Of a DNA stretch of 64,000 nt, positions 1 to 64,000 are shown one piece after another (the first letter of the stretch is position 1; each line of letters starts with the position of its first letter). The notes under the pieces were generated by a model. It made no database searches and had not been told where the DNA came from. It saw only the letters and a program-made list of their open reading frames with translations. Source of the stretch: Nemertoderma westbladi (Eukaryota > Animalia > Xenacoelomorpha); assembly GCA_032718475.1 (NCBI GenBank), contig JAUCBJ010001574.1, positions 1 through 64,000 on the forward strand, in the 5' to 3' direction. The translations under genes and the position numbers were made by a program.

Positions 1-543
1 ACTGACTCTGGTACATTCGAACTTTGCTGCATTGTGCAGTTGTGCCCTATACAGCCATAACAGTACTGCAGTATACAGCTGCAGTACCGGTATGCTTTAC
101 CAATATTACTTTATTACAATCTACACACTGGCGTTCTTTTTACTCTTAATATTATTATGTAAAGTTAAGAACGATACAATGTCTATTCTAATTACATTAT
201 CTTGAAATTTTTAACTCAATTTTAAATTAAAAAATTTTTAAACATTTATTTGCTTATGGTATGCGTATACTCCATTCTACACCCACCAAAGTAGTTAATA
301 ACATCGACAATATTGCAAAAAGTCTATCCTTTATAAATAAATGTGTGTTTATTTTTATTAATATATAAATACCCCGTAGCGCCCAAGTACTACATTTGTA
401 CCATACCTAATAAATCGAGATTGGTTAAAGTTTTGATACTGTTGTTGAAACTATGTTTAAGTTAGACCATTTGGACTTAGTTCTGAAAATATTAATTAAT
501 TATATACCTCGAGTTTTTAGATGTCTGGGTTTTACTAGGTTAC

Positions 544-1664
544 CCCTATTACCACTGGGGTGTTTTGACCATTAGCACCACTGGGGGGGGGGGGGGGGGG
601 CTATTTGGCCAACCCACTATATTATTGTAATCGTCCAATGAAATCCTACAAAATTTGGGCTGTTGGTGAAACAATCATAAATGAACACTTCCAAACCTTA
701 AAAAGTTAAAATTTCATAAGCAGGGAATCATAATTTTGATGAAAAATAAAAGTAGTCCCAGGACAAAATTACAAAATGTTTCGTTTTCTAAAAACGAACA
801 ATGTGGCAGTGTTGGCAAGATTTAGTAGGTTTTTCAAGACGCTGAATCGAATGTGATTATATTCCATTTCCAAAAATTGAAGTGGATGCTATTTTTCGTG
901 CACATACGAAGTGGGCGTGGCACTTCAAATTTTGAAAAATTAGATATTCAGAAAATGCCCCTAATTTTTTATTTCAATCATCTTTTTCATTTTCAATCAT
1001 CAAGCATCTTTATAGGTTTTCTGGGCCGCTGAATCGACTAAAAGTAATATAGAAGCCTGAAGACTTAGTGGTTCGCCATTTTTGGTGCACCAAAATTAGG
1101 GCGTGGCACTCCAAATTTTGAAAAATGAAATGAAAAATTTTGGTGCACCAAAAATGGCGAACCACTAAGTCTTCAGGCTTCTATATTACTTTCAATCGAT
1201 TCAGCGCTCCTGAAAACCAATAAAAATGCTTCGAAATCAAAACTTTAGTAAACTTTCCGAATGAAGTAATTTTGAAATTTTAAAGTGCCTCGTTTTGGTC
1301 TAATTTTGGTGCTCCAAAAATGACGTACCACTACACTTACATACTTGTATAGAGCATTATAGTGATCCAAACCAATAAAAATAAATAAAAATATCCCAAA
1401 CATAAATAATTACTAAATCACGAATGACTTTGTAAAATACGAAAATTTCAAAAAATTTGGTGCTGGAGACCAAATTTTGAGGCGGCACCCACATCGAGAA
1501 GTAGAAATCCAATTGCAACGTCGTTTTTTGTAAAAGAGGCGGCATTAAATTTGGCTAATTCTCAATATAAATTGGGCCGGTACGTATTGTGGTTGCATAG
1601 TTACAGCAACTAAAAACTAGGAAGAGGCCGATTCCCCCCCCCCCCCCCCCCACTGGTAATAGGG
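544..1664. mobile_element. Non-autonomous piggyBac-like MITE with internal palindrome
   Basis: Terminal inverted repeats CCCTATTACCA(C/G)TGGGG at 544 and 1664. Flanks are TTAC (540-543) and TTAA (1665-1668). Internal inverted repeat of ~95 bp (~1000-1095 vs ~1137-1235). No ORF. Confidence 0.6.
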
Positions 1665-1705
1665 TTAAAACAAATTAATTCCCCATTATACTGTACAGTA
1701 CTTAC

Positions 1706-1828
1706 CTACACACGACGTCCCAGCTCCTGTGTATCCCACTTGGCAGGCACAATCGAATGAACCCGGTATGTTGGTACAGTCGGCATTCTCATGACAACCA
1801 TCAGTGTTATCTTGGCATTCGTCTATGT
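1706..1828 (-). CDS. Internal exon encoding one calcium-binding EGF-like domain (host gene fragment)
   Basis: 123-nt phase 1-1 exon bounded by TTTTAG and GTAAG. Translates (D)IDECQDNTDGCHENADCTNIPGSFDCACQVGYTGAGTSCV, with six Cys and the cbEGF consensus (DIDEC, CxNxxGSFxC). Too short for the ORF track. Confidence 0.9.
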
Positions 1829-3377
1829 CTAAAATATGTGAAGTTTCAAAAAATTTAGTCATTTAATTTAATATAATTGTATAATAATTATAATTGTAAT
1901 GTGTTGTTACAGTTTGCGTTGTTGGCATGGCAATCATTGGTCGTGTAGTACCGGTAAATGTAAACAGATTCTATATCATTTGTATAACTCAATAAGTATA
2001 ATCATTATATAACAATATATAATAATATATTGACTCAATAGGTGCCATGCGATTCCGTGTCAACATTTCCAAAAGCCGAATGACATCGAGCCATCGATAC
2101 GGACTCCTCAATAGACTATAGAGACAAACTCTTATTGAAGGAAAACAAACTCAATATCGTCTTTCGAACCTTTTCGGCGGTCGTTTCAAAGGTATAAACA
2201 CTGGTAAATGTCTACCATTGAAACTCGTTACATAATGATGGGAGAAAGATCAGCCCCAACTCGACGATCTTGAACTCATTCTGCATAAGACAAACTCGAT
2301 GAGTCAGATCTTGATTGCGACATATGAACTCCAGGCCGACCCCATTGAACTCTAGGCTAACTCATATTATTTAGGACCCTTTATATATATATATATATTT
2401 GATTGCTTCTATAGTTCCCTTCATGGAACAAGGCAGCAGTAAAAAGATTTTTCTTGTTTGTGTGGTGAAGGAAAAATTTAATTCATTTATACTGATTTAT
2501 ATGAATTACCTCTGGGGGAGAAATTTAATTTGTGATGTGTATTTAAATAACCTCAAAACGAAACCGCATATATGTTTGGTCAAAATTCAAAGCAAACACC
2601 AGGCAGTCATGCAGTGCAGTTTATTTTTGCAGGACAGAACTATTTTTCAAATTTCCAAAGTCTTGGCTCAGAAACCTTTTCTTTTATAACCATTTTTTTT
2701 ACGAAATTTACCATGGGGGGAGTGTAATTGATTTGTCACGGCTTCGTAATCAGCACTATAAAAACACACTCCCTCGTGATAATAATTTTAGATGCAGTAT
2801 AAAAATTTCCATATCATTCCCCATCCACAACCCTTATTCAAACAACCTATCATTGCCATCCAATATCCAACGTCCCTTGCCCTTTACAGTGACCCTCAAA
2901 CACCAATAAACCCACCAGTCAGCAATATCTCCCCTGGCAACTCTCCCAATTATCTCCACCCAATGGGAGAGCCTCACTCGCATTAGCCGGCCCAATCCTC
3001 TTATACATCAACCAGGGAATTATTATATCCAATAATAACTCCCAGTGACATAAAGTTCAGTGTATACGTTTATTGGACAGTTTACCTGTCAATTTCAATT
3101 ATAACTTCAACGTGTATTTAACAGATTCTTGCTAAAGAAAGACCACTATCCTTAGAAAGTGATAATTAGGGGTCAACTCCTTATTGACCCTGAATACCGG
3201 GTTTATAAGGGGCCACATTTCAATAATACAACAGTCTGTAACTCTTGGCCTTGTAGATGGCAGCCCTTGGCACCCTATCTTGGCTCTGTTCTCATCAGTC
3301 GGGCTGGTATGTTCCTATACCCACCTTTACTTCGCCTAATGTCGGTGGGGCTTAGGATAATAATAATAATAATTAGG

Positions 3378-3492
3378 ATAATAAAGTACAACAACGAGTA
3401 ACAATGAGTAACAACGTGCAACAATGAGCAACAACGAGCAACAATGAGCAACAACGAGCAATAATGAGCAACAATGAGCAACCAAAATAACA
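3378..3492. repeat. Short (CAACAATGAG/CAACAACGAG)n array, reverse complement of the 8230-8950 array
   Basis: Direct reading of 10-bp units. Confidence 0.85.
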
Positions 3493-4105
3493 ATAAATTT
3501 TGGTGGTAACCAAAACAATCAACGAAAGTTACGACATGTTACAAGATTATGGGTCCGGTCACAAAAAGCTGAGGAAATAAGAGTCCGGTCAATAATACAC
3601 AAGTAAAATATAAATCAAATATAAATCAAATATATATCAAATATAAAGCTTCAATACGGTATTTAGAGTGTCCGGTTCGGTCAGTAGCCACTTCCCTGTG
3701 ACTCCTGAGCAACTAACTGACTAACCTTAACCCAGTAACCTAAATAATAAATCAAATACAAAATAGATATGGCCTACCCCATCCCACAAGCTATACAGTA
3801 GTCTGTAATATAGAACGCTATGCAGACTTCAGGACTGCCGGGCAATCAGGTCACTGTCGAACTGTATAAAATACGAAATAATACTACGAAAACCAGTTCA
3901 CACTTCACTTCACAGTACCGTACATCAGATAGTCAGAACCAGATTATAAATTAAGGGGCGAGAGGGCCCTGAAACCGCATTGTATGTACCGACAATAGAA
4001 CTACATGACTTTACGGCAATTCATTAATTATCTCCAGCATTAGGTTTTGTTAGTACTGCGGTACCGGTAAGTTTCAACGACACTATCCGAACAGAACAAG
4101 ACTGA

Positions 4106-4524
4106 ACAAGCGGGTCCCGGAAGGAACATTGACTGAATGATTCCATGGAGGGAAATTTAAATGTAATAGTTGACTACTATCGCCAGTTGAGTTAGACACT
4201 AACACATTTAGGCAGTTAGGTATTTGTATTATAACAATAAATGTATTTCAGTGTTATTGTCATCGACAACTTTTAATATTGAATGGAAGACTCATCCACA
4301 TCCTGTAGTATTTGTGACAAATTATTTTCATGTGTCGGTAATTTAAACAAACATCGTAAAACTGTTCACGATCAAGAAGTTGTTACCGTTAGCGGTCGTA
4401 AGAGGAAATGCGAAGGAAGCGAAGATGACTCGTCGCCATCGGCAGTAATAGACTGCATGGTGTGCTTGTCATGGTGTGTGGTACCACGTTCACCAAGAAG
4501 AGTAACTTATATGTACATCAACGA
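4106..4524 (+). pseudogene. Inverted duplicate of the 5' end of the MULE transposase gene (C2H2 finger region)
   Basis: Reverse complement of 7625-8029. Same MEDSSTSCSICDKLF start at 4283, plus a 14-bp insertion near 4465. Confidence 0.9.
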
Positions 4525-4776
4525 ACGTAACCGTCAGGGTTGATTAGTTGCTTGAGATCTTCTTCATCAAAGTCGGCGAACGCCAATACGGTGTATCCGT
4601 CAATTAGTCTTCCGGTCTTCCTATCTGTAGATCCGTCGTAGGATAGTGATGATATTGCGGGCCCATGTATCTTGGTTATAGAATTATATTCTAGAACTTT
4701 CGCCTGGAAACATGGCGTTAAATAATAAATATTAATATGAACATATAGTGCTCATAATATATATAGCGCATTTATT

Positions 4777-5161
4777 GATGGGATGGGATGGGATGGGATG
4801 GGATGGGATGGGATGGGATGGGATGGGGTGGGGTGGGGTGGGGTGGGGTGGGGTGGGGCGGGGCGGGGCGGGGCGGGGCGGGGCGGGGCGGGGCGGGGCG
4901 GGGCGGGGCGGGACGGGACGGGACGGGACGGGACGGGACGGGACGGGACGGGACGGGACGGGACGGGACGGGACGGGACGGGACGGGACGGGACGGGACG
5001 GGACGGGACGGGACGGGACGGGACGGGACGGGACGGGACGGGACGGGACGGGACGGGACGGGACGGGACGGGACGGGACGGGACGGGACGGGACGGGACG
5101 GGACGGGACGGGGCGGGGCGGGGCGGGACGGGACGGGACGGGACGGGACGGGACGGGACGG
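4777..5161. repeat. Compound pentanucleotide microsatellite (GATGG)n-(GGTGG)n-(GGCGG)n-(GACGG)n
   Basis: Direct reading. Confidence 0.97.
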
Positions 5162-5162
5162 T

Positions 5163-6118
5163 CGCGAAGCCACGAAGTTGGCGGAGCCTTAGCGAATTGA
5201 CACTGTTAGGGGGTGGGTCAATTTATGCAAATAGTTGTCGTCGTCGTCGTCGTCGTCGTTGCCGTCGTCGTCCTCGTCGTCGTCGTTGTCGTCGTCATTA
5301 CGATTTTGACATGCTAATAACTTTGTCGGATTTAAAGCTGCCAAGTTGAAAATTTGTAGGTATCAATATGAGCAAAAGTTGAGATTTTTGAGAGACTTTC
5401 AGACACCATCAGTGCAATGGTCTCCCGCTAGAGGGCCACATGTCTAAACATTAAATGGCCACCCATTTCTTTGCTTTTAATCCGTTTAAGCTGAAACTTG
5501 GGAAGTATGTACTAGACCATTAGCTGTAAATTTCAAAGGAGGCTAATCTGTCTGCAGTTCTCCAGTCTGCCGCTAGAGGGCGAAATGTCCCGAATGTGAA
5601 ATTATTCTTCCATTTAGTTGTTTATGATCTGATTACGCTGAAACTTGTCATATATGTACTAGATGACATCCTGAGTCTTTGTGTGGATTGTAATCGGTCC
5701 GAAGTTTTCCAGTCTGCCGGTAGAGGGCCACATGTCTAAACATTAAATGGCCACCCATTTCTTTGCTTTTAATCCGTTTAAGCTGAAACTTGGGAAGTAT
5801 GTACTAGACCATTAGCTGTAAATTTCAAAGGAGGCTAATCTGTCTGCAGTTCTCCAGTCTGCCGCTAGAGGGCGAAATGTCCCGAATGTGAAATTATTCT
5901 TCCATTTAGTTGTTTATGATCTGATTACGCTGAAACTTGTCATATATGTACTAGAAGACATCCTAAGTCTTTGTGTGGACAGTAATCGGTCCGGAGTTTT
6001 CGAGTCTGCCGCTAGAGGGCGAAATGTAGGAAAGTGATAACCTTCGCGAATTCCTTGATCTTAATCTATTTAAGCTGAATTTTGGAATATACAGTACCGG
6101 TATGTACTAGAAGAATTT
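5163..6118 (+). mobile_element. Helentron/DINE-1-like (HINE) non-autonomous element, truncated, with internal ~146-bp tandem repeats
   Basis: Same 5' module and (GTC)n microsatellite as 16223-16743. Alternating 145/147-bp monomers form a 292-bp dimer. The class call is inferred from architecture. Confidence 0.55.
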
Positions 6119-6461
6119 CTAAGCCGATGTTCCGAGGCTCAGAAAAGGTAAAACAAAAACCGTAATGCATTGCGCGGTTTTCCATAGGCCTCTGTACAAG
6201 ATAAAATGAAAATCGCTCTGATTGGCTGAGCGAGCTGAACAAAGAGATGTTCCACGTTTACAGTAAATCAGCTGACAGATTTCGTCATCTGAGTTCCAGT
6301 CTTTTAGAGTATTAGGCGCATTGCGGCAGAAAATGGCTTGTTATGTCCGCTAAAACACCCACACGGTACATTGCGGAGAAAATGGCTTGTTATGTCCGCA
6401 AAAACACCTACACGGTATATTGTGGAGAAAATGACTTGTTATATCCGCAAAAGCTTTTACA
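6119..6461 (-). mobile_element. BEL/Pao LTR fragment (5' part), closely related to LTR A
   Basis: Ends GCAAAAGCTTTTACA, which reads TGTAAAAGC... on the minus strand. Matches 20058-20345 with one extra ~40-bp subrepeat. Truncates the MULE ORF. Confidence 0.9.
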
Positions 6462-7852
6462 CACAACCTCAGTTAGGCACCGATGAAACACTTCTTTCTC
6501 CTTTATTTCAAGTAACACTCTTAAAGTCTTGTAAACTTCGCTCTTAAGTAAAGAATCGCCATCAATTTTGGACAACCCCTTTCTCCATGCTCTATCAATG
6601 TGCCAAATGGACCATAATTTCTTAGCCAGTTCACCCATTATTGCTTCCCAAGCGTTAGCATAGGCCTCGGCCATATCTGTCATGATTATAACCTCTGGTA
6701 TTGAACCGGCTCCACTTTCCTTTACCACTTTGAGAAATACTTTCATTGCTTCAGTGTCAACTCTGTTGCTGTAGCAAAATGCTGCAGGAAATCCCTCAGC
6801 ATGGTCATCAACTACAAGGAGTGTTGTAAGCTGGAAATCATACTGATTTAGTCAATGTGTCGAATCGAGAGCAACCTCACAGCCTGGCTTACCAAACTCT
6901 TTTAACATATAAAGCTGAAATTCAGTCATTATTATCAACATGAAGTCATCCTCTAGTAAACCGTTGTTGACTTCATCCTTGTCACCTTGATATTTTATAT
7001 ATCTAACCAGATTTTCGCCGCTATTTCTAGTCATCTGTACCCATGCAGCAACGCTTTCAGCATCATTGCTATGAAATACATACGAACTCTTCAGTCCAAA
7101 ATCACGCGCAATGTTTTTTATATCTTGCCGATTAATAAGGTGCAATCTAGAAACTGACGAATTGTCTAATGATGTTCGTATCGAATCTAATACGTCGCCC
7201 ATAGACACACCAGCAGATAGTTTACCAGCAACCTCGACCCTCTGCTCCGTTGTTAACCTTAAGTGACAAAGATCGTCTTCATGCCCAGCGTGATTTGGGC
7301 GAAACATTACCTCAACAACACCTGATTTATAAAACTTGGCTGTAAGACCAGAAGGGCACACAGAATTAATTTTTACAGATTCCTGAATCTTCAGTTCCTT
7401 TTTTAAACTCCCATTACTCTCATAATATCCGCTTCTATAGCAGACGAAATACCGTATTTCGGTTTCACTGAAAACTTTTGGACCAGTTCTCGCAACGTAA
7501 CGCTGGTTCGTTTTGGCTTCTTCATCAGACTTCCATTTAAAAAAATCTTCCTTGCCGTTAAACGTTAATTTCTTAGCATCAGGTGGAATAATTTCTATAT
7601 GGCTATTGACTCCATGTTTATTGATCGTTGATGTACATATAAGTTACTCTTCTTGGTGAACGTGGTACCACACACCATGCAGTCTATTACTGCCGATGGC
7701 GACGAGTCATCTTCGCTTCCTTCGCATTTCCTCTTACGACCTCTAACGGTAACAACTTCTTGATCGTGAACAGTTTTACGATGTTTGTTTAAATTACCGA
7801 CACATGAAAATAATTTGTCACAAATACTACAGGATGTGGATGAGTCTTCCAT
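6462..7852 (-). pseudogene. Mutator/MULE-family DDE transposase pseudogene with N-terminal C2H2 zinc fingers
   Basis: Frameshifted segments: two CxxC..H fingers, YFVCYRSG...KINSVCP...HAGH, ALDSTH, LTTLLVVDDHAEGFPAAFCYSN, IIMTDMAEAYANAW and WSIWHIDRAW. These match MULE transposase domain motifs. Confidence 0.85.
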
Positions 7853-8228
7853 TCAATATTAAAAGTTGTCGATGACAATAACACTGAAATACATTTATTG
7901 TTATAATACAAATACCTAACTGCCTAAATGTGTTAGTGTCTAACTCAACTGGCGATAGTAGTCAACTATTACATTTAAATTTCCCTCCATGGAATCATTC
8001 AGTCAATGTTCCTTCCGGGACCCGCTTGTAAGCCTGATAGATTGAAATCAGGTAAACTGATAAATATTTGTAGGCCTACCGGTCCCGGTATAGCAGTATT
8101 GTGCACCATCTTGATGACATTGAGGGTATGGAAGCATTTTTTATTAAGTTCTTGGTTGGGAATTTATTTATATCCTACATACAGACATATATATTCGGGA
8201 TTACTGGGATACATTATACTGCTAGTAT

Positions 8229-8950
8229 CATTGTTGCTCGTTGTTGTACTTTATTAATGCTCGTTGTAGCTCATTGTTGCTCGTTGTTGTTCATTTTTGT
8301 TCGTTGTTGCTCATTGTTGCTCGTTGTTGTACTTTATTATTGCTCGCTGTTGCTCATTGTTGCTCGTTGTTGCTCATTGTTGCTCGTTGTTGTACTTTAT
8401 TATTGCTCGCTGTTGCTCATTGTTGCTCGTTGTTTCTCATTGTTGCTCGTTGTTGCTCATTGTTGCTCGTTGTTGTACTTTATTATTGCTCGCTGTTGCT
8501 CATTGTTGCTCGTTGTTTCTCATTGTTGCTCATTGTTGTTCGTTGTTGCTCATTGTTGCTCGTTGTTGTACTTTATTATTGCTCGCTGTTGCTCATTGTT
8601 GCTCGTTGTTGTACTTTATTATTGCTCAATGTTGCACATTGTTGCTCGTTGTTGCTCATTGTTGCTCGTTGTTGCTCATTGTTGGTCGTTGTTGCTCATT
8701 GTTGCTCGTTGTTGCTCATTGTTTTTCGTTGTTGCTCATTGTTGCTCGTTGTTGTACTTTATTATTGCTCGTTGTTGTACTTTATTATTGCTCGCTGTTG
8801 CTCATTGTTGCTCGTTGTTGTACTTTATTATTGCTCGTTGTTGCTCATTGTTGCTCGTTGTTGCTCATTGTTGCTCGTTGTTGCTCATTGTTGCTCGTTG
8901 TTGCTCATTGTTGCTCGTCGTTGCTCGTTGTTGGTCATTGTTGTTCGTTG
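8229..8950. repeat. (TTGTTGCTCG/TTGTTGCTCA)n minisatellite with TACTTTATTA variant units
   Basis: Direct reading. Confidence 0.95.
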
Positions 8951-9748
8951 TGCATTTTAGCATCTACCTTTCATTAGTGCATGCGCCCTCTGCCCGTAGG
9001 CTCATTGGAGCAACCTACGGTCAAACATCTGAGTCGTAGGACAAAGTAGCAGCCATAGCCAACTTCCTGCATCCAATCGGTCCCGCCCCGGTTTGGACAC
9101 CGAAAGTAACCTGGTGTTTGCACTATTGCCAAGTTTCTAATAGCGTTAAGCCGCACCAAGTATTTTACGACTTATTTTCAAATACTTTATTCGACTAAAA
9201 CCCTATTTTTACTAAAAACACGACTTTATTCCATTTAGACTATTTTTCCATTAAACCTTTACAGACTGTAAATTACTTTAGCACAGAAACGACTAAATAC
9301 TATATTTTCTGTTCTATCCTGTTGGTTACAATTGTTTGGATTGTATTTTTTGTACTATTTTTCGAGGCTATACTTTGGATCCTAACGAACACCCCTCACC
9401 CGGTTTCTCTTTTTCCACCTTCCCAGAGGTTTTTCTGTGGTGTTACGTAGCGTACATTATTAGTATCCAAGGAAGACATTAATAACAACTGAAAAATATA
9501 AATCACGGTGTTTTTGTACTATCATTGTAAATTACTAGTCGTCGAAGGACCGTGTTTTATGCGGGTTAATTCAAGTCACTCATCTCGACCGAGAAACCAA
9601 AACAGTAAACGAAGTGTGTTGAGATACTTTTATAAGCTGTTTAGGAGATTATCGTGCTGAAGCCATGAGATATCCTTTACAATGGGATTCATTACAAACT
9701 AGTACACAACCTTCGAAGGACATTCATTTCAACCTAGGATAGAATTAT

Positions 9749-11660
9749 TGTTCGCGCTTTCAGACCTTTAGCAGTTTAACCTGCCAAATTTAGATGTCTT
9801 CTAGATTATAAATCGACTTTAGCCTATGACGAGTATTTGATACACTACATTAGCCGAAGCCAGTCTATGCGCGACCATTCACCCGCTGGATATACCCGGG
9901 AGACTGGATTCGGAAGCTTTGACCTTATTGCGGTGTAGGCCTACTGTATTATTCGACTGATAGTTAATATATAATGTCTGACAAATATTATTCACTTTCG
10001 GGAAATATCAACAGTTCCTTTAGGACGTGGCGCTCTAAATATGTAAACAGAGTTATGACTTACACTAGACACAACGGGATGGCTATGGATTCACGTATAA
10101 AGCGCATTCTTTAGGAGATGCTTTGTTATCAGTCACAATCATGCACACTACCGCACAATGCTGCACACCGATCTGCCGACCTTCACTAATTTTAGTCACA
10201 TATAAAGAGAACAACAACCGACACATGTAGTGCCTGTGAAATAGCATTAGATTCACTCCAAAACCACTTTAATGTAAGTCGCAATTGCTATATGTAACCG
10301 GTCTCTTACCTTCAGTATATCAAGAAGATTGGGGGTTTTATGATTATTTATAGATATTATCCAAATATAATAATATTCCATCAACTGATATAATTAATAA
10401 CCGACAGTAAATAGCAGTAAAATTGCGGTGTTTGTAGGTGACAATATGATTTGCATTGATATGCAGAGTGTTGAGTTGGTATGGTTTGATTAGTTTGTGG
10501 TTTGATTTGTGGTTTGATAACAGTTATACATTTCTATGACCAAAGCCTACTAATGTTTGGCTAAAGCCTGAAACACAGTAATTCCAAAGCCGGTCTTCTG
10601 GCTGTGGACAAAATACACATACTGACTCAATTGCATGAGTTTCTGTATACAATCTCCAACACAGAGTGAAAACCGCTCTGATTGGTCGACCGAACAAAGA
10701 ACGAACAAAGAACAAAGAAAAGTTACACGTGGACACATCAGCTGTTAGATGTCGTCATGGTAACTACACTGTATCAAGAGGATTTTGGCTTATTGCGACT
10801 TTGCGGGGAAAATAACTAGCTAGATCCGCAAAAGCCTTTACACCGCTCCCAGAAAATGGGATTTAATTCTATAAAATATAAAAAATCACAGTTTCTAAAA
10901 TATAAAAATACTCTAAACAGTTACTTTTTCTTGCGCGGACGGCGTTTACGCAGTTTTTTGAGGCTAGCAAGAGTCCTTTTCTCTTTGGGGCGAGCCAGTT
11001 TACTAGGAGGGCTATAACCCTTGGGTGAAGGGTGCAATACAATTGCATCAGAAGGTTTAGGGTTATGGTCGGTGTATCCGCCAGTCGAGGTACCCGGTTG
11101 ATCAGTATCAACCTCAGTGGAACGAGGTCGAACAACCTTGAGAGCGTGTTTTGAGACAGCAGCTCTTACTGGTCCCTGACGGGTCGTCTGAACGATAGTG
11201 GTAGGTGGACCGTGTATAGTGAGAAATTTCCTCGGTTTGATGATTCTTTCCAACTCGCGTTCTCGAGCTCTATCGGAATCGATATGCTTCTCCTCGAGCT
11301 GATTTTCCTCCGCTTGTCGTTGAAAACATTTGTCCAAACTCTTGCAGAAAGTAGAGCCATCCAAGTTCGATATCTTCTTAGAGATTCTGGATTTCCTGAT
11401 CGAACTGAGATAAAGCTAATTCGTTTACCGCTTGGACTTGTTGCTGCAATTTACGTTTCTCTAAACAATTGTAAGTTCCTTTTCCGATTTTCTGCCGAAT
11501 AGCGTCTAACGCGTTTCGCACAACGCTCTCTTCGACTTCAGTAACGGGTTGTATCGGGTTTAAGCCTGGACGGTTGTACGGGTTAAACGGCGATATTAGA
11601 TGACCGCGTCCTAATCCGGCTAGGTAGGGTTGGCAAATATCTAGTGAGCCCACTACCGGA
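9749..11660 (-). mobile_element. BEL/Pao element E: 3' remnant (3' LTR 9749-10842, PPT, degenerate accessory ORF)
   Basis: LTR termini TGTAAA/GCGCGAACA on the minus strand. PPT GGGAGCGG at 10843-10850. 10843-11645 is homologous to 49590-50193 of element C. Confidence 0.9.
10921..11653 (-). pseudogene. Degenerate extra ORF upstream of the PPT with a basic C-terminus
   Basis: ORFs 11378-11653 and 10921-11364. Homologous peptides in element C (HPSP..Y.PPSK.A.PKEK..LAS.KKLRK.RPRKK), with many synonymous differences in the sense frame. Confidence 0.6.
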
Positions 11661-13198
11661 TATCCTACCTGGTATAATTGCTGGTCTGGATTGATGTTGC
11701 TTGTTGTTGGTTGTTTCTAGAATGTCTAGCAAATAGAATGGAATGAAACGAATATACGAATACAGCTTCCTTAATCTCTCGTGAGCACTTTTTTTTTACT
11801 GGTTTTACAACTCCAATGTCGGAATCAGTATCATTTATTCGAGTGTATGATTTTCCAACCAACGAATATACAACGAGTAAGATAATGAAGAAATTATTAA
11901 GGAAATAACACAATTTCAGAGTGAGAACAAAAAAATTAGATATGGTATCAATATATTACCATGAAGATTACAAGTGATGAATTTTAATAAAAACATTCAG
12001 TTATATATAATTTCTGAATATGTGATGTGGCATAATCAACGTTGAAGAGATGGGATGTGGCATAACCAACGACGAATAAGAAAAGAGATGGGATGCAATG
12101 TGGATGAATGGTTGGTTGGTTGGTTGCGTGGATAGGAAATACGCGAACGAATATGAATCATTGGGTTGTGCGTAATAATAATCAATAATCAATAATTATA
12201 ATAAAAACGCGCGGTATAATGTTAGTAGTAGGCTTTCAATATGCCGCAGATGCTGAGGGTTAGGTTAGGTTGAGTAATAACAATGGAAATGTGAGAACAT
12301 GTACGTGACGCGTAGCGGAATTTCATGTATCATACTGGTTGGTTGGTTGGTTGGTTAGTTTGGTGACAGCAGTTGAGTAGCTCTAGCGGTGGGTAAATCG
12401 TTGAGTTGGCAATCAATATAATATAATAGCTCGGTGTGACGTGGTATATGCGTGGTGTGCGTAGATGGCCACGTCGTCCATGACTGGCTCTATCATCGTT
12501 GTCATCATATACAGTATGTGGTAGCGTGGCGAAAAGGGGAGTAACCGGAGAGCTAGGCAAGCAAGCATCGCCGTTGGTTGGTTGGTTGGTTGGTAGGTAA
12601 CAGCAGTCGAGTAGCGATGGGATGGGTATGTGGGGGCTAGCCATGCATCGTGAGGTTAGGCTACGCAAAGATGAATATGCAACGATTGGTTGATGCAACG
12701 ACGCGAATCAATACTGATGGGTGGTAACAGCTGTCGAGTAAAGCGGGCATCGCGAGGTTAGGCTACGTGTAGAAGAATATCGGTGATTGGTTGATGGCAA
12801 CGACGCGAATCAATACTGATGGTGACAGATGGTCATTAAACACCGTAATTTAGCTCCGAAATTTGGCATTTTGAATAGTCCTCCGAGATATCTCCAGCCC
12901 AAGCTAGGGAGGACTATGGTGAGGAACCCTCATCCTCCACTACTATTGTGAGTCAGACAAAATAGAGTATTTATTTAAATAACTAATTAATTGAGTATTG
13001 ATTATGCGTTCATATAATTTACTGAATAGTGGTAAATAGTGGCTTATTCTGTACATACATTTATATATCTAGGCCTCTTGTGCTCTTAATTTTTGCTTCA
13101 TTTTTTTCCTTCTTTTTTTTTTCATACATACATATATTAATCTGTCTGTACTATTGTGTTTTAATCAATATGTACGATAATAATAATAATAAAAATAA

Positions 13199-16100
13199 TA
13201 ATAGAAATCGGGCGGTAATTGTTTTTATCAGTAGAGTCTCCTGACTTGTTAACTTATGTAATTTTTGCGTGTTTTAGTGTTGTGGGGAAGAAGCCATGTT
13301 GTACTAATAAATTTATTAAGCAAGTTAAGTGAGGTGCTAGATCGTATGCGGCCATTTTTACTAATTTAATCGGAAAAGTGTCGTTAGTGGCGCAGTTATT
13401 GTCCAAATCTATAATATTATATATTACTTCAATTTCGGTTGTTTCTAGTAAATAAAATGAGTTTGTCTTGCGGTGTTTTATAAAACGTGTGGAATTTCTG
13501 TAATTACGTGGTATTTTTGCAGCTAATTTTGAACCTACCGTAGCAAAGTGCTCGTTAAAAATATTTGCAATTTATTTTGGGTTGGTTATTTCATTAGTAC
13601 CTAATGGTGTTGTATTTGTTAATTTTTTGGGTGTATTTAAATTCTTTTTTAATTTATGTTTATTTTTATCAAATTGTGATATGTGTATTTTTTTTCTGCT
13701 GATCTAAGAATATTTGTGAGTTGGTTGCGGTATATTTTGTATTGTTGTTGGTTTTCTGATGTAGGATTATCGAGTTGCTTCACGTATAAATTTTTTTTAT
13801 TGTTGATTGTACAAGAGCTGGTGTCATCCACTGTTTTTTTGGAATTTAATTTTTACTTAGTGGTTTTTTTGGTAAGTGTTTGCCTGCAATCCAATTTAAG
13901 TCTTTATAGAAAGCTTAAATTTTTTTTTCTATTGGTGTATTAGGTTCCTTATATGTCCAACTCTGGTTTTTTTGTATATCGGAAAGAAATCTGGTTTGGT
14001 TGAATTTTGAATAATCATACATATTTAGTTGGCATGAGTAATTTTGTATAAAAACAAATGTTGCTAAGTGGTCAGTTGTTCCTAATTGGCCAGAGAATAC
14101 ACCAGATGAGATTAATTTATTACATATGTTTGTTGATATGTGGTCTGTTATTGTTCTAGAATATGGTGTAATTCTCGTTGATTTGTTGATAAGTTGTTCT
14201 AGACCATTAGATTCTAGGATTTCGATGTAATTATTGGGTGGATTGGAGCGTTTTAGTAAATCTATGTTAAAGTCACCTGTTAGCGCTATGTCTGTATAGT
14301 GTTATTAGTCAGTGTAGATAATAATGTGTTTAAGTTTTCATTGAAATCTGAGATTTTGCACGAGTCGGCTCTATATATTGTACCAACGAGAAGTGGTTTC
14401 ATGGGTGAATTTTTATTTCTTTTCCTAGAGATTGTGGCCCAAGTGGATTCACAGTATGGTAATGTAATAAATATCCTTAATTTATGTCACCGTTAGTTCG
14501 TTTTTTTATATAAATTGCAGTGCCACCCCGGTTTTTCCTGGCATTCGACCTGTTTGTAGTGTAGGTAGTCTAAATTGGAATCATCAGTTAGGAAAGTTTC
14601 TGTAAAAGTTGGTATATCAAATTGATGGTTAAGTGTTACTACTAGGATCGGCATGCTGCATTGCAGCTGCATTTTTAAGAATGCTGTACCGGCTTATCGA
14701 CAAATTGCACCGCCACAACTCCCTATCACCCATGACATTTGCTAGATCATCCGCATCGTCAAGGCCAGTGCCCTTTAAGATGCGTTTCAAGAAAGTCATT
14801 CAGGGCTGTCCACCATGCTTATTCACTCCATGAGGCTGCCAAAGTACAAGATTATGCACTGGCTGGTCCTCACGGCGAAAGCAATGTCCTGCAAAGCGGA
14901 GGCGATTTTGTTCTAGTGTCAAGCTTGGGGGAACCAATGAGACACCTCCAATGTTATATAGTGTCTGGTTGGAGATGTGTGCATTGTACTTGACACAATG
15001 AACCCGGCGTAGCATTCTTGTGAATGTGCCATCCAGAGATTTGGTGTCCTCAGCAGTTAGAGCCCAGCATGGACTCCCATAGAGGAGTACTGGAACTACT
15101 GCTGCTCAAAATAATCAGACCTTAAGTTTCCGATTAATTCTCGGTGACTTCCAAATCTTGGAAAGCCTATACAAGGCTGCCCATGCCTTTCCCTTACGTA
15201 TTCGAAGGTCCTCACCTGACTTCCGGATCCATGATCCCAGGTAACAGAAGTCATCCACATGCTCAAGCATACCATCTTTTGAGCTTATGCTCATCCGATC
15301 AGAGACTTGCTGAGGACTTTCAAAGTTAACTGTCAAAATTTTGGTCTTTCTGGAGTTAATAAAAATACCAACACTAGAAGCAGCATGTTCTAATGAGCTG
15401 AAGAGCCGTTGGGCTCCCTCTAGTGATTCTGAGAGTACTCCTAAGTCATCAGCAAAGTATAGATCAGTTAGGTACTTGGCAGGATTTCCTCGACTTCTGG
15501 ATCCAGTAGGTGGAGTTATCATCACCCCATCATTATTATGATGATCTAAGGACATGCGTGGAACATAGTCAACAACTATCACAACAATATAACAACATAG
15601 TCAAAATGAGCTTTAAACACTCAGGTATTTTAAAGACCTCAGGGTGAACACCATCTACTCGACTGGCACGATTGGTCTTAATGCTCTTTGCAGCAGCCTT
15701 CACTTCTGCAAAGGAGATATCAACAATGGGAATATCTGGGAGTACAGACTCAGACACTTTTACTTCTATAAAGTTATCAGGCAATACCCTGTCATTATTG
15801 AGGAGCTTTTCAAAGTGGGCCTTCCAACCATTGAGGCGATCGGCTGGTGATTCAGCCTTAACCTTTTTCTTAACCTTAAGGCTTTTTCGACCAGCAAGAA
15901 AGTTGATCGATCTCCATACCTGGGATGATTGCCTGCTGTCGTCAGCATCATTGATGGCATCAACCTGTTGGTTTATTAGCTCCTGTAAATTAACAGAGTA
16001 CTGCCTGTTCAGGGACCTAAATGCAGCCTTAACTGCATTCTTGGCCGCTGTAGGTGATCCACTATAGCGGGAAAATTTAGTTTAAGGCTCCTACAGTTCA

Positions 16101-16222
16101 CATGAAAAATGGAAAAGTTACGGATATTTTTAGATGGAAATGCTTTGTTAAATTTAGATTCATTGTAGTATTGACAATTTAGGTTGTTATTAGTCAGATT
16201 TGGATCAGGATCAATGCTGACT
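13199..16222 (-). mobile_element. CR1/L2-group LINE ORF2 remnant (APE endonuclease to start of RT), interrupted by an RTE insertion
   Basis: IDPD..N..CQYY..FSIFHVNCRSL (16070-16220), LTGDFNIDLLK (~14270), TRITPYSRTITDHI, TDH and KSGDSTDKNNYRPIS (~13200-13250). Many stops. Confidence 0.85.
14637..16060 (-). mobile_element. RTE-clade LINE copy 1 (5'-truncated, RT core internally deleted)
   Basis: LYFADD, FCYLGS, LRFAGHC. 3' end GATCCTAGTAGTA shared with copy 2. Lacks about 520 bp present at 51450-51985. Confidence 0.85.
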
Positions 16223-16324
16223 GTGGGGCGAGCCACGAAGTTGGCGGAGCCTTAGCGAATTGACACTGTTAGGGGGTGGGTCAATTTATGCAAATAGTTG
16301 TCGTCGTCGTCGTCGTCGTTGTCG

Positions 16325-16356
<32 letters not shown>

Positions 16357-16743
16357 GTCGTCGTTACGATTTTGACATGCTAATAACTTTGTCGGATTTA
16401 AAGCTGCCAAGTTGAAAATTTGTAGGTATCAATATGAGCAAAAGTTGAGATTTTTGAGAGACTTTCAGACACCATCAGTGCAATGGTCTCCCGCTAGAGG
16501 GCCACATGTCTAAACATTAAATGCCCTCCCATTTCTTTGCTTTTAATCCGTTTAAGCTGAAACTTGGCAGATATGTATTAGACCATTAGCTGTGACTTTC
16601 AAAGGAGGCGAATCCATCTGCAGTTCTCCAGTCTGCCGCTAGAGGGCCAACGTGACTATTTGCATAAATTGACCTACCCCCTAACCGTGTCAATTCGCAA
16701 AGGCTCTGCCAACTTCGTGCTGCGCGAAGTCCCCACTTCGTGT
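16223..16743 (+). mobile_element. Helentron/DINE-1-like (HINE) non-autonomous element
   Basis: Subterminal inverted repeats of ~65 bp (16234-16299 vs 16655-16720), (GTC)n microsatellite, 3' hairpin CGAAGT-cccc-ACTTCG. A related terminus occurs twice, inverted, at 32389-32492. Confidence 0.6.
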
Positions 16744-16798
16744 ATATATATATATTGTAATTTCACTTTATTGATAACAATCTATTAAATATTTCATA

Positions 16799-17062
16799 AT
16801 GAATCATCAAATTAATGTATTGAAAGAGAAGTCCTCCGATATAATTATAAAGAAAGAATCTACAGACAATGTTCCATATTCTCTTGAAGTGAAGCAACAG
16901 AACAGATCGTTTACAGATCGTCTCCCATCGAAGATCACAACAATTTGTTCGGTGGATTAGAGGTTGTCCCTGTACTAGATGACGAAGATATTTCTTATGA
17001 ACCATCTCGATATTCTTTTGTTGTCGAAAAGCGGGAAAACCACAGTCCAGACTGTTCGTTTG
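16799..17062 (+). pseudogene. Possible degenerate first coding exon (acidic, KxE-rich)
   Basis: An ATG-initiated frame runs to a GTAGGT donor once the 11-bp insertion at 16911-16921 is removed. Internal repeat PYSLEVKQQNRSSP / RYSFVVEKRENHSP. Confidence 0.3.
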
Positions 17063-17091
17063 GTAGGTATTTTGAAGTTGCAGATACAGAT

Positions 17092-17233
17092 ACGTTCGTG
17101 GGGCCTTCGCGCAGCACGAGGCCCAGTTATGAGATACAAATTAAAACTGAGCGACTGTATCACAAAATCAGTATTTGAGAAATTTACCCACACCACCAAT
17201 CAATTAAAGAAAGAGGTACAGTACGTGTTCAGC
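17092..17233 (+). repeat. Dispersed repeat, second copy at 19916-20057 (the copy interrupted by element A)
   Basis: Near-identical sequence beginning CGTTCGTGGGGCCTTCGCGCAGCACGAGGCCC (hairpin). Confidence 0.8.
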
Positions 17234-17366
17234 CCTTTTAATCTGCACCCCCCCCCCCCCCCCCCCCCACCCCCACCCTTCCCACCCACCAATACATAAC
17301 CGCGACATCTACCGCCCACAGAAGGGTACCACGAACTTATTTCCAATCGCACGTTCAATATGCAAA

Positions 17367-17800
17367 GCCAGGTGGTTTATAGGAATATAATAAACGCAGT
17401 ACTCGTTTTCATTATAAGCGTCGTTGCGTTCGTCCTGTTTTGTATTTAAATATATTTCTTAAACGCAGGCTAGGACGATCTTTATAATAATAATAACTAG
17501 GGATGCGATCAATGTGTGAAGCCAGGTGGTTTATATAATATTATAGTCAACGCAGTACTCGTCTTCTTTATAAGCCTCGTTGTGCTCGTCCTGTTTTGTA
17601 TTTAAATATATTTCCTAAACGCAGACTGGCGATCTTTATAACTACCAATGCGTTCAATAGGCGCAGCCAGGTATGGTTTATAGGAATATAGTCTACGCAG
17701 TACTCGTCTTCATTATATGCCTCGTTGCGCTCGTCGCTCGTCCTGTTTTGTCATAAAATATTTTTCCTAAACGCAGACTGACGACCTTTATACAGTTATA
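17367..17800. repeat. Three tandem ~150-bp repeats
   Basis: Units start GCCAGGT at 17367, 17521 and 17666 and share ACGCAGTACTCG...CGTCCTGTTTTGT. Confidence 0.8.
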
Positions 17801-18278
17801 ACTATGCGAAGTTTCGAAACTGTGCGAGTAACTGCTGATACATCTATTGTGGAGATGTGTGATACAACGCCAATGCATCGTATGCCGATGTAGTAATATG
17901 GGTATTGAAATAATATTAAATCAATGTACACTCTTAAAGCTGCAGCGAAAAATTGTAGCTAATTTCCTTGGTTACATATAAAATAATAAAATTATTTTTA
18001 AGAACATTAATTTTACTACTTTACAAAAATTCAATTAAAAAATAACCAGACAAATATGGGGTTGTGGGTTTTTCGCACGAGGAGGTACAAGAGCTGTTGA
18101 GCGTGGTCTCTGCGAGTTAATGAATATTAATAATAATGACCTTACTTTAATTTACTCTAAATCTGAATCTTAATGTTTTCTTTTGTGCTAATTGATTTAC
18201 CCTACCTTAAACTGTGTGTACTGTAGTTATTCCAGTTCGTGTCTGTACTGATGTTTATATTATAATAATATCATGTAC

Positions 18279-18313
<35 letters not shown>

Positions 18314-18938
18314 TGTGGAATAAACTATTTCAGATATAAGCCTACACAACAGCCATGCCATGGATAGTATTTATGTTATTATATCTGTCATTTACCTGAG
18401 ATAGCAATACAACATTTATAGTAGAGTCAATAGGAATTGGAATACAGGAAGGGATGGTGGGATGTGGGATTTAAAGAATGCTGTCTGGGATGGAATAGCA
18501 ATACTGGTTGCCTATTATAATTCCTCTCTGGTTAGTCTACAGCCACAACTCCCAGCCAGCTAGTTCCACACCAGCAGAGACTTGACCAATAATTGGCAGG
18601 ATTAAATTTGTACTCAATAATTGTGCCGTTTAATTACGTTTAGATCAATTAAAGACACATTTATTAAAGCAAATCACTTGAACTAATTAAAGACTATAAT
18701 AGAATGGGGTATGTGGATTACATCTGTATAATTTTTAAGTATAATTATTAAAATCTTATACTGTAAAATAATTAATTTCCTTTAAAAGGCAGGTTGAAAA
18801 TGGTGTTTTTACCGTAATCAAATTAATTAACTAATTAACTGCTATTATCTTAGCTTCTCGAAGGCCACACGGAAATTCAACTTGGAAAATATCTAAACTT
18901 TTAGTTTAGGGGGGGTGGTGGTTAAGTTTGATGTAAAT

Positions 18939-19898
18939 TTGATCTGGTGTATGTAGTGTATCCCTGTTTGATCTGGTGTATGTAGTGTATCCCTGGTGTA
19001 TGTAGTGTATCCCTGGTGTATGTAGTGTATCCCTGTTTGATCTGGTGTATGTAGTGTATCCCTGGTGTATGTAGTGTATCCCTAGTGTATGTGGTGTATC
19101 CCTGGTGTATGTAGTGTATCCCTGTTGTATGTAGTGTATCTCTGGTGTATGTAGTGTATCCCTGGGGTATGTAGTGTATCCCTGGTGTATGTAGTTTATC
19201 CCTGGTGTATGTAGTGTATCCCTGGTGTATGTAGTGTATCCCTATTTGATCTGGTGTATGTAGTGTATCCTTGTTTGATCTGGTGTATGTAGTGTATCCC
19301 TGGTGTATGTAGTGTATCCCTGGTGTATGTAGTGTATCCCTGGGATATGTAGTGTATCCCTGGTGTATGTAGTTTATCCCTGGTCTATGTAGTGCGTATC
19401 CCTGGTGTATGTAGTGTATCTCTGGTGTATGTAGTGTATCCCTGTTTGATCTGGTGTATGTAGTGTATCCTTGTTTGATCTGGTGTATGTAATTTATCCC
19501 TGGTGTATGTAGAGTATCCCTTGTGTATGTAGTGTATCCCTGTTTGTTTGATCTGGTGTATGTAGTGTATCCCTGTTTGATCTGGTGTATGTAGTGTATC
19601 CCTGTTTGATCTGTTGTATGTAGTGTATCCCTGTTTGATCTGGTGTATGTAATGTATCCCTGGTGTATGTAGTGTATCCCTGTTTTATCAGGTGTATGTA
19701 GTGTATCCCTGTTTGATCTGGTGTATGTAGTGTATCCCTGTTTGATCTGGTGTATGCAGTGTATCCCTGGTGTATGTAGTGTATCCCTGTTTGATCTGGT
19801 GCATAGTAGTGTATCCCTAGTGCATGTAGTGTATCCCTGGTGTATGTAGTGTATCCCTGGTGTATGTAGTGTATCCCTGTTTGTTTGATCTGGTGTAT
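18939..19898. repeat. Minisatellite of 20-bp (GTGTATGTAGTGTATCCCTG) and 30-bp variant units
   Basis: Direct reading. Confidence 0.95.
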
Positions 19899-20057
19899 GA
19901 TGCTGCAAGAAGGACACGTTCGTGGGGCCTTCGCGCAGCACGAGGCCCAGTTATGAGATACAAATTAAAATTGAGCGACTGTAACACAAAATCAGTATTT
20001 GAGAAATTTAACCACACCGCCAATCAATCAAAGAAAGGGGGACAGTACGTGTTCAGC

Positions 20058-23000
20058 TGTAAAAGCTTTTGCGGATATAACAAGTCATTTTTCTCCACAA
20101 TATACCGTGTAGGTGTTTTAGCGGACATAACAAGCCATTTTCTGCCGCAATGCGCCTAATACTCTAAAAGACTGGAACTCAGATGACGAAATCTATCAGC
20201 TGATTTACTGTAAACGTGGAACATCTCTTTGTTCAGCTCGCTCAGCCAATCAGAGCGATTTTCATTTTATCTTGTACAGAGGCCTATGGAAAACCGCGCA
20301 ATGCATTACGGTTTTTGTTTACTTTCTGAGCCTCAGAACATCGGCTTGGAAATTATTTCTGTGCTTCTGTGGAAGTTTCAGACTTTGGCCAACATTAGAC
20401 GGCTTTGATTATAAGAACGTAAATCTATTATCTTATCATATTGTCACATTGTCATACCGAACTGCATTATTTTACTTCTGTTTACTGTCTGTTATTAATT
20501 GTTGTTATATGTTGATGGATATGTTGTTATATTTGGAGAATACCGATAAATAATCATAAAACCCCAATCTTCTTTTCTTAATTACTGAAAGTAAGAGGGA
20601 CCGGTTACCTGTAGCAATTGCGACTAACATTATAGTGGTTTTTGTGTGAATTAAATGCTATTTCATAATCCCTACATGTGTCAGTTGCTATCCTCCTTAT
20701 ATATGATCAAATTCAGTGACGGTCGGCAGATCAGTGTGAAGCAGTGTGAAGTCGTGTGCAGTAGTGTGACAGATAATAAAGCATCTCCTAAAGAATGCGC
20801 TATTTACGGAAATCAGTAGCCATCTAGTTGTGTTTAGTATAAGTCATAACTCTGTTTTTATACTTAAAGCGCCACAGTCCTAAAGGAACTGTTAATATTT
20901 CCCCGAAAGTGAATAATATTGTCAGAGATTATATAGTAACGATCAATCGAATAATACAGTAGGTCTGCAACGCAATAAATTTCAAAGCACCCGAATCCAG
21001 TCTCCCTTAACTGTGGGTGAATGATCGCGCATAGACTGGCTTCGGCTAATGTTACTTCATGTGCACTAAATAATTGTTATAGGCTAAAGTCGATTTATAA
21101 ACAAGAGGACACCTAAAATTGGCAGGTTAAACTGCTAAAGGTCTGAAAGCGCGAACAATAATAGATTTTTAGTTTCTTTATTGCACCGTAGGCAATAAAG
21201 TCGAAGGTACCGGTCGAACGGTAAGCTGTAGGCCTAACTGCCCAACTACCCGAACCGGTACTTACAGGTACAACAGTATTATTCGATTTTGATAATTATA
21301 TACCGGTAGGTCTTGATATTTAATCAGGGACGGCCGCCCTGGTTTTTTATTGGGATTTTACTTATTTCTGTCAGTTTTATTTATCTGTAAGTGTAATATT
21401 GAGCAGAAGGTGTGTAAGCCCGCTCAAATTGTACAGATAATTTGTAGGCTGGATTGTTGTCTGACTGTTGTTAAGTCTGAAGAGATTGCAGTGTGTGTAG
21501 AGTGTATGTCCGATAAAGTACTAGTTAGGAAGGTGGGGGCATCCAGTGCTGTAAGGTAAATCCCCCCCGAAAGAATAAGTCGTACTACTCGGTTGGAACG
21601 CCTACTAACTAACCATTTCGGAGTCTGCATATACTGTAGTTTATTTAGGCTTGACAGTAGTCTGCCAGCGTTTGGTCTGTATTTTGTTTGTGTAGTCTGC
21701 ACGGGTAGCGTAATATTTATTACTCAGAGTATATGCGAGTATTCGCAACCTTCATAACTCCCCAAGTTTATTCCTACAGTAATTGTGCTTGTTATACATA
21801 CCGTTATAGTTAAACTAACCCCGGTACTACATCAGGGCTGCTTGGCGTAGGTATATGACTGGTGATTTTATGCTCTAGTCACTCCAGCAGATACCGATGG
21901 TTCTTTTAGCTGTACAAGTATATTTAACTGCTGGTTATTTGTTGTATAAGTATTTGTTCCTAATTTAGGGTTTAGTGTACAGTACTTTCCAAAGGTAATT
22001 AGTGTGTAGGCAGTATATTTGTGTTGTAAAGTGGTTAATAGGCACGTTAGCTCTGGTTGGCTGCGGTAATTAACTTCTAGGTAAGGACACTCCGGGTACA
22101 TAACGTAGTACTTATAGAGCTGTAGAGCTAAAGACTATAAGTCGTCAGACGGTGGTATTTTCTTATCTGGACAACGCAATATATTTACTACTGCTTAATT
22201 ATTTTCAAATACCGTAGTTTCCTGTCCGTTTGTAAGAACCAGAAATTCTAACTCCTTGTTAGGCTGGTTTGTAGATTTCCTGTAAAATTACCCTAAAATT
22301 TGTATGTGTAACTTTTGTGTTTATTTAGAGATTGTAATCTCACGTAGTAATTGTATCTAAATTGTAGTGATAAGTAACTTAGTAAAGTAGAAGAATTTTT
22401 ATTAGTGTCCAACAAGTAGCACTTCACTGAGAGCGTTCAGCTTCTGTGCAGTGACTCCTTACCGAGAAATAATAACATTTATTTCAAACATTGACAAAAC
22501 CCATTATACGGGTATATATACATTATAAATCAACTCAAACCAATTTATAAAATAGTAGGCCTGTTATACATCAATTAGGTCTTAATATCAGTTGAGCTAC
22601 TGCTTGATAACAGTAATAAAGTAAAGGAAAATAACCCTAAAATTCAGAAATTCAGTTATTCTAAAATAATTGACATTACCGGTATTTATAGTAGGCTTAT
22701 TATATTTATTTCTATAAATTTGGCTGAGATTATATACCGGTATTCTGTAATTAATCCTAGTTTGTAATAATACTTATATATACTATAAGTGTATGCTGTA
22801 TACCGGTATTTACGATAGGCTTATTGTATTTATTTCTATAAATTTATGCTGAAATTATATACCGGTATTCTGTAACTAAACCTAGTCTATAATATACTTA
22901 TATATATACTATAAGTGTATACCGGTATTCTAATATATTATATATATATCACGTTACACTGAGTAACGGTATCGGTAATTGATCACTAGGCTTACAGTTG

Positions 23001-25937
23001 ATACTGAATTACTAGATTTGCTTTAACTGTCGTTATAGTAGTAGGCATTCAACTGTACAATCAAACATGGCTGACACAAAGCAAACTCTGTCAGATGGTC
23101 TCCTAGAAAGAACAGTCTGTGACTCAGACAGGAGTGCAGAACATCTGAGACCGAAGTCCAAGTCCCCTTCTACTGTAAGAAAGGTCATCCCTTCAGTAGT
23201 AGTATCAGACCCTAGGCTAGTCAAGCACCATAGGTCTATTATAGGCACTCGGGCTCAAGTCAAGCGGGACCAAGAGGCAGCTGTTAAACAGCAGCAACAC
23301 CCGAACCGGGAACTTATTTCACAGCGGCCCGATAGCTCCAGTAGTTCAGACACTGTAGAGTTGACACCCGAGATCGGAGCAAGGATGGCAGAAGCGGTTT
23401 ATTCGGATCCACTTCTCATTCTTCCTGCAGCCGTACTCACTAACTAGGGTATTGATTGCGGTGGAGGAACATCAAATCGATTGGGCGAGAAGTAAGCGAT
23501 CGACCAAGGACAGTTATGCGGGATACACAATGGAGGAACTGAAGTCTATTGTCGAGACGCAATGGTGCTTCCCCGGACCCGGACTCCCGTTTAACTTATC
23601 GGAAGCTGCCTGGGAAGACTTATACAGGATGGGAGTGGTAAAGGACACTAGAGATCCAGCTGTGTGGAAGAGGTCGGCAGCAGGATATGTACAGGGATTC
23701 TTCAGCTCTTTGGAGCGATTAGAGGAACAACTGTTTCAACAACCCCAAGGACCTCAAGAGCAGGGAGAGCTGCTTTATCAAGTTCGAGAACGAATCTTAT
23801 GGATCAGACTAATCCTTTCCGCCTTTGAGGAAGCCTCGAAAAGAAGCCAAGACACGTCGTTGCAAGTTGCCGTAAAGACTTGGTTCCAACGGGTGATTCT
23901 TAAAGTCCAAGGAACGACACAATGGAAAATTCAGCTAACTGAGCGCGCGACCAACGGAGAATCAACAGACGCTACCTTTTCTCAAGTGGAAAGCGACGTT
24001 ACATCAGAGAAACCTCAGAAGAAGGACGCTATTGACATCTATCTGTCGGACTATCAACGATTTATACGTGACAAAGAGTTAAGGAGACGGCTAGCTGGAC
24101 TTCACCCTAATAGTGAGGGAGCCAAATTTGTGTTAGACTCATTAGATGAGGAAATGTTAGCAGCGGAGCAGGCTAAATTTGATGAAAGCATCCTCATCGC
24201 TAGAGAACAGGAAGAACAATTAAAGAAAAAACGTATAGAAGACCGAAAGGCAGCAGCAGCGGCAGCAGCAGAAGTTGAAAGAAAAGTGGCAGCGGCAGCG
24301 GCAGCGGCAGAAGCGGAAAGAAAAGAGGCAGAAGCGGAAAGAAAAGCTGCAGCGGCAGCGGCAGCGGCAGCGGCAGAAGCGGAAAGAAAAGAGGCAGAAG
24401 CGGAAAGAAAAGCTGCAGCGGCAGTGGCAGAGGCAGAAAGAAAAGCGGCAGCAGCAGAAGCGGAAAGAAAGGTGGCAGAGGCAGTGGCAGCAGCAGAACG
24501 GAGGGCATCTGAAGAAACAGCCCAACTAGAGTTGGAAAATCTTCAAGAGAAGCAAGACTACTTAAATAAACGGAGAACAGCTAGTCAAATGCAGATGATA
24601 AGTCGATATACTCCCAAGAGACAGGGATTTACATCATCTGATGAAGGCGATACAACAGATCCTGAAGGCGGAGGAAATAGATCTCGTTCCTGCAAACGTA
24701 GAAGAACGCCCCACCGTCAGAGATTGCCTAATTTGCCCCCAGCTGTGAGAAGGCAACTAGCTAGTGCAGACTTAGGTAGTACAGAACAAACAGACCAAAT
24801 TATTAGAGTAGAAAGACTCCCTACTATAGTAGATGAGCCTGAAATAATTAGGCCTGTTCTCGAAGCCACCCCCTCTATGATAGAGACCCCTGTACTTCCA
24901 GAACCTAACTCTAAATTCCCTTTGCACAGTACTAAACTACCTGTGCCCAGTAGGACAGTTCCTGAGTCAATTCCGGTCCTGGACGCCAAGCGAGACATTA
25001 ACGATTTATCGCCCGTCGTCCCTCGTCTACCCGCTACTATGTTGGCGGCTCCCGCTTCGGCGGTAGAGTGGGTGGATGAGCGACGGCGGGGGATGGATCT
25101 CCTGCTCGGGCAGATGGAGGAACATCGGGAACATTCCTCCCAACAGGTCCGGGAGTTGGAAGGGTCTGTTCAACAGTTAAAGGGAACAGTAAGATAAGGT
25201 AGGTTAGAGTTGCAAGAAGTGCAGCAGAGTATCGCGTTAGAACGTGATAAGTTAGTAAATATACAAAAGGGTATACCACCACCCCCTGTAACAATGTGTC
25301 AACCTGTTAGGTCTGAAGTATTTCATGCGCAAGGTGTGGAGCCTACACGCATCTTTACTGCTAGTGAAGTAGAAACTCCTATAGTGAACCCTATTAAGGG
25401 TAATTATAAACCTGTTGATAATGATATTCCATATAGACCTGATCCTAATCTGAGAAATTTATATACCGATAACTCGATATTAAATAATACGATGGCCCAA
25501 GAAAGCTTTACGCATCAAATGGCTAGAACCGAAGCCCGTCAAGCGGTAAAATTGGGAGAGATCGTCAAGTTCAATGGAGATGAGATGAAATGGTTACCTT
25601 TTAATGAATATTATAAAGATAACATACAGAACTCTGTACTATCTAATGGAGAGAAACTTAGATTCCTCATCAAGTGCTTAGAAGGACCTCCCAAGTTAAT
25701 GGCGTTAAAGTTTATTGGACATCCAGATGGATTGAGACAAGTTTGGGATACACTAAACATCAGGTATGGTAATAGGACAAACATAGCTAGGTATTTGTAT
25801 GCGAAATTAGTAGCGCCTCGAAAGTTCCTTAGCAGCGGGATTATAGAGTTTTCCGATGAGATTCAGGAGATCTGTAGACAACTATATTGGTTAGGTAAGT
25901 CTCATGAATATCAGAGTTCTATGGTTATTGGAGCCGT
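20058..25937 (+). mobile_element. BEL/Pao element A: 5' LTR (20058-21157), ~1.9-kb leader, truncated gag
   Basis: LTR TGTAAAAGC...GCGCGAACA. Gag ORFs 23067-23447, 23452-25197 and 25210-25937, homologous to element D. Confidence 0.92.
23067..25937 (+). pseudogene. gag: gag of element A (frameshift and stop; DUF1759-like capsid region at the 3' end)
   Basis: KFNGDEMKWLPF...LSNGEKLRFLIKCLEG...RYGN and AEAERK repeats. Confidence 0.85.
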
Positions 25938-28900
25938 GACCTTCCAAGCATTCGATGAGGAATCTAAGTTTCTCTCCATTAGATAGCACAGAGTTCTGTA
26001 TATTGTTATGGGTGATCTCTTCAGATGCTTTCCGTTCTGCTTCTGCCGCTGCCACTGCCGCTTTTCTTTCCGCTTCTATCTCTGCCGCCTTTCTTTCGGC
26101 TTCTACCTCTGCCGCCTTTCTTTCTGTTTCTATCTCTGCCGCCTTTCTTTCGGCTTCTACCTCTGCCGCCTTTCTTTCTGCTTCTGCCGCTGCCACTGCT
26201 GCTGCCACTGCCGCTGTCTTTCTGTCTTCTATACGTTTTTTCTTTACTTGTTCTTCTTGGACTCTAGCGATACGGAGGCATTCATCAAATTTAGCTTGGT
26301 TCGCAGCTCTCATATCCGCATCGATTGCGTCCAACACAAGCTTGGCTCCTTCACTATTAGGGCTAAGTCCCTCCAGCCTTCTCCTCAACTCTTCATCACC
26401 TACAAAGCGTTGATAGTCTGACAGATAGATGTCAATAGCATCCCTCTTATGCGGTTTCTCTGCTGTCGCTTCACTTTCCACTTGAGAGAAGGTAGCGTCT
26501 GTTGATTCTCCAAGGGTTGAGCGCTCATCCAATTGAGATTTCCACGGGGCAGTTCTTTGAACTTGGAGACTCACCCGCTGTAACCAAGTCTTTACGGCAA
26601 CTTGCAACGACGTGTCTTGTCTTCTTTTCAAAGCCTCCTCAAAGGCAGATAAGATTAGTCTGATTCTTAGAATTCTTTCTCTAACTTGATAAAGCAGCTC
26701 TCCCTGCTCTTGAGGTCCTTGTGGTTGTCTAAACAATTGTTCTTCTAATCGCTCCATGGAGCTGAAGAATCCCTGTACATATCCGGCTGCGGACCTCTTC
26801 CACACAGCTGGATCGATGGTTTCCTTGGTTACTCCCATCCTGTGTATGTCTTCCCAGGCAGCTTCCGATAAGTCAAACGGGAGTCCGGGTCCGGGGAAGT
26901 TCCATTGCGACTCGACAATAGACTTCAGTTCTTCCCTTGTGTATCCCGCATAACTATCCTTAGTCGATTGCTTACTTCTCGCCTAATCAATCTGGTGTTC
27001 CTCCACCGCAATCAATAACCTAGTGAGTATGGCTGCAGGAAGGATGAGAAGGGGATCTGAATAAACCGCATCTGTCATCTTTGCTCCGTGCTCGGGTGTC
27101 AGCTCTACAGTATCCGCACTACTGGACCTGTCGGGCCGCTGAGAAATAAGTTCGCGGCTCGCGGGTTGTTGCTGTTCCGCTGCTTCTTGGTCCCACTTGA
27201 CCTGAGCTCGAGTGCCTATGATAGACCTACGGTGTTGGACTAGCCTAGGGTCTGATACTACTACTGGAGGGATGATCTTTCTTACAGTAGGAGGTGAGTT
27301 GAACTTTGGTCTCACACGTTCCACACTCCTGTGTGGGTCACAGATGGTCATATCTAGGAGACTGTCTGACAGGTTTTGCTTTGTGTCAGACATGTTTGTT
27401 TGTACAGTTGAATGCCTACTGCTATATTACAGTTAAAGCAAGTCTAGTAATTCAGTATCAACGGTTAGCCTAGTAATTAATTACCGATACTGCTACTCAG
27501 TGTAGCGTGATATATATATATAATATATTAGAATACCGGTATACACTTATAGTATATATATATAAGTATTATTACAAACTAGGTTTTTCACAGAATACCG
27601 GTATGTAATTTCAGCACAAATATATATAAATATATAATAGGCCTATTGTGAATACCGGTATACAGCTTACACTTATAGTATATATAAGTATAATTATGAA
27701 CTAGAATTAATTACAGAATACCGGTATAATTTCAGCCTAAATTTATAAATATATAATAGGCCTATCGTGAATACCGGTATACAGCTTACTTATAGTATAT
27801 ATATAAGTATAATTACAGACTAGAATTAATTACAGAATACCGGTATGATTTCAGCCTAAATTTATAGAAATAAATATAATAAGCCTATGGTAAATACCGG
27901 TATGTCAATTATTTTAGAATAATTGAATTTCTGAAATTTTAGGGGTTACTTGGTTACTTTGCTTTACTTGATTTAAGCTTATTTAAGCAGTAGTCCAACT
28001 GATATTAAGACCTAATTGTTGTAAGACAGGCCTACTATTTTATAAATGTATTGTATATATATAGTATGTGTAGTATATGCAGACTCCGAAATGGTTAGTT
28101 AGTATGCGTTCTAACCGAGTAGGACGACTTATTCTTTCGAGGGGGTTTACCTCACAGCACTGGAAGCCCCTACATTCCCAACTGGCACTTTATCGGACAT
28201 ACACTCCACACACACTGCAATCTCTTCAGACCCAACAACAGCCAGACAACAATCCAGCCTACAAATTATCTAAATAAGAAATATTACGCTACCCGTACAG
28301 ACTACACAAACAAAGTACAAACCAAACGCTGGCAGACTACTATCAAGCCTAAATAAACTACAGTATATGCAGACTCCGAAATGGTTAGTTAGTATGCGTT
28401 CTAACCGAGTAGTACGACTTATTCTTTCGAGGGGGTTTACCTCACAGCACTGGAAGCCCCTACTTTCCTAACTAGTACTTTTTCGGACATACGCTCTACA
28501 CACACTACAGTCCCTTCAGACTTAACAACAGTCAGACAACAGTCCAGCCTACAAATTATCTGTACAATCTGGGCAGGCTTACACGTCTTCTGCTCAATAT
28601 TAACCTACAAATAAATAAAACTGACAGAAATAAGCAAACCATACAAAGGAATAAGGGGTGATCAATCCCTAATCCCCTAACAGCCTACAATATACAATAT
28701 ATCACAATCGAAATAATACTGCTGTACCTGTACTGCTGTAGGTACCGGTCCGGTGGTTAGGTAGTCAGGCCTACTAGGTACCGGTTGACCGGTACTTCAG
28801 CTTTATTGCCCACTGCAATACAGAAGCTATATCTGTTATTGTTCGCGCTTTTAGACCTTTAGCAGTTTAACCAGCCAAATTGGGATGTCTTATAGATAAT

Positions 28901-30006
28901 GAATCGTCTTTAGCCTATGACGAGTATTTGATACACTACATTAGCCGAAGCCAGTCTATGCGCGACCATTCACCCGCTGGATATACCCGGGAGACCGGAT
29001 TCGGAAGCCTAACCTTATTGCGGTGTTGGCCTACTGTATTATTCGACTGATCGTAATATATAATCTCTGACAAATATTATTCACTTTCGGGAAATATTAA
29101 CAGTTCCTTTAGGACGTGGCGCTCTAAATATGTAAAGAGAGTTATGACTTAAACTAGACACAACGGGATGGCTATGAATTCACGTATATGGCGCATTCTT
29201 TAGGAGATGCTTTGTTATCAGTCACAATCATACACAATACTGCACAATGCTGCACACCGATCTGCCGACCTTCACTAATTTTAGTCACATATAAAGAGAA
29301 CAACAACCAATACATGTAGTGCCTATGAAATAGCATTAGATTCACTTCAAAACCACTTTAATGTAAGTCGCAATCGTTATATGTAACCGGTCTCTCTTAC
29401 CTTCAGTATATCAAGAATATTGAGGGTTTTGTAATTATTTATCGGTATTCCAAATATAATATTATTCCATCAACTGATATAATGAATAACCGACAGTAAA
29501 TAGCAGTAAAAATGCGGTGTTTGTAGATATGATATGAATTGTTAAGTTAAGATAACAGATATACGTTCTATAATTAAACCTACTAATGTTGGGCTAAAGA
29601 CTGAAAAACACAGATATTCCGAAGCCGGTCTTCTGGGCTCAGGACAAAATGTAAACATTGACCCATAATGCATTGCGCGATTTCCCGGAGGTTTCTGTAC
29701 AAAAAGCAGGAGAATCGCTCTGATTGGTTGACCGAACAAAGAAACACCAGAGAACAAGGAAAAAGCTACACGTGTACAGCTCAGTTGTTAGCTGTCGTCA
29801 TAGTAACTACACTGTTTCAAGAGGATCTAGCGCATTGCGTCATAGAATTGCTAATTATGTCCGCTAAAGTACACATACAGAAGAAATGGCTTTTTATGTC
29901 CCCTAAAACACCAGTACAGTAAGGATACGGCTTTTTATGCCTGTTAAACCAACTACAGAGTACTTTATGGGGAAAATAACCGGCTAATTCCGCAAAAGCT
30001 TTTACA
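25938..30006 (-). mobile_element. BEL/Pao element B: 5' LTR (28840-30006), partly deleted/duplicated leader, truncated gag (27393-25938)
   Basis: Reverse-strand homology to A and D. In-frame internal gag deletion ASEEIT|HNNIQNSV. Confidence 0.92.
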
Positions 30007-31461
30007 AATTATCTGTATAATCTGGGCAGGCTTACACGTCTTCTGCTCAATATTAACCTACAAGTAAATAAAACTGACAGAAATAAGTAACCTCCAAAAG
30101 AAACAAGGGGTGTACAGTCCCTAATCTCTTAAACAGCCTACTGGTATACAATATCACAATCGAAATAATACTAGTACCTGTACTGCAGTAAGTACCGGTT
30201 CGGGTGGTTAGGTAGTTAGGCCTACTAGTTACCGGTCGACCGGTACTTTTGCCCTTTATTGCCTACGTGCAATAAAGAAGCTATATCTGTTATTGTTCGC
30301 GCTTTCAGACCTTTAGCAGTTTAACCTGCCAAATTTAGATGTCTTCTAGATTATAAATCGACTTTAGCCTATGACGAGTATTTGTTACACTACATTAGCC
30401 GAAGCCAGTCTATGCACGACCATTCACCCGCTGGATATACCCGGGAGACTGGATCCGGAAGCCTGACCTTATTGCGATGTAGGCCTACTGTATTATTCGA
30501 CTGATCGTTAAGATATAATTTCTGACCAATATTATTCACTTTCAGGAAATATTAACAGTTCCTTTAGGACGTGGCGCTCTAAATATGTAAACAGAGTTAT
30601 GACTTACACTAGACACAACGGGATGGCTATGGATTCACGTATAAAGCGCATTCTTTAGGAGATGCTTTGTTATCAGTTACAATCATGCACACTACCGCAC
30701 AATACTGCACACTGATCTGCCGACCTTCACTAATTTTAGTCACATATAAAGAGAACAGTAACCGACTCATGTAGTGCCTATGAAATAGCATTAGATTCAC
30801 TCCAAAACCACTTTAATGTAAGTCACAATTGTTATATGTAACCGGTCTCTCTTACCTTCAGTATATCAAGAAGATTGGGGGTTTTATGATTATTTATCGA
30901 TATTCCAATATAATAATATTCCATCAACTGATATAATTAATGACCGACAGTAAATAGCAGTAAAAATGCGGTGTTTGTAGTTTACAAATAAGTAGTGATG
31001 TGTGTATGTGGTGTGATAACAGATATACGTTTCGATGATCAAGCCTACTAATGTTGGGCTAAAGCCTGAAAACACAGAGATTCCAAAGCCGGTCTTCTGG
31101 CATCAGGAAAAAAGGTAAACATTGACCCATAATGCATTGCGCGATTTCCCGGAGGTTACTGTACAAATAACAGGAGAATCGCTCTGATTGGTTGTCCGAA
31201 CAAAGAAACAAAGGAAAAGCTACACGTGTACAGATCAGCTGTTAGCCGTCGTCATAGTAACTACACTGTGTCAAGAGGATTTTAGCGTATTGCGACATAA
31301 AATTGCTAGTTATGTCCGCTAAAGTACACATACAGAAGAAATGGCTTTTTATGTCCACTAAAACACCGGTATAGTAATGAAACGGCTTTTTATGCCCGTT
31401 AAATCAACTACAGAGTACTTTGCGGGGAAAATAACCAGCCAATTCCGCAAAAGCTTTTACA
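30007..31461 (-). mobile_element. BEL/Pao element F: 5' LTR (30294-31461) plus ~290 bp of leader
   Basis: LTR termini on the minus strand; leader homologous to 28554-28839. Confidence 0.9.
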
Positions 31462-32531
31462 GCATAACTTCCATTGTTGCAGTTGCCGAGTCGATGGATG
31501 GTTGGTAGGGGTAGGCCTATTGCTATTGTTGTATTGGCAGATTGGTATGTACATCTACATCTGATTATACCAGTTGCCGGTGCCGTCGGTCGTACCAATA
31601 CATAGTCTTTAATTAACATATTTAACCGTTAACAAGAGTAGAAACCGCAAATGAAGAAATTCATTTTCTTCCGTCGCTGACAAGAGCGTAGAAATGCGGT
31701 ATAGTGCTGTCGTAGTTCAGTACCGGTAGTTCTGTAGTTGGCAGTTGCTACCAGTCTGCCAGTCCGGTTCTACAGTCTGACAGTAGTAGGGCGGTACGAC
31801 GCCAACCGACCCTCTAATCTAATTCAGGACCGCAGTCCAGCACTCCGGAGTCCGCACTGCAGTGCATAGCATGGCTAATTTGGGCATACAGAATTAGGCC
31901 TGTCCTGTACCAGTAGGCCTATACGTGATCTATAATCACTGCACCGGTACCGCGGTACCAGTCAGCCAGTACCGTAAAACACCAAATACTGTATGGTATT
32001 GCAGTATTGTCTGATTGCAGGATTCCTGATTCAGGGATTGACATTGAGTATAGTACCGGTACAGGCAGACAGGCCACAATGGTATTACTGCAGTACTGTA
32101 TTTTCGTAATTTGCTAGAAACCCAGCTGATTTAGTCTCCTAGCAACCTGCTGATGTCAAGCGTTATAATTTTGGATAAATAAATTTATTATAACTGTAAG
32201 ACAGTTACACTGGTGCTGCACGAAGGCCCCAAGCAAATTCAACTTGGAAAATTTCTAAACTTTTGACAGACTATTTGTGTACCATGTTTGGTTACATTTC
32301 ATCGAGGATTGATCGAGTTATTAACGTTCAAAATTGAACACTGCAAAAAAAGCGACAGAACGACAGGTTGATTAATGGTACCCCTACACTAAGGCTCACT
32401 CACTTCGTGGCTCGCCCCACAGAACGACAGAACGACAGGTTGATTAATGGTACCACTACGCTAAGGCTCACTCACTTCGTGGCTCGCCCCACATTCATGG
32501 TCATGGTCATCAATCTGCTTCTGGATTGCAG

Positions 32532-33000
32532 TTTATCAGTGTAAAATCTGAAGGTTGTATTTTATTTACTGAGTCATTAGCAGAAACTCAAACTGTTAAA
32601 GAACAATTTAACGTTGCTGGTACCTCTCGTGGCAACGTTGATCTTTACAGAGCTACTGAACCGACAATCAGTTGTGCCACACCGGTAGTTCTGGTGAAAC
32701 TGTTGGAGAGTTCCAATCACCTTCAGATACCAGTTCCTGCTTCCATTGCAATGAATTATTTAATGATAAAGGAAATTTAGAGGGACATCTAGAATCCGTT
32801 CATAAAGACGTCAAACGTAGGTATAAATGCGATTATTGTGAGAAATTGTTTTCAAGTAAGCGTTATGTGAAGATACATATCGACTCTAACCATAAAGGAA
32901 TTAAGTATACAGTAGTTGCGGTTATTGTAATAAAGAGTTCAACCATCAATGGAGTCTAAACACTCATGTCAACTACTTTCATAAAGTAAACAGAAACTCT
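32532..33000 (+). pseudogene. Broken C2H2 zinc-finger exon (three fingers)
   Basis: CFHCNELFNDKGNLEGHLESVH, CDYCEKLFSSKRYVKIHIDSNH and, after a frameshift, CGYCNKEFNHQWSLNTHVNYFH. TTGCAG acceptor ends at 32531. Confidence 0.8.
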
Positions 33001-33610
33001 ACAGTATATATGATTGTTCTATCTGCCATAATCAAATTTCTAATGAACTTAGAGGCACATACTGTAGTTACCCTGCGTTACATTAGAGCTTGGGAAGCTA
33101 ACGCGGATCTCCATTGCGAATCACGTCACCGATACTATCCAGGACGTGCATCCCGGGTTGAGAATCTTATCATATTAGTAAAGTACTAACTAATGGCAAG
33201 TTACTGGCATGATAATTTTACTAAAATTTTACAATTACCACATTTTGCATTTGTTGGCAGTGATTTTTTATGTCCTTTTATTTGACTTTTTTGTCCTCCT
33301 TTTTTTACGAATTGTGCATAATGACCTTTGTTGTCCTTTTAATGACTTTTATTGTCCTTTTAATGACTTTTTATGTATGTATTTCTTCAAACTGTCAGAC
33401 TGATGATTTCTGGACTGTCAGACAGTTGGTTTCACTATGCCTGTGCCAAAACATTCCATGATTCCATGATTTATAGACTATGAGATAGAATTCCATATGC
33501 GCCTGTGGTAAAAGACTAAATTTAATAGTTTGTGGTTGTTGTCGATAATCGATTACCACATGACGTAGCAAAACACTCATTTTATAGCCAAAAACAATTA
33601 TCAATTGATG

Positions 33611-34198
33611 GAAAGAAGCAGGTTAAGGCCGGATTTTCTAACCAAAACAATAAACAGTCACTTTACCAAATCAGGGAAAGGAGCAGGTTAAAGAGGCGGG
33701 ATTTTCTAACCAAAACAATAAACGATCATTTAACTAATTGAGGGAAAGGAGCAGGTTACAGAGACGGGATTTTCTAACCAAAACAATAAACGATAACATT
33801 ACCAATTGAGAGAAAGGAGCAGGTTACAGATGCGGGATTTTCTAACCAAAACAATAAACAGTCACTTTACCAAATCAGGGAAAGGAGCAGGTTACAGAGA
33901 CGGGATTTTCTAACCAAAACAATAAACGATAACATTACCAATTGAGAGAAAGGAGCAGGTTACAGAGGCGGGATTTCCTAACCAAAACAATAAACGATCA
34001 CTTAATTAATTGATTGAAAGGGGCAGGTTACAGAGGCGGGATTTTCTAACCAAAACAATAAACAGTCACTTTACAAAATGAAGGAAAGGAGCAGGTTACA
34101 GAGGCGGGCCTTTCTAACCAAAACAATAAACGGTCACTTTACCAAATCAGGCAAAGGAGCAGGTTACAGATGAGGCGGGATTTTCTAACCAAAACAAC
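33611..34198. repeat. 68-bp tandem repeat, about 9 copies
   Basis: GGTTA core recurs at 33686, 33754, 33822, 33890, 33958, 34026, 34094 and 34162. Confidence 0.92.
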
Positions 34199-35119
34199 CG
34201 GTCAGCCGGTAGGCCTACCAGTACCGTATTTAAATTGTAGGCTACACAGTAGGCCTACAGCAGTACCGGTGCCGGTACCGGTACTAAAATACAGAAATGC
34301 CTGCTTTATACCTACATCTGTACATACAATACAGCAAAATAGTGCTATATACTAATACAGGTACTGATAGCCTGAGAGAACAGCAGTAGAGAAACCGGTA
34401 GCATGGAACCTAACATTGGATTTTTGGAGGACATAAAAAATATAAAAAAAAGGACAAAAAAAGGATTTAAACGGACAATAAAAATTATTGCGTTATTTGT
34501 TAAGGAATTAAAAAATACTTTCCAAGTACAGTATAGATTTTAAGAAATATTTGGGAGGGCACATATCATGCAATGCACTTACCAAATTCTTAACAAATTG
34601 TGTATACCTAGAATATAATTTCGGTGACTTTATAACTTGACAAACATTTTATAAGAACTTTAATGGTGCTTGACACGCATTGCAATTATAAATCAGTCAC
34701 ATGATTCACCGCCAATAAATGACTCATTCAGTCATTTTTTGCGTCAGTAGGCCTAATGCATAGTTGCGTTTATTGAGTTTTCTTTATTTACGTTTAATTG
34801 TTTAATGAATTTTGCTTACTAAAATAAAATAGTGTATAGCGTTTTGTTACTTTAATTTATACTGGTACTGTACTGTAGTTGTATTGCCGTTTGTCTACTT
34901 TACTTCAATTGTTTATTTATTTTGTTTGTACTCTGTTTATATCGTTAATGAATATTTATAATTTGCGTAATTGTCAGATTGTTGCTAATTGACAATTGTA
35001 ATTGAATTAATGCCTAATTTGATACAATTAATTTCAAATTATTTAAATGTTAGTGAAATTTGATTAATAACAATTGAATTTGGAAAAATTGGAAATTAAA
35101 AAAGGCCTCATAATCCAAA

Positions 35120-35912
35120 GACATATTTAATGAACTCCGTGATGTTGTTGGGGATCTGGCCTCTGTAGCATTTGGACCACGAAACGTGACAGACAGAACC
35201 CATAGTCAGAGACCAGCCTGAATTAAGTGGAGAGGCAGAACTTTGGTGTGATGTAGGAGTTCCAGCCCGGGCATTCAACCCGCAGACTCGGGCGTTGTTA
35301 GATATGGTATTGGTAAAGGTCAGGGTCGTAAACCTTGACGCCGAGCCATATGCGGGACGCCCCCCGATGAGGGTCCTAGAATCTGCGGGGGCCGCTAAAG
35401 CCGCACTATATGCGGAACCAGCGAGACAGAGGAGAGCGGACAATGCACCCTTCGTAGTCTCTTGCGATGGAGTTCTGGCACCGCAGGCCAACAAGCTCCT
35501 GAGGATCTTCGCTGATAGGTTGCACCACAACTGGGACAGACCTTATAGCACCGTCATGGAGTGGGTTCGCGGCCGTGTGGAGTTCGCCATAGTTCGAAGG
35601 GCTTCTCATTGCATCAGGGGGTCGGGGCTAAAGTGGCGCAGTGGTCTGGGTACGGAGGATGAAGCTGGATTGCCGACTCGTCTGACTCTGTAATTTGAAT
35701 CTGTCAACTAGGGTGTATGTAATGTGTTGTGCTTTCTCTTATTTGTATCTGTACTAGTCTTTTTGGAATTATAGTTACTGTAGGTTCTAGTAAAATTCTC
35801 TGTGTATAATATTAATTGTAATTTCTGTGTTTATATTATATTATTGTTAAAGCCGTTTCATTGTACTAAACGGGGGTCTGGTGTTTGGGGGCGGCAGCTC
35901 CCAATAAAAAAA
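35120..35912 (+). mobile_element. 5'-truncated CRE-like non-LTR retrotransposon (C-terminal restriction-like endonuclease, 3' UTR, A-tail)
   Basis: NELRD..DLAS.A, EPIVR, VRVVNLDA..Y, PFVVSCDGVL and YSTVMEWVRGRVEFAIVR..HCIRGS. Stop at 35693; AATAAAAAAA near 35903. Confidence 0.8.
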
Positions 35913-36702
35913 TGAGATAAAAAAGTAGGCCTACTTAAAAAAAATTTTCCCTGATTTTTTATTCTGATTTTTTCCAGATATTTTCCCAAGGAAACCGTCT
36001 TTTCTCATAGACACCGGGTAGTAACGAAATGGTAAAAAAAATTGCCCTATATAGTTACAGTATATAAAATTCAACTGGACCACCACAATGAACTGCTAAT
36101 TCAGTAGTTATCCTGCATCTAATACAGTATCTATAACGTATTACGATACCAGTACTACAGTATGGTAGCCGTTTGTAGCACTTCATTATTTGGAATTCCT
36201 TGATGGTGAACAAGACTAAAATTATTTTTAAAAACAAATGTTAATTTGTTCATCGAACCACTATTTTCGTTGGGAAAAGTTAACCCTAATGTTCAAAATA
36301 CAATTGCTACAATCCATAGTTATAATATATGATGATTTTATTACCGGTAGTACCTTTATATGACGGGTGATAAATTTTCTATTTTATTTCGTGCTCCAAG
36401 TCGTAATCTACTGTAGCGCTTGATAAGATTACAAATTTGAATTAAATAGTTTTATTGCATAAACAGAAATGGGGAATACCATTTATGAACTTTTTGGTTA
36501 AATTTTTCCGACGTAACTGTGTTTTAGTGTAGACCTACAGTATTTACGCGTTTATATCTGATGTGTATACGTAACGTAGAGTAATAATATGTTTGTTGAT
36601 ATGTTGTTTATATTAAAAATATCAGTATCCTTAAATAATACCTAGCTAAACATAAACATACGTAAACAAACTGTTCCAGAACGTTCGGTATTTATTAAAT
36701 AC

Positions 36703-38728
36703 TGTACACCATGACCCGTAATATAGTGTCATTTTCTGATGACACGGACCCCCCACCCCCCCCCCCCCCCCCAAATTTTTATACAAATCTTTAGGGGTCA
36801 TCCATAAAAGACGTCCGGATATATCTTTTTACAGAACACAGCAGAACACAGTAGAACACAGCAGAACACAATAGAATACAGGCGGAACATAGGCGAACAC
36901 AGCTGTAATTAAAATCTACACCAAAAAATAACACACTTGGGAAAGTACCGGATTTAATCATACAACTGTAAGATGTCAATTACATATTTAAATTAAATGG
37001 CGGTTTTCCATATCCTCCAAAATAAATTACTTCTCATTATCCTGTAACCATGGAGAGTTGGTTAGTTCTACAGCAGTACAGTACCGGTAGCTGAGTAGGC
37101 CTACATCAGTACATTGGTAATATACTCTACACTGTGCCCGGTAATTGCCGGTAAATGCCTACATCTGTCTGTCTGTACAATGTACAGTCTGTCAGTCTGT
37201 ACATGTCTCTACAGCACTAGGCCTACGGCAGTACTGGAACAGGCTGACAGGCAGACTGCTGGACTAGTAACAGGTACAGGCCTAACCGAACAGCTGATCG
37301 GGCAACTCTGATCAGGTAATATATTTTGGAGGATATGGAAAACCGCCATTTAATTTAAATATGTAATTGACATCTTACAGTTGTATGATTAAGTCCGGTA
37401 CTTTCCCAAGTGTGTTATTTTTTGGTGTAGATTTTAATTACAGCTGTGTTCGCCTATGTTCCGCCTGTATTCTATTGTGTTCTGCTGTGTTCTACTGTGT
37501 TCTGCTGTGTTCTGTAAAAAGAACTATCCAAGACGTCCGAGAAAATCCCGAATTTTTGGACCCCCCCTCCCCCCTGTCCGCGAATGTCCGGTTTTTGACC
37601 CCCCCCCCCCCTCCCCCCTATTCGGACGTCCGAATTTTAGAAAATAAAACAGAAAACAAATACACGAATTATTGCTGTACATTGTACAAATAGGGGGGCG
37701 ACTACTAATATTAACAGTACTAATATATATATAAAACTATATAAAATACTGTAGTTTACGAGTCAGCTAGGAATGATTCCTCCCAAATTGGTGATGAGAA
37801 CGTAGTGAAAACTGGCATCACATCCTCCCCATAATCCGCAACCTTCGCTTCATCATCACCTACTTTGTCCCGGCCACACTCTGCCTCAACGATGAACGAT
37901 TTCAAACAATATGATAATATCATATTGTTTGAAATTTGAAACACAACTAGTTCAACTCACCGTGGTTGTTACCATGAAGCTGGAATTTTCGATTTCGCCT
38001 TTAAATTTTATTTATAAGCGTTTTAAAAAAGTGTCTTTTGCGAAATCGCACCCTCTGTATCATTGCCATTATTCACTTTAGTCGTAATTTTTTCACATCA
38101 ATAGAAAGTTTGCGTTGAAAGGATTCCAAATATGTAGCAATATCTAAATTTCATTGAGAAACAGCTGAGAAATAGGCGTTCAAAGATTGCAAGAATTATT
38201 GTTCGCTGCAAGCCATTTATTCTATTTAATAAATACACAAAATTCTAGAACGTGTTATTAATTTTATGAGTTGGTAGGCAACAGCGGTATGCCTATACAA
38301 TATCTATATTGCCTAGCTAATCATACATAAACAAATTGTTCCAGAATATTGTGTATTTATTAAATAGAATAAATGGCCTGCAGTGAATTATAATTCTTGC
38401 AATCTTTGAATGCCTATTTCTCAGCTGTTTCTCAACGAAATTCAGACATTGTTACATATTTGGAATCCTTGCAACACAAGCTTTCTATTACGACTAAAGT
38501 GAAGAATGGCAATGATACAGAGGGTGCGATTTCGCAAAAGGCACTTTTTTAAAACGCTTATAAATAAAATTTAAAGGCGAAATCGAAAATTCCGGCTTCA
38601 TCGTAACAACCACGGTGAGTTGAACTAGTTGTGTTTCAAATTTCAAGCAATATGATAAAGATTTGTAGAAAAATTTCGGGGGGGGGGGGGGGGTCCGTGT
38701 CATCAAAAAATGACACTATATTACGGGT
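36703..38728. mobile_element. Large foldback element: arms 36703-36792 + 37918-38230 versus 38365-38728 (+52302-52311)
   Basis: The arms are reverse complements. The left arm is interrupted by an insertion at 36793-37917 and the right arm by RTE copy 2. Confidence 0.7.
36817..37529. mobile_element. Non-autonomous Mutator-like foldback element
   Basis: Near-perfect TIRs of ~205 bp (GGATA...TATCC). 9-bp TSD AAGACGTCC at 36808-36816 and 37530-37538. Inserted in the terminus (GGGGTCATCCATAAAAGACGTCCG) of another MITE-like element. Confidence 0.85.
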
Positions 38729-39620
38729 ACTACTAGGATCGGCATGCTGCATTGCAGCTGCATTTTTAAGAATGCTGTGCCGGCTTGTCAACAAAATTGC
38801 ACCGCCACAACTCCCTATCACCCATGACATTTGCTAGATCATCCGCATCTTTAAGGCCAGTGTCCTTTAAGATGCGTCTCAAGAAAGTCATGGGCTGTCC
38901 ACCATGCTTATTCACTCCATGAGGCTGCCAAAGTACAAGATTATGCACTGGCTGGTCCTCACGGCGAAAGCAATGTCCTGCAAAGCGGAGGCGATTTTGT
39001 TCTAGTGTCAAGCTTGGGGGAACCAATGAGACACCTCCAATGTTATATAGTGTCTGGTTGGAGATGTGTGCATTGTACTTGACACAATGTACCCGGCGTA
39101 GCATTCTTGTGAATGTGCCATCCAGAGATTTGGTGTCCTCAGCAGTTAGAGCCCAGCATGGACTCCCGTAGAGGAGTACTGGAACTACTGCTGCTCTGAA
39201 TAATCGGACCTTAAGTTTCCGATTAATTCTAGGTGACTTCCAAATCCTGGAAAGCCTATTCAAGGCTGCCCATGCCTTTCCCTTACGTATTCGAAGGTCC
39301 TCACCTGACTTCCGGATCCATGATCCCAGGTAACAGAAGTCGTCCACATGCTCAAGCATACCATCCTTTGAGCTTATGCTCATCCGATCAGAGACTTGCT
39401 GAGGACTTTCAAAGTTAACTGTCAGAATTTTTGTCTTTCTGGAGTTAATAAAAAGACCAACACTAGAAGCAGCATGTTCTAATGAGCTGAGGAGCCGCTG
39501 GGCTCCCTCTAATGATTCTGAGAGTACTCCTAAAAGTCATCAGCAAAGTCTAGATCAGTTAGGTACTTGGCAGGATTTCCTCGACTTCTGGAGCCAGTAG
39601 GTGGAGTTATCATCACCCCA

Positions 39621-42600
39621 TGTAAAAGCTTTTGCTGAATTGTCCGGTTATTTTTCCTTATTTTTCCCGTAAAATACTCTGTAGTTGGTTTACCAGGCAT
39701 AAAAAGGCCGTGTCCTTGCTGTACTGGTGTTTTAGCGGACATAAAAGCTATTTCTTCTGTATTTGTACTTTAGAGGACATAATCCGTAATTCCGTGACGT
39801 AAAAGCTCGATACTCTTGAAAACAGTGTCGCTACCATGACGACGGCTAGCAGCTGATATTGCCACGTCGACGTTTCTTTGTTTCTCTGTTCTCTCGTTGT
39901 TCAGGTTGACCAATCAGAGCGTTTGTTGTCTCTGTGTTGGAGGTATATACAGAAACTCAGTAGTTCAGTGTTATGTTTTTGCCCAGAGCCTAAGAACCGG
40001 CTTTGGCACCTCCGTTTTTCAGTTTTTAGTCTTACACTAGTAGGTTTAATTATAAAGGGCATATATCCTTTAACTCATGGAATCACTGCTAACTGATCAT
40101 ACATACTGACTGCTGAAACATTGCAAACTCATAACAATCAGTGTTTTCATTGTTGTTTTATACTGCTATTTACCGTCAGTTCTTCATAATATGGTTGATG
40201 AATAATTATATTTGGAATAACGATAAATAACCCCGAAACCCAATATTCTTGATATACCGAAGGTAAGAGAGAAGGGTTACAGAATAACGATTGTGACTTA
40301 TGTTAAAGTGGTTTGAAGTGAATCTAATGTTATTTGATAGACCCTACATGAGTCAGTCTGTGTTCCTTTTATATGTGACTAAAATCAGTGAAGATTGGCA
40401 GATTAGTGTGCAGTATTGTGCAGCATTGTGTATGAGTGAGTCTGTTAAAGAAGCAATTCCTAAAGAATGCGCCATATATGTGAATTATAATTAAGCCATA
40501 TCGTTGTGAGTAGTTTAAGTCATAACTCTGTTTATATAGATAAAGCGCCACGTCCTAAAGGAACTGTTAATATTACCGAAGGTGAATAATATTGTCAGAG
40601 ATTATATAGTACTGTCAGTCGAATAATACATTAGGCTTACATAGCAATAAAATTAAACCGTCGAACCCAATCTCCCGGGAATATCCAGCGGGTGAATGAT
40701 CGCGCACAGATTGGTTTCGACTAGTGTAGTGAATCAAATACTTGTCATAGACTAAAAACCGATTTAATATCTAGAAGACATCTTAATTTGGTGGGTTAAA
40801 CTGCCAAAGGTCTGAAAGCGCGAACATTAAAGGATATAGCTTCTGTATTGCAGTAGGCAATAAAGCTGAAGTACCGGCAACCGGTACCCAGTAGGCCTGA
40901 CTACCTAACCACCCGGACCGGTACCTACAGCAGTACAGGTACAGCAGTATTATTCGATTTTGATAATTATATACCGGTAGGCCTTAATAATTAATCAGGG
41001 AGGGCCCGCCCTGGTTTTTTATTGAGATTTTTACTTATTTCTGTCAAGTTTTATTTATTTGTAGGCCAGTATTGAACAGAAGGCGTGTAAGCCTGATCAG
41101 ATTGTACAGACGATTTGTAGGCTGAGCTGTTGTCTGATTTCTGTTAAGTCCGAACGAATTGCAGTGTGTGTAGATCACCTGTCCGATTAAGTACGATTAG
41201 GCAGTAGGGGCAGCGAACGCTGTAAGGTAAACCCCCAACTAAAGAATAAGTCGCACTACTGGGTTAGAGCGCATACTCCCTAATCATTTCGGAGTCTGCA
41301 TGTCCTGTAGTTTATTTAGGCTTGAGAGTAGTCTGCCATCGTTTGGTCTGTACTTTGTTTGTGTAAGTCTGTACGGGTAGCGTATAATTTTATTTAGATA
41401 ATTTGTAGGCTGGATAGTTGTCTGGCTGTTATTAGGTCTGAACGGATTGCCGCGTGTGTAGATCATCTGTCCGATTAAGTACGGTTAGGCAGTAGGGGCA
41501 GCGAACGCTGTAAGGTAAACCCCCAACTAAAGAATAAGTCGCACTACTGGGTTAGAGCGCATACTCCCTAATCATTTCGGAGTCTGCATATACCGTAGTT
41601 TGTTTAGGCTTGATAGTAGTCTGTCAGTGTTCGGTCTGTATTTTGTTTGAGTAGTTTGTACGCGTAGCGTAATATTTATTATTCAGAGTTTATGCGATTA
41701 TCCGCAACATTCATTCCCCAAGTTTGTTCCTACAGTAATTGTGTTTGTTATACATACCGCTATAGTTAAATTAACCCCGGTACTACACGGGCTGCTCGGC
41801 GTAGGTAAAGACTGGTGATTTTGTGCATCGGTCACTCCAGCAGATGCCGTGGTTCTTTTAGCTGTTCAAGTATATTTAACTACTGATTATCTGTTATACA
41901 AGTACTCGTACCTAATTTAGGGTTTAGTGTACAGTACTTTCCGAAGTAATTAGTGTAGACATTATATCTGTGTTGTAAAGTGGTTGATAGGCACATTCGA
42001 TTAGCTCTATTAACTTCTAGGTAGGAACACTCCGTGATACATAACGTAGAACCTATAGCGATACGGCTATAGGTCGTCAGGCGGTGGTATTTTCCTATCT
42101 AGACAACGCAGTGTATTTACTACTACTTATTATTTCAAATACCGTAGTACCCTGTCCGTTGTAATAACCGGTTATCTAACCCTTTGTTAGGCTGGTTTGT
42201 AGACTTCTTGTAAAATTACCCTAAAAATTCGTATTTGTGTTTTGTAAATTTTGTGTTTATTTAGAGATTGTAATCTCACCCGAATTGTACGTAATTTGTA
42301 GTATTAAGTAACTTAGGTAAATTAGAATTATTTGTTTTAGTGTCCTATACGTAACACTTCACTAAAAGCGCACCGCTTTGTGTAGTGATTACCCCAGAAA
42401 TAATAACATTTATTTCAAACATTGACTAAACCCATTAAAACGGGTATAAATACATTATAAATCAAATCTAACGATTTATAAATAGTAGGCCTACCATAAA
42501 ACCATTAGGTCTCAATATCAGTTGGATTACTGCTTAAATAACGGTAATAAAGTAAGTTAAAGTAACCAAGTAACCCTAAAGTTCAGAAATTCAATTATTC

Positions 42601-45600
42601 TAAAATAATTGATATACCGGTATCTACGATAGGCCTATTATCTTATTTCTATAAATCTAGGCTGAAATTATACCGGTACTTGTAATTAATTCTATTCCAG
42701 AATTATATATCCTACAAACTGTAAGCTGTATACCGGTATTCCGATAGGCCTATTATATTTTTATATATATTTGTGCTAAAATTATACCGGTATTCTGTGA
42801 TAAACCTAGTCTGTAATAATAGTTATATATACTATAAGCATACCGGTATTCTAATATATTATATATATCACGCTACACTGAGTAGCAGTACCGGTAATTA
42901 ATTACTAGGCTAGCAGTTAATACTGAGTTACTAGACTTGCTCAGACTGTAATACAGCAGTAGACATTCAACTGTACACATAAGCATGTCTGACGCAAAGC
43001 AGAATCTGTCAGACAGTCTACTAGATACAACCGAGAGCGAAGTGACAGCAGAGAAACCACATAAGAGAGATGCCATTGACATCTATCTGTCAGACTATCA
43101 GCGTTTTTTAGGTGATGACGAGTTGAGGAGAAGGTTAGAGGGACTTAGCCCTAATAGTGAAGGAACCAAGCTTGTGTTGGATGCCATCGATGTGGAAATG
43201 AGGGCTGCGAATCAGGCTAAATTCGATGAACAACTCCGCATCACACGAGTTCAAGAAGAACAAGTAAAGAAAAAACGTATAGAAGACAGAAAGAAAGCAG
43301 CAGTGGTAGCTGCAGAAGCAGAAAGAAAGGCGGCAGCGGCCAAGGCAAAGGCGGCAGAGGTAGCGGCCAAGGCAAAAGCGGCAGAGGCAGCGGCAGAGGC
43401 AAAGGCGGCAGAGGCAGCGGCCAGAGGCAAAGGCGGCAGAGGCAGCGGCCAGAGGCAAAAGCGGCAGAGGCAGCGGCCAGAGGCAAAAGCGGCAGAGGCA
43501 GCGGCAGAGGCAAAAGCGGCAGAGGCAGCGGCCGAGGCAGCGGCAGAGGCAAAAGTGGCAGAAGCAGAACGGAGAGCGGCTGAAGAAACCACCCAATTAG
43601 AATTGGAAAACATTCAGGAGAATCAAGACTGCATAAATAAACAGTTAACAGCTAGTAATATGCAGATGATGGATCGATCTACTCCCAAAAGACAGGGATA
43701 TACATCATCTGAGGAAGGCGATACCACCGATACTGAAGGCAAAGGAAATAGATCTCGTCTAAGCAGACGTAAAAGAACATTCCACCGTCAGAAATTGCCT
43801 GATTTGCCTCCAGCTGTTAGAAGGCAACTAAATAACACCAACTTAGGTAGTACAGAGCCCACAGACCAAATAATTAAAATAGAAAGACTCCCTACTATAG
43901 TAGATGAGCCTGAAATAATTAGGCCTGTTCTTGAAATCACCCCTTCGGTGATAGACACACCTGTGCTCCCTGAAACTACTTCTAAATTCCCTCTGCATAG
44001 CACTAAGCTACCTGTGCCCCGTAGAACTGCCCCAGAGACAGTTCAGGTCCTGGACCCCGAGCGAAATATTCATAATTTGTCGCCCGTTGTCCCTCGTCCG
44101 CCCGCTACAACGTTGGCGACTCCCGCTTCGGCGGTCGAATGGGTGGACGAGAGACGGCGGGGGATGGATGGATATCCTGCTCGGGCAGATGCAGGAGACT
44201 GTCCAGCAGTTCAAGGGCACAGTAAGGGAAAGTAGGCTAGAGTTGCAAGAAGTGCAGCAAAGTATCGCGCTAGAACGCGATAAATTAGTAAATACTCAAA
44301 AGGGTATACCACCACCCTCTGTAACAATGTGTCAACCTGTTAGGTCTGAAGTATCGCATGCGCAAGGTGTGGAGCCTACACGCATTTATACTGCTAGCGA
44401 AGTAGAAACTCCTATAGTGAACCCTATTAAGGGTAATTATAGACCTGTTGATAATGATATTCCCTATAGAACTGATCATAATCCGAGAAATTTATATACC
44501 GATAACTCGATATTAAATAGCATGATGGCCCAAGAAAGTTTTACGCGTCAAATGGCTAGAACCGAAGCCCGGCAAGCGGTAAAGGTTGGAGAGATCGTCA
44601 AGTTCAATGGAGATGAGATGAAATGGTTACCTTTTAATGAATATTACAATAATAACATACAGAACTCTGTACTATCTAATGGAGAAAAACTTAGATTCCT
44701 CATCGAGTGCTTGGAAGGATCTCCCAAGTCAATGGCGTTAAAATTTATTGGACATCCAGATGGATTAAGACAAGTTTGGGATACACTAAACATCAGGTAT
44801 GGTAATAGGACTAACATAGCTAGGTATTTATATGCGAAATTAATGGCGCCCCGAAAGTTTCTTAGCAGCGGGATTATAGAGTTTTCCGATGAGATTCAGG
44901 AGATCTGTAGACAACTAGATTGGTTAGGTAAGTCTCATGAATACCAGAATTCTATGGTTGTAGGAGCCTTAGCATCTACTTTGCCCAAGGGTGGAGTAGG
45001 TACACGCTGGGACAAGAAGGTGTTATATCTGATGGAACAACAACGACGAGACCCTACCATGACTGATCTCATGTCATTCTTAGATAGAGAAGTGAAATTA
45101 CAGCTCCTAAGGCAGTCCAGAGAGAAGACATTGGAAAACAAGGTAAGTGAGAAACCCGTTTCTAGGAGAAGGGTAACACCAGTATGTTATACCGACGACG
45201 GTGAAAGCCAAACTTCTCAAGGAGAGGACAGCGGGAAAGACACTGACAGATCTTATTATGTCAATAAATTGCCTAAAGATCAGGTAAGTAAATCCGAGTC
45301 TCGACCCAATGACAGAAGGGAACCGGTACAAAAAACCCTTCCTACGTCTCCTAAAAGAATTCAGGTGAGAAAGCCCGAGGAAAGAACAAGTGTGCACCAC
45401 ATAGCACAGGTTAAAGTAAGTAACATCAAGCCGAAATGTGTGCTGTGCGACGGGCCCCACCATTTAAATGCGTGTGATAAATTCCTGAGGAAATCACTAA
45501 AGGATAGACGTGAAGTCATGTGGGATAAGCGGTTGTGTTATAATTGCCTCAGACGAGGACACCAACGGCGAACCTGTAACTCCGACGCAAGGTGTGCAAA

Positions 45601-48600
45601 GTGCGGCGCAAAACATCATATCTTGTTGCACACGGAATTCGAACGAAACAGCCCGAGTCAGGTAAGTGAGTCCGAACTACATGTCCAATTCAGTGATGTG
45701 AACGACACTGATCAATCTGAGATGGAAGGATTCTATACGGACGAGTTCTCCGACCAAAACGAATCCTGTTACCTAATAAACACCACCGCAGTGTATCGAG
45801 CACTCGTGTATGAGAAAGACACAGACAGCGACCTTACCTTAACTACTTCCGATCAACAACCATCTTGGAAAGCGCCAACTTCCAATATCGGAATCCGAGA
45901 ATTTCCTGTAGTCCAGTTACGGGTCCACGGACCTCAGAAGAGCTATATAGTGAACGCCCTCCTGGACTCCGGTAGCACAGGAACATTCATCGATAAAGAA
46001 CTAGCCGAAGTCATCTTTGCTGGACAACCCAAGTTCCGAACCAAGCTAAACGTGTCAGGAATCATGCAAGTTTGGAAATCTACAGTAACAGCTGATTATT
46101 ATGTAGGAGCGTTGTCCACCCCCCAGGACGAACTAGGAGAACATAGCATAAGGTCAGTGAAAATGGTGGCTATAAAGAACTTCGCTACTACTCAAGCAGA
46201 CCTTTATAATTGGGACGAGGATGAGAGCATCCAACATCTTAACATACCTCGATTCCAGACTGATTATCCTGGAGTGCAAATACTCATCGGCCAAAACGCG
46301 CATGAGGCGCTGGAGACATTAGAGAAACGACCTGCTCAACCGCAGCCACTACAGACCTATGCGGTAAGAACTAGAGTAGGTTGGTACCTTACTGGACCTT
46401 CCCGTAGAACGCTCAGGGAAAGACTGCTTCAAGATCGCGTCTGCCAGGTGAGTGAATGGGAAGATGATACTAGTGAGGGAGACGACCCAACTGAGGGAAC
46501 ACCACACTCCTCAGATAATGACAATCTTAGCTCCAATGTAGATCAATGGAGATATTGCCCCAAGAAGTTTAATCCAACGGACATCGCTTCCAGAGGAGCA
46601 ACTCCTCAAGAACTGACAGATACTATAGACCGGTTAGGTGAACCCGACTTCCTGAGTAAGGAGAATGAATGGCCTCCCCATCTTACTCCGACTGAGATTA
46701 GACCAGCCAAGGGAGCGGAGAAAGTCGAACCTGAAACCCGGACGGGTGGATCGGAGTTATTTGAACCCGGGATAGATCTGTCGGTATTACATGTTGCCAG
46801 GGACGACGCCGTGGATCTGGGCCTCCCCTCCGCGAGTGGATCCTTCATGAAGATCAGAGAGAGCGATTGGAGCTCTGGAACATCAGACGTCTCGCAGGGA
46901 CTCTCACCTCTCCTGCAGAGAGCGACGGACCACTATAGCTCCTGGAATCGGCTTTGTGACGCCGTCATATACTTTGAGCGATGTTTCTATCGTCACTATT
47001 CCAGGACGAAGAGGAAACCTGGAATTGTATTCAGGATGCAGCGACTCAATCACCCAGTCGGTCGTTTGTGTTTATCGGAAGGGAATGGAGGACTCTCCGG
47101 AAACTGTGGAAGGCAAGATTCTCTTCCCACGACCACCTCCCTAATCCTTCAAACATCTAGGGACTCCATAACGTAACAACATATGGAGTGGGTGTGTGAC
47201 TCTATTATTTTATATTATTTTATTATTTTTATATTTATGTATGTATTACTATGTAATTCTATTATAATCGTTTTCTTTAATTTTATTCAGTAGAATGTTA
47301 TTTTAGCGATTATTTAGTAGATTAGTGCAATATATATTCGCGTTTATTACTTAATTACGTATATATTATATTTAATGCGACGGCAAGAAATAATTCTTTT
47401 CCTTCTTCCTTACTGCTCCGTATTCTATTATAAATACGTAACTACAGTAAGATGAAATGTCCGTACTTATTAAAGTACAATAAAGCCACTACTATATTCA
47501 AGTATTATTGGTAGGCAGAGTATTAGGAATGCAAAGTTCAGATCCTCGTGTCTCGGCTAAACCAAGCTCTGGGTAGACCTTGGAAACGACTTGCCTCTTC
47601 ACACTGACATTGCTTCGTGCGATATTGCTCTCATACCGTATATTAAATAATACATATAGTAGCGTGATGTCCCTTTAACAGTAGCGTATAACGCAAAATA
47701 AATCTGTTAAACCCTTTGACCATCTGTAATTCTAGTCGATTAAGATATCGTGGCACCCACCGATATACTTGAAAGACAAATTATAGAATCAGTGGTTAAC
47801 GTCACCAGACAAGTTCTGGAATAAATCGGTGCCCATCTCAAATATTAATTATTTAATATTTGCAAATCTAATACGTCAAAATCTGTAAAATTCAGATCCT
47901 TCAACAATTCTAGTCAATTAAGATATCGTAGCATTTACCGATATTCTTAAAAAAGACAATTGTCATAGAATTAAGGATCTTGTGTCCCTAGACATGTTCT
48001 AGAATCAAAATATGTCCATTTAATTATCAAATAATAAAATTTCAGGGAATAAATTTAAATTCATGCCTTTAATGAATTTAATAAATTGCCATTTTTACGC
48101 AATTTATAAAGTTCCCAAAATTTCATTAATTAATAGATCAAGGGAGCGGAGATTTATCTTATCATGCGTATGAGTGTGTGAAAGTCTCCCAAACATAGTC
48201 AATAGCCGATAAAATTCATAAAGTCATGTATAAAACAGAACATTGACTATTAAAGAATACTATTAAATAACATCCCAGATCTGTATGCATTGGAACTACC
48301 CTAATTCTACCACTAGCTTTGCATAATGTCACCATAGCAACAACCACGCTAGAATTAGAATTGAGTTAAAAGAACAATAGAAAGCTTGTCCCATTGAATA
48401 GCATAGGGAATAATAGCGCACTACTAGTATCCCAGGATACATACTAATACAGTGACATTCTGGAAGGCATTGACTAACGGACAAATGGCCCGAATGTGTG
48501 TAATTTGTGACAAGTTGTGTGTGTGGTATTTGTGAGTTTATAGGTGAATGTTACTACTAAGGTGTGTTTACAGTAGCTAGTCGCAATCGTAAAAGTAACC

Positions 48601-51399
48601 TAACTCTCCAAGGAAAACCTGAAGTACATCTAAGTCTTTGGGACGGACAGTCGAGTGACTTGTGTCGGTTGTCGTTGTCGTTGTGCGGCTACGTCGTTGG
48701 CGAAAGTACAGCGGCGACGACACATCGGCGCTGAGGATCTCGTACTGTCCGGGGTTGATTGGGGTAGGCAGCGACGCCCGCTCGCCTAAATATAAACTCA
48801 TTATAATATGGATAAACTCATATATAGCAGATATGACGGAGTTGATAGAAGATGGTCTTGGTATCGGGGAGCAATATACTCTATTTTTGCAAGCGTTTGT
48901 TGATAGCTTAATACGCGGCGACGTTAGTCCAACTGCTGCGGAGGACGATGGTCGTTATATCGAACCGCCAATGTCCCAAGAGCAGCCCGCGCGCGAGTTG
49001 GACTATAGAAAATTCGCTGCTCGATATACGCAGCGTAATGGTACGTATATGGTCTTCTTAACAACTGGTCATCCTATCGATTTACACAATACGGACTATG
49101 TCGACTATATATCCTGCCCAGCGGAGTCGGAACCATAAACTGAAATTCGAATGCGAAAATTCTATTCGAAATCGGCTCGAAAGAAAAGACACTAAAGAAA
49201 CAAATGGACGCGGTAACTCCAAAGTATATTTGGAATTCTTGATAGAAGCATTGTAACAACAAATAAATGTCACCCGCGTTTACCTTACCAGACGTGCGTC
49301 TTTGGTATTATTACGATAAACGCCCTAGACCCAAATAATAAACGGAAAGACATAAACATCCATGTAAACCGAAACTTGTTGACGTATCACCTATGCTCAC
49401 TCGGCTCGAACGATCCTGGAGTAAACCTACAATCAGCGTCCCGGAATACTCGGTCAAACCTCCTCATTCCTTAGTTGGACCTCAGACCTGCGATCCTGGT
49501 GGTGTCGCGGATCCTCGCGGACTGTATTCACTGTTCAAAGATCTAGTGCTACCCTAACAATTAATCGGTAACACTCCGACAGTGATTTCTAGCTAGCCGC
49601 CCATCTTACCTAGCTGGATTATGACGCAGACACCTAATATCATTATCCAACCGTATGGTCGTCCCGTTTAACGCGATACAACCCTTCATCAAAGTGAAGG
49701 AGAGCGTTGTACGAAACGAGTTAAACGCTATTCTATAAAGATCAAAAAGAAACCTGCGTTTGTTCAGATAAACGTAAGTTACAACAGTAAGTCCAATCGA
49801 TAAACAAATTGGCCTTATCTCAGTTCGATTGGGAAACCTCGAATCTCAAAGAAGATATCAAGCTTAGAAAACCCTATTCTCTGCGAGAGTTTTGGACGAA
49901 CGTATCCCATGACAAGCGGAGGAAAATCAGCTCGAGGAGAAGCATATCGAAATGGACGAGACACCGACCGTAAACCCAAACCTTTTAATGCAATCATATT
50001 GCACCCTTCACCCAGGAGTTATGGCCCTCCTAGTAAAGTGGCTTCCCCCAAAGAGAAAATGGCTCTTGCTAGCTTTAAAAAACTGCGTAAAAGTCGTCCG
50101 CGCAAGAAAGACTAACTGTTTAGAGTATCTTTATGTTTTAGAAACTGTGATTTTTATATTTTATAGACTGAAAATCCCATTTTCTGGGAGCGGTGTAAAA
50201 GCTTTTGCTGAATTGTCCGGTTATTTTTCCTTATTTTTCCCGTAAAATACTCTGTAGTTGGTTTACCAGGCATAAAAAGGCCGTGTCCTTGCTGTACTGG
50301 TGTTTTAGCGGACATAAAAGCTATTTCTTCTGTATTTGTACTTTAGAGGACATAATCCGTAATTCCGTGACGTAAAAGCTCGATACTCTTGAAAACAGTG
50401 TCGCTACCATGACGACGGCTAGCAGCTGATATTGCCACGTCGACGTTTCTTTGTTTCTCTGTTCTCTCGTTGTTCAGGTTGACCAATCAGAGCGTTTGTT
50501 GTCTCTGTGTTGGAGGTATATACAGAAACTCAGTAGTTCAGTGTTATGTTTTTGCCCAGAGCCTAAGAACCGGCTTTGGCACCTCCGTTTTTCAGTTTTT
50601 AGTCTTACACTAGTAGGTTTAATTATAAAGGGCATATATCCTTTAACTCATGGAATCACTGCTAACTGATCATACATACTGACTGCTGAAACATTGCAAA
50701 CTCATAACAATCAGTGTTTTCATTGTTGTTTTATACTGCTATTTACCGTCAGTTCTTCATAATATGGTTGATGAATAATTATATTTGGAATAACGATAAA
50801 TAACCCCGAAACCCAATATTCTTGATATACCGAAGGTAAGAGAGAAGGGTTAAAGAATAACGATTGTGACTTATGTTAAAGTGGTTTGAAGTGAATCTAA
50901 TGTTATTTGATAGACCCTACATGAGTCAGTCTGTGTTCCTTTTATATGTGACTAAAATCAGTGAAGATTGGCAGATTAGTGTGCAGTATTGTGCAGCATT
51001 GTGTATGAGTGAGTCTGTTAAAGAAGCAATTCCTAAAGAATGCGCCATATATGTGAATTATAATTAAGCCATATCGTTGTGAGTAGTTTAAGTCATAACT
51101 CTGTTTATATAGATAAAGCGCCACGTCCTAAAGGAACTGTTAATATTACCGAAGGTGAATAATATTGTCAGAGATTATATAGTACTGTCAGTCGAATAAT
51201 ACATTAGGCTTACATAGCAATAAAATTAAACCGTCGAACCCAATCTCCCGGGAATATCCAGCGGGTGAATGATCGCGCACAGATTGGTTTCGACTAGTGT
51301 AGTGAATCAAATACTTGTCATAGACTAAAAACCGATTTAATATCTAGAAGACATCTTAATTTGGTGGGTTAAACTGCCAAAGGTCTGAAAGCGCGAACA
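39621..51399 (+). mobile_element. BEL/Pao element C: complete ends, non-autonomous; LTRs 39621-40826 and 50194-51399
   Basis: 1206-bp LTRs with one mismatch seen (40280 C vs 50853 A). TSD CCCCA at 39616-39620 and 51400-51404; the empty site is visible in RTE copy 1 near 15525. PPT GGGAGCGG at 50186-50193. Confidence 0.97.
42985..47176 (+). pseudogene. gag-pol: gag-protease of element C with RT/RNase H and integrase largely deleted
   Basis: DUF1759-like region, BEL-type triple knuckle (CVLCDGPHHLNAC, CYNCLRRGHQRRTC, CAKCGAKHHILLH) and protease ALLDSGS. The frame jumps directly to NPTDIASRG; no YxDD. Confidence 0.9.
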
Positions 51400-54300
51400 C
51401 CCCATCATCATTATGATGATCTAAGGACATGCGTAGAACATAGTCAACCACAATAATGAACAAGAATGGTGCAAGTGTGTCTCCTTGGAGGACGCCCCAT
51501 AACACTTCAAATGGTTCTGTGTCACCATCAACAGTAGACACAAATGTTGTCGAACCATCGTATACTGATCTGATTGCTGCAATAATTTCACCAGGAATCC
51601 CATATAATGAAAGTATGCTGAACATACGTGAGCGAGAGACTGAATCAAAGGCCTTGAAGAAGTCAACAAAGATAACAGCCAGATGCCTGTCTTTCTTTTT
51701 TGATAACTCTTCAATTATCCTTCTAAGTGCCAAAATGGGCTCCATGGTCCCACGACCTTTACGGAACCCATTCTGATTTCCACGTAGCAGTCTCTCAATG
51801 GGATCCCTGATGCGATTTAATAGAATTCTATTGTATAGTTTTGCAGCAATCGAGATCAATGAGATTCCCCGAAAAGAACCATAGAGTGTTAGGTTGCCCT
51901 TCTTGGGAACTGGCACCAACTTATTTGTTTTCATTTCTTGTGGGACTCTTGTTGTACGGTACATGTCTACTATGATGGGATAGATGAGCTTTAAACACTC
52001 AGGTATTTTAAAGACCTCAGGGGGAACACCATCTACTCCACTGGCACGATTGGTCTTAATGCTCTTTGCAGCAGCCTTCACTTCTGCAAAGGAGATATCG
52101 CCAATGGGAATATCTGGGAGTACAGACTCAGACACTTTTACTTCTATAAAGTTATCAGGCAATACCCTGTCATTATTGAGGAGCTTTTCAAAGTGGGCTT
52201 TCCAACCATTGAGGCGATCGGCTGGTGATTCAGCCTTAACCTTGGTGGTTGGTTGGCTTTTCCGCCCAGTAAGCAGATTGATCGATTTCCATGCTACGGG
52301 TCATGGTGTATAAATATACTGTAATATAATAATAATATAAATTATGATATTTTTTTTCGATTCGTTATTCCCAAATATGCTTCGCTTCGTTTCGTTTTCC
52401 TTTCGTTAAAGGCCCTTCCGCGCAGCTTTTTTTTGAGCTTTTTTTCAAGCTTTTTTTAATTAAAACAATTTCTAGGAATTAATTGCTTCAAGATGAATCT
52501 GCGAATTTTCGAATACTAAAACCTAAAATATAGAATAAAGCTCAAAAAAAGCTTGAAAAAAGGTTTGAAAAAAAACTAAAAAAAAAAGCTTGAAAAAAGC
52601 TAGAAAAGAAAGCTCAATAAATATCAATAAAATAAATAAGCCATCCCTGAATATAATATAATAATAATAATTATTATTATTATATTACCTCCAGCGAACG
52701 CTAATTATTGCAATCGTTTAATGCCTACATCTCAGGTGTTTCTAAACGAATTCAGTCATTGTTATACTGTATGTTTGGAATCCTTGCAACGTAACTTTTC
52801 TATTGATATAGATAAAACCGGTTCCTTACAAAAGCAAACCACGCCACAACGTGGGGGGTCATCAGGGGGGATTCTCCCAAGGACGTATTGATTCTCCCAA
52901 GTAGGGCGTACTGTATGTGTGACATCGATTTTATTATTTGAAAAAGGACCTTACACAGAACGATTAATTAGAATTATATTAAGGCAACGGCAACAATGAA
53001 CAGCGCAAATATCTTAGACTTCATGATTTATAGTGCACAAAGTACATGTAGGAAGTTTAGCCCAAAATCGTCACTTTAGCCAGTGAATCGCTAATATGTG
53101 TGACCGACTGTAGCGTGACCGTACTGTATGTATCTGTGTATAAATTGTCAATTTTATTCACAATATGTATAATTTTATTTACGTCATACAGCCGTACTAT
53201 CTTCACATGTTCATTGTTTATAATGGTTATACGTGTCTCTTGTAGGCCTATATGTTCTTGTTAGCTCTATTTTATTTTTTATATTTAATGTCAATTAAAC
53301 AATTCCAATTCCTATCCCGAAGACACTTATAATTACAGTATATTTAATTCTTTTTATCCGTTTTCTAGCAATACAATAATCGATACGCAATCTGACAAAA
53401 TTTATAGTAAACACAGTATGCCCGATCCACCTTCACGCGGACTGAGCGCTATTTTCCTGAAAAACCGACATTGTCGGTTTGTTTTGTTATTCGCCGCAGC
53501 TTCCAAGCATGGTGAGGCCTCTTTTTCTCCGTCATATTTGAAGTTGCGCTGCCCCTACAGCCAAATCTAAGGGCTGAAAATTGGAGGCAACTGGCCTCCA
53601 CGAGAAGACTTATACTGTAAAGGCTTTTGCGGATATAACTAGTCATTTTCCCCGCAAAGTACTCTGTAGGTGTTTTAGCTGACATAAAAAGCCGTTTTTC
53701 TTACTGTGTAGGTGTTTTAGTGGACATAAAAAGCCATTTTTCTGTATGTGTACTTTAGCGGACATAACAAGCCATTTTATGCCGCAATACGCCAAAATAC
53801 TCTTAATACAGTGTGGCTTAGATGACGAAATCTATCAGCTGATTTTGATGTCGATGTGGAGCTTTCTTAACTCTCTTTGTTCAGCTCACTCGACCAATCA
53901 GAGCGATTTTCATTTTATTTTGTACAGAAGCCTACGGGAAATCACGCAATGCATGACGGTTTTTGTTTACCTTTTTCCTGAGCCCAGAACATCGGCTTTG
54001 GAATTATTCTTAGTTTCAGACTTTAGCCAAACATTCGACGGCTTTGATTATAGGAACGTATAACTGTTATCGCAGTGCCAGACTCATACCAAACTGGACA
54101 CACAAATGCAGGTCATATTATACTATACGTACGGTTACCTGTAGCAATTGCGACTTACATTATAGTGGTTTTGGAGTGAATTGAATGCTATTTCATAATC
54201 CCTACATGTGTCAGTTACTATTCTCCTTATATATGATCAAATTTAGTGAAGGTCGGCAGATCAGTGTGCAGCAGTGTGCGGTAGTGTGCATGAGTGTGAC

Positions 54301-54594
54301 AGATAACAAAGCATTTCCTAAAGAATGCGCTTTATACGAAAATCATTAGCCATCCCGTTGTGTTTAGTGTAAGTCATAACTCTGTTTACATACTTAAAGC
54401 GCCACGTCCTAAAGGAACTGTTAATATTTCCCGAAAGTAAATAATATTTGTCCGAGATTATATATTAACGATCAATCGAATAGTATAGTAAGTCTACACC
54501 GCAATAAGGTCAGAGCCTCCGAATCCAGTCTCCCTTAACTGTGGGTGAATGGTCGCGCATAGGCTGGCTTCGGCTAATGTAACTTTATATCTTA

Positions 54595-54859
54595 CTAGCA
54601 GGCAATACCCGAGGCATGTTACCCGGTATTTCCCGCTACCGGCATATGCCTACTGGCGTACTGGTACCGGTATAGGCCTACTGACGTACCGGTACCCAGT
54701 ACCGGTACCGAACTTGAATTATACTTTTCGAAAAGTGGCCTATAACGACCGCTGGTTAAAGTTATACACACATGCCAAGTTCCAGCGCAATCCCTCCGCC
54801 CGTTTTGGAGGAGTTCGAACACAGAAAGAAAGAGAGAATTTGATTTTTATAGGTATAGA
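54595..54859 (-). mobile_element. Short non-autonomous Helitron inserted in LTR D
   Basis: Absent from the other LTR copies. The minus strand reads A|TC...CTAG|T with a subterminal hairpin (AATACC...GGTATT, 54604-54630). No clear TSD. Confidence 0.75.
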
Positions 54860-56883
54860 TATGCAACAAATACTTGTTATAGGCTAAAGTCGATTTATAA
54901 ACTAGAAGACACCTAAAATTAGCGGGTTAAACTGCTAAAGGTCTAAAAGCGCGAACAATAACAGTTATTGTAGTTTCTTTATTGCAACGTAGGCAATAAA
55001 GTCGAAGGTACCGGTCGAACGGTGAGCTGTAGGCCTAACTGCCCAACTGCACGAACCGGTACTTACAGGTACATCAGTATTATTCGATTTTGATAATTAT
55101 ATACCGGTAGGTCTTGATATTTAATCAGGGACTGCAGCCCTGGTTTTTATTGGGATTTTACTTATTTCTGTCAGTTTTATTTATCTGTAAGTTAATATTG
55201 AGCAGAAGGCGTGTAAGCCTGCTCAGATTGTATAAATAATTTGTAGGCTGGATTGTTGTCTGGTTGTTGTTAAGTCTGAAGAGATTGCAGTGTGTGTAGA
55301 GTGTATGTCCGATAAAGTACTAGTTAGGAACGTGGGGGCATCCAGAGCTGTAAGGTAAATCCCCCCCCCCCCCCCCCCCCCCGAAAGAATAAGTCGTACT
55401 ACTCGGTTAGAACGAGTACTAACTAACCATTTCGGAGTCTGCATATACTGTAGTTTATTTAGGCTTGATAGTAGTCTGCAGGCGTTTGGTCTGTATTTTG
55501 TTTGTGTAGTCTGTACGGGTAGCGTAATATTTATTATTCAGAGTTTATGCGATTATTCGCAACATACACAACCCCAAGTTTATTCCTACAGTAATTGTGC
55601 TTGTTATACATACCGTTATAGTTAAATTAACCCCGGTACTACATCAGGGCTGTTTGGCGTAGGTAAAGACTGGTGATTTTATGCTCTAGTCACTCCAGCA
55701 GATACTGTGGTTCTTTTAGCTGTACAAGTATATTTAACTGCTGGTTATTTGTTGTATAAGTACTTGTACCTAATTTAGGGTTTAGTGTACAGTGCTTTCC
55801 GAAGGTAATTAGTTTGTAGGCAGTATATTTGTGTTGTAAAGTGGTTAATAGGCACGTTAGCTATAGTTGGCTGCGGTAATTAACTTCTAGGTAGGAACAC
55901 TCCGGGTACATAACGTAGTACTTATAGAGCTGTAAGCTAGAGACTATAAGTCGTCAGACGGTGGTATTTTCTTATCTAGACAACGCAATATATTTACTAC
56001 TGCTTAATTATTTTCAAATACCGTAGTATCCTGTCCGTTGTAATAACCAGAAATTCTAACCCCTTGTTAGGCTGGTTTGTAGATTTCTTGTAAAATTAAC
56101 CCTAAAATTTGTACGTGTAATTTTTGTGTTTATTTAGAGATTGTAATCTCACCCCTTAATTGTACGTAATTTGTAGTAATAAGTAACTTAGTAAATTAGA
56201 ATTATTTGTTTTAGTGTCCAATAAGTAGCACTCCACTGAGAGCGTTCAGCTTCTGTGAAGTGACTCCTTACCTAGAAATAATAACATTTATTTCGAATAT
56301 TGTCAAAACCCATTAAACGGGTATATATATATATTATAAATCAACTCAAACCGATTTATAAAATAGTAGGCCTGTTATACATAAATTAGGTCTTAATATC
56401 AGTTGGACTACTGCTTAAATAACGGTAATAAAGTGAAGTAAAGTAACTAGGTAACCCTAAAATTCAGAAATTCAATTATTCTAAAATAATTGACATACCG
56501 GTATTTACGATAGGCTTATTATATTTATTCTATAAATTTATGCTGAAATTATATACCGGTATTCTGTAATTAATTTAGTCTATAATTATACTTATATATA
56601 CTACAAGTGTAAGCTGTATACCGGTATTCACGGTAGGCTTATTATATATTTATATATATTTATGCTGAAATTATATACCGGTATTCTGTGACAAACCCTA
56701 GTCTGTAATAATACATATATATATACTATAAGTGTATACCGGTATTCTAATATATTGTATATATATCACGTTACACTGAGTAACGATATCGGTAATTAAT
56801 TACTAGGCTTTTAGTTGATACTGAATTACTAGACTTGCTTTAACTGTAGTTCTAGCAGTAGGCATTCAACTGTACAAATAAAC

Positions 56884-59800
56884 ATGGCTGACACAAAGCA
56901 AAACCTGTCAGGCAGTCTCCTAGATACAACAATCTGTGATCCAAATAGGATTGCGGAACGTTTGAGACCGAAGTTCAACTCCCCTCCTACTGTAAGAAAG
57001 GTCATCCCTCCAGTAGTAGTATCAGACCCTAGGCTAGTTAAACACCGTAGGTCTATCATAGGCACTCGGGCTCAAGTCAAGCGGGACCAAGAGGCAGCTG
57101 TTAAACAACAGCAACACTCGAGCCGAGAACTTATTTCTCAGCGGCCCGATAGCTCCAGTAGTTCAGATACTGTAGAGTTGACACCCGAGCGCGGAGCAAA
57201 AATGGCAGATGCAGTTTATTCGGATCCACTTCTCATTCTTCATGAAGCCGTACTCACTAGAGTATTGATTGCGGTGGAGGAACATCAAATGGATTGGGCG
57301 AGAAGTAAGCGATCGACCAAGGACAGTTATGCGGGATACACGAAGGAGGAACTGAAGTCTATTGTCGAGACGCAATGGAATTTCCCCGGACCCGGACTCC
57401 CGTTTAACTTATCAGAAGCTGCCTGGGAGGACTTATACAGGATGGGAGTGGTAAGGGACACTAGAGATCCAGCTGTGTGGAAGAGGTCGGCAGCAGGATA
57501 TGTACAGGGATTCTTCAGCTCTCTGGAGCGATTAGAGGAACAACTGTTTCAACAACCCCAAGGACCTCAAGAGCAGGGAGAGCTGCTTTATCAAGTTCGA
57601 GAAAGAATTCTAAGAATCAGACTAATCCTATCGGCCTTTGAGGAAGCTTCGAAAAGAAGCCAAGACACGTCGTTGCAATTTGCCGTAAAGACTTGGTTCC
57701 AGCGGGTGGGTCTCAAAGTTCAAGGAACGGCCCAGTGGAAATTTCAGCTGGCTGAGCGCTCAACCCACGGAGAATCAACAGACGCTACCTTTTCTCAAGT
57801 GGAAAGCGAAGCGACAGCAGAGAAACCTCAGAAGAAGGACGCTATTGACATATATCTGTCGGACTATCAACGATTTCTAGGTGATGAAGAGTTGAGGAGA
57901 CGGCTGGCTGGACCTCGTCCTAATAGTGAAGGAGCCAAGTTTGTGTTGGACGCAATAGATGCGGAAAGGTTAGAAGCGGATCGAGCTAAATTTGATGAAA
58001 GAATCCGCATCGTTAGGGAACAGGAAGAACAATTAAAGAAAAAACAAAAAAGCTGCAGTGGCAGAGGCAGAAAGAAAAGCGGCAGCGGCAGCGGCAGAGG
58101 CAGAAAGAAAAGCGGCAGTGGCAGAGGCAGAAAGAAAAGCGGCAGCTGCAGAAGCCGAAAGAACTGCGGCGGAGGCAGTGGTAGAAGCAGAACGGAAGGC
58201 ATCTGAAGAGACAACCCAACTAGAGTTGGAAAATCTTCAAGAGAAGCAAGACTACTTAAATAAACATATAACAGCTAGTCAGATGCAGCTGATAAGTCGA
58301 TCTACTCCCAAGCGACAGGGATTTACATCATCTGATGAAGGCGAGACAACAGATCCTGAAGGCGGAGGAAATAGATCTCGTCTCAGCAGGCGTAGAAGAA
58401 TGCCCCACCGTCAGAAATTGCCTAATTTGCCCCCAGCCGTGAGAAGGCAACTAGCTAGCACAGACTTAGGTAGTACAGAACCCACAGACCAAATTATGAG
58501 AGTAGAAAGACTCCCTATTATAGTAGATGAGCCTGAAATAATTAGGCCTGTTCTCGAAGCCACCCCTTCTGTGATAGAGACCCCTGTACTTCCAGAACTT
58601 AACTCTAAATTCCCTTTGCATAGTACTAAACTACCTGTATCCAGTAGGACAGTTCCTCAGTCAACTCCGGTCCTGGACGCCGAGCGAGACATTAACAATT
58701 TGTCACCCTTCGTCCCTCGTCTACCCGCTACTATGTTGGCGGCTCCCGCTTCGGCGGTAGAGTGGGTGGATGAGCGACGGCAGGGGATGGATATTCTCCT
58801 CGGGCAGATAGAGGAGAATCAGGCACGCTCCTCCCAGCAGGTCCGAGAGTTGGAGGGGACTGTTCAACAGTTAAGGGGAACAGTAAGAGAGAGTAGGTTA
58901 GAATTGCAGGAAGTGCAGCAGAGTATCGCATTAGAACGAGATAAGTTAGTAAATCTACAAAAGGGTGTACCACCACCCTCTGTAAAAATGTGTCAACCTG
59001 TTAGGTCTGAAGTATTTCATGCGCAAGGTGTGGAGCCTACACGCATCTATACTGCTAGTGAAGTAGAAACTCCTATAGTAAACCCTATTAAGGGTAATTA
59101 TAAACCTGTTGACAATGATATTCCATATAGACCTGATAATAATCCGAGAAATTTATATACCGATAACTCGATATTAAATAATACGATGGCCCAAGAAAGT
59201 TTTACGCGTCAAATGGCTAGAACCGAAGCCCGTCAAGCGGTAAAGGTGGGAGAGATCGTCAAGTTCAATGGAGATGAGATGAAATGGTTACCTTTTAATG
59301 AATATTATAAAGATAACATACAGAACTCTGTGCTATCTAACGGAGAGAAACTTAGATTCCTCATCGAGTGTTTGGAAGGACCTCCCAAGTTAATGGCATT
59401 AAAGTTTATTGGACATCCAGATGGATTAAGACAAGTTTGGGATACACTAAACATCAGGTATGGTAATAGGACAAACATAGCTAGGTATTTGTATGCAAAA
59501 TTGGTAGCATCCCGAAAGTTCATTAGCAGCAGGATTATAGAGTTTTCCGATGAGATTCAGGAGATCTGTAGACAACTAGATTGGTTAGGTAAGTCTCATG
59601 AATATCAGAGTTCCATGGTTATTGGAGCCGTAGCCTCTACTTTGCCCAAGGGTGGAGTAGGTACTCGCTGGGACAAGAAAGTGCTCTATATGATGGACCA
59701 GCAACAAAGAGACCCTACCATGGCTGATCTCATGTCATTCTTAAATGGAGAGGTAAGATTACAGCTCCTAAAGCAGTCCCGAGAGAAGACACCGGATAAT

Positions 59801-62800
59801 AAGGTAAGTGAAAAACCCGTTTCTAGAAGAAAGGTAACACCAGTGTGTTATACAGACGACGGCGAAAGCCAAACCTCTCAAGAGGAGAGCAACGGGAAAG
59901 ACACTGAAAGATCTTACTATGTCAACAAAACACCAAAGGATGTAAGTAAATTTAAGTCTCGAACCAGTGACAGGAGAGAACAGACAACAAAAACTCCTCC
60001 CACGTCTCCTAAGAGAATTCATGGAAGAAAGCCCGAGGAAAGAACGAGTGTGCACAACACTTCCCAAGGTAAAGTAAGTAACATCAAACCAAAATGTGCA
60101 TTGTGCGACGGACCCCACCGTTTAAGTGTGTGTGAGGAATTCTTAAAGAAATCCCTAAAGGATAGACGCGAAGTCATGTGGGATAAGCGGTTGTGTTATA
60201 ATTGTCTCAGACAAGGACACCAACGGCGAACCTGTTACTCCGACGCAAGGTGTGCGAAGTGCGGCGCGAAACATCATATTTTGTTGCACACCGAATTCAA
60301 AAGAAACAGCCCGAGTCAAGTAAGTGAGTCCGAACTACATGTCCAATTCAGTGATGTGAACGACACTGACCTCAGTTCTGAGATGGAAGGATTCTACACG
60401 GATGAATTCTCCGACGAAAACGAATCCTGTTATCTAATAAACACTGCAGTGTATCGAGCACTTACGTATGAGACTGAAACTGATAGTGAGCTCCCCCTAA
60501 CTATTCCAGACCGACAACCATCTTGGAAAGCGCCAACTGCCAACGTAGGAATCCGAGAATTTCCCGTAGTGCAGTTGAGAGTCCACGGGTTAGAAAAGAG
60601 CTATATAGTGAACGCCCTCCTTAACTCCGGCAGCACAGGAACATTCATCGACAAAGAACTAGCCGAAGACATCTTTGCTGGACAACCCAAGTTCCGAACT
60701 AAATTGAACCTTTCAGGAATTATGCAGGTTTGGAAATCTACAGTAACTACAGACTACTATGTAGGCGCGTTGTCCACCCCCCAGGATGAACTAGGAGAAC
60801 ACAGTATAAGGTCAGTAAAAATGGTGGCGATAAAGAACTTCGCTACCAGACAAGTGGAACCTTATAACTGGGATGAAGACGATTTCACCCAGCAGCATGA
60901 GATACCTAGATTCAACACCGACTACCCAGGGGTACAATTACTCATCGGCCAAAATGCGCATGAAGCGCTTGAGACATTAGAGAAATGGCCTGCTCAACCG
61001 CAACCACTGCAAACCTATGCGGGAAGAACCAGAGTAGGTTGGTACTTTACTGGACCTTCCCGTAGGACTCTAATGGAAAGGCTACCTAAAGAGCAAGTCT
61101 ACCAGGTGAGTGAATGGGAAGGGGAAATCAGTGAAAGAGACGACACACCTGAGGGAACACCATATTCCTCAGACAATGATGATATTCATCAACTATTCGA
61201 CGAGGAGAATACCATCGACCTCCTTACGAAAGTGAAACTTGGCAAAACCAAGTGAACCTGTGTCACCTCATCCATCCAGCGGGACAAGTCGATTACAACG
61301 ACGAACTGAATGAAGTGATAGATCGTTACAACGCGCAGACTCGCGATGAACACGCCGTATGATTCTTTACTCAAGAGGCTGTAGAGCCCAATTCCTAGGA
61401 TAAGGCCCTATCGGTAGAAGAGGAAAGAGCCAAGCAGATACAGAAAACGACTACACGTTTTCTTAAAGATCAAGGTAGGTATGAGATTGGTCTGCCTTTC
61501 CGACGGCAAGAACCCAATTTTATAAACAACAGCAAATGCTTCAGCTAAGGAGATGTACCAGACCCAGCTGAAGAAATTCATTGACAAGGGATATGCGGAG
61601 CGAGTACTGGAAGAAACACCTATAACTGAGAGAACGTACTATTTAACACATCATTACGTTCCCAAACCCGGTAAACCCAACGAAGTCCGGGTAGTATTTG
61701 ACGGCTCCGCCCTCTACATGGGACAATCCCTTAACTCAGAGTTGTTGCCGGGACCCAACTTACTCCAATCCTTGTTGGGAATACTCTTAAGATTACGACA
61801 ATATTCGATCGCTTTCGCCTCCGATATAGAAGGCATGTTCTTACAAGTTAAGGCGCTGGATAAGGATCGGGACAGCCTACGATTTCTGTGGTGGCCTGAA
61901 GGAGACCTCAACCAGAAACCGGTGGAGTACTGGATGACCATCCAGGCTTTTGGGATCATCTCGAGCCCTTCAAACGCCTGCTCAGTAGTGCGCACCACTG
62001 CTGATGACAACCGGGACGCCTTCTCCAAAGAGGTTATCGACAACATCAAATGGGATATATACATGGACGACAATTTAAAGTCCCTCCCATCGGTGGAAGA
62101 AGCCATTGATGTCGCCAAAGGAATGGTAGAGTGCTTGAAAAGAGGTGGATTTCGATTAACTAAATTCACCAGTAACTCCCGTGAATTTCTGGAATCGATC
62201 CCGGTAGAAGACCGAGGAGTTAAAGATCTAGACCTTATCAAGGACGATCTTCCAGAAACCAAGACGCTTGGTTTGAAATGGGACACAGAGAGAGATATCC
62301 TATTTTTCCAGCTAAAACAGCGAGATAATCCAGTTCGGACTAAACGGATTTGTCTAAGTATCCTGAGCACTTATTTCGATCCATTGGGATTTATTAGCCC
62401 AGTTATATTGATTGCTCGGAGTTTAGTACAACAAATGTGGCTTGAAAACCACTCGTGGGACGATCCACTTAAGGGAGAACTATTAAAGAAGTGGATGAAA
62501 TGGAAAGATTCTCTACCATCTATCGAGAATTTTACAATTTCCCGTTCATATTTTGGTCATGTTCTCCCCACGTATTCCTATCAACTCCATGTGTTTGGAG
62601 ACGCCAGCGATATGGGATTAGGTATAGTAGCCTACCTGAGAGTTGAAACTCCGGATGGAATTAAGGTCGCCTTGGTTACCTCTAAGGCCTTGATAAACAA
62701 CAAGTTGAAAGTTCCTCGAGCGGAGTTAAAAGCGGCTCTATGCACTACGGCCATCAGCCGGAATGTAACAGAACAGATCGACTATCCACTGGAGAAAACT

Positions 62801-64000
62801 GTCTATTGGACCGATGCTTTACTCGTGTTGGAGTATATAACCAATGAAGTCTGTCAGTTCAGCGTCTTCGTTACCAACAGAGTAGCCATTATACTTAGTT
62901 GCACAAAGATAGATCAATGGAGACATTGCCCTGGGACGATTAATCCAGCCGACATCGCCTCCAGGGGAGCAACTCCACAAGAACTGATAGATACTCCAGA
63001 CTGGTTAGGTGGACCCGACTTCCTAAGCAGGGAATAGGATGAATGGCCTCCTCATCTTACTACGGCGGAGATTAGACAAGCCAAGGGAGCGGAGAAAGTC
63101 AAACCTAAAACCCGGGCGAGTAAATCGAAGTTATTTAAACCCGTGATAGATCTGTCTGTACTACACACTTCCGGAGATGACGTTTTGGATCCAAAATCCT
63201 CAGCCACAAACAAGTCTGTTGTGGAAATCAGAGAGAGAGATTGGAAATCTGGAACACCAGACGTCTCGCAGGGACTCTCACCCCTCCTGCAGAGAGCGAT
63301 ACATCACTATAGCTCCTGGAATCGGCTTTGTAAGGCCGTTGCTTATTTGAAGCGATGTTTTCATCATCACTACTCCAGGACGAAGATCGCTAGTGATACC
63401 GCTCCACTGACATCTGCGCAGGTCCATGTTGTTAAAGATCTTCCCAAATACAAGATATCAGACAGATTTCTGAAGGAGAGGATCAGTTACCAGGAGCATG
63501 AAGAAACAAATAAGCAGATACTGAGACTCCTGCAATGCTATGAGGATTCCGATAAGTATTTCCTGTTGTTGAGAAATCCACAGATGCGCTTAAGGGATCG
63601 TTTCTCTAGCACAATGATAGATGGGTTAATACGCGTTGGAGGAAGACTAACTAATGCTCCATTATCCTTTGACACTAAGTTTCCCATACTCATTAGAAAT
63701 CTTGAAATACAAATCAAGATGATTGTAGATGTTCACAGTAAGCTTTACCATGCTGGTTGAGAACGAGTTCTTAGCGAAATTCGAACTCGCTATTATTTTC
63801 ATAAACCCCGTAGAGCTCTGAACCAAGTTCTTAGGAACTGCATACCCTGTAGGAAAGCATTCAGTAGGCCTTTAACACAGCGAGAGGCAGAATTACCTAG
63901 GGAACGAGTAAGCTTCTATGAACCACCCTTCACAAATACCGGTGTGGATTTATTTGGCCCTATTGAAGTATATCGTGCTAGGACTATAGTCAAGAGATGG
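56884..64000 (+). pseudogene. gag-pol: gag-pol polyprotein of element D (several frameshifts and stops)
   Basis: Triple zinc knuckle; protease site mutated to ALLNSGS; RT VRVVFDGS, SDIEGMFLQV, IYMDD; RNase H LHVFGDAS, PRAEL, WTDA, NPADIASRG; integrase H..H..C..C and PFTNTGVDLFGP near 63930. Confidence 0.93.

What the first reader, a model, noticed from the sequence alone, without database searches (positions are those of the whole stretch)
20421..54968. BEL/Pao retrotransposon family with no tRNA PBS but a co-varying self-complementary primer site (Tf1-like self-priming)
Seen in sequence: none of the five 5' LTRs is followed by TGG. The nucleotides directly abutting ...GCGCGAACA are instead the exact reverse complement of a segment at the homologous position inside the same LTR. 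A: AAATCTATTAT 20421-20431 / ATAATAGATTT 21158-21168. B (minus): TATATCTGTTAT 29563-29552 / ATAACAGATATA 28839-28828. F (minus): same pair, 31027-31016 / 30293-30282. C: TATATCCTTTAA 40062-40073 / TTAAAGGATATA 40827-40838. D: ATAACTGTTAT 54060-54070 / ATAACAGTTAT 54958-54968. The four variants each pair perfectly within their own copy but not across variants. The 3' LTRs of C and E have no such flank. The primer 3' end would sit exactly at the U5 boundary. Established: S. pombe Tf1 and related Ty3/gypsy elements prime with the first 11 nt of their own RNA, released by RNase H, whereas BEL/Pao elements are generally described as tRNA-primed. Inference: this lineage self-primes, and the PBS is recopied from the primer each cycle, which would explain the concordance. 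I know of no description of this in BEL/Pao, but I could not search the literature.
Basis: partly seen in the sequence, partly recalled or inferred. Interest (0 to 1): 0.92.

Follow-up and report, generated by a model that had tools for sequence, protein, structure and literature searches.

The report
Self-priming signature in BEL/Pao retrotransposons
In this animal jumping-gene family, the spot where a host tRNA normally lands to start DNA copying instead exactly complements 11-12 letters of the element's own terminal repeat and changes in step with them from copy to copy, so the family likely starts copying with a piece of its own RNA, as the yeast element Tf1 does.

Summary
Observation confirmed. 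In all 5 of 5 copies the 11-12 nt directly after the 5' LTR are the exact reverse complement of a segment 360-445 nt into the same LTR; none starts with TGG. Four variants differ by six substitutions, each matched in the partner; cross-copy pairs between variants match 7-10 of 11. The family is BEL/Pao. Indirect signs put the RNA start at the segment: pairing stops sharply, folds best when the RNA begins there, and the LTR's most variable stretch follows it. No RNA data tested this. Of 22 related public loci, 16 show the same self-match (swapped controls 6 of 672); in 13 it spans a GTRAG...AG intron inside the LTR; 3 have TGG sites. Best reading: Tf1-like self-priming (0.7), with this family carrying the unsplit primer. 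Ten paper-library look-ups short of one (nine searches) found no BEL/Pao report, but the library is partial. This scan had already noted the same signature in other genomes.

The parts
20058..21157 (+). Copy A 5' LTR (1100 bp)
20421..20431 (+). A: LTR segment, predicted self-primer
21158..21168 (+). A: primer-binding site, exact complement of 20421-20431
21169..25937 (+). A: leader and truncated gag (DUF1759 in 25198-25986); ends head-to-head with B
28840..30006 (-). Copy B 5' LTR (1167 bp); its internal part runs down to about 26009, truncated
29552..29563 (-). B: LTR segment
28828..28839 (-). B: primer-binding site
30294..31461 (-). Copy F LTR (1168 bp), followed by about 290 nt of leader joined to B's LTR
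31016..31027 (-). F: LTR segment (same variant as B)
30282..30293 (-). F: primer-binding site
39621..40826 (+). Copy C 5' LTR (1206 bp, TG...CA), preceded by target duplication CCCCA
40062..40073 (+). C: LTR segment
40074..40123 (+). Most variable stretch of the LTR across six copies, directly after the segment; inferred first strand-transfer junction
   Evidence: identity 0.16 counting gaps, 0.48 without
40263..40268 (+). Splice-donor-like GTAAGA kept in A, B, C, E, F and deleted in D; acceptor not identified; splicing not shown
40827..40838 (+). C: primer-binding site
42952..47176 (+). C: gag-protease frames (DUF1759, two CCHC, DSG); RT and RNase H lost by an internal deletion near 46521-46539
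50186..50193 (+). C: polypurine tract
50194..51399 (+). Copy C 3' LTR, one difference from the 5' LTR; segment copy at 50635-50646; followed by CCCCA
53616..54957 (+). Copy D 5' LTR (1342 bp, with an insertion of about 270 bp)
54060..54070 (+). D: LTR segment (near-palindrome)
54958..54968 (+). D: primer-binding site
56833..64000 (+). D: broken gag-pol. CCHC 60095 and 60194, RT YMDD 62060, RNase H FGDAS 62594, integrase zinc finger 63734; nine in-frame stops between 61253 and 63758
9749..10842 (-). Copy E 3' LTR with purine tract upstream; D-type segment at 10517-10527
6111..6461 (-). Partial LTR (A-like), cut off before the segment

Best explanation
This BEL/Pao family has, in place of a tRNA site, an 11-12 nt PBS that exactly complements a segment of its own LTR, and it likely primes minus-strand DNA synthesis with that segment, which is predicted to be the first nucleotides of its RNA. 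Shown: the complementarity, its covariation, its position at the U5 edge, the BEL/Pao domains. Inferred, by analogy to Tf1: transcription starts at or within a base or two of the segment; the RNA 5' end folds onto the PBS across 710-890 nt of R-U5; a cut just 3' of the segment, probably by the element's RNase H, frees a 3'-OH; the strong-stop DNA ends at the base after the segment and jumps to the 3' R; the segment is restored from the 3' R copy; plus-strand synthesis copies the retained primer and so rewrites the PBS, which keeps the two in step.
For: Exact pairing in 5 of 5 copies; six substitutions among four variants, each matched; between-variant pairs 7-10 of 11; shuffles 3-15 of 5000. 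No TGG. The segment is no more conserved than the LTR (0.81 against 0.78), as expected if the PBS is copied rather than both being held by selection. The pairing ends sharply: no extension beyond shuffles in 22 elements (mean z -0.15). Whole-RNA folding gives pair probability 0.89-0.97 in 5 of 5 when the RNA starts at the segment, near 0 in 3 of 5 with 45 extra nt and in 5 of 5 with 150, and 0-0.24 in 6 of 6 swapped-PBS controls. The 50 nt after the segment are the least conserved of the LTR; identity is 0.64-0.78 upstream and mostly 0.79-0.94 downstream, in line with U3 being more variable than R-U5 (PMC3601003, passage). A pyrimidine-A step lies at the start of the paired stretch in 9 of 12 families, 4.5 expected (p 0.009, post hoc). 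Related loci: 16 of 22 self-match at 10 nt or more, against 6 of 672 swapped and 0 of 378 offset controls. Tf1 mechanism: PMC7175516 and PMC11042837, passages.
Against: No transcript end, primer or cDNA was observed. No TATA box sits 25-30 nt before the segment; the only TATA-like word lies 11 nt before it and is lost in E and F, which could instead put the start just after the segment. A conserved acceptor-like TTTCAG lies about 40 nt upstream and is unexplained if the RNA starts at the segment. Folding of B and F stays paired with upstream extensions, and long-range folding predictions are weak evidence. In spliced relatives a strict Tf1 reading needs a first exon of only 3-8 nt. Only four variants from one window could be phased. 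The duplexes are A/U-rich (-8 to -12 kcal/mol). The test for short repeats after the primer missed significance (p 0.056).
Confidence: 0.7

Rival explanations
1. Self-priming, but not from the first nucleotides. The segment lies in U3 or inside R, and the primer comes from the RNA's 3' copy, from a longer 5' fragment, or in trans from a short LTR transcript.
For: TATA-like word 11 nt before the segment in A-D and an acceptor-like TTTCAG 40 nt before it. Relatives would otherwise need 3-8 nt first exons.
Against: In relatives with a poly(A) signal it lies downstream of the primer end, 0 to about 130 nt, so the primer end is not the poly(A) site. Relatives keep the LTR intron, which a spliced 3' template would erase (inference). 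No pairing beyond the core. Folding favours a start at the segment in A, C and D.
Confidence: 0.15
2. The pairing is an RNA structure (packaging, translation or poly(A) control) held by selection, and the true primer is something else not yet identified.
For: Priming was not observed. The leader next to the PBS forms other predicted hairpins.
Against: The helix ends at the U5 edge where minus-strand DNA must start, including a matched change of the terminal pair in C. All six changes are Watson-Crick on both sides at near-background divergence. No tRNA-type site lies nearby.
Confidence: 0.08
3. An internal tRNA fragment or another host small RNA primes, and the LTR match is secondary.
For: Half-tRNA priming is known in Ty1/copia lineages (PMC6317226, passage). 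Host tRNAs could not be screened: no genome is held and the window has none.
Against: Four PBS variants differ at up to 4 of 11 positions and each follows its own LTR; one host RNA cannot explain that.
Confidence: 0.04
4. Chance, assembly artefact, or DNA-level conversion between short inverted repeats.
For: The sequences are A/T-rich and D's is near-palindromic.
Against: Fixed position in all copies, unique matches in 64 kb, shuffle rate at most 0.3% per copy, and recurrence in 16 of 22 independently assembled loci. Arms of 11 nt more than 700 nt apart are a poor conversion substrate (inference).
Confidence: 0.03

Closest known systems
Tf1/Tf2 of Schizosaccharomyces pombe, Tj1 of S. japonicus and the Tf1/sushi and Tcn1 groups (Ty3/gypsy)
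   Same: PBS of about 11 nt next to the 5' LTR, complementary to the element's own LTR, no tRNA. In Tf1 the first 11 bases pair with the PBS and RNase H cuts between bases 11 and 12 (PMC7175516, passage); the PBS is copied into the cDNA end (PMC11042837, passage).
   Different: Different superfamily (BEL/Pao domains). Primer and PBS are 710-890 nt apart. Start site and cleavage are untested here. Relatives split the primer with an intron, which none of the passages read on Tf1 mentions.
TAR lineage of plant Ty1/copia (Houba, Osr-1)
   Same: Self-priming predicted from sequence by the same test: at least 10 bp complementary, starting 0-5 bp after the LTR (PMC6317226, passages).
   Different: Different superfamily and domain order, plant hosts; also only predicted.
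tRNA-primed BEL/Pao elements (here L017, L056, L076)
   Same: Same pol family (found with the same query), TG...CA-type LTR ends and purine tract.
   Different: They carry TGG 2-5 nt after the LTR and no self-match, and form one side of a branch (89/83, not starred). That BEL/Pao elements are generally tRNA-primed is recalled, not read in a call.

Membership tests
BEL/Pao LTR retrotransposons | Gag with DUF1759 and CCHC fingers | tested here: met
   PF03564 in A, C, D (E 2e-12, 6e-13, 6e-12); two CCHC motifs in C and D
BEL/Pao LTR retrotransposons | Pao-type pol in the order protease, RT, RNase H, integrase | tested here: met
   PF05380 E 1e-37; DSG in C; YMDD, FGDAS and integrase zinc finger in order in D; all 120 listed homologues carry PF05380
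BEL/Pao LTR retrotransposons | TG...CA LTRs, short target duplication, purine tract | tested here: met
   Copy C: 1206-bp LTRs, CCCCA duplication, purine tract
A named BEL/Pao clade (Sinbad, Sparrow, Surcouf, Suzu, Pao, BEL, Tas, Dan, Flow) | Placement with reference elements in an RT/RNase H tree | not testable with these tools
   No named reference sequences were available; D is a long branch (1.6-1.7) of unsure place; best homologues 39-45% identical
Tf1/sushi group (membership) | Ty3/gypsy chromovirus pol | tested here: not met
   The pol is Pao-type
Tf1-type self-priming (works like) | PBS next to the LTR, complementary to the element's own LTR, no tRNA 3'-end complement | tested here: met
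   5 of 5 copies
Tf1-type self-priming (works like) | Primer is the first 11 or so bases of the transcript | tested here: inconclusive
   Indirect support; no TATA at -30 and an upstream acceptor-like site; no transcript ends available
Tf1-type self-priming (works like) | RNase H cleavage releases the primer | not testable with these tools
   An RNase H motif is present in D; activity needs a bench test
Tf1-type self-priming (works like) | Accessory U5-leader stem around the PBS | tested here: inconclusive
   Two-fragment folds gave no shared U5-leader helix across copies; the Tf1 paper on it was not held

The most novel reading that the evidence does not exclude
A broad lineage of BEL/Pao retrotransposons has abandoned tRNA and primes with the first 10-15 nt of its own RNA. 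In most members host splicing builds that primer by joining a 3-8 nt piece to the exon after an LTR intron, so only the spliced 5' copy can prime while an unspliced 3' copy hands the intron on. The family in this window is a fast-evolving form with the primer unsplit.
Probability: 0.5. Interest if true: 0.85.

Novelty: new variant of a known kind. Interest (0 to 1): 0.7.

Why it matters
It would extend tRNA-independent priming to a third LTR superfamily, after Ty3/gypsy (shown) and Ty1/copia (predicted). It would explain why PBS finders that look for tRNA matches return nothing for many BEL/Pao elements. Such elements would likely escape control by tRNA supply and 3' tRNA fragments (inference). 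The matched changes give a natural record that the PBS is rewritten from the primer, and exact coordinates for start-site and strong-stop tests. The splice-built form in relatives would tie the first step of reverse transcription to host splicing.

Tried and rejected
No whole genome is held, so no genome-wide copy survey or host tRNA screen. Exact LTR-end pattern: no match in viral or metagenome contigs. Protein scan of viral contigs: 19 pattern hits, none confirmed. Run search: no RNA holder listed, which says nothing on expression. Laying public contigs showed thousands of short, variable pieces (18104 and 3634 laid in X1 and X3) but none spanning segment and PBS, and the printed tables held no rows at those positions, so no phasing. 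A joint in X4 ending at the upstream AG had non-GT ends and a 23-nt side; not taken as splicing. My idea that pairing extends upstream of the core was rejected (mean z -0.15 over 22 elements). A spliced primer in the window family was rejected: best canonical match 4 nt. The ATAATT shared by B's left and E's right flank is not a target duplication: it is ordinary leader sequence also present in D. Short repeats after the primer: p 0.056. Rfam: no match over 39621-43000. Trees could not place D on either the tRNA or the self-match side. Two Tf1 papers were not held. The supplement search of PMC13524379 gave nothing usable.
Full report
OBSERVATION. All five segment/PBS pairs are exact reverse complements at the coordinates given, and each PBS begins at the first base after GCGCGAACA. 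Copy C fixes the LTR: 39621-40826 and 50194-51399, 1206 bp, one difference, TG...CA, target duplication CCCCA, purine tract. No TGG lies within 27 nt of any 5' LTR, and each PBS 11-mer is found in the window only at its PBS and in LTRs of that variant. LTR shuffles gave the match in 3-15 of 5000; own pairs match 11 of 11, pairs between variants 7-10 of 11. Relative to B/F, A differs at two positions, C at three and D at one, and every change is mirrored in the PBS, including the terminal pair in C. B and F share a variant, so four variants are independent.

IDENTITY. A, C and D carry DUF1759, and D carries the Pao peptidase family. D shows CCHC fingers, YMDD, FGDAS and the integrase zinc finger in BEL/Pao order but has nine in-frame stops. 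C has lost RT and RNase H by deletion, yet its LTRs are almost identical, so it likely moved recently with enzymes supplied in trans. The 120 listed homologues are 39-45% identical; the named ones come from cnidarians, echinoderms, molluscs, a nemertean and fish, plus one bacterial bin. D is a long branch that the trees cannot place, so no clade name is given. Public contigs show a large, variable family.

WHY COPYING RATHER THAN SELECTION. Across six LTR copies the segment is 0.81 identical and the LTR overall 0.78. A segment that drifts at the background rate while its partner 710-890 nt away follows with no unmatched change is most simply explained if one is templated by the other each cycle (inference). 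In Tf1 the PBS is copied into the cDNA end (PMC11042837, passages).

WHERE THE RNA STARTS. This was not observed. For a start at the segment: the pairing does not extend beyond the core more than shuffles do (22 elements, mean z -0.15). Whole-RNA folding pairs the core with probability 0.89-0.97 in 5 of 5 copies when the RNA begins at the segment, loses it in A, C and D with 45 extra nt and in all with 150, and gives 0-0.24 in 6 of 6 swapped-PBS controls. The 50 nt after the segment are the most variable part of the LTR, where a strong-stop DNA would end and jump; identity is lower upstream than downstream, as for U3 against R-U5 (PMC3601003, passage). A pyrimidine-A step marks the start of pairing in 9 of 12 families, 4.5 expected (post hoc). 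Against: no TATA at -30, a TATA-like word only 11 nt upstream and absent in E and F, and a conserved acceptor-like TTTCAG 40 nt upstream; B and F stay paired with upstream extensions.

RELATIVES. Scans returned 80 metagenome and 16 genome-bin loci. Forty of the 96 had a direct repeat around pol; 27 had flank beyond the 3' repeat. I dropped L040 and L054 as near-copies and L049, L080 and L086 for lack of a CA end, leaving 22. For L025, L045 and L056 a fixed 400-600 nt window stood in for the LTR, and L095's end was set by hand. An earlier scan note led me to allow spliced matches. Requiring only GT and AG, 14 of 22 gave a spliced match of 11 nt or more, and in 12 of those 14 the donor so chosen was GTRAG, which the search did not ask for. 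With strict splice sites, 16 of 22 match at 10 nt or more (13 spliced, 3 contiguous only), against 6 of 672 swapped pairs and 0 of 378 downstream offsets. The 16 fall in about 10 families, so they are not independent. Of the other six, three start with TGG (L017, L056, L076), L011 has an 11-nt spliced match that failed my pyrimidine filter, and L052 and L085 look one mismatch short by eye. The three TGG loci form one side of a branch with moderate support (89/83; L090 left out as too short). In relatives the PBS starts 0-4 nt after the LTR; in the window family at 0. The window family has no spliced match (best 4 nt); its donor-like site lies 160-200 nt downstream of the segment.

MECHANISM. 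Likely: the RNA 5' end pairs with the PBS, is cut just after the segment, and primes; the segment is restored from the 3' R; the PBS is rewritten from the primer. This follows Tf1, where the first 11 bases pair with the PBS and RNase H cuts between bases 11 and 12 (PMC7175516, passage). In relatives the intron survives in both LTRs, which implies that the spliced, priming copy is the 5' one and the template for the new LTR is unspliced (inference). Rivals: self-priming from another copy or a longer fragment (0.15), structure only (0.08), host RNA fragment (0.04), chance or artefact (0.03).

LITERATURE. Nine searches (listings and abstract openings) found no report of self-priming in BEL/Pao. 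One search's phrase probably could not match the slash, and one search was too broad. PMC554778 and PMC3118150, on Sinbad and on BEL/Pao in metazoans, have no occurrence of my primer and tRNA terms (term counts only); PMC6238403 has none of PBS or primer (passages). PMC6317226 reports self-priming for Tf1/sushi, Tcn1 and copia TAR (passages); PMC4600332 for Tj1 (passages); PMC13524379 treats tRNA sites of gypsy elements (passages; supplement search uninformative). Repbase Reports, most subscription papers and bioRxiv supplements were not searchable, so prior description cannot be excluded. This scan's own notes record the signature in other genomes but not on this sequence or genome; they are unchecked AI notes, and I tested the splice claim on independent loci.

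VERDICT. The feature is real and far from chance. It works most likely like Tf1 self-priming, but the element is not a Tf1/sushi member. New variant of a known kind; interest 0.7.

Noticed in passing
L002, L005, L009, L011, L013, L025, L035, L045, L048, L050, L082, L083, L090, L095 (LTRs): PBS complementary to an exon-exon junction across a 72-450 nt GTRAG...AG intron inside the LTR; the upstream side gives 3-8 nt.
   Followed up: yes
window 28835-28839, 30289-30293, 54958-54962: The PBS of B, F and D begins ATAAC, the same five bases as the Tf1 PBS per PMC11042837; probably coincidence.
   Followed up: no
window 9745-9748 (minus strand, after E's 3' LTR): The flank begins with the first 4 nt of E's expected PBS; chance or a PBS-guided insertion.
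   Followed up: partly
window 25937-26009: Copies A and B are truncated head-to-head within gag.
   Followed up: no
window 30003-30010: F's leader joins B's LTR through a 4-nt overlap, suggesting a template switch or recombination.
   Followed up: partly
window 21173-21197 and homologous leader positions: A hairpin just after the PBS is predicted in all five leaders, followed by a second one with GTACCGG arms.
   Followed up: partly
window 51356-52300, 14637-16081, 38728-39621: Fragments of a different RT-bearing element (RVT_1 hits; DUF6451) flank copy C; C appears inserted in it.
   Followed up: no
window 4106-8029, 4727-5220, 8074-9039, 18890-19900, 33558-34237: A 419-nt inverted repeat pair and several tandem arrays (10, 20 and 68 nt units).
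   Followed up: no
L081-L096: BEL/Pao elements in bacterial genome bins, most likely animal host DNA in the bins.
   Followed up: no
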